A stretch of 64,000 nt of DNA from Candidatus Marinacidobacterales bacterium (GCA_965219415.1 CBDCNP010000002.1:3520001-3584000); one strand, 5' to 3'. Numbered from the stretch's first letter, positions 1 through 64,000 are shown. Numbers and translations are program-made. The notes: generated by a model not told the origin, from the letters alone.

Positions 1-86
1 CATTGCCTTCGGACTCGCGGCTTGATTCTTCTTTCGCGCCATCATCAGCTCCAATATTTCCTGGGTAGGTCTCCTCCGTCCTACGT

Positions 87-881
87 TCACGGAATTACAT
101 TTTTTTTAGCTTCCAGAAGCTTTGTCCAATCGTCGAAATACAGCTCCACGCGCTTCCGATCGTTCTTCGATACTGGATTGTGATGGGCCATCACGTTCCG
201 CGGGTGCTCCAACTGTTCTAGCATGTTCGTGATCCACGGACGGTCCGGGGAGATGACGGAGAAGCTCGACCAGTTTTTTTCGATGATCTGTCGCAAATCT
301 CTGAAATCTGAATAGTAGATATTGTGCGCGTTGCGTTTGCCGTGCCACGGCTTCTGCGATTCTTTCTGCTTCCTGTCAGAGACGTTCTTTTGCACGTGCC
401 CAGGAACGCACTCCATCCACCACGCCTTTCCAGAAGATTTCTCCAGTACCCTCGTTATGACGACGCGCATGGAATTTTCGAGAGCGTAGTAGACTGTATA
501 GAGCTTCGCCATCTCCTGAGCGTCTCGCGCGAGCGTCGTCGAGAGCACAACATCGACCTTAGGTATTTCACGAGGGAGAGTAATTGTCGCACTAGCGCTC
601 TTCGTTTTTTCCTTTGATTTCCGTCCGTGGGATCCTTGCGTCGCATTATTGCTACCACTGCGTATCAGACTACGCACATGGCTTACCTCAGCAGCGTCAA
701 GGTATTTGGTAAGATCTAGCCCTTCCTGATGTGCGATCACATAAGTCGCGTCGGCCGTTGTCATCGGACCATTTTGCGTCTTTACCTTTTTCACGCGTTG
801 TGACAGCCGTTGCTTCGTCACACCGAGGTAGGAGAGCAGCGCCTTTCGTAGATCGCTATTGGTTCTCATGATTTGGCGCAA
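87..881 (-). CDS. Swt1-like HEPN domain protein (putative RNase toxin/defence effector)
   Basis: C-terminal LENSMR...WW...DFRDLRQIIEKNW...RNVMAH with the HEPN RxxxxH motif. Confidence 0.75.
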   Translation of the reverse strand: MRQIMRTNSDLRKALLSYLGVTKQRLSQRVKKVKTQNGPMTTADATYVIAHQEGLDLTKYLDAAEVSHVRSLIRSGSNNATQGSHGRKSKEKTKSASATITLPREIPKVDVVLSTTLARDAQEMAKLYTVYYALENSMRVVITRVLEKSSGKAWWMECVPGHVQKNVSDRKQKESQKPWHGKRNAHNIYYSDFRDLRQIIEKNWSSFSVISPDRPWITNMLEQLEHPRNVMAHHNPVSKNDRKRVELYFDDWTKLLEAKKNVIP

Positions 882-905
882 ATACTTCGTAACTCACCTA
901 GCCAC

Positions 906-1160
906 CTAACCAACCGACCCGGCACCCGATTTAGGAGACCGCTTCCTTTTTTCGGCCTTGCGGATTCGAGAGACCGCTACCTGCACGGCGTTGGACGTCG
1001 TGCCCAACAGCTCGGCGATAAGCTTCGGCTTTAGCCCGACGGAGTGGAGCAGAGAAATTTTCTCGCGTTGCGTTTTGTCGCCGCACAACCCGTTGGCTAC
1101 CAATCGAATAAGGACGTCCAACTTCGCGTTGGTCTCGGCCGCAAGATCGCTCATCGTCAT
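906..1160 (-). CDS. small helix-turn-helix protein
   Basis: 84 aa; GLKPKLIAELLGTTSNAVQVAVSR HTH pattern; directly upstream of the HEPN gene. Confidence 0.7.
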   Translation of the reverse strand: MTMSDLAAETNAKLDVLIRLVANGLCGDKTQREKISLLHSVGLKPKLIAELLGTTSNAVQVAVSRIRKAEKRKRSPKSGAGSVG

Positions 1161-1376
1161 CTACCTTTCTTCTTGGGACGACGTTTTCTCGTGGTAACCG
1201 CCGTCACGTACTCCGTCTCTTTTTCAATCACTCGGTCGACTTCGGCCCGTGAAAACCCCATCTCAAAGAGTCTCTCTATTTTTTCGTCACGGTGTTGGCC
1301 CTTCACAATCCAGCATCAACAGGATGATTGCGTCCAGGCGGCGAGTAATGCCGTTCCATTTCGCATTCTCACTCAT
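1157..1376 (-). pseudogene. frameshifted paralogue of the adjacent small HTH protein
   Basis: Manual translation MSENAKWNGITRRLDAIILLML..., frameshift near 1300, then ...DEKIERLFEMGFSRAEVDRVIEK...KKGR*; stop overlaps the next ATG (ATGA). Confidence 0.5.
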
Positions 1377-1669
1377 GCTCGACCTCGCATTGTCTAGATA
1401 ATTCTCGTACGGATTTAAATGCTAGTCAAATCAACAATTATGGATTTGCCATTACACTACAGAGATGAGGCCCTTTCAGAGGTCGGAGGAAGGTATTGTC
1501 AAGTTTTCCACGGCCTGACGGCCACCCCGAATGAATGAAACGCGGTAGTCTCTGGAGGTGGCACCGGCTCAACACGACGCCTGAGGGAGCTCGGTTTTGA
1601 CGTCACTGCCCCAAAACGCTACACCCTGAGTTTCTTATTAGTTGAGGTGGTGACTGACAGAATGGTCCA

Positions 1670-1728
1670 ATGAAGACCGATGCGCCAAGCTACCACGGCT
1701 ATCGATTTCCACCGGAAATCATCAGCCA
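1670..1728 (+). pseudogene. IS6-family transposase N-terminal fragment
   Basis: MKTDAPSYHGYRFPPEIISQ, cut off by MITE B. Confidence 0.55.
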
Positions 1729-1893
1729 GGTGCTTCCGCCATTAAGTGTTGGTGAGATGACGCTAAGACCCTACGGTGCATTAAATTACAGCCAAAATAG
1801 CGCTCACGACCTTCGCTGCACGCTAAATGGGGCGTAAGTCTTTTTTTTCAAATGGATGCGTACACATCACCAACAGTAAACAGCGCAAGCACC
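1729..1893 (+). mobile_element. MITE B (IS256-type ends GGTGCTT...AAGCACC, about 165 bp)
   Basis: Full copies also at 21395-21560 and 60437-60602; partial copies at 8254, 31216 and 54401. Confidence 0.8.
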
Positions 1894-1946
1894 CGGTCGC
1901 CCAGCCGAGCACCAGTCCTGCGGCGCCACCGACCAGAGGAAACAGC

Positions 1947-2097
1947 CGTGAGGTCAAAATACTCATGCGGCTTCCCGATGGTAGAAACGGAGCAACCCGC
2001 CAAGCCGTTCACGCGAGCGCACCTTGCGCTCGGACTGAGGTAACTGGTCACTGGCTGGGAACAGCAGCAGATTCTCCTTGCCTTTATGATTCCTCTC
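1947..2097 (-). mobile_element. right end (type D, CGTGAGGTCAAAATACTC) plus C-terminus of an rve transposase
   Basis: Encodes ...RERLGGLLRFYHREAA*; near-identical to 47993-48143. Confidence 0.75.
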
Positions 2098-2294
2098 GGG
2101 TTGACCCAGCCAGCCAGAACGAGCAGTAGGAACTGCACGTAGTACGTCATCATAGATCTGACGACAACACCATCGAGACAGACGATTGTAAAGCCTACAG
2201 CCCTTTCGACTTTCTCATTGATTCGAGACAGGTCCGCCGCAGACACGACGATCTCGTGCGGCACGTCCGCCACTTTCGCCCTCACGACCGAGCC

Positions 2295-2545
2295 CGTCCT
2301 GTGCCAAAACTCGGCCCTTTTAAAATAGGCCATAAATCAGCAACTTAGTGTCTGTGTTTGCGACCGGGCCAAGGGCCGTGGGCTTTACAATCGTCTTGGG
2401 CGGGCGGGTCGTCACCATGCAGATGACCACCTAGTCGAGAGCGAATATCGAAGCGCGAACAAACGACGAAATCATGTAGGCATGGTCCCGGCAGACCGGA
2501 GACCGATCAAGTTCGGGGCGCGCGGATGAAGAAATAGAAGGCACA
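2295..2545. mobile_element. MITE A, internally deleted rve element (CGTCCTGTGCCAAAACTCGGC...TAGAAGGCACA)
   Basis: Two-ended relatives at 20160-20307, 20539-20716, 35606-35753 and 44178-44324; partial tandem copy at 2675-2836. Confidence 0.8.
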
Positions 2546-2904
2546 GGGATCTCAACCTGACTCGAATGCCCCCCCATGTGTTGCTCGTGACTTTTCCCTG
2601 TTCTTCCAGAGCAATTCCCTGTTCAGTGATCTTAAATTCCCTGTTCTTTGGGAACAGGGAATGTCCACCTAACCCGTCCTGTGCCAAAACTCGGCCCTTT
2701 TGAAATAGGCCATAAATCAGCAACTTAGTGTCTGTGTTTGCGACCGGGCCAAGGGCCGTGAGCTTTACAATCGTCTTGGGCGGGCGGGTCGTCACCATGC
2801 AGATGACCACCTAGTCGAGAGCGAATATCGAAGCGTGTGCCTGAAGCTGTTTCCACGCTACGCCGGCAGAGCGCACCGAGGGACTACCGTCGCCAGCAAA
2901 CCAT

Positions 2905-3235
2905 CTACGCGGCACGGCAGTAGTAGTTGAGAATGCCTCCAAGTCGCTCTCGCGACACGATGGGGCCAGTGTCATTCGCGCTTGCCGGCAGAGGTGTGAG
3001 GAACTCGTTGCCGAGACCTTGGTGGTTCCGTTCTGTGTGATAGTGCACTACGTATTCGGTTATCGCTGTCCGCAGGTGTCGCTCGCTGAGAGGTACGAGG
3101 CGGTCGAGACACTCTCGACGTATGGAGAGAACGAATCTTTCCGCGTATGCGTTCAGATTCGGACTATTGGCGGGAAGGCGGAGGGACTTCACGCCTGAAT
3201 CTCTCAACAGCCCACGTACTGCCTCGGTGAATAGC
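2905..3235 (-). pseudogene. rve integrase-core transposase C-terminal fragment
   Basis: [20 protein letters not shown]...ERNHQGLGN...[12 protein letters not shown]; cut by an element R end at 3236. Confidence 0.8.
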
Positions 3236-3396
3236 TGTCCATCATCATTATTTATCCGGGACTGGACTCTAGGCTCGGACCGCCCTCAAGCACATGCTGG
3301 AGAGCGTGGTCAGCGCGCGAGGGAAGGTGCTGAGGACGAACTTCTCGGCGACCAGCCGAGTAACGCGAGCGAAGCCGTACAGCAGCCGGAGCGAAG

Positions 3397-4796
3397 GGTG
3401 ATGTCTTAAGATTCCTGTCAAAGAAAAACGATGTATGGTTCCCCAAGCTCAAACCCGTCCCCGTCATGGGGACAGAAAAGGAGAACCATACATCATGGGA
3501 AAGGTACTACCGAGTCAGCGATTGCTCAAGCAGTTCGAGGAACAACTGGTATTTGGGGAGATGAATCTCTCGGAGATCGTCCGGTCGGGAGCTCAGATGA
3601 TGCTTCAATATGCGTTGGAGCGCGAGGTGACGGAGGCGTTGGGTCGAAACTACTATGAGAACGCTCCGGCAACGACGAAGGAGAAGGGACGACGCAACGG
3701 GTATGAGTCGCATCGGGTCCTCACGGGCGAGGGAGCGGTGACGGTGCAAGTGCCGCGGGTACGAGAAACAGAGAAGGTGTTTCAGTCAAAGATTCTCGAC
3801 GCCTACGTGAGCCGGACCGAGAAACTCGATGAACTGATCGCGCGGATGTACGTCCACGGGATGTCGACGCGTGACATTGAGGCGACGTTCGCGGACGTGC
3901 TGAGCGGCACGGGTGTCTCGAAGTCGGTGGTGAGCCGGGTCACACGGTGTCTGTCGGAGGATTTCGAGGCGTTTCGAAAACGGGATCTCTCGAACGAGAA
4001 GCTGTTGTATCTCGAGCTCGACGGCACGTACCTGCGCTACCACCAAGGAGCGGAGAGGAAAGAGCCCATCCTCGTTGCGACCGGCTATCGCGCTGATGGG
4101 ACGCGAGTTCTTCTTCATATCGGTGTCGGCAACCGAGAATCCTACGAGAACTGGAAGGGGTTCTTGCAGGAGATAGTGGCCCGAGGAATGAGGGAGCCGT
4201 TGCTCATCGTGACGGACGGGAATCCTGGAGTGCTCAAAGCGATCGCAGAGGTCTTCCCTCGAAGCCTCAAGCAACGTTGCCAGAAGCACCGCCTCGAGAA
4301 CATCCTGGGCAAGGCTCCGAAGGAAGTGCGCGACGAACTCAAGGCGGCCATCCTTGAGTCGTTCCATGCGAACAGCTACGAGCAAGGGCTGAAGAAGGGT
4401 CGGGAGGTGATCGCTCGGTACCGTCAACGATTCCCGAGCGCGATGAAGTGCATGGAAGAGACCCTCGAAGCATGTCTTCAGGCGCTACGCCTTCCTGCGG
4501 CGCATCACAAAAGGCTTCGCACGTCGAATCTACTTGAGCGCACGTTCGGAGAGCACAAACGTCGCACAAAGGTCATTCCTCACTTCTTCACCGAGGAGGC
4601 CGCGATGAAACTCTCGTTCGCTGTGCTCTTGGCCGCCGCAAACAAATGGCGCGGCGTGAGGATGGATGTCTTCGCCGCTAGGAAAGTCGAGGAGCTTCGC
4701 AACGAGCTTCTCCCGCAAGGCACGTCGGAGGAATCAGCAGCTTAACCGAGCGCGGGGAACCGTACGGAGATTTGACAGGAAAATTAAGACTTGACC
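3397..4796 (+). mobile_element. IS256-family insertion sequence, complete
   Basis: 26-bp imperfect TIRs (GGTGATGTCTTAAGATTCCTGTCAAA / GGTCAAGTCTTAATTTTCCTGTCAAA); 8-bp TSD GAGCGAAG at 3389-3396 and 4797-4804. Confidence 0.92.
3435..4745 (+). CDS. IS256-family (Mutator-type) DDE transposase
   Basis: RNGY, VPRVR, GMSTRDI, LDG, TDG, QRCQKH and TSNLLER motifs; true start possibly MGKV at about 3495. Confidence 0.92.
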   Translation: MVPQAQTRPRHGDRKGEPYIMGKVLPSQRLLKQFEEQLVFGEMNLSEIVRSGAQMMLQYALEREVTEALGRNYYENAPATTKEKGRRNGYESHRVLTGEGAVTVQVPRVRETEKVFQSKILDAYVSRTEKLDELIARMYVHGMSTRDIEATFADVLSGTGVSKSVVSRVTRCLSEDFEAFRKRDLSNEKLLYLELDGTYLRYHQGAERKEPILVATGYRADGTRVLLHIGVGNRESYENWKGFLQEIVARGMREPLLIVTDGNPGVLKAIAEVFPRSLKQRCQKHRLENILGKAPKEVRDELKAAILESFHANSYEQGLKKGREVIARYRQRFPSAMKCMEETLEACLQALRLPAAHHKRLRTSNLLERTFGEHKRRTKVIPHFFTEEAAMKLSFAVLLAAANKWRGVRMDVFAARKVEELRNELLPQGTSEESAA

Positions 4797-5077
4797 GAGC
4801 GAAGCGGTGGGCACGGTGAACAGATCCATGGCGGCGATATCGTCTTTATGGTTGCGCAAGAAAGCCATCCATCGCTTCAGCTGATCGGGCTCCGCGGGAT
4901 GCCGCGGCAGGTATCGCGACACCGTAATCTCGGAGATGATGAAACCGAGCTTGGTGAGTTCAGCATGGATGCGTGGCGCCCCCCAGCCGTCTTGCGCCAT
5001 CGTGCGGACGAGGCGGCGAATCTCGGCATCAATCCGAGGCCGACCGGGATGGCAGCGCTGCGACATCTTTGCCCAGT

Positions 5078-6362
5078 TGTCCATCATCATTATTCGTCCG
5101 GGACTGGACTCTAGGCCCGGACCGCCCTTGAGCACATGCTGGAGAGCGTGGTCAGCGCGCGAGGGAAAGTGCTGAGGACGAACTTCTCGGCGACCAGCCG
5201 AGTAACGCGAGCGACCAAGCTGACTCAGGCTGCCTCTCGCCACTCGTATCGATGGTGCAATCCACCGACTCGCGGCAGTGCGACGACTTTCGCCGTAGGA
5301 GACGGTCGGTGCGTGACCGCTCTCAAGCTCGGTGTGTCCTTGTTCAGCCCCAAGTGGCAACGGTCCTCGTGATAGTAGCTGATGTAAGCTCGCACGAGCC
5401 GGATGAGATGACATGCGCCGAGAACCACGACGTGCTCAAGGAGCTCGCGACGGCAGCTGCCGACCCACCGCTCCGCGGTTCCGTTTTGCCATGGGCTGCG
5501 AAACGAAGTGCGAACGGGTTTTGTGCCCGTTGCTTTGATGAACTCGATGACCGCAGCGCTAAAGATGAAGTCGCGATCGAAGATGAGATATTTCGGAGCG
5601 GTGTCGTAGGGAAACGCCTCACGCAGTTGCTGAATAACCCAAGCAGACGTCGGGTGGAACGTGGCGTTGAAGTGAACGATGTGCCGACGGCCGTGCTCGA
5701 TGACGAAGAAGCCGTACAGCAGCCGGAGCGAAGCGGTGGGCACGGTGAACAGATCCATAGCGGCGATATCGTCTTTATGGTTGCGCAGGAAAGCCATCCA
5801 TCGCTTCAGCTGGTCGGGCTCCGCGGGACGCCGCGGCAGGTATCGCGACACCGTAATCTCGGAGATGATGAAACCGAGCTTGGTGAGCTCAGCATGGATG
5901 CGTGGCGCCCCCCAGCCGTCTTGCGCCATCGTGCGGACGAGGCGACGAATCTCGGCATCAATCCGAGGTCGACCGGGATGGCGGCGCTGCGAGATCTTTG
6001 CCCAGTACCGTCGGAATCGGTCGCGATGCCAACGGGCCACGGTGTCCGCGTGGACGATGAGCAGGCGGCTCGTCCACACGGGCCACGAACCTCGAAGGGC
6101 AACCCAGAAAGCCCGTTCCGTGTCGTCGAGCGGTGGGCGTGGGCGCTCTTTCTTCAGCGCCGTCACTTGCTGCCGCAAAGCGACGTTCTCCAACACCAGG
6201 TCGGCGCGGCGCCGACACATCGCCCGAATGACACGGACGCCAAGTGAGACGAAGAAGACAACAACGTTGAGCATAGCGGCGGAGTTTCGCCGTCTTCGGC
6301 CCGGAATTCAAGCGGAGCGTAAGTCCTTGATTTCGTGGGCGGAGCAGTATTGACGATGCACA
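5078..6362 (-). mobile_element. rve element R copy 1 (1285 bp, TGT...ACA imperfect TIRs)
   Basis: Ends TGTGCATCGTCAA / TGTCCATCATCAT; near-identical to 28327-29611 and 48273-49558; no TSD. Confidence 0.9.
5225..6274 (-). CDS. integrase-core (rve) DDE transposase, IS481/IS3-like
   Basis: WGAPRIHAEL, AMDLFTV, IFDRD, SPWQNGTAERW and GGLHHRYEW motifs. Confidence 0.9.
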   Translation of the reverse strand: MLNVVVFFVSLGVRVIRAMCRRRADLVLENVALRQQVTALKKERPRPPLDDTERAFWVALRGSWPVWTSRLLIVHADTVARWHRDRFRRYWAKISQRRHPGRPRIDAEIRRLVRTMAQDGWGAPRIHAELTKLGFIISEITVSRYLPRRPAEPDQLKRWMAFLRNHKDDIAAMDLFTVPTASLRLLYGFFVIEHGRRHIVHFNATFHPTSAWVIQQLREAFPYDTAPKYLIFDRDFIFSAAVIEFIKATGTKPVRTSFRSPWQNGTAERWVGSCRRELLEHVVVLGACHLIRLVRAYISYYHEDRCHLGLNKDTPSLRAVTHRPSPTAKVVALPRVGGLHHRYEWREAA

Positions 6363-6715
6363 GCCGAATTTTGGCACAGGATGGGATCGAGGCGAGGGTT
6401 GCCGGGAGGCCGACCACGCCAGATCCGTAGCTAGACGACGGCCGCGTCGATGCTGACAGGGCCGGGACTGCCGATCAGGATGAGCTTCGAGAGACATTCC
6501 TCTTTGACGGACTTCACCCAGCGCTCCGCGAACGAGGTCCAATCCGGGCTCCGTGCTGGCAGCTTGACGGGCACGACGCTAACTGCTTGTGCCTTCTATT
6601 TATTCATCCGCGCGCAGCATCTTGCTGACATAGTGGCGGGATCTAGCGGGTAACGCGCTGCCTCTCTCGTGTCCAACTTCCCTGCTTCCCGAAAAAATTT
6701 AGGAGAAATGATCTC

Positions 6716-8230
6716 GTGGGTCACTCAAATGAGAATACGCAATTTTGGCTCGCGTTGCTGACTTACCCGGGCGACGCCCAACAAAGAACACGATACTGGA
6801 ACGGTTACCTTGCGTGGAAATTGCCGAGTGACTTCCGGTACAAAGTCCGTAACGTTGGTAATCCTCCTTTCAATCGGTTCTTTCCGGCCGCACCTTTGCA
6901 GTTAGCGGAAGACGAGAAGTCCGCACTCGATGCACTTGCCAATAAGTTCGGCGGACATCCTCCATTTCCGAACAGGTCCAACGGAGTACCGGCCCGATAC
7001 ATGGATTTCTCCGACCACACGTTCGACGACGACGTATGTTTTGCTGGCCGGATTTTGATCAAAGCTAGCTTTAAGGACGCCACGTTCGACTGTCTCTCCA
7101 ACTTCCGCAATGTAACATTTGTAGATACAGCAGACTTTGAGCGAGCAACGTTTAGGCATTGCACTCGTTTCGATAGCGTCACATTCGAAAAGTCCGTCTA
7201 TTTCAATGCTGCGACATTCAAGGAAACCACCGTGTTCGACGGATCCGTATTCAGGGATGCAGCGTATTTTGCTGGATCGTATTTCCTACCCATCCCCGGC
7301 ATACAAAGACACCGGGCCGGTGCGGTGGGTTTTCGGAATACTGTTTTCACACGCGATGCAAGTTTTGAGGGAACCCAATTTGACGTGCCAAGCAATTTCG
7401 AAGGTGCAAAATTCCAAGGAAATGCCAACTTCAAGACTTGTCTATTCCGAAAGAGCGCAGATTTTCAGAGAGCAGTATTCGAACGTCCTTCCGACTTCTC
7501 TGCCGCACGGTTCGAGCAGATTGCAAATTTCAATAACGCTAGGTTCAAAACTACTACATATTTCTGCGATTCATTATTTCTGCAGCCACCAAAATTTTTC
7601 GAGACTAATCTCCATGAAGATACAGATTTTAGCGGCGTAGACTGGCGCAAGGCGGAATCATGTTATGCAGTGTCATGGTGGTCGAAGAATATTTTTCGCC
7701 GCACTAAAGAAGGAACTATATCGGATGTCGTCGATGCTAGCAAAGCGATGCAAGCCTGGGATCGATTGGCACTAATCATGAGCAAGGTCGAAAAACCGCC
7801 AGAAAAACATGATTTCTACAGACTTCGAATGCGCGCGCAGAGAAAACGGGATGGGTGGAGTGTTTTGTCTCTAGCCAACTGGTTGTTTGATGTTTCGTGC
7901 GACTACGGTTGGAACATGCGAGGCGCATTGATTGGGTGGGCAGGGCACTACATCATTATTGGGCTATTACTTTTTAGTCAGGCTGGCCCCGGGTACGAAA
8001 CGTGCGGAGCGGTGTTGTGGGATTGTCTACTAATCAGTTTTTCGAACGCCCACGCGTTTTTCGGCCTAACCTCGGCCGGCGGATATTTGTACAATTCGCG
8101 GGAGTGCGTAGTCGCTGCGCTTCACAATAGTGCCCTTCTGAATACATGGGGTGCAATTCAGACTATCACGGGCCCCATTTTCCTTTTTCTGCTCTTGTTG
8201 ACCATACGTAATCGTTTTCGTCTGCGTTAA
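6716..8230 (+). CDS. pentapeptide-repeat protein with C-terminal membrane segments
   Basis: Many AxFxxAxF repeats; hydrophobic C-terminal helices after DYGW; lower GC than the flanks. Confidence 0.8.
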   Translation: MGHSNENTQFWLALLTYPGDAQQRTRYWNGYLAWKLPSDFRYKVRNVGNPPFNRFFPAAPLQLAEDEKSALDALANKFGGHPPFPNRSNGVPARYMDFSDHTFDDDVCFAGRILIKASFKDATFDCLSNFRNVTFVDTADFERATFRHCTRFDSVTFEKSVYFNAATFKETTVFDGSVFRDAAYFAGSYFLPIPGIQRHRAGAVGFRNTVFTRDASFEGTQFDVPSNFEGAKFQGNANFKTCLFRKSADFQRAVFERPSDFSAARFEQIANFNNARFKTTTYFCDSLFLQPPKFFETNLHEDTDFSGVDWRKAESCYAVSWWSKNIFRRTKEGTISDVVDASKAMQAWDRLALIMSKVEKPPEKHDFYRLRMRAQRKRDGWSVLSLANWLFDVSCDYGWNMRGALIGWAGHYIIIGLLLFSQAGPGYETCGAVLWDCLLISFSNAHAFFGLTSAGGYLYNSRECVVAALHNSALLNTWGAIQTITGPIFLFLLLLTIRNRFRLR

Positions 8231-8820
8231 CTAGCTTGTCTAGATCTATTAATGGTGCTTGCGCTATTTGCTGTTGGTGATGTGTACGCATTCCCTTTGC
8301 AGATACCGGTGGGCTCGTCGGGTCGACCGGCATGAAGCAGCCGCGTCGTGTGCGAAAATTCGAACTGAGCCGAAAGCCCACATTCTGGAGGCGTTCTTTG
8401 AAATCCGCGGGGACCCCGTCCTGTGCCAAAACTCGGCCCTTTTGAAATAGACTATAAATCAGCAGCTTAGTATCTGTGTTTGCGACCGGACCAAGGAGGG
8501 TAGCTCTGCTCAATGGTTGTTGCAGGTCCCACCGTCCACGCCGCGTCAACTGCTCGCTTGTAACGTTACCAGTGGATCAAGTTTTGGCACAGGACGGGGT
8601 ATAGCCGCGCTCCATCTTTGGATCCAGCCGCAGCCCGTTACGGGTGAGGAGTAGGGTTGGAGTCGTTCGACCCAAGAGGCTGAGAAATTTGTAAGTCACT
8701 AGCCAGTGTGGTAGCGATCATCAGACGGGCCCGAGCTAGCTCCCTGGGGTAATAGTCCTTGTGCGGCTCCATACTTAGAAGGTGATACCACTCGTGGGGG
8801 GTGCGGAGACAGGAGCAGGG

Positions 8821-8919
8821 ATGGACCTCGGTGAACGCGTCAAGGTGACTGGAATGAATGGGCTCGTCCTCCGAGTGAAGCCCTTTTCGGGGGACTCGAC
8901 GGAATCAGAAAAGGAGTGA
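8821..8919 (+). pseudogene. C-terminal fragment of an NfeD-family protein
   Basis: DLGERVKVTGMNGLVLRVKP tail ending just before the slipin gene, the usual nfeD-slipin order. Confidence 0.5.
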
Positions 8920-8922
8920 GCG

Positions 8923-9693
8923 ATGTTTGGGCTACCGTTGGGTTGGTTTATTGGTCTTATTCTTCTCGCAATCTTTTTCCTCAATTGGATCAAGGTTCTC
9001 AACGAGTACGAGCGAGGAGTCATCTTTCGCTTCGGGAAGCTCCTGCCCTATCCCAAGGGGCCGGGACTCATCTTCGTCTTCAGCCCGATCGATCGCATGG
9101 TGAAGATGAGTCTCCGACTGGTGGCTCTCGACGTGCCGCCCCAGGATGTGATCACTCGCGACAACGTTTCGGTGAAGGTAAACGCGGTGGTTTTCTTCCG
9201 TGTCGTTCATCCGATCAAGGCGGTGGTCGAGGTGGAGAACTTTCTCCATGCAACTTCTCAGCTTGCGCAAACGACGCTCCGCAGCGTCCTCGGTCAAGTG
9301 GAGCTCGATGATCTTCTATCCGAACGTGAGCGGCTCAACATGCAGCTCCAGGATCTCCTGGACAAACACACCGACCCGTGGGGCATCAAAGTCACCTCCG
9401 TCGAGGTCAAGCACGTCGACCTACCGGCCGAAATGACGCGTGCGCTGGCCAAGCAGGCGGAGGCGGAACGGGAGAAGCGAGCCAAGATCATCCACGCCGA
9501 CGGTGAGTTCGAAGCCTCGGATAAGTTGGCGGCGGCGGCGAAGGTCGTCGGCCAACACCCGATGGGGATCCAGCTACGCTATCTACAGATTCTTACCGAG
9601 ATCGCAACCGAAAAGAACTCGACGCTCGTATTCCCACTTCCGATCGAGCTGATGCAGGAGTTCTTGAATCCGGTCAAGGGCGGCTCTTCGTAA
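8923..9693 (+). CDS. SPFH/band 7 (slipin/stomatin) protein
   Basis: [48 protein letters not shown]. Confidence 0.95.
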
Positions 9694-9934
9694 GAGGGAC
9701 TTGGACACGACGGGGTCAACCGCCAGGGTGCCAACACTTGATTGCAGGAGCACCCGAACAGGGCGAATCCGACGAGCATCCACAGTTGGTTGGCGTGAGG
9801 CCGTCGCCCCTCGCTGCCTCCTGCACTCAGGTGCCCCAGCCCTTTCTTCGGCAGGCGCCCGACGTGCTCTCCATGCGACCACAGACATCGCGTGGACTCT
9901 TTACAATCTGCCTATCATATAATGTAGACCATCC

Positions 9935-10063
9935 ATGGCAGCCAGTGAGACTGCGAGACAACGAACCATAGGTCTACGGCCTGAAGACCACTACCTAGCC
10001 CGAATCAAGCGTCTCCGAGCCCGCCTTGGCCTTACGCAGGCCGCCCTTGGCCGAGACGGTTAG
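9935..10063 (+). pseudogene. XRE-type HTH fragment
   Basis: Manual translation ...YLARIKRLRARLGLTQAAL, then the frame is lost. Confidence 0.4.
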
Positions 10064-10244
10064 TGATGGGTCCCACTGAGCGAATCACAAAGCGAGCAGA
10101 CGGCGGCTGGAAATAACTGATGCTCTACCTCGACTCCGCGGTCTACCTGGACGTGCGGACAGAAGCCCGGGGCGCGGGGTGTCCCCACCAAGATTGCCGG
10201 CGTGGCCTCTCTCTGAAAGAGGCTCGGCAGATGAGGCGTGCTAA

Positions 10245-11012
10245 GTGAGCGAAAAGTCCGCAATCGAATGGACCGACTCAACGTGGAATCCAGTGACGGG
10301 CTGCACGAAGATCAGTCCCGGCTGCAAGCACTGCTACGCTGAGACCTTTGCCGAACGCTGGCGCGGGATTCCGGGCCATCCCTACAAGCAGGGATTCGAC
10401 CTGCGGCTGTGGCCAGATCGCATAGACATGCCTCTCATGTGGAAGAGGCCTCGCACGATCTTCGTGAACAGCATGAGCGACCTCTTCCACGAAAAGGTGC
10501 CTCTCCCGTTTATTCAGAGGGTGTTCGAAACGATGGAGAAGGCCTCCTGGCACACGTTTCAGATCCTAACAAAGCGCTCGAAAAGGCTGGCAGATCTCGC
10601 TCCCGATCTGAACTGGCCTCCCAACGTATGGATGGGCGTGTCGATTGAGACAGCCAAGTACCTGTGGCGAGCAGATCATCTTCGCCAGGTTGCGGCTACC
10701 GTGAAATTCCTGTCCTTGGAGCCTCTCTTGGGTCCGCTGGATACCATCGACCTATCCGGCATCCACTGGGTTATCGTAGGTGGAGAGAGCGGCCCTGGTG
10801 CTCGACCTATTGAAGCCATGTGGGTGAGGAAGATTCGGAAGCAATGCTGCGCAAACGGAGTGCCGTTCTTTTTCAAGCAGTGGGGCGGCGTGCGGAAGAA
10901 GCAAAATGGTCGGGTCCTAGGCGGGCGGACCTGGGATGAAATGCCGGCCCCACGCGAGACTCTTCCCGATAGCAGAAGGCCCTCTGTGTCTTTGGGCGGA
11001 GCTAAAAGGTAA
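10245..11012 (+). CDS. DUF5131 / phage Gp37-Gp68 family protein
   Basis: IEWTDSTWNPVTGCTKISPGCKHCYA, FVNSMSDLFHE, GGESG, FFFKQWGG. Confidence 0.92.
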   Translation: MSEKSAIEWTDSTWNPVTGCTKISPGCKHCYAETFAERWRGIPGHPYKQGFDLRLWPDRIDMPLMWKRPRTIFVNSMSDLFHEKVPLPFIQRVFETMEKASWHTFQILTKRSKRLADLAPDLNWPPNVWMGVSIETAKYLWRADHLRQVAATVKFLSLEPLLGPLDTIDLSGIHWVIVGGESGPGARPIEAMWVRKIRKQCCANGVPFFFKQWGGVRKKQNGRVLGGRTWDEMPAPRETLPDSRRPSVSLGGAKR

Positions 11013-11836
11013 TGGACAGGGATGACACGATCGGCGGTTGGTCTGTAGACAAGCTCAACCTCCTCCGAAAGTACCTCGAAGCCTATGTGACAGTTCTCAG
11101 GAACCAGAGCTGGTGCAAGGGCTACGAGTACATTGACGGCTTCGCTGGAACTGGAAAACCACAAACTCGGGATGAGCAGCAATACATCAACGGCTCCCCG
11201 CGCGTGGCCCTGGAGCTTCCTAATCCATTCACGAAATATCACTTCATCGAGAGTTCGAATTGGAGAATCAAGAAGCTGGAAAAGCTGCGGAAGGAGTTTC
11301 CGAGTCAACAGGTCGAGATCTACCCTGGTGACTGCAACGACGTGCTGCGGAGAAAGATTGTGCCTGACTTTCCGATGAAGAGTTTTAAGCGGGCACTCGC
11401 CTTCCTTGATCCTTTTGGAATGGAGCTAGAGTGGAGCACCCTCGAGGAAGTTGCCCGGGTTGAGACTATCGAGGTGTTCCTCAATTTCTCGGTCATGGCC
11501 ATCAACCGGAACGTGCGGCTGCGCCGGAAGGAGGACATCTCGCCCGCGGTGCGTGAGCAGATGGATCGCTTCTGGGGCACGGAATGGGAAGCAGAACTTT
11601 ACGAGGAAAAGCAGACGCTGTTTGGACCAGAGACCGTTAGAATAAAGCAGTCGGGCAAAGAGCTGGGAGAGCGATTCCAGAATCGTCTCCAGGAGATCTT
11701 TCCACACAGCACCGTGCCGGTGCTGATGACGAATAGCAAGAACGCCCCGCTGTACTGCCTCATTTTCGCTGGTCATAATCCGACGGGGGTGAAGATCGCC
11801 AACGACATCTTCGGCAAGTTCCTCAAGATGGGTTAG
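11012..11836 (+). CDS. tcmP: three-Cys-motif partner protein TcmP (SAM-dependent methyltransferase fold)
   Basis: WSVDKL, YIDGFAGTG, GDCN, FLDPFG; start overlaps the DUF5131 stop. Confidence 0.85.
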   Translation: MDRDDTIGGWSVDKLNLLRKYLEAYVTVLRNQSWCKGYEYIDGFAGTGKPQTRDEQQYINGSPRVALELPNPFTKYHFIESSNWRIKKLEKLRKEFPSQQVEIYPGDCNDVLRRKIVPDFPMKSFKRALAFLDPFGMELEWSTLEEVARVETIEVFLNFSVMAINRNVRLRRKEDISPAVREQMDRFWGTEWEAELYEEKQTLFGPETVRIKQSGKELGERFQNRLQEIFPHSTVPVLMTNSKNAPLYCLIFAGHNPTGVKIANDIFGKFLKMG

Positions 11837-12113
11837 AAAGAGCGTTGTCGTCCTGTGCCAAAACTCGGCCCTTTTGAAATAGACCACAAATCAGCAGCTT
11901 AGACGCCCTTGGAATCCGCGCAGAATCCAGGGCATTTCGCGCCGCAGGGCTGGCTTCCGACCCCTAGGCTGCGGGTGACGGGCGACAGGCCCACTGGGGT
12001 ACGCACGGCTGGCTGGCTCAAATCGGCTGCAGGACGAGCTGCAGGCCGCGAACTGCGCACCCGCGGAAGCGCCCATTGGACTGGACTTTACGGCGCAAAA
12101 GAGCGAACGTCCG

Positions 12114-12548
12114 GTGATGCCGCAGGATACAAGAGTTGGCCGGAGGGTCGTTCTGGACGGTTTGGACCTCGCCAGCCTGCGGCGGGCCTGGGAGCAGACC
12201 TTTGGGTCCGCTCCGCCAAGCTCGCTCTCACGCGCTCTCCAGCGCCGCGTTCTTGCGTACGAACGCCAATGCCGGACCCATGGGGGGCATTCGGCCGCAA
12301 CCCGACGCGCTCTGGCCGCCATGGCGAACGGCACACCAAAACACTCTGCTCCCGCAGGGTCCGTTTCTGCCGGCACCCATCTCGTCCGCGAGTGGAATGG
12401 CCGCACCTACCAGGTCGAGGTACTCGACAACGGCTATCGGTTCGACGGCAAAACCTACCCGTCCCTCACCACCATCACAAAGCGAATCACCGGCACACAC
12501 TGGTCAGGATCACGCTTTTTCGGTCTGACGCCCAAGCGCAAGGCCTGA
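12114..12548 (+). CDS. DUF2924 family protein
   Basis: GTHLVREWNG...Y.SLT..ITGTHWSGSRFFGL; directly upstream of a serine recombinase. Confidence 0.85.
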   Translation: MMPQDTRVGRRVVLDGLDLASLRRAWEQTFGSAPPSSLSRALQRRVLAYERQCRTHGGHSAATRRALAAMANGTPKHSAPAGSVSAGTHLVREWNGRTYQVEVLDNGYRFDGKTYPSLTTITKRITGTHWSGSRFFGLTPKRKA

Positions 12549-12549
12549 C

Positions 12550-14211
12550 ATGACGAAAATCCGCTGCGCCATCTATACCCGAAAGAGCGCTGAAGAGGGT
12601 CTCGAACAGGATTTCAACTCCCTCGATGCACAGCGGGAGGCCTGCACCGCATATGTCGCGAGCCACAAGGCGGAGGGCTGGGTGCTGCTGCCAACTGTCT
12701 ACGAGGACGCGGGGATCTCGGGAGGAACCCTGGAGCGTCCGGGCCTCCAGCGCTTGCTCGACGACATCGATGCCGATCTCGTCGAGCAGGTGGTGGTCTA
12801 CAAGGTCGACCGGCTGACCCGTTCCCTCTCCGACTTTGCAAAGCTCGTCGAGCGACTCGAGGCGGCCGGCGCGGTTTTCGTCTCGGTGACTCAGTCCTTC
12901 AACACCGCGACCAGCATGGGACGACTGACGCTGCATATGCTGCTGTCCTTCGCACAATTCGAGCGAGAAGTCACGGCCGAGCGGATCCGCGATAAGGTCG
13001 CTGCCTCCAAGCGCAAGGGACTATGGATGGGCGGCCGCGTACCGCTCGGCTATGAGAAGGACGAGCGCACGCTGCGCATCAACGAGGCTGAGGCCGAAAC
13101 GGTCCGGACGCTCTATGCGCTGTACCGGCAGCACGGAACGCTCCGGCAGGTGAAGGCCGACGCGGACCGTCTGGGACTGCGCACCAAACGACGCTTCGCC
13201 GCGGATGGAACCCTAACGGGCGGGCTGCCGTTTCGTCGCGGACACCTCCACTGCCTGCTGACCAATCCTCTCTACGCCGGCCGCATCCGGCACCAGAGGC
13301 GTGTCTACGAGGGCCAGCATCCATCGATCATTGCTCCGGAGCTCTGGGACGCGGTCCAAACGCAGCTGCAGGCAGGGGCTGCCAAACCAAGGAGACGCAC
13401 GACGAAGGGCCGTGCAACCCGTTCCCCACTGGCAGGCAAGCTCTTCGATGAGACCGGGGACCGGCTGACGCCGAGCCACACCAAAAAGAAAAACGGGCAA
13501 CGGCTCCGCTACTACGTCTCCCGGCGCCTCATCCAGCACAGTGGCCAAAAGGACTTCTCCGGCTGGCGACTGCCCGCCCCGATGCTCGAACAGACCGTCG
13601 TGCATCTCATCCGACAGCATGTGGATGCCACGACCTTCTCGGCCTCGTTGATCCACACTCCGACGATGCAAGAGCTCGCCTCGGTGCGTCGCTTTTTAGA
13701 CGGGCTGTGTTCCGGTAGTAATGATGATAGTACCTCGGCAGCCTGCCTGCTCCGTTTCATCCGGCGGGTCGATATCAGCCCAGGCTCTGTGTCCATCCTG
13801 CTCGACCGCAATACGTTCGCTGATTGCCTGTCTATGGGACCCGACCGCATTCGCGAGGACGCACTCCGCATCCACGCACCGTTCCGCTTGCGTCGACGCG
13901 GCGTCGAGACCAAGCTCGTTCTGGGCAACCCCACGAAATCCGTCGACCGCACACTCCTGCGCAATATCGCCAACGCCCTCTCCTGGCTCGACCGAATCAA
14001 AGCAGGCAAAACCTATGAGCAGATTGCCACCGAAGACGCCATCCCAACGGACCGCGTGCGCAAGGCAATCCGTTATGCATTCCTGGCTCCCGACATCGTC
14101 CGTGCCATTGTCGAAGGCCGTCAGCCCGTTGGGCTGACCTCGAGCTACCTCTTGCATCATCCACTCCCCGACGATTGGGAGAAACAGCGCGCCCTCATCG
14201 CAACGCTTTAA
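12550..14211 (+). CDS. large serine recombinase
   Basis: CAIYTRKS catalytic motif, VYKVDRLTRS, FAQFERE, GLWMGG and a recombinase domain. Confidence 0.93.
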   Translation: MTKIRCAIYTRKSAEEGLEQDFNSLDAQREACTAYVASHKAEGWVLLPTVYEDAGISGGTLERPGLQRLLDDIDADLVEQVVVYKVDRLTRSLSDFAKLVERLEAAGAVFVSVTQSFNTATSMGRLTLHMLLSFAQFEREVTAERIRDKVAASKRKGLWMGGRVPLGYEKDERTLRINEAEAETVRTLYALYRQHGTLRQVKADADRLGLRTKRRFAADGTLTGGLPFRRGHLHCLLTNPLYAGRIRHQRRVYEGQHPSIIAPELWDAVQTQLQAGAAKPRRRTTKGRATRSPLAGKLFDETGDRLTPSHTKKKNGQRLRYYVSRRLIQHSGQKDFSGWRLPAPMLEQTVVHLIRQHVDATTFSASLIHTPTMQELASVRRFLDGLCSGSNDDSTSAACLLRFIRRVDISPGSVSILLDRNTFADCLSMGPDRIREDALRIHAPFRLRRRGVETKLVLGNPTKSVDRTLLRNIANALSWLDRIKAGKTYEQIATEDAIPTDRVRKAIRYAFLAPDIVRAIVEGRQPVGLTSSYLLHHPLPDDWEKQRALIATL

Positions 14212-14872
14212 GGTAGACCACGCTGTAAGCGAACCCGCGGCGGCTGCCACGCTCGCTCTTGGTCTCCATCAGTCGGCGAACGGCATCGCCCCTTACTGAT
14301 GATGACATCGGCGGCGTGCGGGTCTTGAGTTCGTTTGTGTTTTTGGACACGACGGCGTCTTCTCACTAGCTGAGCGATTAGCGCTCGATTCGGCCCCGAA
14401 ATGCCCTCCAATTGCATTTTTATGACCTGTTTTGCACCGTTACTGCTTGTTTGCTGCCAAGAGCTGAATAGCTCCACTTGCTCCCACTTGAGCCTTACGA
14501 CTGCGATAGTCGGAAAGGTGTTCCCGTCAACGACGCGTCCATCGATAAGGCGTAAGAGCTTTTCACTACAATGATTTACGAGCGGAGTCTCCGTCGGAGG
14601 GTTTACAACACGGTCCTCTTACAGGCGTCAAGGAGGTTGAGATTGCCGTCTAGAAAATCGAATTTAATGTCAATTCGCAAATAAGCTCGAACGACCATCC
14701 GTCGATGAGGCGTGCGGGGACCAGCACGTGACGGATGGCTTTAAATCACTGTAGTACAAGAGGATAGAACGACGTAGGCACCAGGGCTTCTCTGAGTTTT
14801 CGCTACATTGGCCCACCACACGCGCGGCGAAAGGGCCATATTAGACTTGCAAAACTCGCAATACACCTTTTA

Positions 14873-15240
14873 CCGAGACCGGATAGCTCCGAACTGCACC
14901 ATCCGCCACCCAGTCTGGCCAATTGTGGCACTGCAGAGACGGGTGAGATTTTCCGCGCGGTTGGCGGGGTTTTGCAGGGGTAGGTGTCACCAGAGACGCG
15001 CTAGAAGGGCTGAACTGGCCTCATTTTCGGTATTCGTCTCTAATCTCGATTTTCGAGTGCCAAGTTTGCGCCAAATAGGGGTGGAGGCGCTGACCGGGCC
15101 GTGCGGCCGCCAAAAAGAGGCCACCCGAGGGGTCCAGAATCGAGGCCGGGGCTACCGGGGCGTAGCGGACTAGCACGTTCTGGTCCAGGTGCGCCTGAAC
15201 CTCCTTCATGTCCTTTGTTGTCTCGAATTGGGCCTCAACC
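14873..15240. repeat. dispersed repeat K, second diverged copy at about 32873-33240
   Basis: Shared GAGACCGGATAGCTCC.AACTGCACCATCCGCCACCCAGTCT...TAGCACGTTCTGGTCCAGGTG; resembles ends of DUF2924-recombinase elements. Confidence 0.7.
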
Positions 15241-15452
15241 AAGGTTCTGCACCTCCTGTGGTTCTTCCCCGGCGCACCGCCCGTGTACCCAGGTCACTAC
15301 TTGGCGTCTCGGTCTCGAATCCTGGTTTCCGAGGGGAGCGTTTGCACCGACGGAAGAGGTGGCGGCAAGAAACAGCCGAACATGGCAGGTCTAAACCGCG
15401 CAATCAACGCTGGATCGACTTTTTGCAGAGCACAGGCCAAGCGGCAGTGTCT

Positions 15453-17420
15453 TTAAACGCGGGTAAGCGCCATCGTCGAAATCCGCCGACCGGTGTCAGC
15501 AAAATGCTGGATTTCCTCGGGTTTGAGCGGGCGGTTGAGAATAGAGCGCTCACGGTAGGAGAGCCATTTCTTGAGAACCTGGTAGCCGCCCAGTTTGTAG
15601 CGCCAGACGGAAGCAGGGATGTTACGCCAGAAGGCGCGGGCATTGAGATACACGTCGAACGTCGTCTCACCAAGGGTGGCAACTGTCTCGCCCAAAGCGA
15701 CCAGCTCCTCCGGCGTGTAGGGACGCTCGACAACCCGGCCTTGGCCAGGCATCACGGCGTCGCCAATTCCGAAGTGTCCCCATCCTGCCGTCACCGAAAA
15801 ATCGTCGCCGGTCATGTTGTGTCCGTCCGTCGTTGTGGGTACGGCGATTGCGACAATCTCCGGCCGCAATGCGCCTTGCGTGACACCCGGGACGGGCGTC
15901 TCCGGATCGAGCAGCCGGGCGAGGTCCCGACCCTGCACCGCTGACGCGGCGAGCACCTCCGCCGCGCCCTCTGCCGCACCGTCCGGCCAACCTGGTAGCG
16001 GAATGCGCGGCCATTCCATGCGCAGTGCCCCGGCGTTCGCCTTGCGGTATGCAGGATCGTGCAGCACGGCCAGGACGTGATGGAACAGGTCTTCCACACC
16101 CATGCCGAGACGGTCGAGATAGCGCTGAACAGTTGCTGATATGTTGGGGCGGCGCACGCCATCGCCATCATTCCCTATACCGTCTTCACGGAGCCTCACC
16201 GGAATGCAAGTCGCGCCCCTGTCCATGAGATCGAGACAACCGATATGCGAAATCACCTGTGGAGGCGACCATTCCCTACGCGGTTTCTGCTGCGCGACCA
16301 GCCACCAATTTCCCTTGAACACATGGGGCCAGTAGTCTGCGCGCTTCTCGTCGAGCAGCTTCGTTTCCGACTCCCAATAGAGCCAGCGATTGTCGAAAGG
16401 CCGGTAGGTGAAACTGACAAAACCGTCTTCGGTCGGGCCGCCGCGCGCGAGCAGCGCATCGCGGATTGCTCGGGCATCAAACCGCGCCGTGGTCTTCATC
16501 ACGCTCGGATAGCGGCGCGCGATCTCTTCATGACTCACATCTGTATTGAAGTAATCGGCGATCCGCGCCTTGAGCCGGTCCAGATCGACGTCGACGAGAA
16601 ATCCGTCGCGGCTCGTCTTGACGCCAGGAAACGAGACCGGGAACAGATCGGGCAGCGCCGGCCAGTCGAACCAGTTCTTGCTCACGGCCATTGGCTTGAA
16701 CGGCAAGCCGAGTCGAAGATTGGGCTCTAATGCCGAATAGCCCGTATCGATCCCCAGGGTGTCGAGGCTGTCTAACATTGCTTGCCGTCTCTCGTCGCCT
16801 CTTGCCTGATGGAAATCGCGATATAGGATGCGTCCGCCTGTCGGTGTATCGGTGACAGTCCCCGACCTGGAAAGCAGCACCGCACGATGCGACAATACCC
16901 GACTAAGGTACTCGCCCAGACCCGCGCCCACGTCGTGAGCGAAGGCCCGCGGCTTTTCAAGACGGCGGTCGAACGCCTCGGCACTGTCAGCCAGCCGGAA
17001 CGTTTCCAGCTTCGAAGGACGGCCCGCCGCATCTATGCCCACTAGCACGAAGTCGCGCGTATTCGTCACCAGCACCAGCTGGTAGCGGCTCCAGTAGCGG
17101 CTTACCTGCTCGCCGTCTGCGGTCAGCCACGCATCATCTCCGACGCCCTTCACCTCGACCACGCCGCAGGCCGGTATCTGTCCCTCGCGCAGCCGGCCCT
17201 TCTGCACTTGCTTCGCCGCGTAGAGGCCGAAGTCGGGATGCCCCGCGCCCTGCTCCGCAAGCTCGCCGACGCAAAACACCTTTGGCCTGAGCGTCGCACC
17301 GATGGCATTGAGCAGGTTCGCGAGTGGCCCATAGCTCGACCGCTCCCCGGTCGAGCCGCCCGAAGCGCGCACCCGCCGGAGATCGGCGAAGTAGGTCTCG
17401 ACCGCCGCTGTCAGTTGCAA
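15453..17420 (-). pseudogene. type ISP/IIG restriction-modification protein with in-frame deletion of the methyltransferase domain
   Basis: N-terminal PDF...VEVK nuclease-like region and type ISP C-terminal domain (GVKTSRD, YRPFDNRWLY, YKLGGYQVLKKWLSYR); no DPxxGTG or NPPY motif. Confidence 0.75.
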
Positions 17421-17489
17421 TTGTGCAAACGCCTCAAATTTCCTATTCTCTTTTTCGATGGCTTACGCCGAAAATGGACGCGATTTTCG

Positions 17490-17722
17490 GGTGCTTCTGC
17501 CATCAAGTGTTGCTACGCCTCCAAAAGCATTTGAATACTAGTGTCAGTTAGCATGCGTGTGTCGGCGAACGCCATCGCGTCTAATTAAGGATGTCGGTGT
17601 GCCCACGAAGATGTCCTTGAACGTCAGGCACCGCGTGGTCAGCCCAGCCGGCATCGCCGAAATAACTGCGTCTCTCGAAATCAGGCTCAAACTCTAGCAC
17701 GCGAGCAGGTTGCGCGGCAGCC
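17490..17722 (+). mobile_element. MITE C (IS256-derived), right end clipped
   Basis: GGTGCTTCTGCCATCAAGTGTTGCTAC start; homologous to 61251-62941 and to pieces at 22728-22885, 32476-32603 and 54528-54703. Confidence 0.8.
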
Positions 17723-17998
17723 CGTCGTGTCCGAAATTCGAACTGAGTCGAAAGACCGAATCCTGGAGGCGTTCTCGAAATTCGCGGAGACCAGCCGACG
17801 CGGCACTAGGTCTTCGATAGGCGTTCCCGAGCAGAGCTCTCCTCTAGACCATTCGTTCCGTCCAGCTGGCGCGCCCGAACTCCTATGCCGCCGCGCGATG
17901 ATAATAGCGGAGCAAGCCGCCCAATCGCTTACGACATCGCACCTTCCCGTAGAGACTTCCGACGCGTTCTTCCGCTTCAAGCAACGCGTTCCCCAGCC
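17723..17998 (-). mobile_element. right end (type E) plus C-terminus of another rve transposase
   Basis: CGTCGTGTCCGAAATTCGAAC end; ...RKRLGGLLRYYHRAAA*; related to 8344 and 47453. Confidence 0.7.
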
Positions 17999-18054
17999 GG
18001 TGCTTCCGCCATCAAGTGATGGAATGGACTCCTCCACTGACATAGACGGCATCG

Positions 18055-19131
18055 ATGTGCCAAAGTCAGTCGAATACGCATCGAAAAGGAGGAGTCCGAA
18101 TGAAAGATACGACAATCGCTGTGGATCTTGCAAAGAACGTCTTCGAGATTGCCATCTCGGGAGAAGCGGGGAAGGTGTCCAAGCAACTCCGTGTGAGTCG
18201 ACCCAAATTGGTGTCGTTCTTTGCCAAACAGAGCGCTGCCACCGTGCTTCTCGAAGCCTGCGGCTCGGCTCACTTCTGGGCAAGGACGTTCCGAAGGTTG
18301 GGACACGACGTCGTCCTGCTCCCACCTCACCTCGTGAGGCCGTATCGACGCGGGAGCAAGAACGACCGCGCCGACACGAAGGCGTTGCTCGAGGCCTACA
18401 GGAACGAGGAGCTTCTTCCCGTACCCATCAAGTCCGTGCACCAGCACACCCTCGCTGCGCTCCATCGCCTGCGCTCAGGATGGCTCTCCACACGGACCGC
18501 ACGCATCAATGCCGTACGCGGGCTCCTGCGCGAACTCGGATTCATCATCCCAAAGGGCGCTCACTTCGTCGTGCCCGCCCTCTTCGAACTCGTCGAAGAC
18601 GCTGATTCTGATTTGCCCGACGTGCTCCGTTCGCATCTCCGTGATGCCTGCTCCGAGATTCGAGAACTCAAGGACAAGTGCGCTAGCATCGAGCACGAGC
18701 TCAAGGCGCTCACCAAGCAGCTTCCTGAAGTCCAACGACTTCTCGCCATTCCCGGCATCGGACTTCTGGCCGCGACCGCCATCGTGGGCTTCGTCGGCGA
18801 TCTTCGCCGCTTCCCATCGGGGCGCCGCTTCTCGAGCTACCTCGGCCTAGTTCCCAAGGAAAACTCCAGTGGCGACATTCGCCGCCTCGGACGCATCACC
18901 AAGCGTGGCGACTCCTACCTCCGTATGCTCCTCACCCAGGGCGGGCGCGCCGTGCTCCGCGCGGCGAACGTCAGCAAGAGCCCGCCCGACAAGCTCCGCG
19001 CCTGGGCTCGGAAGGTCCACCGCTCGCGGGGACACAACAAGGCCGTGATTGCTGTCGCCAACAAACTCGCCCGGATCGTCTGGGCCGTCTCCACCCGCGA
19101 GAGTGAATTCCAGTCGCCGGTGGCCGCTTAG
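18055..19131 (+). CDS. IS110-family DEDD recombinase/transposase
   Basis: AVDLAKNVF, LEACG, KNDRAD, GLVPKENSSG, KAVIAVANKLAR; probable start MKDT at 18100. Confidence 0.95.
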   Translation: MCQSQSNTHRKGGVRMKDTTIAVDLAKNVFEIAISGEAGKVSKQLRVSRPKLVSFFAKQSAATVLLEACGSAHFWARTFRRLGHDVVLLPPHLVRPYRRGSKNDRADTKALLEAYRNEELLPVPIKSVHQHTLAALHRLRSGWLSTRTARINAVRGLLRELGFIIPKGAHFVVPALFELVEDADSDLPDVLRSHLRDACSEIRELKDKCASIEHELKALTKQLPEVQRLLAIPGIGLLAATAIVGFVGDLRRFPSGRRFSSYLGLVPKENSSGDIRRLGRITKRGDSYLRMLLTQGGRAVLRAANVSKSPPDKLRAWARKVHRSRGHNKAVIAVANKLARIVWAVSTRESEFQSPVAA

Positions 19132-19169
19132 ATTTAGAGGCTCCACTTTCGTGTTTTCCTTTTTCCCTT

Positions 19170-19400
19170 CCAAAAGAGGCTGCGACGATACCCATCCAAC
19201 TGATGGCGTACCGGTCGGACCGGCGCGGGGTCAAGCCAATAGCAACACTGGCCCTAAGAGGTCGTTCAAAGTGATTGGCTCCTCGCGCGCGGATTTTCCA
19301 TCATGGCCCGGAGCACCCAAGACGCTCCTCACTGAGGCCGAAGATACGTTTGCAGTCTGACCCACTCGTCACGACGCGATGGATGCGCAGCTTCGATGGA
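19170..19400 (+). ncRNA. putative seekRNA/bridge RNA of the IS1111-type element (bounds approximate)
   Basis: 3' non-coding region with a stem (GCCAAT/ATTGGC) and TAGCAACACT complementary to the insertion target. Confidence 0.6.
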
Positions 19401-19579
19401 AGATTTATTAAGAAAGGGGCGTGACTAGAAAGAAAGGGGCTTGACTAGAGGAGTCCAGATATGTTGCTACACGGCTGCGGGCAGTGGTTCAGGTGCGGAA
19501 GAGACCGGGTTGCGCGCCCTACTGAGCAGGAAAACCTCGATCCGCGACCACAAAGGAATCGTCGTCGCCAAGAAGATGT

Positions 19580-20110
19580 CTCGAAGTGAAGCGGCCTATC
19601 GTAATAATGTAAGACCAAGCTCTTGGAAAGATTGATTTTCCTGAAACCAGTAACGTCGTTGAATTGAATAATGCCAATACTGTCAAGGTGACTTAGTTTC
19701 TCGAAATTAATCCCGTTTCTACTATAGATTTCTGCTTCAGAATCGAACACTAACGCCACCAAATCTCCATGTGTCCAGACGAATCCGCAGAACTTGGTGA
19801 ACAGCACGGCTTCGGTTTTATCGAGATCCGAAAGGAAATTGACAGTCCTCTTCGAGTAGGTCCCGGGAGAGTTCGCCTCGCCGGACAGAACACGCGACCA
19901 CAGCTCCTGCATCTCATTGTCAGACACGATCCGGGATTTTTCGAAGAAGTTGACGATCCAATCGTCTTCGATAAAATCGGGCTTCGCGTTTTCGTCCAAC
20001 TGAAGGCAGGGCTTTAGCGGCAATGTCTTCCATGTTCTTCTGGCGTTGCGCTTCCTCCTCGATCCATCGTCGCGCGGCTCGTCGATGCAGGTCAGTTATC
20101 TCAATTTCAG
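19580..20110 (-). pseudogene. DUF2806-family protein fragment
   Basis: EEAQRQKNMEDI, frameshift, DDWIVNFFEKSRIVSDNEMQELWSRVLSGEANSPGTYSKRT; truncated at both ends. Confidence 0.7.
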
Positions 20111-20159
20111 CATGATATTTCCGTTATCGGCAGTCAACAACGCGCAAAAGCCGTGACCC

Positions 20160-20307
20160 CGTCCTGTGCCAAAACTCGGCCCTTTTGAAATAGACCACAA
20201 ATCAGCAGCTTAGACGCCCTTGGAATCCGCGCAGAATCCAGGGTATTTCGCGCCGCAGGGCTGACTTCCGACCCATGGGGCTGGCGGATGAATAAATAGA
20301 AGGCACA
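20160..20307. mobile_element. MITE A short variant (148 bp)
   Basis: Both ends present; near-identical to 35606-35753 and 44178-44324; no TSD. Confidence 0.85.
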
Positions 20308-20538
20308 ACCTCGCCACGGCTTTTAGGTTTGACATTTTTCGGGGTTGTGCGGTAGGCTCCAATTCGTTGGCTCCTTGTTAGGCTTGGCTTCCTTGGCTAG
20401 GGGTTGACATGCTCAGCACACACACTCGATTCGCCACCGTCGACGAATTGATTGAGAGCCGCGAAAAGCCCGGCCCCTGCTGGGCTTTTCGTGTCTCTGC
20501 GTCACTTTCATAGTCGGAGCAATCCTGCCACCCGACCG

Positions 20539-20716
20539 CGTCCTGTGCCAAAACTCAGCCCTTTTGAAATAGCCCATAAATCAGCAACTTAGAGTCTGTG
20601 TTTGCGGCCGTGCCCAGGGCCGAGCGCGAACAGACGACGAAATCATGCCTGCATGGTGCTTGCAGATCGCAGACCAATCCAGTTCGGTGCCTGCGGATGA
20701 ATAAATAGAAGGCACA
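20539..20716. mobile_element. MITE A variant (178 bp)
   Basis: Both ends present; retains the start of its transposase gene (ATGATTTCGTCGTCTGTTCGCGCTC on the minus strand). Confidence 0.8.
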
Positions 20717-20725
20717 GCCAATCCT

Positions 20726-21238
20726 TTGTCGGGAAAGGCTCGGTGGGCTGCTGAGATACTACCACCGAGAGGCGGCATGAAAACTGGAGCCACGGCCGGC
20801 GAGAAGGAAATTCAGACCACCGGGTTCTTTGTCTTCGGCGCCCTCACTTTGATCGTGGCACTCCTTAAGCTGGCCGTTTTCAGCGACTGGTCGTGGTGGC
20901 GAGTATCACTACCCATCTTGATCTTTGTCGGCTTCAATATCGCTTACATAGTCACGGGCTTTGGCTATCTGTCCTTTGCTGAGGCCAGGGAAAGACCCTC
21001 CCGGGACGAAGTCAACCCACTCGGTCAGCATCACGGCCCGCTCTACTGGAGCTCGATGCTCTTCTTCGCGGCGTTTGCCGATAATCTGGTCCGATACCTG
21101 GAAGGCACCGAGGACTCATTCTGGTTTTGGGGTCTGTCTGGGCGCCTTGAAGCGGTGTTCATTTTCGGCAGTCTCAGTATCGTCGGCCTATTCCTGTATT
21201 GGTCGGCGATCACACGTAGCCTTGTTGAGCCGGAGTAA
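20726..21238 (+). CDS. hypothetical four-helix membrane protein
   Basis: Hydrophobic segments with DWSWWRV; probable start MKTG at about 20777. Confidence 0.6.
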   Translation: MSGKARWAAEILPPRGGMKTGATAGEKEIQTTGFFVFGALTLIVALLKLAVFSDWSWWRVSLPILIFVGFNIAYIVTGFGYLSFAEARERPSRDEVNPLGQHHGPLYWSSMLFFAAFADNLVRYLEGTEDSFWFWGLSGRLEAVFIFGSLSIVGLFLYWSAITRSLVEPE

Positions 21239-21560
21239 TTCGTGTAACACGGCCGTGTCAACCCGTATTCGGGTCGTGCCACGCGATCGAAGTGACGGAC
21301 GAATTTCTTGACCAAACGGCCACACTCGGCCGGGTAGCCAGGGAAGATGCTAGAGGCCGTCCTGTGCCAAAACTCGGCCCTTTTGAAGTAGACCGGTGCT
21401 TCCGCCATTAAGTGTTGGTGAGATGACGCTAAGACTTTACGCTGCATTAAATTACAGCCAAAATATCGCTCGCGACCTTCGCCGCGCGCCAAATGGAGCG
21501 TAAGCGCTTTTTTTGCAAAGGGATGCGTACACATTACCAACAGCAAACAGCGCAAGCACC

Positions 21561-21670
21561 AGATTCTCAACACCATGACGGCGCTCGGGATGCCTGATAG
21601 CGAGATGATCGGATGATGGGAGTCGGGGCCAAGCGAGCTCTCGGCCTCTATCGGAGTTGTGCACCAAGGC
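21561..21670 (+). pseudogene. IS5 family (IS903 group) transposase C-terminus and right end
   Basis: ILNTMTALGMPDSEMIG* followed by GTTGTGCACCAAGGC. Confidence 0.6.
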
Positions 21671-21930
21671 AGATTCAAGCAGCCTTTGGAAAGGTGCAAA
21701 CTGCTGATCCGCTGGGCGTTCGAGTATTTTGACCAGACGCGTTTCCGGACGCGTGTTTCCCCGCGCGTACGGGGAACCCGAATCGCCGGCCGCAAGGTCA
21801 CCCTCCCAGGACATTGGTATCACCTCGTTCGAATAGGCGAGGATCTCCACGACCGCCTAGGGGCAGCCCTGACGTCCAGAACAATAGACCGGATATTCGA
21901 ATACAGTCGCAAGAGCGCGCCTCTCCACGT

Positions 21931-22656
21931 TCATAAGACACCGGAGGCATCGTCGGGTGGACCGGTACGGAGCAGCCGATGCGGTTTCAACGCTCCTGAC
22001 GCCTCCCACGCATCGACATCCGACAAGACTCTGCGAAGAAACGCCTCTACCTCGTTCGTGAAGTGTCGGCACAGATCCATGGATATCTTCACCTCGTTCC
22101 ACCAGTCCATCGGCGTCTTCTCGACCTCCAAACGTCCCGGATACCTCCCAATAAGTCTGGCCACGGTCTTCCGGTGCTTGTCGATGCGGCCTCTGGTGCC
22201 TGCCCGATGCACGATGAGATCCCTGAGGTTTTGCAAGTCGATCAACGTGGACCAAACCTGGTCGTGTTTCACGTTCACGTCACACACGCCGGATTCCGTC
22301 AAGTACTTAACGGCCAGCCGAATACCTCCCCTTTTGTTGTCGAACCGCGACTTCGTCCGGCTCCCGACTCGTCTTGCACACTCGTAGAGCTGATGTTCCA
22401 GAACTGCGTAGATCAGAGTGACGACGGAGTAGGCGGCGAACCGCGGCAACCAGAACCCGAACCGCCTGTCGAGGATCTGTCGCTTAACGTCGTATTCACC
22501 GAAATCAAGACCCTGTCTTTCCGCGAGTTCGCGAAGCGCTGTCTGTTCTCGCTTCTCGTAATCCGGGACGGCTTCCTCCAATAGGCACAGCAGAGCACTA
22601 ACAGCGGCCAACTGCTCGTCCGTCTTTATCCAGAGAGGATCGAAACGTATCTTCAT
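21931..22656 (-). CDS. hypothetical protein with a HEPN-like RxxxxH motif
   Basis: YAVLEHQL helix and LQNLRDLIVHRAG; GGAGG RBS upstream. Confidence 0.6.
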   Translation of the reverse strand: MKIRFDPLWIKTDEQLAAVSALLCLLEEAVPDYEKREQTALRELAERQGLDFGEYDVKRQILDRRFGFWLPRFAAYSVVTLIYAVLEHQLYECARRVGSRTKSRFDNKRGGIRLAVKYLTESGVCDVNVKHDQVWSTLIDLQNLRDLIVHRAGTRGRIDKHRKTVARLIGRYPGRLEVEKTPMDWWNEVKISMDLCRHFTNEVEAFLRRVLSDVDAWEASGALKPHRLLRTGPPDDASGVL

Positions 22657-23041
22657 GGCCCGGTCCTCCTTTCATCCCTCAGCGGAACCGGTGGTCGTTG
22701 TGTCCAGCACAATTTTTGGACACGACGGGACGTCGCGTGCACACGAAGCCGTTCCTGAACGTCAAATACCGCGTGGTCAGCCCATCCGGCATTGCCGAAA
22801 GGATTGCGTCTCTTGAAGTCCGACTCAAACTCTAGCACGTCAGCGGGTTAAGCGGCGGCTGCCAACACTTGATAGCGGAAGCACCCTGACCATGGGGAAG
22901 GCTCAGCCCGAGCCCCTCCCCCTTCGCCACGGGGAGCGTGGCGAGGACGAGAAGAGACGCCACCAGCAGAGGGCGGTGGGCCATCAGTTTCTACACCGTT
23001 TCAATTGTCCGCGTGAGCCAGACCTTCTCCTTCCCCTGTTC

Positions 23042-26000
23042 TTACGGCTCGGATGTGGGGGTTTGTTCTTCGATACCTTTCTTACCTGGCCGCGGCGGCC
23101 TCGGCCTAATCGTCGCGAAGCGGACCGATTCCCCTCGTCGCTCCTGCGTCTTTTTCACTTCATATTCCGAATCGTAGAGGTACTTCAGATTGGCCAGGTC
23201 GAACTGAAACCCGGCGGCGGCAACGATCTTCATCCAATCCCCGTGCGCGGTCTCGTCGGGAGCCTCCGTGCCCCAGGACTTGACCGTGACGTTCGGATAG
23301 CGCGTGCCGAAATCGCGAGAGTTCGGATCCGGCTTCACCCCTTTGAGCGCTTCATAGATACGGACACGCTCATAGTAGTCGCGTTTGAAGTTCGCGGGAT
23401 CGAACCGCCCGCCGTACCGATCGTAGCGGGAGTACATGCGCTCGTTCATTGCCATCACATCCGGCTCGCTCAAAATACCGTCGACGACGTAGTTTCTGAG
23501 GGCAAACGCGACCTCTTTGTGGTGTGGGTACTTGGGGTCGTCTAGATAGCGCACGCTGGTATACCAACCGCGGGGACCGGCCCACGCGTGGTTCGTGGGG
23601 AAGCGGGCCCGCACCCAAGCCGCATAACCGGCGAAGTACTGTACCCACTCGTGTTTGGGATAGCCGTGGGGATTGAGAAAGATGTCCGGAAGCCAAGTCT
23701 TCCACAGCTCGGTGCGGACCTTCGCCTCCGGGTAGATGGGATCCTTCTCCCACATCTGGACGGTCATGTCGATTCCAAGCGAACCGAGATAACCCGCATG
23801 AAGTATGAAATCGGGAGTGATCTTGTAGAACTCGTAGGCCAGCGCCGCTCCGTCCGGGTTGGTAATCGGGTGGATGACCACGTTGACCCGCTCGAGGTAA
23901 CGCTTGTACTCCTCCTCGGTAGCAATGAGCTCCGCGAGGCGCAGGATGTGGCTGGTGCTCGAAACCTCGTTGGCGTGCTGGCGGCCCGAGATAATCAGGA
24001 CCGGCTTCACGGTGCTGGCCTTGGCCTGGGACCAGTGGCTAGCTTCCACCGGCAATTGCACGTCCATCGCCCAGATGTCCTGTCCGAGGAACGAGCGGCC
24101 GGCGTGGTAGGCGGTGAACTCGGGGAATGTGTTCAACTTGGCCACCATTTGCTCGGCTTCCGGGGGACTAATCGGAGCGTCCCAATGAACGATACGCTCC
24201 CCTTTGTGTTCATAGCTTTTCGCTACAGCCAGGATGTCCTTTTGTGGTTTCTTCCCCGTGGCCTTCAGTGGGGCAGCGGCCTCGCCGTCTCCTACCTGAA
24301 AGACGAAGTCCAATTCCCCGAGCGCGGGATACCCGAAGGCCTCGGTGTAGAGTCCATTCCTTTGGAGCTCGGCTAGAGCCTCCACCATGGCAAGTGCCTG
24401 CTCCTGAGAGAGAATCTGCCGATCCACTTGCTCTTCCCGCGCGCGGAGCAAAAGCGCCTCCCTCTCGTCCTGCTCGGTGTTCACCTTGCACTCCAGGAAC
24501 ATTTTCTCCAGACGATTCGAGCCCTCGCGGACCGTCACCGCCGCCGCCTTCGGGGTCTCGACTTCCACCGGTGCGATCTCGAGCTTCCGTTCCACCGGTT
24601 CTCCTCCCGGCTCTTGGAATCGAACCACCACTTGGGGGTAGCCCGCCGGCTTGCCGGTGAAGCGGATGACTGCCTTTCCGGGCCCACCCTTATCGGAAGG
24701 GCGCATGTACGGGAGAATTCGGCCCGGATGCCATAGCTTCTCCTCGGACATCCGCATGCCCATGACATCGAAAAAAGCGATGGTCTCGAAGTAGATGTCT
24801 TCGTGAACGGCGTCTAGCGAAGAAATGATCTCCTCGTCGATACCGATGCGATAGTTGGGCTCGCTCATCGACAGGTCAACCCGCAGCTCCCCGAAGTAAG
24901 GCGCGTAGCGGGCACGGGGCTTGCCCTCGTACAGATCCATGACGTGGCTATAGGCTCGAGGAAGGGTCGATTGCTGGTAGTGATCCCAGAACTTCTCGAT
25001 GTCGGTCAGGATTCTCTCATCCACCACTGCCTCGCCGTCCACCTTCGCCGTCACCCAACCGGTCGTCACGTGCACCTTGTCGTAGTCCGGGAATTGGTCG
25101 AACATCGGACGAATCACGTACTTGGCGTCGAAGCTCCCTCGATAGAGCTCCCCTCCTCGCTTGTCGGTCACAACAACCTCGTAGGTCGGAGACCCCGCCC
25201 CTTTCTGCTCGAACTCCACCGACTCCAGAGGGATGCTCAGGTCCCGCGCCAGAACCTCATCCACAGGATAAAGCTCCAGCAACCAACGGATCTTCGAGTA
25301 CACCTCCTGCCACTTCTCCGGCTCGAGCTCGGCGAAGCGAATTTCGATTTTCCCGATGTCCTTTCCCTGAACCGCGGGAGCCACCACTTCGGTCAGCCAG
25401 CTATAGCCCGCCTTGTATGCCGACAGCACCTGAACCTCGACCGTGCCTCCTCCCACTTTGCCTGAAAGCTCCGAGCGGATCTCCCCCTCCAACTGTTGTC
25501 GGATCTCCGGTGACTCGCTCAGTCGGACTGACAGCTCGACTTCGGAATCGGCCTTCACCTTAGGGAGTACCTTCTCCCGGAAAATCTTTCGAAAATCATC
25601 CACTTCCCAGTCGAACTCCACCGTCTCTTCGTGCAGCGTGACCGAGTCGTGGATGTTGAGGCTACCCACCTTGACGTCCACGGACGCGGCATTCAGTTTC
25701 GCGCCCAGACGCTGCTCCAGCAGACTCTCGAGCTCCGCGCTCCCTTTGTGGATGTACACTTCCGCCTCGACCCGCTCCAGGTCCTTCCCGCCGAGATCCG
25801 ACACCAGCTGGTCCAGCTTGTAGATAGCGGTCGCAGCTTGCCCGGATGCGTTCCGGGCACCAAGAAACCTCCTCGCTTCTTCAGCAACGTCCCCGAGCGT
25901 CGGACGATCTTTCCCCCGCTCATCCAAGTGCGGGAGACGCTGGCTCAAGTAATCCAACGCCGCGTCCAAACCCGCCTCGTCTCCACCCGTCACCACCACC

Positions 26001-27250
26001 GCCGCGGAGTCTTCGATCGCCTTCGGAACAACTTGCACCAGTCCCTCACCGGGTTCTAAGTCCCCGCCGCGGAGCCTTCCCTCGTCGCGCAGAGGTGCGA
26101 TCAGGTCTCCTTCGGTCTCGACCAAGATCGGGTGTCCTTCTTTCGGTACCTCTTCCAGCTTCGACACTTTCTGCGTGAAAGGCAGACGGATTCCTGCCGA
26201 TTCCAAGCCCAATCGCGTCGCCAACCAACCCACTCCAGGTCGTGCGCTTCCCTCTCCCAAGATGACCGCCATCGCGCTCGCGTCCGGGATCATGTCCTTG
26301 TTCGTGTCGTCGAAGAGTCCTTCGATGCTATAGAGGTTCGATAGATCCAGTTGTTTGCTGCCCGGCTTACCCGGAGGAGAAGCCATCGCCGTCTCGGCTC
26401 TCCCGGCACTTGGCTCGGCACTCGGTATGACGATGGTCTCCCGAGCCCCCTCCGCGGAAAGCTCTACTTCAAGGCTCGAAAGCCCCGTATAGCTCAAAAC
26501 CTCCCCGCTCTCACCCCGACCGTGCGCACTGGCCAGCGAGCGAAGCGACTCTTGAGCCGCTTGCAATTGCTGGGAGCTGGAAAGTCCCACCTCCACCGAG
26601 ACCTTCACCGTCGTTGCGCTCCCATCTGCGACCACACGAATCGATCGCGGAGCAGAAGCCGGTGAAGTCCCCGCCTCGGAAAGAAACTTCGCGACGTCGC
26701 TCTCGACCGTCTGGAAACTCGCCCCACCGATCTTCCCCACAAACGGAACGCGGCTGGCCACCGCTCGTGCCGCTGCCAAGCTCCCCGCATCATCCGCTCC
26801 GTACAGCACGAGCGCATCGTTCGAACCGAAAGCCGACTGAACCAAGACCGCCGCTCCTTGACCCGGCCCGAGTTGCGGTGCGTCCGGAAGAGACGAAGCC
26901 CACTTATTGTCCTCGCCGATGACAATGATCGAATGCCCAGCCGAAGCGGGCTCGATTTTCGTGTCCGCCACAACCAGCGGTATGTCCGTGGCCGTGGTCT
27001 CGTACCCTAGCCGGGCCGCAATCTCCGCTGCTCCAGATATGTCCGATGCGGACGCGGACTCCGGGACCACGATACGGGCATTGACGAAATCGGCAATGCC
27101 ATCCCCATTTCGATCCTCCAGGATGGCGCCACGACTGAAAAGCGAATCGAAAGCCAGCCGAGTCGTCTTTTCTTGCAGGCCTTCGAGACCCGGCACTTGA
27201 AAGACCAACACCACCGCGGCGACAACGAGACTCAACTTACGTGCGCTCAT
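23042..27250 (-). CDS. large secreted M14-family zinc carboxypeptidase
   Basis: Signal peptide at MSARK; GRQHANE (HxxE), NPDG and NPHGY motifs near the C-terminus. Confidence 0.8.
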   Translation of the reverse strand: MSARKLSLVVAAVVLVFQVPGLEGLQEKTTRLAFDSLFSRGAILEDRNGDGIADFVNARIVVPESASASDISGAAEIAARLGYETTATDIPLVVADTKIEPASAGHSIIVIGEDNKWASSLPDAPQLGPGQGAAVLVQSAFGSNDALVLYGADDAGSLAAARAVASRVPFVGKIGGASFQTVESDVAKFLSEAGTSPASAPRSIRVVADGSATTVKVSVEVGLSSSQQLQAAQESLRSLASAHGRGESGEVLSYTGLSSLEVELSAEGARETIVIPSAEPSAGRAETAMASPPGKPGSKQLDLSNLYSIEGLFDDTNKDMIPDASAMAVILGEGSARPGVGWLATRLGLESAGIRLPFTQKVSKLEEVPKEGHPILVETEGDLIAPLRDEGRLRGGDLEPGEGLVQVVPKAIEDSAAVVVTGGDEAGLDAALDYLSQRLPHLDERGKDRPTLGDVAEEARRFLGARNASGQAATAIYKLDQLVSDLGGKDLERVEAEVYIHKGSAELESLLEQRLGAKLNAASVDVKVGSLNIHDSVTLHEETVEFDWEVDDFRKIFREKVLPKVKADSEVELSVRLSESPEIRQQLEGEIRSELSGKVGGGTVEVQVLSAYKAGYSWLTEVVAPAVQGKDIGKIEIRFAELEPEKWQEVYSKIRWLLELYPVDEVLARDLSIPLESVEFEQKGAGSPTYEVVVTDKRGGELYRGSFDAKYVIRPMFDQFPDYDKVHVTTGWVTAKVDGEAVVDERILTDIEKFWDHYQQSTLPRAYSHVMDLYEGKPRARYAPYFGELRVDLSMSEPNYRIGIDEEIISSLDAVHEDIYFETIAFFDVMGMRMSEEKLWHPGRILPYMRPSDKGGPGKAVIRFTGKPAGYPQVVVRFQEPGGEPVERKLEIAPVEVETPKAAAVTVREGSNRLEKMFLECKVNTEQDEREALLLRAREEQVDRQILSQEQALAMVEALAELQRNGLYTEAFGYPALGELDFVFQVGDGEAAAPLKATGKKPQKDILAVAKSYEHKGERIVHWDAPISPPEAEQMVAKLNTFPEFTAYHAGRSFLGQDIWAMDVQLPVEASHWSQAKASTVKPVLIISGRQHANEVSSTSHILRLAELIATEEEYKRYLERVNVVIHPITNPDGAALAYEFYKITPDFILHAGYLGSLGIDMTVQMWEKDPIYPEAKVRTELWKTWLPDIFLNPHGYPKHEWVQYFAGYAAWVRARFPTNHAWAGPRGWYTSVRYLDDPKYPHHKEVAFALRNYVVDGILSEPDVMAMNERMYSRYDRYGGRFDPANFKRDYYERVRIYEALKGVKPDPNSRDFGTRYPNVTVKSWGTEAPDETAHGDWMKIVAAAGFQFDLANLKYLYDSEYEVKKTQERRGESVRFATIRPRPPRPGKKGIEEQTPTSEP

Positions 27251-27534
27251 GATCGTTCTCCTCCTCACGACTGGGCGTTTGGCCCTGTGAGTCGTGACCT
27301 CATAGGGCGACTGGCGAGGCAAACCCGTTCAAGGATGACCACAGCGAAGCGAGCCGTCGCGAGAGTGGGAGTGAGTTCCAGCAGCTTAGGGGTAGGCCCC
27401 CAGAGGATGCGTCACGCCGTGTACTGTGTACATCTACGCGACGGAAAACGCAAGGACAACTCCAGATATGGCTAAACGCGCCTTTCGAGTCCCGAGAGCG
27501 ATGCTGTCGCCCCCGACGCACGGGGGGCTCAGTC

Positions 27535-28326
27535 CTAGGAGGCGCCGAACCCGCCTCCACCCGGCGTTTCGATGACGAAGATGTCTCCCGAATTCATCTC
27601 GGTCTTATCGGTGCCTTCGAGCTCTTCGACGGTTCCGTCCTTACGCTCGACCCGGTTGCGGCCCAAGGCTCCGGTCTCACCCCCATCGACACCAAAGGGC
27701 GCTACCCTCCTGTGGCTGGAAAGGATGGCCGCGGTCATCGCCTCGCGGAAGACGATCCGCCGGCAGGTTCCATCGCCTCCCCGCTGCCGACCGGGATCCC
27801 CGGAGCCCCGACGGATCTCGAAGCGTTCTAAGAGTACCGGGAATCGCCACTCGAGCACCTCCGGATCCGTCAGACGAGAGTTCGTCATATGAGTGTGGAT
27901 GGCATCGGTGCCATCGAAGTCGGGGCCGGCGCCGGAGCCGCCGGCAACGGTCTCATAATATTGATGTCGATCGTTGCCGAAGGTGAAATTGTTCATATTG
28001 CCTTGGGAAGCAGCAAGGACACCCAACGCGCCATAGAGAGTGTCAGTAATGATTTGGCTAGTTTCGACGTTGCCGGCGACCACCGCAGCCGGATAGCGAG
28101 GGCTCAGCATCGAGCCTTCGGGGATAGTGATTTCGAGCGGATTGAGGCACCCTTCGTTCATCGGGATCTCGTCATCGACCAACGTACGAAACACGTAGAG
28201 CACCGCGGCACGGCACACCGCACTGGGCGCGTTGAAGTTCGTCGGCTGCTGGGGGCTGGTCTCGGAGAAATCGATGATCGCGCTCCGTCGTTCTTTGTCG
28301 ATGCGGATCTGCACCGCCACTTCGGC
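27535..28326 (-). pseudogene. hydantoinase B/5-oxoprolinase C-terminal fragment
   Basis: GNVETSQ, YYETVAGGSGAG, HTHMTNSRLTDPE, ETPGGGGFG; 5' part removed at element R. Confidence 0.9.
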
Positions 28327-29611
28327 TGTGCATCGTCAAAACTGCTCCGCCCACGAAATCAAGGACTTACGCTCCGCTTGAATTCCGGGCCGAAGACGGC
28401 GAAACTCCGCCGCTATGCTCAACGTTGTTGTCTTCCTCGTCTCACTTGGCGTCCGTGCCATTCGGGCGATGTGTCGGCGCCGCGCCGACCTGGTGTTGGA
28501 GAACGTCGCTTTGCGGCAGCAAGTGACGGCGCTGAAGAAAGAGCGCCCACGCCCACCGCTCGACGACACGGAACGGGCTTTCTGGGTTGCCCTTCGAGGT
28601 TCGTGGCCCGTGTGGGCGAGCCGCCTGCTCATCGTCCACGCGGACACCGTAGCCCGTTGGCATCGCGACCGATTCCGACGGTACTGGGCAAAGATCTCGC
28701 AGCGCCGCCATCCCGGTCGGCCTCGGATTGATGCCGAGATTCGTCGCCTCGTCCGCACGATGGCGCAAGACGGCTGGGGGGCGCCACGCATCCATGCTGA
28801 GCTCACCAAGCTCGGTTTCATCATCTCCGAGAGCACGGTGTCGCGATACCTGCCGCGGCGTCCCGCGGAGCCCGACCAGCTGAAACGATGGATGGCTTTC
28901 TTGCGCAACCATAAAGACGATATCGCCGCCATGGATCTGTTCACCGTGCCCACCGCGTCGCTCCGGCTGCTGTACGGCTTCTTCGTCATCGAGCACGGTC
29001 GCCGGCACATCGTTCACTTCAACGCCACGTTCCACCCGACGTCTGCTTGGGTTATTCAGCAACTACGCGAGGCGTTTCCCTACGACACCGCTCCGAGATA
29101 TCTCATCTTCGATCGCGACTTCATCTTTAACGCTGCGGTCATCGAGTTCATCAAGGCAACGGGCACAAAACCCGTTCGCACTTCGTTTCGCAGCCCATGG
29201 CAAAACGGAACCGCGGAGCGGTGGGTCGGCAGCTGCCGTCGCGAGCTCCTTGAGCACGTCGTGGTTCTCGGTGCATGTCATCTCATCCGGCTCGTGCGAG
29301 CTTACATCAGCTACTATCATGAGGACCGTTGCCACTTGGGGCTGAACAAGGACACACCGAACTTGAGAACGGTCACGCACCGACCGTCTCCTACGGCGAA
29401 AGTCGTCGCACTGCCGCGAGTCGGTGGACTGCACCATCGATACGAGTGGCGAGAGGCAGCCTGAGTCAGCTTGGTCGCTCGCGTTACTCGGCTGGTCGCC
29501 GAGAAGTTCGTCCTCAGCACCTTCCCTCGCGCGCTGACCACGCTCTCCAGCATGTGCTCGATGGCAGTCCGGGCCTAGAGTCCAGTCCCGGACAAATAAT
29601 GATGATGGACA
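28327..29611 (+). mobile_element. rve element R copy 2
   Basis: Same ends and length as copy 1; unrelated flanks, no TSD. Confidence 0.9.
28415..29464 (+). CDS. integrase-core (rve) transposase
   Basis: 349 aa, near-identical to 5225-6274. Confidence 0.9.
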   Translation: MLNVVVFLVSLGVRAIRAMCRRRADLVLENVALRQQVTALKKERPRPPLDDTERAFWVALRGSWPVWASRLLIVHADTVARWHRDRFRRYWAKISQRRHPGRPRIDAEIRRLVRTMAQDGWGAPRIHAELTKLGFIISESTVSRYLPRRPAEPDQLKRWMAFLRNHKDDIAAMDLFTVPTASLRLLYGFFVIEHGRRHIVHFNATFHPTSAWVIQQLREAFPYDTAPRYLIFDRDFIFNAAVIEFIKATGTKPVRTSFRSPWQNGTAERWVGSCRRELLEHVVVLGACHLIRLVRAYISYYHEDRCHLGLNKDTPNLRTVTHRPSPTAKVVALPRVGGLHHRYEWREAA

Positions 29612-29733
29612 GCTGACTGACAAACCTCGCCAAAAGGCCATCGAGCAAGTCGAACAGGCTACGGCCCGACTCCTACCACTGTTAAGTACCTCGTTGAATT
29701 CCGACAGCCCCCAGACATAGGATAGGGGCCCCC

Positions 29734-30213
29734 ATGGGGAATGAAAGGAGCTTCCACATCGAGCGCAGCACCAAGATCGCACGGCCAATCGGCGAGGTCT
29801 TCGCGTTCTACGACACTCCGGAAAACCTTCGGCTCATCACCTCCAGCACATCGGGCGTCGAGCTGGAACGGCTCCCGAAAGATCTTCGACCCGGGGCAAT
29901 CTTCGGATACCGTCTTCGCGGTTGGCCACTGGAGTTCCGCTGGGAAGCACTGGTGTCGGAATACCAACCACCCGCGCGCTTCGTCAACGTTCAGCGCCGT
30001 GGTCGATTCACACAATGGAGCCATGAGCGTCATTTCAAGCCGGAAGGGACGTCGACGTGGGTCCGCGAGCTGTTGAAGTATCAGATGCCTCATGGACTTC
30101 TCAGTTCGCTCGCCCACAAACTCTATGTACGAGAGAAACTTGAAGAGCTAGTCAGCACCGGACTGGAAAACGTGAGGGTAGCACTGGAACGAGGGAAGAC
30201 CGACCAGTCATGA
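29734..30213 (+). CDS. SRPBCC/polyketide cyclase-like protein
   Basis: VFAFYDTPENL, W...SEYQPPARFVNVQRRGRFTQWSHERHF. Confidence 0.85.
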   Translation: MGNERSFHIERSTKIARPIGEVFAFYDTPENLRLITSSTSGVELERLPKDLRPGAIFGYRLRGWPLEFRWEALVSEYQPPARFVNVQRRGRFTQWSHERHFKPEGTSTWVRELLKYQMPHGLLSSLAHKLYVREKLEELVSTGLENVRVALERGKTDQS

Positions 30214-30674
30214 GTCGAGTCGAGCGAACTACCCTAATCGATAGCCGGACAGAGCTGGTCTTTCAATTCCACGACGATCCACGTAACCTCCCAAAGATCC
30301 TTCCTGCTTATCTTCGAGTCGACATCGTCGAGGTGCCCAAGAGCCTGAAGCGAGGGTCCGTCTTGAAGTACGCGATGTACGTCGGTCCCTTACGGTTCGA
30401 CTGGACCGGTGAGATCGTCGAGTACGCAGCCCCTTCACAGTTCGTGGACGTTCAGGCAGCCGGGCCTTTTCAGAGCTACCGCCACACTCACGTGTTCACC
30501 CCCGAAGGGCCCGGAACGCGCATGACCGACATCATCGAGTATGAGCTCCCGCTCGGGCCGCTAGCGGAGCTGGCCAACCGCATCCACTTTCAAAGTCGTC
30601 TGGAGGAAGTGCTTGAGCATGGGCAGCAAATCACGCGCACCTTGCTGGAAGAAACTCCCAAGTCAAAAGGGTAG
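30210..30674 (+). CDS. SRPBCC family protein (tandem paralogue)
   Basis: VFQFHDDPRNL, FVDVQAAGPFQSYRHTHVF, YELPLGPL. Confidence 0.85.
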   Translation: MSRVERTTLIDSRTELVFQFHDDPRNLPKILPAYLRVDIVEVPKSLKRGSVLKYAMYVGPLRFDWTGEIVEYAAPSQFVDVQAAGPFQSYRHTHVFTPEGPGTRMTDIIEYELPLGPLAELANRIHFQSRLEEVLEHGQQITRTLLEETPKSKG

Positions 30675-30936
30675 TGCTTGGCCTACTCCACGCTCGCGTC
30701 CTAACTCAAGAACCCGGCGAGCGACCGCGACGTCCTCGATCGAGATTCCTTGCGATTCGAAAAGCGTAATGTCTTCCTCCGTCCGGCGACCCGACGCTTT
30801 CCCACACGCCAGCTGACCGAGCTCCGAGACCTCGTCCCACGCGAGCTCACCCTCTGATATCGGAGCAATTAGATCGCCGCACTCTAGGAGTGCCTGCTCC
30901 TCGGAGTCGACGACGATGCACGACGAGCGGCGTACC
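30663..30936 (-). pseudogene. ornithine cyclodeaminase/mu-crystallin C-terminal fragment
   Basis: Manual translation IVVDSEEQALLECGDL...GRRTEEDITLFESQGISIEDVAVA; cut by end J. Confidence 0.75.
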
Positions 30937-31215
30937 TGTCCCTTCCATAAACTCGAGCTGTATGAGATTGGCGAACTTCCTGCAACCAGGATGCTTTGGT
31001 CGTCTTCATGTGGGACGTTTTAAGAGTCGGCGTCGGCTCTACTCAGGGGTAGAGGTGTAAGCTGGTGCGAAGTCCGGCAGCCGTTCCGAGCGGATCGGCT
31101 CAAGCAGCGCGTCGAGTGTAATGATGATGGAGACCACCGACCTTTGGAATGGCACTGACTTTGCCCATCGCCGGTGACTCTACCCGGCGAGGCTCGGGCG
31201 CGTCCTTCTCAAGCG
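30937..31215 (-). mobile_element. right end (type J, TGTCCCTTCCATAAACTC) plus rve C-terminus
   Basis: ...PKVGGLHHHYTRRAA*; repeated at 55645-55912. Confidence 0.75.
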
Positions 31216-31244
31216 GGTGCTTGCGCTGTTTGCTGTTGGTGATG

Positions 31245-31309
31245 GGTGATGTCTTAAGATTCCTGTCAAAGAAAAACGATGTATGGTTCCCCAAGCTCAA
31301 ACCCGTCCC
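31245..31309 (+). mobile_element. isolated left end of the IS256 seen at 3397
   Basis: Matches 3397-3461; clipped by an A end at 31310. Confidence 0.85.
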
Positions 31310-31617
31310 CGTCCTGTGCCAAAACTCGGCCCTTTTGAAATAGACCATAAATCAACAGCTTAGTGTCTGCGTATTCCCCTCTCACGGCAGATCTAAACCG
31401 CGCAATCGACGCTGGATCGACTTTTTGCGGAACACGGGTCTGCCAGACGATCTTCGTCTCCTCGGTGGAGTTCCGCTGGATGAGTTCGAGGTTGGCCAAT
31501 TCGAAGTCCGCTCGGCCCACTTGAGAGACTCATGAAATTCACGAAATAGGCCGCTCTTTGCCTTCTCCCCACGCGCGATCCAGGCGTAGAACGTGGCTTC
31601 ATTGATGCCTGCGACCT

Positions 31618-31746
31618 CGTCGTGTCCAAAAATACAAACGAACTCTAAGACCCACGCGCCGGGCCGGCGCCGAGTTCATCTATCATCATTATGAAGAGCT
31701 CAACCATCAAGGGCTTGGCGACGCGTTTCTGTTTTTGGACACAACG
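31618..31746. mobile_element. MITE F (CGTCGTGTCCAAAAA...TTTTTGGACACAACG)
   Basis: Inverted ends; second copy at 35815-35960; single ends at 14354, 33415, 35210 and 36062. Confidence 0.8.
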
Positions 31747-31890
31747 GGTGGCCCGGCATTCGACTCGCGATTATGCCCGATTTGCATCCGCGCCGCCTTT
31801 CCTCTAGCATCACACCTTGTTGTAAACGGCATAAAGGGCCGGACGCACATCCCACACTGAATCATTAAACGACGAGGACGAGATTCCGAA

Positions 31891-32409
31891 ATGAGGAAAT
31901 ACCCCCGCACCGATAATCTTTTGGGCTTTGCTGCAGTTTTGTTCTGCCTGATGGTGCTCGCTCTTGCCATCGCGTGCGGCGGAGGCGGCGACTCGGGTGA
32001 GGAAGCTGCCGAGCCAGAATTGATGGAAGAGCCCATGGCTGAAGAAAGTAGTGGCGAGAGCATGGGCGCTCCGCGCATTTTCTTTATCACACCCGAGGAC
32101 GGCGCCACGGTGACGTCACCGGTGAGCTTCGAGTTCGGCCACGAGAACTTCACCATCGAGCCCAAGGGCGATATTCACGAAGGCGCAGGCCACCATCACA
32201 TCAGCCTCAACACCGAGTGCCTTCCTGCAGGCGAGGCGATTCCAGAAGCGGACCCGTGGGTTCACTTCGGCGATGGCTCGGCGGTCATCGATATGCAACT
32301 GCCGGCGGGTGAGCACATGCTCACGATCCAGGTCGGCGATGGCGAGCACGTTACCCTCGAAGAGCCCGGCCTCTGCCAAAGCATAACGATTACTGTGGAA
32401 GAAGGTTAG
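31891..32409 (+). CDS. DUF4399-domain lipoprotein
   Basis: Lipobox AIAC; FITPEDGATV, GHHH, HFGDG, GEHMLTIQVGDGEH. Confidence 0.8.
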   Translation: MRKYPRTDNLLGFAAVLFCLMVLALAIACGGGGDSGEEAAEPELMEEPMAEESSGESMGAPRIFFITPEDGATVTSPVSFEFGHENFTIEPKGDIHEGAGHHHISLNTECLPAGEAIPEADPWVHFGDGSAVIDMQLPAGEHMLTIQVGDGEHVTLEEPGLCQSITITVEEG

Positions 32410-33847
32410 AACCGCAATATTTGATGTTGGGTGTCCCTCCGCCGACCCTGGCGGAGGGACGATCTCGTCCTGTGCGGTGCTTCCGCCATCAAGTGTTGCT
32501 ACGCCGCGTTTGAATGCTAGTGTCAGTTGGCTTGCCTGTGTCGGCGAACACCATACATAAGGATGTCGGGTGTACACGAACATCTCCCTGAACGTCAGGC
32601 ACCTGTGCCTTCTATTTATTCATCCGCGCGGCCCGAACTTGATTAATCTCTGGTCTGCCGGCGGTGCGTGACGCTTCGCAGCGGAGCACGGCGCAGCGCG
32701 TCGGGAACGTCGAACAGCCCATCTGGTCAAAATACTCGAAGGCCCAGCGGGTCAGCAGTTTGCACCTGCGACCTGCCCTGCATCCTTAGTACTCATTCCA
32801 GCCCAAACGCCCTCCGGAGGTCAGGTTTGTGTCTATATTCTCTGTTAATTCTCTGTTTTTCAGGGTTTCCAATCGAGACCGGATAGCTCCAAACTGCACC
32901 ATCCGCCACCCAGTCTGGCCAATTGTGGCACTGCAGAGACGCGTGAGATTTTCCGCGCGGTTGGCGGGGTTTTGCAGGATCAGGTGTCACCAGAGACGCG
33001 CTAGAAGGGCCGAATGGGCCTCATTTTCGATATTCGTCTCTAATCGCGATTTTCGAGTGCCAAGTTTGCGCCAAATAAGGGAGTAGGCGCTGATCGAGCC
33101 ATGCGGGCGGCGGGAAAAGAGGCCACCCGAGAGGCCCAGAATCGAGGCCGGGGCGACCGCGGTGTAGCGGCCTAGCACGTTCTGGTCCAGGTGCGACCCG
33201 GGCCTCCTTGATGCTCGCTCTCGAATTGAGCCTCAAACAGGGTCCGCCAAGGCTTGAGCGAAGCTTCCTCCCGCAAAGCCGACGATGGCGTCGTCGGGTC
33301 GACCAGCACGAAGCAGCGAAGCATGGCAGGTCTAAACCGCGCAATCAATGCTGGATCGACTTTTTGCGGAGCACACGCGCCGGTCCTGACTTCGTTCGTG
33401 TTTTTGGACACGACGGGGCCGGAGGTATCTCACAGCGATTCATGACCCCGGTCATGGCGGCGACGGTCGGTCTGAACCGATGAAACTCGACGTGGACTGG
33501 TCCCAGGACCCGCCGGTTTCCGACCGGGACCAGAGGTATGATCTGGTTCGGGGACGCGACCGGGATCCGGGGCGCGATCGGGACGTTCATCGGCGCGGTC
33601 ATCGACGCGAGTTCGACGCACGACAGCCGCATCGGTCGCTCTCGGATCGGGTGGATGGTGTGGTGTACGATGTCGGGACGTTCCGGGTCGTACTATCTGA
33701 CCCTCGATGCCATGACCGGTCCGATGCTGGTGCGGGGGGAGTAGGACGGATTGCGAAGCAGCTACGACATGAGCGGGCAGGAGCGTCGATGACCTGGGTC
33801 TGGTCGTTACGGCGTCTGAGTCCGCGGAGCGCGCGGAGGTTCGCCGC

Positions 33848-35206
33848 ATGATCAGTCCAACGGAGTCGCTGGCGTTCTCGATGCATGCCAGTCCCGGCGT
33901 CTATGCGGTTCTGGCCGGATCGGGCGTATCGCGGGCCGCGAAGATCCCCACGGGCTGGGAGATTACGCTCGACTTGGTGCGGAAGCTCGCGGCACTCCGC
34001 AAGGAGACGTGCGATCCGGATCCGGAACGGTGGTACTGGAGCGCATTCAGCAAGGAGGCGGACTACTCGGACCTACTGGACGCGCTCTGCGGGACGGCGG
34101 CCGAACGGCAGCAGTTGTTGCGCGGCTACTTCGAGCTGAGCGCGGACGACCGTGAGGAGGGCACCAAGCAGCCGACCGCAACACACCGAGCCATCGCAGC
34201 GCTGGCTGCGAAGGGCTTCATTCGGGTCATTCTCACGACGAACTTCGACCGCCTGATCGAGACGGCGTTGGACGACGCTGGTGTGGCACCGGCAGTGCTG
34301 ACCACACCGGATCAGTTACAGGGCGCGTTGCCGCTGATTCACACGCGCTGCTGCGTCGTCAAGTTGCACGGTGACTACCTCGACACGCGGATCAGGAATA
34401 CCCAGGCAGAGCTCGATTCGTATCCCGCGGAGTTTAGTCGCCTGCTGGATCGCGTCTTCGACGAATTCGGCTTAGTTGTTTGCGGCTGGTCAGCGGCTTG
34501 GGGACGGAGCTCTGCGCAAGGCGTTGTACCGTGCGTCATCGCGGCGGTTCACGACGTACTGGGTGGCGCGTGGAGAAGTTACAGGCGAGGCCTGGAGCTT
34601 GATCGAGCACCGTGGGGCCAAGTTGATTCCGATCAAGGACGCTGACGATTTCTTCGGTGCCCTCCAGCAGCATGTCGAATCCCTCGAGGAGTTCGCACGG
34701 CCGCATCCACTGTCCACCGAAGCGGCTGTCGCAAGTCTGAAGGGCTACTTCGCCGAATCCCGGCATCGGATTCGGCTGTCCGATCTCCTCGACGATGCCG
34801 TCGAGCAGGTGGTCGAGACAACCTCCGACGATGCATTCACCGGTAATCCCTCAAGGGGGGATGACGACGCTGTCAACGCGCGGATGCGCGGCTTCGAAGC
34901 GGCTTGCTCGACGTTGCTTGCACTGGGAATAACGGCGATACCCGGTACACGTTGATCTTCGACAAACTTGAGATTCTCCTGACACTTGCCTACGTCCACG
35001 CCCACTCCGGGACAACTCCGCTACCGGACAGCGCGTTCTGGTACTTCCAGGAGAACGGAGGTCGCATTTTGAATGACATCGAGGAGTCGTTATCGTCAAG
35101 GTGCAACGAGTCACCTTTCGTCAGATCCCATATCTTCGGCGGCACCGCAGAGGAATGCCATCTTAGACTGAAGGACGTACGGAAAGTCATACCGAGTCAA
35201 GTGTGA
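33848..35206 (+). pseudogene. SIR2-like (SIR2_2) protein, frameshifted
   Basis: GSGVSRAAKIPTGW, TTNFD, KLHGD, VCGWS; continues in frames 34476-34955 and 34904-35206. Confidence 0.8.
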
Positions 35207-35305
35207 TCCCGTCGTGTCCAAAAACACGAACAAACTCACGACCTCGGGCCTTTGGGAAGGTGCAAACTGCTGACCCGCTGGGCGTTCGAGTATTTGGACC
35301 AGACG

Positions 35306-35453
35306 GCCTCGCCGTTGCGCAGAACAACCTCGGGATTATGTAAGCCCTAGGGAAGGGCGTCCTTAAGGATTCCGTACTCGCGCGCATGTGGCTCAACATC
35401 GCCGGTGCCAACGGGGACGAAACCGCCAGAGAAACGCGGGACAAGCTGGAAGG
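35306..35453 (+). pseudogene. Sel1-repeat protein C-terminal fragment
   Basis: AQNNLGIM*ALGKGVLKDSVLAHMWLNIAGANG. Confidence 0.7.
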
Positions 35454-35605
35454 TGAACCGCCCCGGGTTTTCCGGAGACTGTTTTAGTTGAGTCTCGCCA
35501 TCTCTAGCGAGCCTTCCTGCGACCGATAGTGGTTCATCTCGTACTCGACGGGGGAGACATTTCCGATCGGCTCCAAGAGTCGTTGCGTGTTGTACCAATG
35601 GACCC
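35454..35605 (-). mobile_element. IS3-family right end and transposase C-terminus
   Basis: TGAACCGCCCCGGGTTTTCCGGAG end; VHWYNTQRLLEPIGNVSPVEYE. Confidence 0.75.
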
Positions 35606-36096
35606 CGTCCTGTGCCAAAACTCGGCCCTTTTGAAATAGACCACAAATCAGCAGCTTAGACGCCCTTGGAATCCGCGCAGAATCCAGGGTATTTCGCGCC
35701 GCAGAGCTGACTTCCGACCCATGGGGCTGGCGGATGAATAAATAGAAGGCACAGCCGAGTTTTGGCACAGGACGGGTTAGGTGAATCCATCAATGTCGCC
35801 GAAGGATCCGTCCCCGTCGTGTCCAAAAATACAAACGAACTCTAAGACCCACGCGCCGGGCCGTCGCCGAGTTCATCTATCATTATTATGGAGAGCTCAA
35901 CATTCTGGAGAGCTCAACCATCAAGGGCTTGGCGACGCGTTTCTGTTTTTGGACACAACGCCGAGGATTCTAGCTCCCATCGCCCAACCAAGCGTATACA
36001 CGTCTATTCCGAAACGTCCCGGCGTGCCGATCTTGAGTCCGTTTGTATTTTTGGACACGACGGGCTGCGCCATGACTTAACCTAGTGATCACGGCC

Positions 36097-37038
36097 CTAT
36101 CCGCCACCTGGAACGACGAAGGCCTCGCTTGCGGCACCCATGGTCGCCACAACAGGCTCCTTGCTGCCCACATCATCAACCTCTGGTCGTGCGAACTGCA
36201 CATCTAGGACGCGAACACGATCGCCTACTCCGAATCCTGGCGCTTCGACCTTTGTGCGTAAGAGAAGTGGCTCGCCTGCTGGCACTGACTTGGAGACCTC
36301 AACATGCGCATCCCAACTCCTAGGGCCGTGTCGCGACTCCACAACAACTTGCGCGTCTCCAAAAACGTCGTGTTCGTCGGCCTCTGCTACTAGCAATCTC
36401 TGGGTCGACGGTCGCCAATACGCCTCGCACAGGTGACGCACACTGCAGTACCGGCACTTCTCAGGGCCAGGTCGAGCTTCAGGCGGCGTTACGCTCGCCG
36501 ATGCCCTCGCCGCGCGACCTCGCGTTGCGAGTTCGCGGGCTAACGATTCAAGTTCTGGTTTCTCCGGAACACTTACTGACACGTCCTTATTCCCATATGT
36601 CAGGACGAGCTTTGTAGCGCGCCGCCTAGTTGGGTTTCGCTCAGGGTCACGCCACCACAACAGGGCGTAGACGCGGAGTTGAAACGCATGGTCATCACTC
36701 GGCTGGCCTGTCTTGAAATCACGTATCTCGCAATGCTCCTCACTAAGGCTGATCAGATCCGCGATTCCGAACCATCCGAGTTCTGGATCTCGCAGAGTGA
36801 CTTCTGCGTACGACCCGGTCTCGAGTGGCCGGCGTGTCGATATCTCCGGACGCGAACGAGAATCAGCCACTGTTTCCTTGGGCTGGAGTTGTAACCTCGA
36901 CAGTTGGCTCTGGACCCGAGTTCTGATCTCCGGAATGGAAGCCTCAAGGCGGCCTCGGGCCGCTTCCAGGACATTTGCAGCCCGAGGATTGCTCTCAAAG
37001 GGTACTGTCAAGTTGACGAAAAGCTAGCTGACCGACCC
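36097..37038 (-). pseudogene. PD-(D/E)XK nuclease (RecB/Cas4-like), 5' truncated
   Basis: GIADL...IRDFKTG...QLRVYA and CRYCSVRHLC; upstream part cut by stacked ends at 37039 and 37067. Confidence 0.75.
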
Positions 37039-37121
37039 CGTCCTGTCCGAAAACGCGAACGGACCCCGTCCTGTGTCAAAACTCGGCCTTTTTGAAATAG
37101 ACCATAAATCAGCAGCTTAGT

Positions 37122-37177
37122 TGTGATCCGCAAAAAAGAAGATCGCGTACCGCTGGATCGACTTTTTGCGGAGCACA
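37122..37177. mobile_element. 56-bp mini element G (TGTGATCCGCAAAAA...TTTTTGCGGAGCACA)
   Basis: Inverted ends; the same right end recurs ending at 15434, 31436 and 33375. Confidence 0.7.
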
Positions 37178-37342
37178 GCCATTTCTGCCCCAGCCGTCGC
37201 GGCGGCGGCACAGGCGAAGGGCTCGATCGTTCTTATTGACGGTCCTCGCTTGGCCACATTGATGGTAGAGCACGGCGTGGGTGTCAGCATCAAAACACTC
37301 GAGGTGCCACAGATCGACAGCGACTACTTTGAAAACGACTAG
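37178..37342 (+). pseudogene. mrr: Mrr-family restriction endonuclease C-terminal fragment
   Basis: Manual translation SIVLIDGPRLATLMVEHGVGVS...QIDSDYFEND*. Confidence 0.7.
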
Positions 37343-40300
37343 CCTGAACTACGGGTTTGAAGACCGGCAGGCGTCAGATCGATTCGCAGGAGGGGCTCGA
37401 AGCGCTCGATCTCGTCAGGGCCGAGTGTCTCAAGCAAATAAGCGAGGAGGTCGTCTTGCCGAGGCTGGCCGAATACCATTCGATAGACGACGAGCGAGCG
37501 GCGCAGGTCCTCCAGCTGAACGCGATCGCGCGACAAAGGAAGTGCTGGCACGTGGCGCTCCACTCTCGCTCCCCCTTCCGGTGAAAACACCCAGAACGGA
37601 ACAAGACCATGGTCGCCTTCGCCAAGCTCCTCATTAGCCAGCTCGAAGGTGCGCTGCCAAGGATCCGAATCTCCGTCCATGGCCGCCATCGCTGCTCGCC
37701 CGAACTCCCGCGCCACGTTCTTTCGGATGGCGTGGCCCTTGTAACGGTGGACACGCCCCTCCCGCTGCTCGAGGTCAACAGGATTCGACGGTAAGTTCCA
37801 GTGAACGACGGCGTGGCAATAGGAGTGGAAGTCTAGGCCTTCCTGGCCCACCGATGTGGTCGCCAACACGAAGGGCCAGAAGGGTGAGTTAAAGGCTGCG
37901 CGGACCTGGTCCGCGCGTTGTGCCGCCTCTTCGGCCTCCCTCTTGTCGCTACCGAAGCGCATGGCGAAGTGGGCACGAAGTGAACGGTTCTCGATACTTA
38001 CTTCGCCGCGCGCTCGGTTCGCACGGATTTCGTCAACGTCGAGCCGAGAGGTACGAAGTGCGAGTGTGTTCCGCATGGCTTCTGCCAAGTCTTGCGTCGT
38101 TTCCTCAGAAGGCTCTCCAAACAAACCGAGCGAATCTCGCAACACGTGGGCGTACTCATCTAGCACAGCGCCGAACCCACCATTCGCGGCGTGCCGTACC
38201 ACGAGCCGCCAGTACGGCCAGGACGCTTCTCGAGTACCCTCCTCGACGCCTCCCCGGATTAACGCCGTTGCCTCAGGCTGGCTGAAGAGGGTTCGGGAGC
38301 TCCATGCTACCCGCGCCGCCCCATCACGGACCGCCGAGGAGGCCAAGCGCTCTCCTCCTCCGGCTACTCGGGCCAACGCACGCAAGGCAGTCGTACCTGG
38401 GCCGGCCAAGGCGACCTCTGCCAACACCTCGTGCAGGTCTGCCGGCGGTCGACCGAGCTGAAGCTCGTCGCGAACCACCTTACGCGCTTCGCCAACGTGG
38501 TCCTCCCAGCGCGACTCACTGTCTGTATCTTCGTCCTTTTGGTCCCCAGCCCAGAGGCTCGGCAGGTTGGTTCGCGCGAACCACGTCTCGGCGGCCTCGC
38601 GGTTGGCGCTCAGATCCAAGAGGATCGGCGCCGCCCAGTACCATTTCCCGTCTTCCGGCCCGGTCGTCGGGCTGGCGCGTGTCAAGGGCACCACGGCATC
38701 CTTGATTGTGTCTCCTATACGTTCGAGTACGGCCGCAAGTGTCAGAAGCGGGGCCGCCGAGTCGGCGCCGATATGCGCGAGCGGATCACCGAGTAAGGCA
38801 AGAGTGAAGCTGGGGTACAGGATGCCGAGCACAGGCATTCCTGTGAGCCGCTCGTTGGTACGCGCAAAACGCAATAGCGGTCGGCGCCGTCGGCGGGCCT
38901 CGATTGTGTTCTCGGGTTTGTTCTCGAAGCGCGTAAAGATCCGGCTCTCTACCTCGTAGCTGACAAGCGTCGCGAGCGCTTGCGGAACAACGGTCCAGGC
39001 TGAGAAAACGAGCCGCTTAGTCAGGCCGGTGTCTGCGGCACGTTTGTAGTCAGCGCCGAGCTGATAGCTCGGAAGTGATGGCGGCATCCAGAGGAGCCGC
39101 CAAGCACCAGAATTATCGAGCTCACGTACCAGGTTGCGCACACGCGCATTGCCTGGTTCCACACGTTCGTACGCCTCGATTCGATTCCACGGCAGGAGAA
39201 GTTCGTTCGCCTTTTCGAGCAACTGGGCGAGGTTGGTTCTGTTTTCGTGTGACTCAGCTTGCTCGCGAAATTTCTCCTTTAGTTTGTACTGATGCATGAA
39301 GTTCAGAAGAAAAGGGGCCGATTTCCAATACTCGACGACCTGCGGCTGACCGAGCGCCGACGCCACCCGCTGCAGCTGTGTAAAAGCGTGCACGTCCTCA
39401 GCTTTCAAGGTGACACCCTGTGCGAACACTTCCTTCAGCATGTCTCCGCGAGTGCCATCCTCACCTGGCTCGACGATTCTCTCGGTTCGCGACATCACGC
39501 GGCGAAGGGAGTCTTCGATCTCGTCTCGCAGGGCCGAGATCTCGTACTCCCCGCCCTCACCCAAGCGGTAGAGCTCTCGGCGAAAGTGTTTGAGCTGAAG
39601 CGCGAAGCGCGTTGTGCTCTCGGAAGACTGCTGCAAGAACTCGACCGTACAGAGGAAATCGGCGTGGTGATCGTCCTCATCTCGCTCGTGTCGAAGCGTG
39701 TACATCTTGTAAGGAGTGGCAGAGAGAAGGAGCATACGCACCTGACTGACATCATCGGCGTAGTTGAAGAGCTCACGCGCAAGCCGCCCCGCGTCGCTCT
39801 CTCCGGAGAGCAGATGCTTGAAGCGCTGGAATTCATCGAGAATGATGAGATCCGGCTCTAGAGCCTCGAGGCAGACGGCCGCGAGCAGTGCGCGAAGCTC
39901 ACCGATCAAGTGCGCACGCATCTTGCGATCTTCGCGAGGCCGCTTGCTCTTGCGAGCGTAGGAGAAGCGATCGCACAGCTCCTCGTACCGCGCACGGAGG
40001 CCCGGCCGTCCATCCCGAGTACCGCGGCACGCATCGCCGAGGGCCTTCGAGAACGCGACTTGGATTTCTTGATCGATCGAGCTTTGATCGAACGCACGAA
40101 TTCGCTTCCGAAACCCACCGGCGTTGCCAACATTTCCCTGAAAAAGGTTCAGTGCTCCGGCGCCGTGGTTTCCCCAGACCTCGCGAATCATCCAGTAAAG
40201 GAGGATGCGTTCCTCGCTGCGGCCAAGGCTCGACTTCAGGTCGAATGAGGTCCCTGGCGTGAAAGAGACGAAGTTTAGTGGACTGTTTCGAAGGTCGTGC

Positions 40301-40644
40301 AGAATAGTCGGCAGCAGCGTGATCCGCGTCGCGAGCTCAAAACGTCGGTCCCTCGTCAGATTCAAGCGATTGATGTTTTGTCGAGCGATCTCCGCGTTCG
40401 AGCAGATGTAGAGAACGTCGATACGCTCGATGCCTTCTTTGCGGAGATGCTCCACCGCCTTGGCGATCACGCCGCGGGCCACGAGTGTCTTCCCAAGGCC
40501 CACTTCGTCCGCCACAAGGAAGCGACGACTCGAATCTTTAGCAAGGTAGAGGCGCTCAAAGGCGAACTCTACTGTATCGCGTTGAAAGCCCTTGAGCTGA
40601 GACAGGATCTCCTCGGTATCGGGCCACTTGAACGTAGCGGTCAC
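37339..40644 (-). CDS. SF2 (SNF2-like) helicase
   Basis: LVADEVGLGKT, DEFQ, LLSATPY, VGQEGLDF, EQREGRVHR. Confidence 0.9.
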   Translation of the reverse strand: MTATFKWPDTEEILSQLKGFQRDTVEFAFERLYLAKDSSRRFLVADEVGLGKTLVARGVIAKAVEHLRKEGIERIDVLYICSNAEIARQNINRLNLTRDRRFELATRITLLPTILHDLRNSPLNFVSFTPGTSFDLKSSLGRSEERILLYWMIREVWGNHGAGALNLFQGNVGNAGGFRKRIRAFDQSSIDQEIQVAFSKALGDACRGTRDGRPGLRARYEELCDRFSYARKSKRPREDRKMRAHLIGELRALLAAVCLEALEPDLIILDEFQRFKHLLSGESDAGRLARELFNYADDVSQVRMLLLSATPYKMYTLRHERDEDDHHADFLCTVEFLQQSSESTTRFALQLKHFRRELYRLGEGGEYEISALRDEIEDSLRRVMSRTERIVEPGEDGTRGDMLKEVFAQGVTLKAEDVHAFTQLQRVASALGQPQVVEYWKSAPFLLNFMHQYKLKEKFREQAESHENRTNLAQLLEKANELLLPWNRIEAYERVEPGNARVRNLVRELDNSGAWRLLWMPPSLPSYQLGADYKRAADTGLTKRLVFSAWTVVPQALATLVSYEVESRIFTRFENKPENTIEARRRRRPLLRFARTNERLTGMPVLGILYPSFTLALLGDPLAHIGADSAAPLLTLAAVLERIGDTIKDAVVPLTRASPTTGPEDGKWYWAAPILLDLSANREAAETWFARTNLPSLWAGDQKDEDTDSESRWEDHVGEARKVVRDELQLGRPPADLHEVLAEVALAGPGTTALRALARVAGGGERLASSAVRDGAARVAWSSRTLFSQPEATALIRGGVEEGTREASWPYWRLVVRHAANGGFGAVLDEYAHVLRDSLGLFGEPSEETTQDLAEAMRNTLALRTSRLDVDEIRANRARGEVSIENRSLRAHFAMRFGSDKREAEEAAQRADQVRAAFNSPFWPFVLATTSVGQEGLDFHSYCHAVVHWNLPSNPVDLEQREGRVHRYKGHAIRKNVAREFGRAAMAAMDGDSDPWQRTFELANEELGEGDHGLVPFWVFSPEGGARVERHVPALPLSRDRVQLEDLRRSLVVYRMVFGQPRQDDLLAYLLETLGPDEIERFEPLLRIDLTPAGLQTRSSG

Positions 40645-42542
40645 TCTTTACCCCCGCCATCGCTCGCTGATTCCCGCGTCTGCTCCTCGCGCACGGCCCA
40701 AATGGGATCCCAGATGGCGTTGAGACCATCGGGCAAAAGATCTTGTCCTTCTGGTGTCCGCCGAAGATCTGCGATTAGCCGCGCCACTTCGTCCAGCCGT
40801 TCCGGATCGCGGCCCAGCGCCTTGAGGAGCGACTCGAGTAGTGGGAAACCAGAGTCACCGAAACCTCGTTGACCTGGACGGTTTCTACTCCCCCCCGCGG
40901 CAGCGACAAAGTCAGAGGCCGAGAGTTCGCCTTCCGAAAGCAGAATCCACAGGAGCCGCATAACTTGGTCGCGATTTTGCAAGAGCGCCCGCAACAAACC
41001 CTCCCGGCGGTCTTCGGGTGCTCCCTCGAGTGGAAGATTGAGTGCGAAGCGAACCTGCGCATCTTGATTCTTGTACGAGGTGTTTATTTCGAATGCAAAG
41101 AAGCTCGTCAACGCCGCGAACGAGAGCATCTCGAAGCGTGCGACGGCCCGGCTTTTCGACCGTGCTTCGAGAGCCACCGACGCTTCAAAACGAAGCGACG
41201 TCGGCCAGACACGCACACTACAACCCGCCGGGACAATAGCACCGGAAGAGCGCCGAACCAGATCGATGCTGTACGTGCGGTCGTCCGCATTCGGCAAAAC
41301 CTTCGCCGTGAGCTTTGCTGCAGCGATCTGTGAGCGTGCCACGTTCAGCCGTCTTTCCAATTCAGCTTTCGCTTCGTCGGTGGAAGGGGGCACGTCCCCG
41401 CTCGGCGTGAAAGGTTGAAGGAGATCGCGCAATGTTGGAGCATTGTGTACACCTCCTTCTCCCAGCAGCACATCGATGCCGACACGGGTCTTCTTTCCTA
41501 CGAGCTCGACCAGGAATTCGACGTTGCGCTGAAAAGCCGCAACGGTCGCGTTGGCGGATCCTGTCCACACACAAGCATTCCAACCATCGTCGATGACGAA
41601 GAGCTTGGCGTGGAGACCAGAAATGGTTGCTTCGTTACCCTCGGAGGCGAGATCGACTTCCGTTCCCTCGGCATCGGCATTTGCCTCTTCGGCAAGGGTG
41701 TAGACCTCGAGATCATGCAACGTCTCACGAGGAAGTCTTTCGAGCTCTTCTGGCCGGGACACGAGTACGACTCGCTTTCGCCTAGCCGCAATGCGATCAA
41801 TCGTGCTCGAGGTCACAAAAGGTGAAACGATCACGCAAGGCCGTCGGTTCTTGGGGAATGGCCAGAGCGCGCGCGGATGCATCCCGAGCGGGTGAAACGC
41901 CACTTCTTCAAAACCTTCGGGCAACTCGAATTCCACACGCCGCACCTCGTCCTGCATTTGCTCGATCCCAGAGGCAACCTCCGCAGGCAGCGGATGAAGC
42001 GTCATCTTCGGGAGCGCGGAAAAAAACTCGCCCAGCGGGCGATTGACGCCGAAAGCATTGCGGCGTTTAGTGAGATGGCCGTCCAGGACCAAGGCCGTAT
42101 CCCATGAGCGGTCGAACGTGAGGTTGCGCGATAGGCAGAGCAGCCGGTACCGAACGGGCTCCCCGTCGTCGGTGGCGACGTAGCGTAGCAGCCAGACCTT
42201 CGGATGGAAGACACCACCCTTGTGCGGTGCCTCGACTTCGAAGACTGAATCCTCAAGGTACGCGAGCAGCGTCTGCCCCGGAGCCGGAACCTTCACCCGT
42301 CCAGCCTGACAGAAAAGATGGATGCGCTGCGCATGGCGGCGGACTGCCTCGAGCAGTGCCAAGGGGTCTGCCATCGGTCGCCCTTTCTCATCCTCCCAAT
42401 CAAAGAAAGTAAACGCCAAAGGTGCGGTCAGGAGAGCCAAGAGATCGAGGGTGTACGAAGTGCCCACCGCCCGGTCGAGCCGATACCCTCCGGATGGCCG
42501 AAGCCCGTCGAGCAGGAGACGGCGACTACTCGGTTGTAGCAT
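40641..42542 (-). CDS. phospholipase D-family nuclease
   Basis: Two HxK motifs (FHPKVW...SRNLT and LHAKLF...GSANAT); stop overlaps the helicase start. Confidence 0.85.
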   Translation of the reverse strand: MLQPSSRRLLLDGLRPSGGYRLDRAVGTSYTLDLLALLTAPLAFTFFDWEDEKGRPMADPLALLEAVRRHAQRIHLFCQAGRVKVPAPGQTLLAYLEDSVFEVEAPHKGGVFHPKVWLLRYVATDDGEPVRYRLLCLSRNLTFDRSWDTALVLDGHLTKRRNAFGVNRPLGEFFSALPKMTLHPLPAEVASGIEQMQDEVRRVEFELPEGFEEVAFHPLGMHPRALWPFPKNRRPCVIVSPFVTSSTIDRIAARRKRVVLVSRPEELERLPRETLHDLEVYTLAEEANADAEGTEVDLASEGNEATISGLHAKLFVIDDGWNACVWTGSANATVAAFQRNVEFLVELVGKKTRVGIDVLLGEGGVHNAPTLRDLLQPFTPSGDVPPSTDEAKAELERRLNVARSQIAAAKLTAKVLPNADDRTYSIDLVRRSSGAIVPAGCSVRVWPTSLRFEASVALEARSKSRAVARFEMLSFAALTSFFAFEINTSYKNQDAQVRFALNLPLEGAPEDRREGLLRALLQNRDQVMRLLWILLSEGELSASDFVAAAGGSRNRPGQRGFGDSGFPLLESLLKALGRDPERLDEVARLIADLRRTPEGQDLLPDGLNAIWDPIWAVREEQTRESASDGGGKE

Positions 42543-43764
42543 GTGGCGCCGCCGCTCCAAGCCCGTCGAGTATGTCCGAAACTATCGTCTGCACCGTACT
42601 CCATCGGTAGTTGAGCAGCCCCGCACCAGAAGTGCCGCCCCAGCGCTCTAGGTATTCGCGATGCGCAAGGCGGGCTCGCCCGCGCTTGAGTGCACGCTCC
42701 CTCACCTCAATCAACTGCCGGGCCGTTTCGCTCTCAACAAGTGCTCCGGGCTGGGAGGCGGCCTGCAATAGCTCAAACCAATCGTCTACGAATTGCCGGT
42801 GCGCGGGCGGGATCGGGCGGCCGTTCTCCATCTGGACCAAGTCCCAAAACCTCTCTCGATCCCACCCACGCAAAACTTCACTACGCTCCGAAACCAACGC
42901 GGCCCACCCGGCGAGCATCTCCCGATACTGTTCCACGCGCTCCGGCAAGGGAAATTTCTCGGCGAGCATCAAATTGTAGAGAAGTGCAGCTCCGTGGTGC
43001 GCCTCTGCGAAGTTGCGAGCGTGACCAAGCAACTCGCGTAGTCGCGGCGGAAGCTCGGCACAGACGGGATGTAACCATGGAAATGCCACACGCGGCCCCA
43101 CGGCGCCCTCGTCTATGAGATGAGCGAGAAGCGATCCTCGCGCCTGCGCGCGGATACGATCCTGCAAGTATTCGACTTCCTCCCTGCCGAGCGTAAAGTT
43201 GACAGCGTCGGGGAAATCACTGGGCGGGTCTGGGATGTGAGGATGCCAGATGCCTGGTGGAGCCGATTGACCTTCGCGATCATGACCCGCTTCGCGCCAC
43301 GCGCGTTGGTCTGCGTAGAGGCGATCGAGCGAACGATGGTAGCTGTCTTGTGATGCCCGAGATTGTCGGAGGCCCCATCGCTGGAGCCCACTCCAGTAGA
43401 TCGCGGACGGAAGCCGCTTCAGGTGACGTCCCGCCTCTTTTCCAATCACACCGCTGGCATCCGCTTCGTTCTCTGCGAGACTCCGAGCCAGCCGAATCTC
43501 TTCTTGGCGAGCAAGCTCGGAGATCTTCGCGGATGGCACTCGTCGACGCTCGAGATCCAGGTAAATCCACGGGATGAAGAGAAAGTAGCGCGCCCGCGTT
43601 TGGATCGTGCTCGTTCCGGGAAACATCTGATCCGCGAGCGCATCACGGATCGTCCCGATGCCCAGCTCATCCAGCGTGCCTGGCTGAGCAAAAAGGTCGA
43701 TGACCTCTAGCGCGCGCCGGCGGTCGCTCTCGCTGTTATCGAGCCATGTGAAGGTAGAGGACAT
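42526..43764 (-). CDS. DUF6361-like protein
   Basis: TLDELGIGTIRDALADQMFPGTSTIQTRARYFLFIPW N-terminus; first gene of a three-gene operon. Confidence 0.7.
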   Translation of the reverse strand: MSSTFTWLDNSESDRRRALEVIDLFAQPGTLDELGIGTIRDALADQMFPGTSTIQTRARYFLFIPWIYLDLERRRVPSAKISELARQEEIRLARSLAENEADASGVIGKEAGRHLKRLPSAIYWSGLQRWGLRQSRASQDSYHRSLDRLYADQRAWREAGHDREGQSAPPGIWHPHIPDPPSDFPDAVNFTLGREEVEYLQDRIRAQARGSLLAHLIDEGAVGPRVAFPWLHPVCAELPPRLRELLGHARNFAEAHHGAALLYNLMLAEKFPLPERVEQYREMLAGWAALVSERSEVLRGWDRERFWDLVQMENGRPIPPAHRQFVDDWFELLQAASQPGALVESETARQLIEVRERALKRGRARLAHREYLERWGGTSGAGLLNYRWSTVQTIVSDILDGLGAAAPHATTE

Positions 43765-43842
43765 CGGCGCCTCGTGAAGGGATGTGTCCCGAGGTCCGTG
43801 GAAAAAGAACGGCGCCCTCCACTCCGTCGTCAGAGTATCATA

Positions 43843-44177
43843 TCAGGCGGTAACCTCCGCGTGTTCGAGAGCCTCGCTCAGACGTTGGTAGCCGTCGATG
43901 CGTCGTAGTTGAATCTGGCCAGAGGCGATAAGCCCAAACAGCAAAGCGACCGCGGACTCCTCGCTGGAGAACGACGCTTGGGTTTTCGTCCGGCGTCGAA
44001 ACTCGCGGTTGAGATTCTCCAGAGCATTGGTCGTTCGAATCGATTTCCACATGGCACGAGGGAATTCGTAGAAGGTCAGCAGCTGATTACCGGCCTCCTC
44101 TGGGCTTCGGACGACGGCCGGCGCGAGAGGCGTCCACTTGGCGACGAGCTCGTCATAGGCTTTGCGAGCATCGATCC
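43843..44177 (-). pseudogene. IS256 transposase C-terminal fragment
   Basis: WKSIRTTNALENLNREFRRRTK; cut by MITE A at 44178. Confidence 0.85.
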
Positions 44178-44479
44178 CGTCCTGTGCCAAAACTCGGCCC
44201 TTTAGAAATAGACCACAAATCAGCAGCTTAGAAGCCCTTGGAATCCGCGCAGAATCCAGGGTATTTCGCGCCGCAGGGCTGACTTCCGACCCATGGGCTG
44301 GCGGATGAATAAATAGAAGGCACAGGCGTCAAGGGCGGCGAAGCCGGCGCGCGCAGCGCGCTTTACCCTTGACGCCCCCGAGCACTCTGGTACGATCCCT
44401 GGGGCGATAGGGGACATCCTGCCGCCGGGCGTTGCGTTAACGTCCAACCTCGCTGTCATCTTCACGCTGAACCAATACA

Positions 44480-44807
44480 GGGGTTGACGATACTAGCGAT
44501 CTCATCAAGGGCTTGCTTACCCAGACGCTTGCCGATCTCGGCCAGAGACCGCCGTTCGCCGTCGGTCAGGCGCAAGCAACCCTGGATCTGATTTCGAAGA
44601 ACTCGATTCTCGGCCACAAGATACTCGGTGCGCAGGAGCAACTCCTCATCCACGGATCCTGAGATGTAGGCTAGCATGGTCTTCCAGTCCATCGCGACTC
44701 ATTCCGCTGAACTGGAATACGTATCCGACCGCGATGGCCGATTCAAGCGGCCTTTGGGAAGCTGCAAACTGCTGCCCCCCTGGGCCTTCGAGTATTTTGA
44801 CCAAACG
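44480..44807 (-). mobile_element. left end (type H) and N-terminus of an MDWKT-type rve transposase
   Basis: CGTTTGGTCAAAATACTCG end; MDWKTMLAYISGSVDEELLLR; relative at 53731-54194. Confidence 0.8.
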
Positions 44808-44893
44808 GGCGAAACAGTTATGCTTGACAACGAGCTGTCATCCACCTGGAGCCAAATTAGGGAAACGTCCTCCGCGCGAACCCGAGAAGATGA

Positions 44894-47428
44894 ATGGTTG
44901 ACTTCAAAAAGCGTCTAGGCAAGAAGAAACTCTCTCGCCCCATAAAACCACTCGAGATTTACTCGGCTCTCGATCGGGAGAGTGACAAAGGACCTCTGCG
45001 TCCGATACAAGAGGCCATTCTTGAGAAATGGTTCGCGCATCATCGAGAGGACCAGGACGTTATCCTCAAACTAAATACTGGCCAAGGAAAAACTCTGATC
45101 GGTATGATCATGCTGCAATCAAGACTCAACGAGTTGCAAGAGCCGGTCCTTTATTTGTGTCCCAACAAATTCCTAGCGGCCCACACTTGCACCCAGGCGC
45201 GCCAGTTCGGGATCAAGGTTTGCTCGACGGAAGGCGCGCTTCCTTCGGAGTTCTATAACGCTGACGCTATTCTCGTCACGCACGTCCAAAAACTATTTAA
45301 CGGAAAGACACAATTTGGACTTCGCGCGAACTCCACGTCTGTGTCGACACTCCTTGTAGACGACGCACATACTTGCATCGATTCCATTCGGGCTGCGACG
45401 AAGATAACGCTTGCGTCAAAGGAACCGGCTTACGGCATGATTCGTGACCTTTTTGACAAGTCGCTCAAGGAACAGGGAATGGGTACCTACGCGGACCTAC
45501 GTGCCGGGGAAGCTGGTACGACCCTCCTGGTGCCGTATTGGGATTGGGACGACAAGCATGAAGACGTTGTGGCGATTCTTTCGAAGTATAAGGACACGGA
45601 CACGCTCAGGTTTGTTTGGCCCTTGCTTCGGGACCGAATCGCCGACTGTCAGTGCGTGATTTCTGGCACGGGCCTAGAGATCGAGCCATACCTGGCCCCG
45701 CTCGAAGACTTCGGAACTTTCACCAGTGCAAAGCATCGAGTCTACATGTCAGCGACCATCGCAGACGACGCGTTTCTCGTGAAGGGACTCGGGGTCGAAC
45801 CCGCCGTGATCCGCAATCCTTTAATCTACGAGCATGAAAAATGGTCGGGCGAGAAGATGGTTCTGATACCGTCGTTGATAGGTGAGAAGCTAACCCGCGC
45901 GGAGATCGTACGCGTATTCGCAAGAGAGAGGAAAAGACGCGCGTGGGGCGCTGTGGCCCTTACGCGCAGCTTCAAGAATTCCAAAGACTGGGAGCAGTAC
46001 GGTGCATTGGTCGCGACAAGTCAGACAATCGAATCCGAAATACAAAAACTTAGAGACGGAAAGTGCGAGCGCACGTTGGTCATCGCGAACCGATACGACG
46101 GGATCGACTTACCAGATCAAGCGTGTCGTCTTCTAATCATAGACTCGCGCCCTTGGACAGAAAATTTGATCGACCAATACGTTGAGAGCGTCCGACCAGA
46201 AAGCGACCTCGTCGCGACGAGACTTGCTCGCACGATCGAGCAAGGTCTAGGTCGAAGCGTTAGAGGCGAGAAGGATTATTGCGTCTTCATAATTACAGGG
46301 CCGGATTTGGTCCGCTATATCACGCGGAAGGATATGACGCGTTTTCTGTCGAGCCAGACGCGCGCACAAATCCAAATTGGCCTAGATGTCGCAGAATACG
46401 CCAAAGAGGAGGCGGGCGACGAAGTCTCGATGCAGGAACTTATTGACCTTGCCGGCCAATGCTTAAAAAGAGGCGAAGATTGGAAAGCCTTCTATGTCGA
46501 GCGAATGGACGCAGTGCAATCTGAAAGCGACGGGAACGAACTCCTGGCTCAGCTTTCCATGGAGTTGGATGCAGAAAAGAGCTTCGTCTGCGGCGACGTG
46601 GACAAGGCTACAGCAACGGTCCAATCCTACCTCGACACGTCCGAACTGGATGAGGCCGAGACCGGCTGGTACTTTCAGCATATGGCCCGATACCAACGCG
46701 CGCTCAGCGAGATCGAGGCTGACAAGCTCCAGCAGACCGCACACGCGCGTAACGGGTATCTTCTCAAACCCAGAATAGGAATGACGTTCAAACAACTCAA
46801 CGTAGTAAGCCTAAAAAGGACTTCCAACATTATCGATTGGGTCGGCCAATTTACCACGTACGCAGATTTGCTCGTCGCGCTAACGGACGTGCTCGATGGA
46901 CTTTCATTTGGCGTGCGTGCAGACCGCTTCGAACGCGCATGGGACAACGTAGGTGAAATATTGGGCTTTGAACATGATCGACCGGACAAGATCTGGAAAG
47001 AAGGACCAGACAATCTGTGGGGCCTGGCACAAAATTCTTTCCTGGTGGTCGAATGCAAGAACCAGGTAGAACTAACCAGGTCCTACATAAATAAGCACGA
47101 GACGGCGCAATTGAATGGTTCGATAGCGTGGTTTCAGCAGAAGTACAAAGGTGCGCACTGTTTCAGCGTGATGATTATTCCTACTCACAAAGTTCAAAAA
47201 GGCGCCTACTTTGTCAGCGATGACGTTGGAATAATGAATTCGAACCTTCTTTCCAAATTCAAGAAACGAATCATCGCTTTCATTTCTGAGTTTAGAAACT
47301 TCAACCTCCAAGAGCTCTCAGAGGAAAAGGTACAGTCGTTGATAGACACGCACAAGCTCACACCGGAGTCGGTCGCACGCGATTTTGTCAAGCGGCCAGT
47401 TTACGCTGACAGCACATCAGCCCAATAG
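44894..47428 (+). CDS. SF2 helicase with C-terminal PD-(D/E)XK nuclease (Hna-like)
   Basis: TGQGKT, DDAH, MSAT, DGIDLP, QGLGRSVR; C-terminal PDNLW...VVECKN. Confidence 0.8.
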   Translation: MVDFKKRLGKKKLSRPIKPLEIYSALDRESDKGPLRPIQEAILEKWFAHHREDQDVILKLNTGQGKTLIGMIMLQSRLNELQEPVLYLCPNKFLAAHTCTQARQFGIKVCSTEGALPSEFYNADAILVTHVQKLFNGKTQFGLRANSTSVSTLLVDDAHTCIDSIRAATKITLASKEPAYGMIRDLFDKSLKEQGMGTYADLRAGEAGTTLLVPYWDWDDKHEDVVAILSKYKDTDTLRFVWPLLRDRIADCQCVISGTGLEIEPYLAPLEDFGTFTSAKHRVYMSATIADDAFLVKGLGVEPAVIRNPLIYEHEKWSGEKMVLIPSLIGEKLTRAEIVRVFARERKRRAWGAVALTRSFKNSKDWEQYGALVATSQTIESEIQKLRDGKCERTLVIANRYDGIDLPDQACRLLIIDSRPWTENLIDQYVESVRPESDLVATRLARTIEQGLGRSVRGEKDYCVFIITGPDLVRYITRKDMTRFLSSQTRAQIQIGLDVAEYAKEEAGDEVSMQELIDLAGQCLKRGEDWKAFYVERMDAVQSESDGNELLAQLSMELDAEKSFVCGDVDKATATVQSYLDTSELDEAETGWYFQHMARYQRALSEIEADKLQQTAHARNGYLLKPRIGMTFKQLNVVSLKRTSNIIDWVGQFTTYADLLVALTDVLDGLSFGVRADRFERAWDNVGEILGFEHDRPDKIWKEGPDNLWGLAQNSFLVVECKNQVELTRSYINKHETAQLNGSIAWFQQKYKGAHCFSVMIIPTHKVQKGAYFVSDDVGIMNSNLLSKFKKRIIAFISEFRNFNLQELSEEKVQSLIDTHKLTPESVARDFVKRPVYADSTSAQ

Positions 47429-47670
47429 GAGCCTTCACAAGAACACTGACTCCGTTGTGTCCGAAAACGCCAACGGAGTTGAAAGCTAGAATCCTAGAGT
47501 CGTTCTCGAAATTTGAGGAGACCAGCCGACGCGGCACTGGCTCCGCGATAGGCGATCCCGAGCAGACCTCTCCTCCAAATCATCCGTTACGTCCAGCTTG
47601 CGCGCCCGAACTCCTATGCGGTGTCGCGGTGGTAATAACTGAGCAAGCCCGTCCTGTGCCAAAACTCGGC

Positions 47671-47992
47671 TGTGCATCGTCAAAACTGCTCCGCCCACGA
47701 AATCAAGGACTTACGCTCCGCTTGAATTCCGGGCCGAAGACGGCGAAACTCCGCCGCTATGCTCAACGTTGTTGTCTTCCTCGTCTCACTTGGCGTCCGT
47801 GCCATTCGGGCGATGTGTCGGCGCCGCGCCGACCTGGTGTTGGAGAACGTCGCTTTGCGGCAGCAAGTGACGGCGCTGAAGAAAGAGCGCCCACGCCCAC
47901 CGCTCGACGACACGGAACGGGCTTTCTGGGTTGCCCTTCGAGGTTCGTGGCCCGTGTGGGCGAGCCGCCTGCTCATCGTCCACGCGGACACC
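47671..47992 (+). mobile_element. truncated left part of element R
   Basis: Matches the start of copy 2 (28327 onward); clipped by a D end at 47993. Confidence 0.85.
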
Positions 47993-48272
47993 CGTGAGGT
48001 CAAAATACTCATGCGGCTTCCCGATGGTAGAAACGGAGCAACCCGCCAAGCCGTTCACGGGAGCGCACCTTGCGCTCGGACTGAGGTAACTGTTCGCTGG
48101 CTGGGAACAGCAGCAGATTCTCCTTGCCTTGATGATTCCTCTCATGATGATGGTAGACGACGTACTCCCTAAGCGCATGACGGAGCGACTTCTCGCCGAA
48201 CAGGATGAGCTTCGAGAGACATTCCTCTTTGACGGACTTCACCCAGCGCTCCGCGAACGAGTTCAAATCCGG
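47993..48272 (-). mobile_element. D end with rve transposase C-terminal fragment
   Basis: [16 protein letters not shown]...ERNHQG...GGLLRFYHREAA. Confidence 0.8.
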
Positions 48273-49558
48273 TGTCCATCATCATTATTGATCCGGGACT
48301 GGACTCTAGGGCCCGGACCGCCCTCGAGCACATGCTGGAGAGCGTGGTCAGCGCGCGAGGGAAGGTGCTGAGGACGAACTTCTCGGCGACCAGCCGAGTA
48401 ACGCGAGCGACCAAGCTGACTCAGGCTGCCTCTCGCCACTCGTATCGATGGTGCAGTCCACCGACTCGCGGCAGTGCGACTACTTTCGCCGTAGGAGACG
48501 GTCGGTGCGTGACCGTTCTCAAGCTCGGTGTGTCCTTGTTCAGCCCCAAGTGGCAACGGTCCTCATGATAGTAGCTGATGTAAGCTCGCACGAGCCGGAT
48601 GAGATGACATGCACCGAGAACCACGACGTGCTCAAGGAGCTCGCGACGGCAGCTGCCGACCCACCGCTCCGCGGTTCCGTTTTGCCATGGGCTGCGAAAC
48701 GAAGTGCGAACGGGTTTTGTGCCCGTTGCCTTGATGAACTCGATGACCGCAGCGTTAAAGATGAAGTCGCGATCGAAGATGAGATATCTCGGAGCGGTGT
48801 CGTAGGGAAACGCCTCACGCAGTTGCTGAATAACCCAAGCAGACGTCGGGTGGAACGTGGCGTTGAAGTGAACGATGTGCCGACGACCGTGCTCGATGAC
48901 GAAGAAGCCGTACAGCAGCCGGAGCGACGCGGTGGGCACGGTGAACAGATCCACGGCGGCGATATCGTCTTTATGGTTGCGCAAGAAAGCCATCCATCGT
49001 TTCAGCTGGTCGGGCTCCGCGGGACGCCGCGGCAGGTATCGCGACACCGTGCTCTCGGAGATGATGAAACCGAGCTTGGTGAGCTCAGCATGGATGCGTG
49101 GCGCCCCCCAGCCGTCTTGCGCCATCGTGCGGACGACGCGACGAATCTCGGCATCAATCCGAGGCCGACCGGGATGGCGGCGCTGCGAGATCTTTGCCCA
49201 GTACCGTCGGAATCGGTCGCGATGCCAACGGGCTACGGTGTCCGCGTGGACGATGAGCAGGCGGCTCGCCCACACGGGCCACGAACCTCGAAGGGCAACC
49301 CAGAAAGCCCGTTCCGTGTCGTCGAGCGGTGGGCGTGGGCGCTCTTTCTTCAGCGCCGTCACTTGCTGCCGCAAAGCGACGTTCTCCAACACCAGGTCGG
49401 CGCGGCGCCGACACATCGCCCGAATGGCACGGACGCCAAGTGAGACGAGGAAGACAACAACGTTGAGCATAGCGGCGGAGTTTCGCCGTCTTCGGCCCGG
49501 AATTCAAGCGGAGCGTAAGTCCTTGATTTCGTGGGCGGAGCAGTTTTGACGATGCACA
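48273..49558 (-). mobile_element. rve element R copy 3
   Basis: Same ends; intact 349-aa ORF; no TSD. Confidence 0.9.
48421..49470 (-). CDS. integrase-core (rve) transposase
   Basis: Near-identical to the other two copies. Confidence 0.9.
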   Translation of the reverse strand: MLNVVVFLVSLGVRAIRAMCRRRADLVLENVALRQQVTALKKERPRPPLDDTERAFWVALRGSWPVWASRLLIVHADTVARWHRDRFRRYWAKISQRRHPGRPRIDAEIRRVVRTMAQDGWGAPRIHAELTKLGFIISESTVSRYLPRRPAEPDQLKRWMAFLRNHKDDIAAVDLFTVPTASLRLLYGFFVIEHGRRHIVHFNATFHPTSAWVIQQLREAFPYDTAPRYLIFDRDFIFNAAVIEFIKATGTKPVRTSFRSPWQNGTAERWVGSCRRELLEHVVVLGACHLIRLVRAYISYYHEDRCHLGLNKDTPSLRTVTHRPSPTAKVVALPRVGGLHHRYEWREAA

Positions 49559-49856
49559 GGCTATTGTTCTACAACGTCGACAAAGGCTAGCCGACCAACG
49601 GAATTCAGGGGGAGGATTTGGTCATCATCCGAGCGCTCCTTAAAGCGACGAGAAAGCTGGAGCGTCGGCTTCGCCGAGGTGACTTCGATTGTCGGACGCT
49701 GGTGTTCCTAAGACATGGTGCGAGGAGATCAATCGGGCACAGTCGGACGTGTCCTATGATTTCGTCTTTGTGGACGAAGAGAGCTTCAACAGATACAGCC
49801 CAAAATCATTTGCCGACCTTGCTACCAATTTCCGTCAGTACAAGGAGGGCTGAATC

Positions 49857-51359
49857 ATGACCGCGCCGGTCACCGCCTCAATGCTTTACGATTTGGTTTC
49901 TTGTCCGCATCGCGTGACCATGGACCTTTTCGCCGACCAGGCGCAACGCGATGAGCCAAACCCGTTTGTTCAATTGCTTTGGGAGAAGGGTAACATCTAT
50001 GAGAAAGAGGTTATTGAGAGGCTGGAAATTCCCCTTACCGATCTCTCAATATACGCAGGTGATGAAAAGGAACGGCTGACTTTTGAGGCTATGCATGGCG
50101 GCGAACCGCTAATCTACAGTGGACGTATGCAGGCCGAAGGCCTTCTTGGAGACCCGGACCTGCTGCGCCAAGAGGGTGACGGGTATGTCGCTGGAGATAT
50201 CAAGTCAGGCGCAGGGGAGGAAGGCTCGGGTGACCTGTCGAAACCCAAGAAGCACTACGCGGTGCAACTCGGGCTCTACACAGACATCCTGGAACGTAAG
50301 GGCCTTTCTGCCGGGAAACGTGGCTTTATCTGGGATATTGATGGCCAAGAAATCATCTATGACTTTATAAAACCATACGGGAAACGGAATCCACGCACGC
50401 TCTGGGAGGATTATCAGGATTGCCTCGCCGAGGCCCAGGCGATAGTCGGCAAGAACACGGAGACGCTTGCCGCCTATAGCGGGGTTTGCAAGCTCTGTCA
50501 TTGGTACAGCGCTTGTATCTCACGCCTAACCGATGCGAACGATCTGACGCTGATTCCTGAGTTGGGCCGGTCGAAGCGTGACGTGATGATGGAACGTATC
50601 GCAACGATACGGGACCTGGCCGAGGCTTACCCCGCAGAATTTGTCACGGGCAAGAAAACGATCTTCCCCGGCATAGGTCTCGCGACTCTAGAGAAGCTGC
50701 ACGCCCGAGCGAAGCTGATTACGGCGGGGAAGAAGGCCAAGCCCTATCTCCGCGAACCGGTAACGCTGCCGGTCGCCGATCTGGAACTGTACTTCGACAT
50801 CGAAGTCGATCCCATGCGCAACATCTGTTACCTGCACGGTTTTGTCGAACGGCGGGGCGGCGACAACGACACAGAACGGTTTATCACTTTCTTCGCCGAG
50901 CAAACAACCGCAGAGGCTGAGAAGCAGGCTTTTGCCGAGGCTTGGCGCTACATGCAGGAAAGCCAGCCCTGCGTGATCTACTACTACTCGAAGTACGAGC
51001 GAACCATCTATCGAAAGCTACGTGAGAAATATCCGGACGTTTGCAAGGAGGACGAACTGGAGGCGCTATTCGACCCGGTACGGGCCGTGGACCTCTATTC
51101 TAATGTGGTGCTGAAGGCCACAGAATGGCCAACACGAGACTTCTCAATCAAAACACTGGCTAACTATCTCGGCTTTGCGTGGCGCGACACGCATCCCTCG
51201 GGGGCGGCTTCGATCGAATGGTTCCATAGGTGGGTAGAAACGGGTGACCCTACGATTCGCCAGCGCATTCTTGATTATAACGAAGACGATTGTCGTGCGA
51301 TGCGCGTTCTGCGGGATGCTCTTGACACCTTGATCGTGATGCCGGAGGGGCCCGCATGA
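49857..51359 (+). CDS. TM0106-family RecB-like nuclease with RNase H-like C-terminal domain
   Basis: CPHR, GDPDLL...GDIKS...QLGLY, CKLCHWYSAC, YFDIE, YNEDDC. Confidence 0.85.
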   Translation: MTAPVTASMLYDLVSCPHRVTMDLFADQAQRDEPNPFVQLLWEKGNIYEKEVIERLEIPLTDLSIYAGDEKERLTFEAMHGGEPLIYSGRMQAEGLLGDPDLLRQEGDGYVAGDIKSGAGEEGSGDLSKPKKHYAVQLGLYTDILERKGLSAGKRGFIWDIDGQEIIYDFIKPYGKRNPRTLWEDYQDCLAEAQAIVGKNTETLAAYSGVCKLCHWYSACISRLTDANDLTLIPELGRSKRDVMMERIATIRDLAEAYPAEFVTGKKTIFPGIGLATLEKLHARAKLITAGKKAKPYLREPVTLPVADLELYFDIEVDPMRNICYLHGFVERRGGDNDTERFITFFAEQTTAEAEKQAFAEAWRYMQESQPCVIYYYSKYERTIYRKLREKYPDVCKEDELEALFDPVRAVDLYSNVVLKATEWPTRDFSIKTLANYLGFAWRDTHPSGAASIEWFHRWVETGDPTIRQRILDYNEDDCRAMRVLRDALDTLIVMPEGPA

Positions 51360-52588
51360 ACAATACACAGCAAACGCATGACGCTCAACAAATACTCTCC
51401 AGCCTGAGGGACCATCTTGCGCGGCATGACAAGCCTATCGCTTTCTTCTTAGGTGCTGGCACATCTTGTGCGATCAGAGTGGCGGTGCCCGATGACAAGG
51501 ATAAGACGCAGCCGCTCATACCTGCCGTTGCCGAATTGACCAAGATATGCCGGGAAAAGGCGCGTGGCTTAGGCAAAAAGTATGAAGAGACATGGCAGTT
51601 GATCGAGGAGCATTACAAAGAAATGAAGCAGGACCCTAATGTTGAGAATATTCTTTCGCGCTTGCGCATGATGCTCAACGCCGTGGGCAACACCGATACG
51701 TTGTCGGGCCTAAGAAAGGATGAAATCGAAAAACTTGAAGAATCTGTGCGCAAGACGATAGCCGAGATTGTAACCCCAAATTTAAGCAAAATTCCTAATG
51801 AGTATCCACACCGCAAATTCGCCCGTTGGCTGATCAAAACATCGCGCCAGAATCCTGTTGAGATATTTACGGTGAATTATGATGTGCTTATCGAGCATGC
51901 CCTTGAGGCCGAACGCATCCCGACGTTCGACGGCTTTGTCGGAAGCTTCCAACCCTTCTTTCACCCGGATAGCCTGCGCCGATTGGAGTTCGCACCTGGT
52001 GCAAATTGGACCAGACTCTGGAAAATGCATGGTTCGGTCACGTGGCGGCGCATCGAGCAAGATGCTCGCGTCCGTGTTGTCCGGGGCGATCCCGATGCGG
52101 CGGGCGAAATGATCTACCCGTCATTTCAGAAATACGATGAATCCCGACAGCAGCCCTATTCTGCCTTTACAGACCGTCTGAGCCGATTCCTTGAGCAGGA
52201 TGATGCGCTTTTGATAGCGGCAGGTTTTGGTTTCGGAGATGAACACATAAACAATCTCATATTCGGGGCTCTGGAGAACAGGCCAAGAACCCACGTATAC
52301 GCTCTTCAGTTTGAAGAATTATCTGAGGAGAACGATCTCATCAGGCGGGCTTACCAGCGACCTAACATGATCGTGATGGGTCCAGATACCGGCATCATAG
52401 GCGCGCGGCGGGCAGCTTGGGCACCAGTGGAATGCCCCGCTTTCATGGAAGTAGCATTTGAGCTGAGAGCTGACAATTCTTCTGAGGATGGAGAGGGCGC
52501 CGAAAATGAGGAAGCTAAGTTAGGCCTGATGAAAATCGGAGACTTTAGGTCCTTCTGCGACTTCCTCGAATCTATGACGGCGGTCTAG
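51356..52588 (+). CDS. SIR2-like NADase
   Basis: FFLGAGTS, FTVNYD, KMHGS, GFGFGDEHIN; start overlaps the upstream stop. Confidence 0.9.
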   Translation: MNNTQQTHDAQQILSSLRDHLARHDKPIAFFLGAGTSCAIRVAVPDDKDKTQPLIPAVAELTKICREKARGLGKKYEETWQLIEEHYKEMKQDPNVENILSRLRMMLNAVGNTDTLSGLRKDEIEKLEESVRKTIAEIVTPNLSKIPNEYPHRKFARWLIKTSRQNPVEIFTVNYDVLIEHALEAERIPTFDGFVGSFQPFFHPDSLRRLEFAPGANWTRLWKMHGSVTWRRIEQDARVRVVRGDPDAAGEMIYPSFQKYDESRQQPYSAFTDRLSRFLEQDDALLIAAGFGFGDEHINNLIFGALENRPRTHVYALQFEELSEENDLIRRAYQRPNMIVMGPDTGIIGARRAAWAPVECPAFMEVAFELRADNSSEDGEGAENEEAKLGLMKIGDFRSFCDFLESMTAV

Positions 52589-52594
52589 CTCATC

Positions 52595-53730
52595 ATGCCG
52601 CTCGCTGATCCAACATATATTGGCCAGGTCGCTTCCGTTACAGGAGCTATAGTCCGCGTACGGCTTCGCGAGGATATGCCATCAACGCTGGTCATGATCG
52701 GCGGGGAGTCCTACCGTGTCGGCCAGATCGGGGGGTTCTTCCGCGTTCCCCTTGGCTATGCCAACCTTTACGCCGTCTGCACTCAGATCGGCGCGGATGC
52801 AGCCCCTCCCAGCAGTGCCGAGGTAATGTCCGAGGCAGCGCTGGAAACGGACTCACAAGTTCGTCTCTCGGGCTTTCGCTGGATGACGATTGTGTTATTC
52901 GGCGAAGGACTTGGTACCGAGTTTGAGAGAGGTGTCGGTCAATACCCGACAGTCGGAGATGAAGTACACCTTGTTACCAATGACGATCTTAAAATTATCT
53001 ATGGATGGGCAAAGGGCAAGAAGGGCACAATTTCTGTCGGACAAATAGCTGCCACGTCTGGCATATCAGCCGACGTAAGTGTGGCAGGACTCGTTAGCCG
53101 ACACAGCGCCATCGTTGGTTCCACAGGCGCGGGCAAGTCAAACCTCGTCACCGTTCTGATGGAAACGGTTTCCGACGGAACCCTGCCGAACGCCCGAGCA
53201 ATTGTCATTGATCTGCATGGCGAATACGGGACTGCACTTGGCGCCAAGGCGAGAGTGTTTCGTACAAGGCCTGACGAGGAAGCTGGAGAAAGACATTTGC
53301 GGGTGCCGTTTTGGGCGCTTCCATTTTCCGAGCTCCAGCAGCTTACGTTAGGGGGACTTCAGCCCAACCATGAAGCCGCTATCCGGGATCAAGTCCTAGA
53401 TATGAAAGTAGCGGCGGCAGAGCACCTGACCATCTCTCCGCCACCGGAAACACTCACTGCGGATTCTCCAGTCCCGTTCAGCATCAAGCAGCTATGGTAC
53501 AAGCTTGATCAATCTGAACGGGTCACCTTCCACACTACAGGAAACCAGCAGACTGACCAAGAGGCCTACCCTCCAGATGAAGTCGGAGACGCGAGCAAAT
53601 TGAGGCCCGACCGATATCCGGCAGCGAGTCCCTATAACCAGGAGCCGTACAAGAATCAGCGAAAGCGAAACATTGAACGCCACCTTGATCTCATGCGGAG
53701 CAGATTAAAGGATAGTCGGTTCTCGTTCCT
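52595..53730 (+). pseudogene. herA: HerA-family ATPase, 3' truncated
   Basis: N-terminal HAS-barrel-like region, RHSAIVGSTGAGKS, IDLHGEY; after DSRFSF it runs into reversed rve sequence. Confidence 0.85.
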
Positions 53731-54194
53731 TCTCGCGAAGCGGATAATCAGCTGTTCGATCTTTTCGTCGATTCGTGGTCGCCCCGGATACGTCCGGTTC
53801 TTGGAACCGTCGAACTTCCTGGCGATGAGCTTGCGGTGCCACCCGAGAATCGTATCGGGCCTGACGATACTCGCTACCTCTTCGAGCGCGCGCTTGCCGA
53901 GCTGTTTTCCGATCTCCGCCAAGGTTCTCCGCTCACCATCGGTCAGGCGCAAACGGCCTTGCAGCTGATCTCGAAGAATACGATTCTCGGTAACGAGGTA
54001 CTCGTTGCGCAGGAGCAGTTCTCGGTCGACCGATCCCGTGATGTACGCCAGCATTGTCTTCCAGTCCATTGTGTCTCCCCGGAGAACTAGAGTAAGTACC
54101 TGACCACGACCTGTGATTCAACCGGTCTAACAGACCGAGGCCAAGCCCTCTCAAACTGGCCTACGGGAGCGCGTTTGAGTTTATTGACCAGACG
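53731..54194 (-). mobile_element. H-type left end with rve transposase N-terminal fragment
   Basis: MDWKTMLAYITGSVDRELLLRNEYL...PGRPRID; end CGTCTGGTCAATAAACTC at 54194. Confidence 0.8.
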
Positions 54195-54204
54195 ACAACT
54201 GAAT

Positions 54205-54400
54205 TTGATTAGTCTCCGGTCTGCCGGGACCATGCCGGCATAATTTCGTCGTTTGTTCGCGCTCTCGTCTCTGCCTTCAAGGCTCCTCGCGAGCTGGCTC
54301 TCGAGAATGTCGCTCTTCGCCAGCAGCTCGCCGTGCTCCGCCGTTCGGTGAAACGGCTGCGGCTCTCGAATGTCGACCGCGAGTTTTGGGTGCTGTTGCG
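54205..54400 (+). pseudogene. N-terminus of the parent transposase of MITE A
   Basis: ISSFVRALVSAFKAPRELALENVALRQQLAVLRR; similar piece follows the TGTGCCTTC end at 58156-58305. Confidence 0.7.
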
Positions 54401-54730
54401 GGTGCTTCCGCCATGAAAGTGTTGGTGAGATAACGCTAAGACTTTACGCTGCATTAAATTACAACCAAAATAGCGCTCACGACCTTCGCCGCGCGCTTGC
54501 CAGTGGAACAAGTTTCGGCACAGGACGCCATCGTATGCAATAATGATGTCGGCGTGCACACGAAGATGTTGCTGAACGTCAGGCACCGCCTGGTCAGCGC
54601 AGTCTGCATCGCCGAAAGAACTGTGTCCCTTCGAAATCAGGCTCAACCTCTAGCACGTGAGCGGGTTACGCGGCGGCTACCAACACTTGATTTCAGAAGC
54701 ACCCGTGTCGAGGTGGAGCGGGTTTAGCTT

Positions 54731-55330
54731 GTGAAACTCCCAAGCCATTCTCCATTACTCGTCGCGCTCTCCCAGTCTGTCGCCGGGCGCGAGAAGTTTC
54801 CCGGCCGTATCGGTGGCGAAGGCCACATCGGCCAAGCGGCACCACCCTTCGAGCTAAAAGCGTGGTTGAACGCGGATCCGCTGGAGCCGGCCGACTTGAA
54901 GGGAAATGTACTACTCGTCCGTTGGTGGACGGACACTTGTCCCTTTTGCTCCACGACGGCACCCGTGCTGCGGGAGCTCAACCGCAAGTACCGAGGTCGG
55001 GGCCTCCGGGTCATCGGCATCTTTCACCCCAAGCCGCCCGGGGATAGGAGCGTCGAACGGCTGCGGCGGGCGACCGAGCGCTTCGGCTTCACCTTCCCGG
55101 TGGCCCTCGACGCGGATTGGATAGCGCTCCACCGCTGGTGGCTCGACCACGAGGTACAGGCGTGGACCTCCGTTTCCTTCCTCGTCGACAAGCAGGGTCT
55201 CGTCCGCTATGTCCACCCCGGCGGCGAGTACCATCTGGGAGAAGCTGGACTCCACTGGCGGAACCACGAAAGCTGCCATCGGGAATACCGCGAGATAGAA
55301 GACACCATTCTCAAACTCCTCGACAACTAA
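54731..55330 (+). CDS. TlpA/redoxin-family thiol-disulfide oxidoreductase (start uncertain)
   Basis: APPFEL, WWTDTCPFC CxxC motif, SFLVDKQGLVRY. Confidence 0.8.
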   Translation: MKLPSHSPLLVALSQSVAGREKFPGRIGGEGHIGQAAPPFELKAWLNADPLEPADLKGNVLLVRWWTDTCPFCSTTAPVLRELNRKYRGRGLRVIGIFHPKPPGDRSVERLRRATERFGFTFPVALDADWIALHRWWLDHEVQAWTSVSFLVDKQGLVRYVHPGGEYHLGEAGLHWRNHESCHREYREIEDTILKLLDN

Positions 55331-55460
55331 TCCCCACGAGAAGCAACGCCGCCAGCGCGAAAAAAGACGAGGAATTCTACGGTAGAGTTGGCGGGTTCGG
55401 GCACTCAACACCTCGATTTTGGCTCGGGAAAGGTTGTGCCTTCTATTTATTCATCCGCGT

Positions 55461-55609
55461 GATGGAGATCACGGATATACTCAGCCAGAACGTGCCCCTA
55501 GAGGACGTGGAGTATCTGGCCGGACACTCCAACCCCTCGGGCCACACAGATCTATGACCGGCGTAGACAGCACGTCACTCGCAACATCGTGGAGCGTGTC
55601 TCGATATGA
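55461..55609 (+). pseudogene. tyrosine recombinase C-terminal fragment
   Basis: VPLEDVEYLAGHSNP, frameshift, TQIYDRRRQHVTRNIVERVSI*. Confidence 0.65.
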
Positions 55610-55915
55610 AAGAAGGACCAGGGAAGAGAGACATCCTTTCGAGGTGTCCCTTCCATAAACTCGAGCTGTATGAGATTGGCGAACTTCCTGTAACCGGAAT
55701 GCTTTGGTCGTCTTCATGTAGGACGTTTTAAGAGCCGGCGTCGGCTCTACTCCGGGGTAGAGGTGTAAGCTGGTGCGAAGTCCGGCAGCCGTTCCGAGCG
55801 GATCGGACTCAAGCAGCGCGTCGAGTGTAATAATGATGGAGACCACCGACCTTTGGAATGACTCTCACTTTGCCCATCGCCGGTGACTCTACCCGGCGAG
55901 GCTCAGGCGCGTTGT

Positions 55916-56000
55916 CGTCTGGTCAAAATATTCGAACGCCCATCGGGTCAGCAGTTTGCACCTTTCCAACGGGAAGCCGCATGAGTATTTTGACCTCACG
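55916..56000. mobile_element. 85-bp MITE made of the H and D ends
   Basis: CGTCTGGTCAAAATATTCG...TGAGTATTTTGACCTCACG; second copy at 57509-57593. Confidence 0.85.
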
Positions 56001-56051
56001 CCGACAGAACCCGTCCTTTACAGCAACCGACCCAGTTTCAGGAGCTGAATC

Positions 56052-56927
56052 ATGAGTAACAAGTACGTAAGGCCGGAACACATGTCGCTAAAGGGCCATC
56101 CCGACTTTAACGAAAAATGGGTACAAAACCTCATTGCGAACGATCCTTCCATCCTACGGCTTGGAGAATTAGCGCTGAGGGACATAGAGCGCATGCAGCC
56201 GCGCGCCGGCCGTCTCGATCTTCTGCTTCAAGATACCGATACGAAACGAAGATACGAAGTGGAACTGCAACTCGGGTCGACGGATGAGGCCCATATCATC
56301 CGTACAATCGAGTATTGGGATATCGAGAAGAAGCTTTACCCGCAATATGAGCACTGCGCCGTCCTCATCGCAGAGGACATTACAAGCCGATTCTTGAATG
56401 TCGTCTCCCTTTTCAATGGGGCAATTCCCCTCATCGCTATTCAGATGCAGGCTCTCAAGGTCGGTGATAACCTGACGCTTGTTTTCACCAAGGTCATGGA
56501 CGAACTTTCGAGGGGACTTATTGACGAGGATGAGGATGCTGAATCAGCACCGACCGATCGTGCATACTGGGAGAAACGCGCCACCAAAGCAACGGTCGAT
56601 TGGGCCGATCAGATACTGGAGATTCTTCGTAGCTTTGATCCAACACTGAATCTGAAGTACAACAAATTCTATATCGGCGTGGAGAAGGACGGTCAACCCT
56701 ACAACTTTGTAACGTTCCGGCCACAGAAGAAAGCGCTCAGTTTCAACTTGAAGCTACCCCAGACCGACGATCTTGATACCAAGATCGACGAAGCTGGTCT
56801 CGACACGCTTGAGTACGACACACGCTGGGGCTTCTACCGCCTTCGTCTGACCATGAACGACATTAAGACGAAGTCGGAGATTCTGGAACAGTTGTCAAAA
56901 CTTGCTCATGCTCGACGAGCAAGCTAG
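56052..56927 (+). CDS. NucS-like PD-(D/E)XK nuclease with DUF5655-like C-terminus
   Basis: FNEKWVQ, GRLDLL...YEVELQ, AVLIAE; LKYNKFYIG...NFV. Confidence 0.65.
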   Translation: MSNKYVRPEHMSLKGHPDFNEKWVQNLIANDPSILRLGELALRDIERMQPRAGRLDLLLQDTDTKRRYEVELQLGSTDEAHIIRTIEYWDIEKKLYPQYEHCAVLIAEDITSRFLNVVSLFNGAIPLIAIQMQALKVGDNLTLVFTKVMDELSRGLIDEDEDAESAPTDRAYWEKRATKATVDWADQILEILRSFDPTLNLKYNKFYIGVEKDGQPYNFVTFRPQKKALSFNLKLPQTDDLDTKIDEAGLDTLEYDTRWGFYRLRLTMNDIKTKSEILEQLSKLAHARRAS

Positions 56928-57023
56928 AGATCGGATAGCCTCCACTTTGATCGACTTTGAATCTTATCTGGTCAACTTTTAGTTTGAGACCGTATTGGGA
57001 CTGAGCGTTCGCAACTGTGAACC

Positions 57024-57508
57024 TTCGCGGTAGGGACCGCCCTTACGGACGGCCCCCCGCACAGATCCCAGCGAGCGCTGCTAACGCACTGGGCTCCTAC
57101 CTCAGGTCATGACGCGCAGTCGCTGTTCGGGATACGGGTGCAGTGTTCGAATCGGTGGAAACCAGCGGTCGGCCAGGCGGTTCATGCGCTCCGCGGTCAT
57201 CCGGTGTCGTTGGCTCCTCTGCCGCAGCGTGCGGAGCCAGAGACGGTACACCTGATACTTGAAAGCGCCGAGCTTCCGCTGGTTACGAGGCACCGCATAA
57301 TAGTTGAAATGCCCCTGCATGACCGACCTTAACCAGTGCCCTACCTCGGGGACAGGATGGTGCAGCCGTCGCTTCAGCTCGATTTTGATCTCGCGAAGTT
57401 TCGACTGCAGCCGTTTCCGCATCGTCTGCCGAAGCACGATGAATTTCCCATTCCTTGTTGTGTTGCACGTATGTGTGAAACCAAGAAAATCGAAAGACTC
57501 GGGCTTCC
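57024..57508 (-). mobile_element. group II intron 3' fragment (maturase C-terminus, domains V-VI)
   Basis: FDFLGFTH...GHFNYYAVPRN...HPYP; GGAGCCCAGTGCGTTAGCAGCGCTCGCTGGGATCTGTGCGGGGGG...CCCTACCGCG. Confidence 0.85.
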
Positions 57509-57593
57509 CGTCTGGTCAAAATATTCGAACGCCCATCGGGTCAGCAGTTTGCACCTTTCCAACGAGAAGCCGCATGAGTATTTTGACCTCACG

Positions 57594-58155
57594 CGGAGAT
57601 TTTTCACGGCGTTGCCGATCGGGTCGGAGACTCGCTGGGGCTCGCCCGGCTTGCAGCGGCGACGGATGCGGACGTGATCGTTCTTGCCGGTGTGTACTTC
57701 ATGGCAGAAACGGCCAACCTTTTGAACCCGAACAAGACTGTCCTCATTCCAGATGCGGAGGCCGGTTGTTCTCTTGCCGCCTCCATCACTGGCGCCGACG
57801 TGCGGCTTCTGCGAGAACGCTACCCGGACGTTCCGGTTGTTACCTACGTAAACACATCGGCCGAAGTGAAGGCGGAGAGCGACATCTGCTGCACCTCGTC
57901 GAACGCTGTCAAGGTCGTCGAGTCACTCGGTACGGAACGCGTCATCTTTCTTCCTGACGAGTACCTCGGGCGATGGGTCAGCCAGCAGACGAACGTCGAC
58001 GTCATCCTGTGGAAAGGCCATTGCGAGGTGCACGAGCGGTTTACGGCGGAAGAACTGCTTGGCGCACGCGAGCAATAGGGCAAGATTACGATTCTGGCGC
58101 ACCCGGAATGTCCGCCCGATGTCCTCGCGGAAGCCGATTTCGTCGGCTCGACGGT
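57594..58155 (+). pseudogene. nadA: quinolinate synthase internal fragment
   Basis: [49 protein letters not shown]; internal TAG; both ends clipped by rve ends. Confidence 0.9.
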
Positions 58156-58504
58156 TGTGCCTTCTACTTATCCATCCGCGCGCACCGAACTTGATTAGTC
58201 TCCAGTCTGCCGGCATCATGCCTGCATGATTTCATCGTTTGTTCGCGCTCTCATCTCTGCCTTCAAGGCTCGTCCCGAGCTAGCTCTCGAGAGTGTCGCT
58301 CTTCGTGCGTCTGGAGATTCAGGGTTTAGTCCGGCATCTGCTAGTAGCCGCTCCGGCTCCATTCGCTTTTTCAGACACGACGGGCTCTGGAATGACCCGG
58401 TATAGTGTGGGCAGCTCTCGGCCAGTGGTCTCGGTGAGTTTCGGCTTGGGCGAGGACTCCCCATACCTACCCTTGCCCGTTTTTCCACGAAATCGAGGTG
58501 CGTA

Positions 58505-60292
58505 ATGGAGATTCGGAACCTCAACCAGCTTCTCTCGAACGCGGCGAAGAAGTACGACAAGCCGGACGCCCTCCTGTACAAGAAGAAGGGGGAGTGGCGG
58601 CGGCTCTCCTCGCGCGAGCTCATCGAAAAGGCAGGCAACTTGGCACTCGGGCTGAACGGCCTGGGTATCGGCCGGGGCGACAAGGTCACTCTCCTCTCGG
58701 AGAACCGCCACGAGTGGTTCATTATCGATGCCTCCCTCCAGATCCTGGGCGCGGTCAACGTGCCGATCTACGCGACGCTCCCGCCTCCTCAGATCACCTA
58801 TATCGTCTCGAGCTCCGAGTCGAAGGTCGTTATCGCCTCGACCGCCGACCAGCAAAAGAAGATCGCCGCCATCCGTTTGGACCTCCCTTCGGTCGGACAC
58901 TACATCACTATCGATCCGCCGACGGACGGCTACCAGGCGCTCACCCTTGACGAGGTGATGAAACAGGGCCAAGAGAGCCGGAGGGCAAAACCCGATCTCG
59001 TCGGCGAGCTATCGGATGCGGTCGACTCCGACGATCTCGCCAGCATCATCTATACGTCGGGAACGACCGGAGATCCGAAGGGCGTCATGCTCACCCACCG
59101 CAACCTGCTCTCGAACGTTGCGGCCAGCCAGAAGGCGCTCCCAGTCGAGGACACGGACGTGGCGCTCTCGGTGCTTCCCTATAGCCATGTCTTCGAGCGC
59201 ATGGTGGCGCATTACCTGTACGCCAACGGGGGTGCCACCGTGGCGCTCGCGGAGGGCCAGGAGAAACTCCTGGAGAACCTCGGTGAGATCCGCCCTACCA
59301 TCATGACGATGGTGCCTCGGTTCTACGAGAAGGTCTACGCCGGTGTGATGGAGAAAGTCGCTGCGGGGAGCGCGCTGAAGCAGAAGACCTTTCACTGGGC
59401 GGTCGCGATCGGACGCGAGCACGGGAAGTACCGGCAACGCGGCGAGCCGGCCCCGGCGCTCCTGAACGTCAAATACGCGCTCGCCTCCAGGCTCGCTTTC
59501 GCAAAGCTGCACGCCCGCGTCGGCGGCCGGCTGCGGTTCTTCATCTCGGGCGCGGCTCCGCTCGCGAGAGAGATCGCAGAGTTCTTCTGGGCGGCGGGGC
59601 TGCAGATCCTGGAGGGCTATGGGCTGACGGAAACCTCGCCGGTCATCTCCGTCAACCGTCCCGATGCCTTCAAGTTCGGGACGGTAGGACAGCCCGTCGA
59701 GGGAGTCGAGGTCAGGATCGCGAAGGATGGAGAGATCCTGGTCCGTGGGCCCAATGTCATGAAAGGCTACTACAAGAACGAAGCAGCCACTCGAGAGGCC
59801 ATTGACGAGGACGACTTCTTCCATACCGGTGACGTAGGGGTTCTCGACTCAGACGGGTTTCTTGCCATCACCGACCGCAAGAAGGACCTCATCGTTACCG
59901 CGGGAGGCAAGAACATCGCTCCCCAGCCCATCGAGGGCCGCGTCAAGACGAACGCTTACATTGCGGAGTTCGTCCTGGTGGGCAACAAGCGGAAGTTCCC
60001 GGCAGCGATCGTGGTGCCTGATTTCGAGAAGCTCGGTGCCTGGTGCAAGGAGCAATCCATCGACGCCTCCGACCGGAACTCGATGACCGGTCATCCCGAT
60101 GTGATCGCTTTCATGGAGAGCCAAGTACAGTCGATGACCTCGCACCTCGCGCAGTTCGAGAAGATCAAGAAGATCACCCTGATAGCAACGGAATTCACTC
60201 TGGAGGGCGGGGAGCTGACGCCGACGCTCAAAGTGAAACGAAAGGTTATCGAGGCCCGTTACAAGGATGTCATCGATCGGATGTACGAGTGA
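58505..60292 (+). CDS. long-chain fatty acid-CoA ligase (AMP-binding)
   Basis: YTSGTTGDPKG, EGYGLTE, FHTGDVG, DRKKDL, GELTPTLKVKR. Confidence 0.93.
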   Translation: MEIRNLNQLLSNAAKKYDKPDALLYKKKGEWRRLSSRELIEKAGNLALGLNGLGIGRGDKVTLLSENRHEWFIIDASLQILGAVNVPIYATLPPPQITYIVSSSESKVVIASTADQQKKIAAIRLDLPSVGHYITIDPPTDGYQALTLDEVMKQGQESRRAKPDLVGELSDAVDSDDLASIIYTSGTTGDPKGVMLTHRNLLSNVAASQKALPVEDTDVALSVLPYSHVFERMVAHYLYANGGATVALAEGQEKLLENLGEIRPTIMTMVPRFYEKVYAGVMEKVAAGSALKQKTFHWAVAIGREHGKYRQRGEPAPALLNVKYALASRLAFAKLHARVGGRLRFFISGAAPLAREIAEFFWAAGLQILEGYGLTETSPVISVNRPDAFKFGTVGQPVEGVEVRIAKDGEILVRGPNVMKGYYKNEAATREAIDEDDFFHTGDVGVLDSDGFLAITDRKKDLIVTAGGKNIAPQPIEGRVKTNAYIAEFVLVGNKRKFPAAIVVPDFEKLGAWCKEQSIDASDRNSMTGHPDVIAFMESQVQSMTSHLAQFEKIKKITLIATEFTLEGGELTPTLKVKRKVIEARYKDVIDRMYE

Positions 60293-60294
60293 CG

Positions 60295-60392
60295 ATGTCC
60301 GGCTACGAGACCGTCATCGGCCTCGAGCTCCACGCTCAGCTCAGGACAGAGACCAAGCTTTTCTGCAGGTGCCGCACGCGCTTCAGTGACCC
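60295..60392 (+). pseudogene. gatB: Asp/Glu-tRNA amidotransferase subunit B, 5' fragment
   Basis: MSGYETVIGLELHAQLRTETKLFC; cut by an A end at 60393. Confidence 0.85.
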
Positions 60393-60603
60393 CGTCCTGT
60401 GCCAAAACTCGGCCCAGCCGGCATTGACGAAAGAACGGTGCTTCCGCCATTAAGTGTTGGTGAGATGACACTAAGACCCTACGGTGCATTAAATTACAGC
60501 CAAAATAGCGTTCGTGACCTTCGCTGCGTGCTAAATGGAGCGTAAGTGCCTCTTTTGAAAAGGGATGCATATACATCACCAACAGTAAACAGCGCAAGCA
60601 CCA

Positions 60604-61155
60604 TCATGGCTGCGACTCCCTGGATTGCGAATCGCCATCGTCGACCTCTGGTTCAGCAGTCTCCGGCTCAGCAACCTCTGGTTCAGCAGCCTCTGGCTCA
60701 GCAGCCTCTGGCTCAGCAGCCTCCGGTTCAGCAGGAGCGGAGCGTTCCTCGTTGACCGTCATTTGGATCGACCCCTTGAAGATGGCTCCTTCGGCAACCG
60801 CGATGCGTGCGGCGCGGAGATTTCCGAACACCTTTCCGGTGCGGGTGAGCTCAACTTTGTCGCTTGCCGTGCAGTCGCCCTCTAGCTTGCCACGTATCGA
60901 GACGTTGGCCGCCTCGACCTTCGCTTTCACTCGACCAGCTTCTTCGATTACAACCATTCCGCTGCTCTTGATCTTGCCTTCCACCCGCCCTTCGATCTGG
61001 AGCACCTCGCTGGTGTTCAACTCACCGCTGATGATCGTTTTCGCTCCGATCAACGTTTGCGGCGCGACCGATGGTGATTCGTTCTGGGCCGGAACACCGC
61101 GGGGACCGGTCACGACGTTGAGTTTTTGCGGTTCCGATTTTCCAAACAATCCCAC
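60604..61155 (-). CDS. bactofilin (polymer-forming cytoskeletal protein)
   Basis: TLIGAKTIISGEL, IEGRVEGKI, GKVFGNL, AEGAIFKG. Confidence 0.88.
   Translation of the reverse strand: MGLFGKSEPQKLNVVTGPRGVPAQNESPSVAPQTLIGAKTIISGELNTSEVLQIEGRVEGKIKSSGMVVIEEAGRVKAKVEAANVSIRGKLEGDCTASDKVELTRTGKVFGNLRAARIAVAEGAIFKGSIQMTVNEERSAPAEPEAAEPEAAEPEAAEPEVAEPETAEPEVDDGDSQSRESQP
60645..60734. repeat. 15-bp tandem repeat, about 6 units, encoding AEPEA/V/T
   Basis: CTCTGGCTCAGCAGC units in the bactofilin tail. Confidence 0.85.
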
Positions 61156-61270
61156 GTTACCTCCTGGAGTGGCTCACACTGCAGCGTTCAAGAAGGGTTA
61201 GATCGCCGCGGCGATGAAGGTCGTCCTCTTCTCTCATACCTCATCATAAGGGTGCTTCCGCCATCAAGTG

Positions 61271-62715
61271 ATGGAATGGACTCCTCCACTGACATAGACG
61301 GCATCGATGTGCCAAAGTCAGTCGAATACGCATCGAAAAGGAGGAGTCCGAATGAAAGATACGACAATCGCTGTGGATCTTGCAAAGAACGTCTTCGAGA
61401 TTGCCATCTCGGGAGAAGCGGGGAAGGTGTCCAAGCAACTCCGTGTGAGTCGACCCAAATTGGTGTCGTTCTTTGCCAAACAGAGCGCTGCCACCGTGCT
61501 TCTCGAAGCCTGCGGCTCGGCTCACTTCTGGGCAAGGACGTTCCGAAGGTTGGGACACGACGTCGTCCTGCTCCCACCTCACCTCGTGAGGCCGTATCGA
61601 CGCGGGAGCAAGAACGACCGCGCCGACACGAAGGCGTTGCTCGAGGCCTACAGGAACGAGGAGCTTCTTCCCGTACCCATCAAGTCCGTGCACCAGCACA
61701 CCCTCGCTGCGCTCCATCGCCTGCGCTCAGGATGGCTCTCCACACGGACCGCACGCATCAATGCCGTACGCGGGCTCCTGCGCGAACTCGGATTCATCAT
61801 CCCAAAGGGCGCTCACTTCGTCGTGCCCGCCCTCTTCGAACTCGTCGAAGACGCTGATTCTGATTTGCCCGACGTGCTCCGTTCGCATCTCCGTGATGCC
61901 TGCTCCGAGATTCGAGAACTCAAGGACAAGTGCGCTAGCATCGAGCACGAGCTCAAGGCGCTCACCAAGCAGCTTCCTGAAGTCCAACGACTTCTCGCCA
62001 TTCCCGGCATCGGACTTCTGGCCGCGACCGCCATCGTGGGCTTCGTCGGCGATCTTCGCCGCTTCCCATCGGGGCGCCGCTTCTCGAGCTACCTCGGCCT
62101 AGTTCCCAAGGAAAACTCCAGTGGCGACATTCGCCGCCTCGGACGCATCACCAAGCGTGGCGACTCCTACCTCCGTATGCTCCTCACCCAGGGCGGGCGC
62201 GCCGTGCTCCGCGCGGCGAACGTCAGCAAGAGCCCGCCCGACAAGCTCCGCGCCTGGGCTCGGAAGGTCCACCGCTCGCGGGGACACAACAAGGCCGTGA
62301 TTGCTGTCGCCAACAAACTCGCCCGGATCGTCTGGGCCGTCTCCACCCGCGAGAGTGAATTCCAGTCGCCGGTGGCCGCTTAGATTTAGAGGCTCCACTT
62401 TCGTGTTTTCCTTTTTCCCTTCCAAAAGAGGCTGCGACGATACCCATCCAACTGATGGCGTACCGGTCGGACCGGCGCGGGGTCAAGCCAATAGCAACAC
62501 TGGCCCTAAGAGGTCGTTCAAAGTGATTGGCTCCTCGCGCGCGGATTTTCCATCATGGCCCGGAGCACCCAAGACGCTCCTCACTGAGGCCGAAGATACG
62601 TTTGCAGTCTGACCCACTCGTCACGACGCGATGGATGCGCAGCTTCGATGGAAGATTTATTAAGAAAGGGGCGTGACTAGAAAGAAAGGGGCTTGACTAG
62701 AGGAGTCCAGATATG
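61271..62715 (+). mobile_element. IS1111-type element copy 2
   Basis: Same sequence, length and junctions as 18019-19463. Confidence 0.9.
61307..62383 (+). CDS. IS110-family recombinase/transposase
   Basis: Translation identical to 18055-19131. Confidence 0.95.
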   Translation: MCQSQSNTHRKGGVRMKDTTIAVDLAKNVFEIAISGEAGKVSKQLRVSRPKLVSFFAKQSAATVLLEACGSAHFWARTFRRLGHDVVLLPPHLVRPYRRGSKNDRADTKALLEAYRNEELLPVPIKSVHQHTLAALHRLRSGWLSTRTARINAVRGLLRELGFIIPKGAHFVVPALFELVEDADSDLPDVLRSHLRDACSEIRELKDKCASIEHELKALTKQLPEVQRLLAIPGIGLLAATAIVGFVGDLRRFPSGRRFSSYLGLVPKENSSGDIRRLGRITKRGDSYLRMLLTQGGRAVLRAANVSKSPPDKLRAWARKVHRSRGHNKAVIAVANKLARIVWAVSTRESEFQSPVAA

Positions 62716-63003
62716 TTGCTACGCCGCGTTTGAATGCTAATATCAGTTGGCCTGCCTGTGTCGGCGAACGCCATAAATTAAGGATGTCGGCGTGCACACG
62801 AAGATGTCCCTGAACGTCAGGCACCGCGTGGTCAGCCCAGCCGGTATCGCCGAAAGAACTTGCATCTATCCAAATCAGGCCCAAACTCTAGCACGCGAGC
62901 GGGTTACGCGGCAGCCACCAACACTTGATTGCGGAAGCACCTCGTCCTGTGCCAAAACTCGGCCCAGCCGGCATCGACGAAAGAACTGCGCCTCTCGAAA
63001 TCA

Positions 63004-64000
63004 GGTGCTTCCGCAATTAAGTGTTGGCGGTCAGCCCCTAACCGGTCTGCGTGCTAGAGTTTGAACTAGAATTCCGAAGACACAGTTCTCTCATCGTCAG
63101 GGGATGTCCCGCCGGATGTTGAATTTGGGGTAGCGGCGGCTCCTTGGCCGGCCTAAGAATAGGTCTGCCAATAAACCGTCTCCAGAGGGGGACAAGGAGC
63201 CACCAATGCCTAGGAAATCAAAGAAGCCAGTAAGAAAGCAAACGCACTCGCCTACGGGCAAGGTAGTTGGCCAAGTCGGTCAGATACTGCTACCGATGAT
63301 AGCTGGGCTCGCGGCCACGAAGGCGGATCGGACGCAATGGGTGTACGAGCAAGGACTGACAGCTCTGCACCTACTGCTCAGAGAGGACGCCGAGTAGATC
63401 GCGGGGCTCAAGGGCAAGCACGAGAAGGAGCGAACTCATAACCACTGGGGGAGCACGAACGGAGAGCTGAGCTTCGGTGGTCGTCGCATCCAAGTGTCGC
63501 GACCTCGAGTTCGCTCGAAGTCGGGCGAGGAGGCGTCGCTTCCACACTTCGAAGCCTTCCGCGAAGAAGACCCGCTTCCAGAGCGAGTGTTGAATCAGAT
63601 CTTGGTGGGCGTATCGACCCGAAATTACGAACGGAGTCTGGACAAACCCGCGGCCAAGTTGAAGTCTCGTGGCACGAGCAAGAGTGCCGCCAGCCGTCAC
63701 CTCGTGAGCCAGACGACGAAGAAGCTTGAGCAATACCTGTCTCGGCGGCTAGAGGAGTACGAACTTGCGGCACTGATGATGGATGGCCTTGAGGTGGCCG
63801 GCCAGACCGTCGTCGTAACTCTCGGTATCACAATAGATGGAACGAAGGTGCCCCTGGGTATATGGCTGGGCTCGACGGAAAACTCTCGGGTGTGCACCGC
63901 GATGTTACAGGACCTTCTCGAGCGAGGCTTGCGCGTCGATGAGTCGATTCTCTGTGTAGTGGACGGAGGCAAAGGTATCCGCAAGGCACTCGTCGACGTT
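63004..64000 (+). mobile_element. IS256-family element, left part; transposase (from 63206) has an internal stop
   Basis: TIR GGTGCTTCCGCAATTAAGTGTTGG; read-through of the TAG ending the 63206-63397 ORF gives RPRVRS, GVSTRNY, MDG, GSTENS, VDGGKG; runs off the window. Confidence 0.85.

Follow-up and report, generated by a model that had tools for sequence, protein, structure and literature searches.

In resistance regions, IS26 and other IS6-family elements form cointegrates and translocatable-unit arrays, i.e., mosaics of short cargo segments bordered by one IS, with no target-site duplication (TSD) around single copies, that are reshuffled between replicons. The IS481 and IS3 families make TSDs of 3-15 bp. 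Furthermore, IS copies lacking a TSD have been described as products of adjacent deletions, IS-IS recombination and rearrangement-coupled IS movement (Ngan et al., 2024, mBio, PMC11708052).

Here we analyze a stretch of 64,000 nucleotides (hereafter, the window) on contig C3 of an acidobacterial genome, from a lineage whose relatives carry the label "Candidatus Marinacidobacterales". An earlier note on this DNA had viewed it as unrelated segments stitched together by transposon ends without TSDs, constituting an integron-like platform for gene capture. The pattern is real, yet there is no special gene-capture device at this locus.

The likeness to the IS26/IS6 arrays resides in the mosaic of short, IS-bordered cargo segments without TSDs and in their reshuffling between replicons. 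However, the transposase of the IS present here, named R, is IS3/IS481-like (rve) and not of IS6 type, the three R copies of the window are not in direct orientation, and MITE-sized ends take part. R shares with IS481 and IS3 an rve_3 domain, a single ORF of 349 aa and TGT...ACA termini, but it scores far below the NCBIfam cut-offs (77 vs 224 bits for IS481, 83 vs 160 bits for IS3) and makes no TSD. As in integrons, an array of unrelated, often defence-related modules lies between short repeats; unlike them, neither an IntI-type integrase, among 40 ORFs scanned, nor attC sites were seen here, the modules have no common orientation, possess their own flanks and are often truncated, and the pattern is genome-wide instead of confined to one array. 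In descriptions of defence islands and of IS-rich genomes of host-associated bacteria, defence systems cluster with mobile elements, as they do here, where the runs holding window sequence are labeled sponge metagenome; what sets this case apart from those descriptions, as far as they extend, is that its modules are 96-100% identical across families and bordered by one TSD-less superfamily. Finally, among the TSD-less IS adjoining deletions or duplications presented by Ngan et al. (2024; PMC11708052), one is of IS481 type, and here one deletion starts exactly at an R end. Nevertheless, the events presented there are occasional and concern families that normally make TSDs, whereas here whole families (49 R and 69 A153 copies) lack any TSD excess, TSDs of 1-5 bp are rejected, and the compartment covers about 2 Mb.

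The Window and Its Repeat Families

Repeat families and their coordinates were defined by self-comparison of the window, which recovered R, A, HD, F, G and B at the positions where the earlier note had placed them. The host genome, G000 (completeness 96%, estimated contamination 8.45%), was compared with other metagenome-derived genomes. About half of the window (31,806 of 64,000 bases) has at least two further genomic copies. When 14 window-derived repeat probes were mapped along C3 in bins of 64 kb, coverage of the window reached 0.23 against a median of 0.0075. The window thereby ranks second among 89 bins, but the pattern is not specific to it: the same families exceed 5% coverage in 33 of the 89 bins (2.11 Mb), 39 bins having none. 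Contig C2 (284 kb) displays this architecture in one part, and relatives display it as well; contig C1 is almost free of B, A and R probe matches. Because of this distribution, the window is not a discrete integron-like platform and would rather be, with somewhat better than even probability, a typical slice of an accessory compartment comprising about 2.1 Mb of C3 and part of C2. Genome-wide, probe matches amount to 237 for B (156 full length), 506-527 for the A probes and 128 for R (49 reaching both ends), and mean identity among these hundreds of copies is ~97.6%.

R and the element that interrupts it are arranged as follows:

3233-5077, no strand assigned: degenerate R, in pieces R 1-137, R 631-661 and R 649-929
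3397-4796: IS256 splitting the degenerate R, with a perfect 8-bp TSD, GAGCGAAG
5078-6363, minus strand: full R copy, 1286 bp, ends TGTCC...GCACA, no TSD
5225-6274, minus strand: R transposase ORF (rve_3, 349 aa), inside the preceding copy
28326-29611, plus strand: inverted R copy, between a cut hydantoinase_B gene and an SRPBCC segment, no TSD
48273-49559, minus strand: third full R copy, no TSD

The duplication flanking IS256 is therefore as the earlier note had described it. The full R at 5078 cuts the degenerate R at R position 929, and the complementary piece, R 930-1286, lies next to a different R, at its right end (C3:4431423); taken as flanks, these two pieces, R 649-929 and R 930-1286, are compatible with a blunt insertion of both ends whose flanks were later separated. 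Between genomes of two families, R retains 97-98% identity, the core DNA of the same-genus G001 being at ~80-91%. This 1.29-kb IS, with its single IS3/IS481-like rve transposase, is probably the autonomous member of a superfamily with termini YGT...ACR.

The A tips head both MITEs and a larger element:

2290-2455, plus strand: A169 variant headed by an A tip; second copy 2673-2835
11849-15202, plus strand: multi-copy element with an A tip at its head (CGTCCTGTGCCAAAAC...)
12550-14211: large serine recombinase, 553 aa, inside the preceding element
14312-14355: F-type tip, within the same element
20160-20307, plus strand: A153 MITE, CGTCCTGTGCC...GGCACA, no TSD; more copies 35606-35753 and 44178-44324
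Other A tips, starts: 8417, 20539, 21358, 31310, 37067, 47650, 60393, 62943
A family, starts in the self-comparison: 2290, 20155/20160, 20534/20539, 35601/35606, 44173/44178

The remaining elements are:

1729-1893, plus strand: B MITE, ~166 bp, 25-bp terminal inverted repeats starting GGTGCTTCCGCC; further copies 21395-21560 and 60437-60602, partial copy 54401-54497
17999-19585: second copy of the IS110-family element, right part differing
31618-31746 (also 31612), plus strand: F MITE, CGTCGTGTCCAAAAA...GGACACAACG, no TSD; second copy 35815-35960 (also 35809)
37122: G, after an A tip
55916-56001, plus strand: HD MITE, CGTCTGGTCAAAATA...CACG, no TSD; second copy 57509-57594
61251-62941, plus strand: IS110-family element, ORF 61307-62383, bounded by the terminal repeat of B

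The earlier assignment of all joints to DDE ends has to be abandoned: an rve-type transposase is encoded in the window by R only, B is tied to the IS110-family element and the A tip to the serine-recombinase element. The mechanism moving B would accordingly be a different one.

Ends Without Target-Site Duplications

No TSD was seen in the flanks of the three R copies, the A153 copies at 20160, 35606 and 44178, the two HD and two F copies and the B copy at 1729, in agreement with what had been claimed for them; the B copies at 21395 and 60437 are covered by the genome-wide count only, and the flanks of A at 2295 and 20539 and of G at 37122 were not individually read. Throughout the genome, TSD lengths for 49 R, 69 A153 and 146 B copies are distributed just as in the shuffled or cross-paired controls. 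Three other families served as controls: IS256 presents an 8-bp TSD in 8/8 genomic copies, ISc a 7-bp TSD in 18/22 and ISd a 4-bp TSD in 31/36, and inside repeat-rich bins, with looser boundaries, the three together keep it in 15/15 copies. Lack of a TSD is a trait of the element families, not of the window locus. Among young R copies (pairs at least 99.5% identical with differing flanks), a 3-bp match occurs in one of eight; in other genomes, a clean 3-bp match was found in none of eight near-identical R copies, in neither of two in the Glo_18 MAG, and in one of seven in seven more lineages. The pattern is also present in the single-contig chromosomes G001 and G031. In the latter, the R2 relative (99.3-100% identical to the query copy) shows a mild excess of 3-bp matches, 4/16 vs 1.27 expected.

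From the composition of the R flanks, a TSD is rejected for every length between 1 and 5 bp (chi-square p <= 4e-4). In composition, -1 corresponds to the complement of +1 (p = 0.66), and -2 stands in the same relation to +2 (p = 0.92), and each R end therefore has the same S-B preference. This S-B pattern also precedes 488 A, 79 HD and 162 F tips, and is kept in distant relatives, in 8/8 cases at the ORF-upstream end. A genuine contiguous empty site was found in the rest of the genome for none of 49 R, 70 A153 and 146 B copies, and partner flanks are almost absent, with no preferred spacing. Three A153 empty-site candidates were discarded as tandem or self-overlap artefacts. With no TSD, a preference belonging to each end and no genuine empty site, the ends behave as if joined independently, as the earlier note had supposed. 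A 10.6-kb duplication is informative in this respect: between its two copies, C3:4515546-4526140 and C3:4930871-4941408, the difference consists of 52 bp belonging to a B element, missing exactly at the right end of R, and the shorter junction fits the flank preference.

Cargo Modules and Their Distribution

Between the repeats lie the following cargo segments:

22933-28320, minus strand: M14/S-layer-like gene and C-terminal half of hydantoinase_B
29612-30936, plus strand: two SRPBCC genes, on the other side of the R at 28326-29611
37188-43779, minus strand: ZacA/ZacB/ZacC, intact candidate defence system
44894-47428, plus strand: PDC-S28 helicase-type candidate defence gene, full length
49563-53968, plus strand: RecB-like nuclease, SIR2 and HerA
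58153-60415, plus strand: AMP-binding enzyme module

As the earlier note had pointed out, the flanks of R are unrelated: one side of the inverted copy holds the truncated hydantoinase_B and the other the SRPBCC segment. The former (ORF 27535-28320, profile positions 247-518 of 519) adjoins R at 28321, and its missing half was not found elsewhere in the genome. Comparison with the rest of the genome, which the note had proposed as a search for donor loci, revealed that 22933-28320 is a partial copy, 90-92% identical, of the core locus C3:1311881-1321088, and that the SRPBCC segment has copies at C1:866363-867686 (98.9%) and C3:4613007-4614250 (99.1%). Some segments are extra copies of DNA also found in repeat-free parts of the genome.

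Other modules are shared beyond the genome. The ZacABC module matches G026:C1:7881579-7888167, from a genome of another family, at 99% identity, with fragments in G002, G014 and G054; the window neighbors 36077-37000 and 37188-43779 are, each at 99% identity, 210 kb apart in G026, which upholds the view of the segments as modules unrelated to one another. Between genomes, certain homology boundaries lie off element ends: the left edge of ZacABC is 10 bp from the G end, and at its right edge G026 carries a composite insert of 307 bp that has no element end at its terminus. The first 1.8-2.0 kb of 49563-53968 recur at 96-99% identity in G054, G014, G026 and G016 with differing end points, and the AMP-binding module has copies at C3:4428822-4431033 (98.8%) and three in G003 (98-99%). 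Overall, modules are 96-100% identical in family f2 vs 67-71% for ordinary AMP-binding orthologues. Segment order was expected to vary between genomes, and in this other family both the order and the truncation points of the modules do differ. Neither normal TSDs genome-wide nor colinearity with a single eroded island was found.

Defence and candidate defence genes in the window comprise ZacABC, PDC-S28, SIR2-HerA, PDC-S65, a type IIG/ISP fragment and a HEPN protein. Signs of erosion are no less apparent than those of capture. Truncation at repeats affects four genes, namely hydantoinase_B, HerA (which retains positions 7-353 of the 576 in its profile), PDC-S65 and the type IIG/ISP enzyme. The closeness of several genes to a repeat was correctly perceived for the pentapeptide gene, which stops at 8230 before a repeat starting at 8252, for the type ISP gene, which ends at 15453 beside a repeat ending at 15434, and for the helicase, whose stop at 47428 precedes a repeat starting at 47446, the distances being 18-24 bp; nevertheless, the type ISP gene, formerly taken as intact, is a fragment (it matches positions 603-896 of the 1086 in the PADLOC type IIG profile), and the fourth gene, "tcmP" (ORF taken as 11012-11836), matched no Pfam family. 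Likewise, "nadA" (ORF taken as 56052-56927) matched no Pfam or NCBIfam family, and no group II intron RNA family reached the Rfam gathering score in the window.

Alternative Explanations

A dedicated integron-like platform of 61 kb, collecting defence genes by means of DDE ends in place of attC, would account for the rank of the window in repeat coverage, its several defence or candidate defence genes, the bias of its A tips (13 plus vs 2 minus) and the different module order in G026. It is very improbable, given that the same architecture extends over 2.11 Mb of C3, that TSDs are lacking family-wide, that A-tip orientation is balanced genome-wide (219 vs 237), that four genes are truncated at repeats, and that neither an integron integrase among 40 ORFs scanned with Pfam nor an attC-like common site was found. 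We consider it extremely improbable that the joints are chimeras arising where metagenome sequences were assembled or binned across common repeats: MITEs of 150 bp cannot lead a long-read assembly astray, the IS256, ISc and ISd copies located in these bins show exact TSDs (15/15), the pattern recurs in other genomes, including the single-contig chromosomes, and unique segments are recovered at 99-100% identity in runs from two studies. The estimated contamination could be invoked in favor of such chimeras, as could the fact that public runs consist of short contigs breaking at repeats, and so are silent on long-range joins.

Classical decay, in which R and the MITEs would insert with a short TSD, the duplications being later unpaired by homologous recombination and deletions, as in other IS-rich genomes, finds ample recombination substrate in hundreds of similar copies, and the R2 excess is in line with it. 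It is nonetheless quite unlikely: it predicts equal composition of the left base and the first right base, which is false for TSDs of 1-5 bp, copies at least 99.5% identical already lack a TSD, partner flanks are almost absent, and other IS families in the same bins keep their duplications. Were R inserted bluntly at both ends, with a 0-bp stagger at a loosely palindromic SB|VS target, and its flanks made unrelated later by recombination or deletion, the symmetric flank preference and the exact contiguity of the R-into-R pair at 929|930 would be explained. However, contiguous flanks occur in 0/49 R copies, young ones included, the four flanking bases are usually non-palindromic within single copies, and no DDE transposase is known to make a 0-bp stagger, which also weighs against this unlikely route. 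Serine-recombinase transposons make no TSD, and it is conceivable, though doubtful, that the 553-aa enzyme acts on the A, F and HD ends by conservative site-specific recombination, R being a separate matter. In the window, and likewise in 6/6 aligned copies from five other genomes, the left end of the recombinase element is formed by the A tip; because this tip heads this large-serine-recombinase element, the A, F and HD ends may move by conservative recombination. Both ends of F and of HD, moreover, start and finish with CG. Yet the A tip resembles the R-family termini (YGTCC...CAAAAC) and has the S-B flank preference of R, no right end could be assigned to the recombinase element, and beyond S-B the A, HD and F tips showed no conserved target core.

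Concluding Remarks

We regard as reasonably probable, though by no means certain, that the window belongs to an accessory compartment that is shared horizontally and has been reshuffled and eroded by an IS family of rve type, with its derivatives, the ends of which would join new DNA singly. The absence of TSDs across whole element families, a flank preference specific to each end, the deletion starting exactly at an R end and the modules shared across bacterial families are established; it is from such end products, in metagenome-derived genomes, that we infer the single-end chemistry and the enzyme that would move the A, F and HD ends.

Such a compartment would be a mosaic of cargo modules of ~1-7 kb, including many defence genes and some extra copies of core genes, several of them truncated, that may circulate by horizontal transfer among genera and families of the order. 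Module borders would be formed by the element superfamily with termini YGT...ACR, to which the A, F and HD tips are probably related by their termini; their flank preference is the same. The ends would not enter the target in concert, as pairs at a staggered cut; instead, each would be joined singly to a site chosen by the transposase, with S-B adjoining the end, through intramolecular or unresolved replicative events that yield adjacent deletions, inversions and fusions. Further reshuffling may come from homologous recombination between the hundreds of near-identical copies, and the outcome would be joints without TSDs, unrelated flanks, cut neighbors and a segment order particular to each genome.

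Absence of Target-Site Duplications

In the self-comparison of the window, which yielded 155 repeat pairs, all the repeat families listed in the earlier note were recovered at the places where it had set them. Among them, R is an rve_3 transposase element, and A153, B, F and HD are families of MITE size. The elements to which the text refers by position are the following.

Elements of the window
5078-6363, R
28326-29611, R, inverted
48273-49559, R
1729, 21395 and 60437, B
3397-4796, IS256 element
11849-15202, multi-copy element with a serine recombinase ORF (12550-14211)
17999-19585 and 61251-62941, IS110-family element

Ends of the element families, compiled from many copies of each
R, TGTCC...GCACA, 1286 bp, 49 copies
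A153, CGTCCTGTGCC...GGCACA
F, CGTCGTGTCC...GGACACRACG
HD, CGTCTGGTC...CACG
B, GGTGCTTCCGCC...GCAAGCACC

At no window copy read of the R, A153, F, HD or B families was a target-site duplication (TSD) seen, in agreement with the earlier note. Elements of the IS481 family produce a short TSD of 4-15 bp at insertion, and those of the IS3 family one of 3-5 bp. Among the 49 two-ended copies of R, flank matches of length 0, 1, 2 and 3 occur in 31, 6, 8 and 4 cases, the shuffled expectation being 33.5, 6.0, 6.2 and 3.0. The 3-bp matches (4/49, 2.96 expected) thus leave R without a TSD of IS3 type, and, as the 49 copies equal the shuffled control and a chi-square test rejects duplications of 1-5 bp, without a short one of IS481 type. 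A TSD excess is likewise absent in A153 (69 copies) and B (146 copies), both of which equal their controls.

General scrambling or poor assembly are unlikely causes, since control elements of the same genome keep their duplications. The perfect 8-bp TSD described in the earlier note for the IS256 element at 3397 was confirmed (GAGCGAAG) and recurs in 8/8 genomic copies; the element scores 295.4 bits against NF033543 (cut-off 150) and agrees with its family in all respects considered, including a TSD of 8-9 bp. Furthermore, ISc carries a 7-bp TSD in 18 of 22 copies and ISd a 4-bp TSD in 31 of 36, and in repeat-rich bins copies of IS256, ISc and ISd have kept it in 15/15 cases. Seven further IS families were searched with the boundary offsets left free, and of these ISc and ISd alone were retained as controls: the matches of ISa, ISb and ISe were discarded as constant element-internal bases, ISf gave no TSD of varying sequence and ISg a weak signal (6/12).

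TSD matches, again few, in further sets of R copies and relatives
Near-identical R copies in other genomes, 0/8 clean
Glo_18 MAG, 0/2
Seven further lineages, 1/7
R2, a relative of R in genome G031 (99.3-100% identical to the query copy), 4/16, 1.27 expected
R copies of the source genome in pairs at least 99.5% identical, 1/8

To be without TSDs is characteristic of the families as such. Moreover, the flanks of R carry a preference of their own: C or G stands at position -2 on the left in 48 of the 49 copies, and likewise at +2 on the right in 48; A never occurs at -1, and T occurs once at +1. The two sides mirror each other (p = 0.66 at position 1, p = 0.92 at position 2). A TSD of k bases that was made and only later unpaired would have left the same base composition at -k of the left flank and +1 of the right flank; the data reject this for each k from 1 to 5 (p = 2e-9 to 4e-4). 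The same S-B preference precedes the CGTC start in 488 A, 79 HD and 162 F tips, and is found at the ORF-upstream end of 8/8 R relatives from other lineages, including gammaproteobacterial, Gemmatimonadota and Chromatiaceae MAGs.

Unrelated Flanks and Junctions

Most R copies have one repetitive and one unique flank, and for none of the 49 do the left and right flanks occur contiguously elsewhere in the source genome. A genuine empty site is also absent from this genome for 70 A153 and 146 B copies, both flanks lying within repeats for 20 and 49 of these, respectively; three A153 candidates turned out to be tandem or self-overlap artefacts. Among 1038 ends, complementary flanks show no preferred spacing after artefact filtering, initial peaks at -3 and +8 having come from one tandem A153-A153 junction that pairs with every A tip (the shared left end of A elements). 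Behind the 456 A tips stand 111 kinds of sequence, of which 78 are unique. One orientation prevails among the tips of the window (13 of 15) and among those of C3:3.4-3.6 Mb (34 of 43), the genome-wide count by strand being balanced at 219 to 237.

Individual junctions add further detail. One of the two copies of a 10.6-kb duplication lacks 52 bp of a B element, the loss lying precisely at R's right end. Of the two junctions, the shorter reads G-C-T, matching the flank preference, and the longer holds the sole +1 T of the data set. A piece of R (positions 649-929) adjoins the left end of the R at 5078, and positions 930-1286, which do not overlap it, adjoin the right end of another R about 0.9 Mb away. 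The two core flanks of the island C3:756001-776000 lie 2 Mb apart in the same-genus genome G001, so that no simple comparison of island and empty site can be made there.

The pattern described in the earlier note, and with it the independent joining of ends, is upheld, and element ends would have been joined to DNA singly, a single-end mechanism that we infer.

A truncated form, R 1-389, recurs seven times in the source genome, and G022 and G026 hold it as well; a hot spot or a stable derivative may lie behind it. At about 691003-694267 of contig C1 of G031, pieces of R2 stand head to tail (1-967, full length, 393-1347), an array that is not derivable from one simple insertion. On the same contig, a 1934-bp group II intron with a 462-aa ORF (558991-560924) sits exactly between R2 positions 764 and 765, and the split of R2 at this point was therefore dropped as information on R.

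Genomic Distribution of the Repeats

The source genome, rated 96% complete with a contamination of 8.45%, consists of three contigs (C1, 2.07 Mb; C2, 0.28 Mb; C3, 5.69 Mb), all with a G+C content of 59%. Several other IS families are common to C1 and C3 at 99% identity or more and scattered over both, and on this basis C1 belongs with C3. Several public runs containing part of the window are labelled sponge metagenome. The contigs of public runs that match the window are short and end at repeats, so that they speak neither for nor against any long-range join.

At least two further genomic copies exist for 31,806 of the window's 64,000 bases. Fourteen repeat probes, all taken from the window, were used for matches and coverage genome-wide: B gave 237 matches, the A probes 506-527, R 128, F 169 and HD 174, nearly all on C3 and C2 and nearly none on C1. 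Coverage by the probes amounts to 5.1% of C3, 3.9% of C2 and 0.02% (0.0002) of C1. On C3 it is strongly patchy, exceeding 5% in 33 of 89 64-kb bins (2.11 Mb) and 10% in 21, and being zero in 39. In coverage by these probes the window ranks second of the 89 bins, and is therefore typical of the rich ones.

R, A, B, F and HD are nearly absent from C1 and from 39 of the 89 C3 bins, whereas the younger ISa to ISg (at least 99% identity) extend across C1 and all of C3, so that the repeats of the genome form two tiers. A 404-bp repeat at 43776-44180, starting with GGATGTGTCCCGAGGTCCG and resembling the end of the ISb family, recurs in many of the order's genomes (93-99% identical), as well as on C1 and core C3. 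The 602-bp segment at 20717-21319 has four further genomic copies at 99.8-100% identity; to its left, public-run contigs carry sequence unlike that of the window.

Candidate Movers of the Ends

R has a single ORF, encoding an rve-type transposase of 349 aa with an rve_3 domain, and TGT...ACA termini, both of which are IS481-like features. The protein falls below the cut-offs of the IS481 model NF033577 (77.3 bits, cut-off 224) and of the IS3 model NF033516 (83.4 bits, cut-off 160, with only profile positions 66-366 matched), and IS6 is not among the five NCBIfam families listed at E <= 0.01. A protein search gave at least 8000 matches, all at E <= 1e-10, and relatives were met with in Acidobacteriota, Gammaproteobacteria, Gemmatimonadota and deltaproteobacterial MAGs; the public records that hold relatives are mostly MAGs labelled 'Candidatus Marinacidobacterales', a name under which a search found no literature.

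Among the window elements R alone carries an rve transposase, and the reading of the joints as DDE transposon ends does not hold for all of them. The multi-copy element at 11849-15202 has the A tip as its left end, and its 553-aa ORF contains the Resolvase and Recombinase domains (PF00239, 1e-37; PF07508, 1e-12) of a large serine recombinase. This element occurs in the source genome and in at least eight others at 93-94% identity. Its left end is constant in 7/7 aligned copies, the copies stop at differing points and the 3' part varies between genomes; an F-type tip lies inside it (14312-14355), and one copy holds the sole A tip on C1. Since the A tip heads this element and yet resembles the termini of R, with the same flank preference, the rve transposase and the serine recombinase are both candidate movers of the A, F and HD ends.

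B is tied to an IS110-family element, which scores 302.6 bits against NF033542 (cut-off 140), has the Pfam domains DEDD_Tnp_IS110 and Transposase_20 and, in the copy at 61251-62941, is bounded by 25-bp terminal inverted repeats. The 166-bp B (156 full copies) has a 20-25-bp terminal repeat in common with it, and this is the sole part they share. The IS110 family inserts site-specifically at a conserved target sequence; the flanks of 146 B copies hold no conserved motif, which is unusual by comparison.

Cargo Genes and Their Sharing Between Families

Defence or candidate defence genes of the window
ZacA/B/C, intact
PDC-S28, full length
SIR2, full length
HerA, cut, profile 7-353 of 576
PDC-S65, cut, 16-232 of 592
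Type IIG/ISP enzyme, cut, 603-896 of 1086
HEPN protein, present

Some labels of the earlier note had to be revised: its intact 'type ISP' gene is a C-terminal fragment, the ORFs taken as 'tcmP' and 'nadA' match no Pfam family, and the group II intron placed in the window has no counterpart in the Rfam scan at gathering scores, which, like the tRNA scan, found nothing.

Hydantoinase_B, of which profile positions 247-518 of 519 are left, breaks off at R, and its missing half was not found elsewhere in the source genome; together with an M14 gene it forms a 90-92% copy of a core locus (C3:1.31-1.32 Mb), with the gene order of G001. The SRPBCC segment has copies on the repeat-free contig C1 (98.9%) and elsewhere on C3 (99.1%). 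The AMP-binding module has a second copy in the source genome (98.8%) and three in G003 (98-99%), ordinary AMP-binding orthologues of 12 other genomes (11 without the unpublished G007) being 67-71% identical.

R is 97-98% identical across genomes of two families of the order, and the core DNA of G001 is about 80-91% identical to that of the source genome. G026, of family f2, holds the 6.6-kb ZacABC module at 99% identity, and fragments of the module appear with different end points in G002, G014 and G054. The PD-(D/E)XK module, neighbour of ZacABC in the window, is also 99% identical in G026 and lies there 210 kb from it. The first 1.8-2.0 kb of the RecB-like/SIR2 module are found in four genomes at 96-99%, with an end point of its own in each; module edges between genomes sometimes lie off element ends. 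In G014 (C4:2987342-2990253), ZacC is rearranged, with window-query positions 1-1311, 1985-3028 and 2728-3340 in order, a case of decay of the same module in another genome.

Interpretation and Significance

The local, integron-like gene-capture platform proposed in the earlier note finds no support. The pattern is genome-wide, with 33 of 89 C3 bins above 5% coverage; no IntI tyrosine recombinase occurs among the 40 window ORFs (at least 100 aa) scanned against Pfam, the sole recombinase among them being the serine recombinase at 12550-14211; and, whereas integron attC sites stand in one orientation, the joints are here the ends of several unrelated element families, with A tips on both strands. 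Arrays of IS6/IS26 type, in which segments lie between directly oriented IS copies, differ as well, the R copies of the window being plus, inverted and plus. What the evidence supports best is an accessory compartment exchanged horizontally, with TSD-less element families shuffling and eroding it.

Adjacent deletions, recombination between IS copies and TSD-less IS movement coupled to rearrangements, including that of an IS481-type element, are described in the published literature (PMC11708052). Compared with such cases, it is unusual that entire families behave in this TSD-less way, with about 2 Mb shaped by it.

Somewhat short of an even chance, we would give to a broader proposal: that R-like elements form a widespread, so far unnamed IS family whose rve transposase joins each end singly, without a staggered double cut and never with a TSD, and which, with its MITE-sized derivatives, would build, shuffle and erode megabase-scale compartments, their modules being swapped at about 99% identity between bacterial families of the same host-associated communities.

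For annotation, the findings are a warning that pipelines based on TSDs will miss or mis-delimit these IS and MITE families. They also provide a concrete set of modules (intact ZacABC, PDC-S28 and SIR2-HerA pieces) that moves between bacterial families at about 99% identity and through which horizontal exchange among uncultured, host-associated bacteria becomes open to direct testing. Should the missing TSDs be an intrinsic trait, we would be dealing with a DDE/rve IS family that normally yields deletions, inversions and fusions instead of simple insertions, and the origin of large plastic accessory compartments beside a nearly repeat-free core would be explained.
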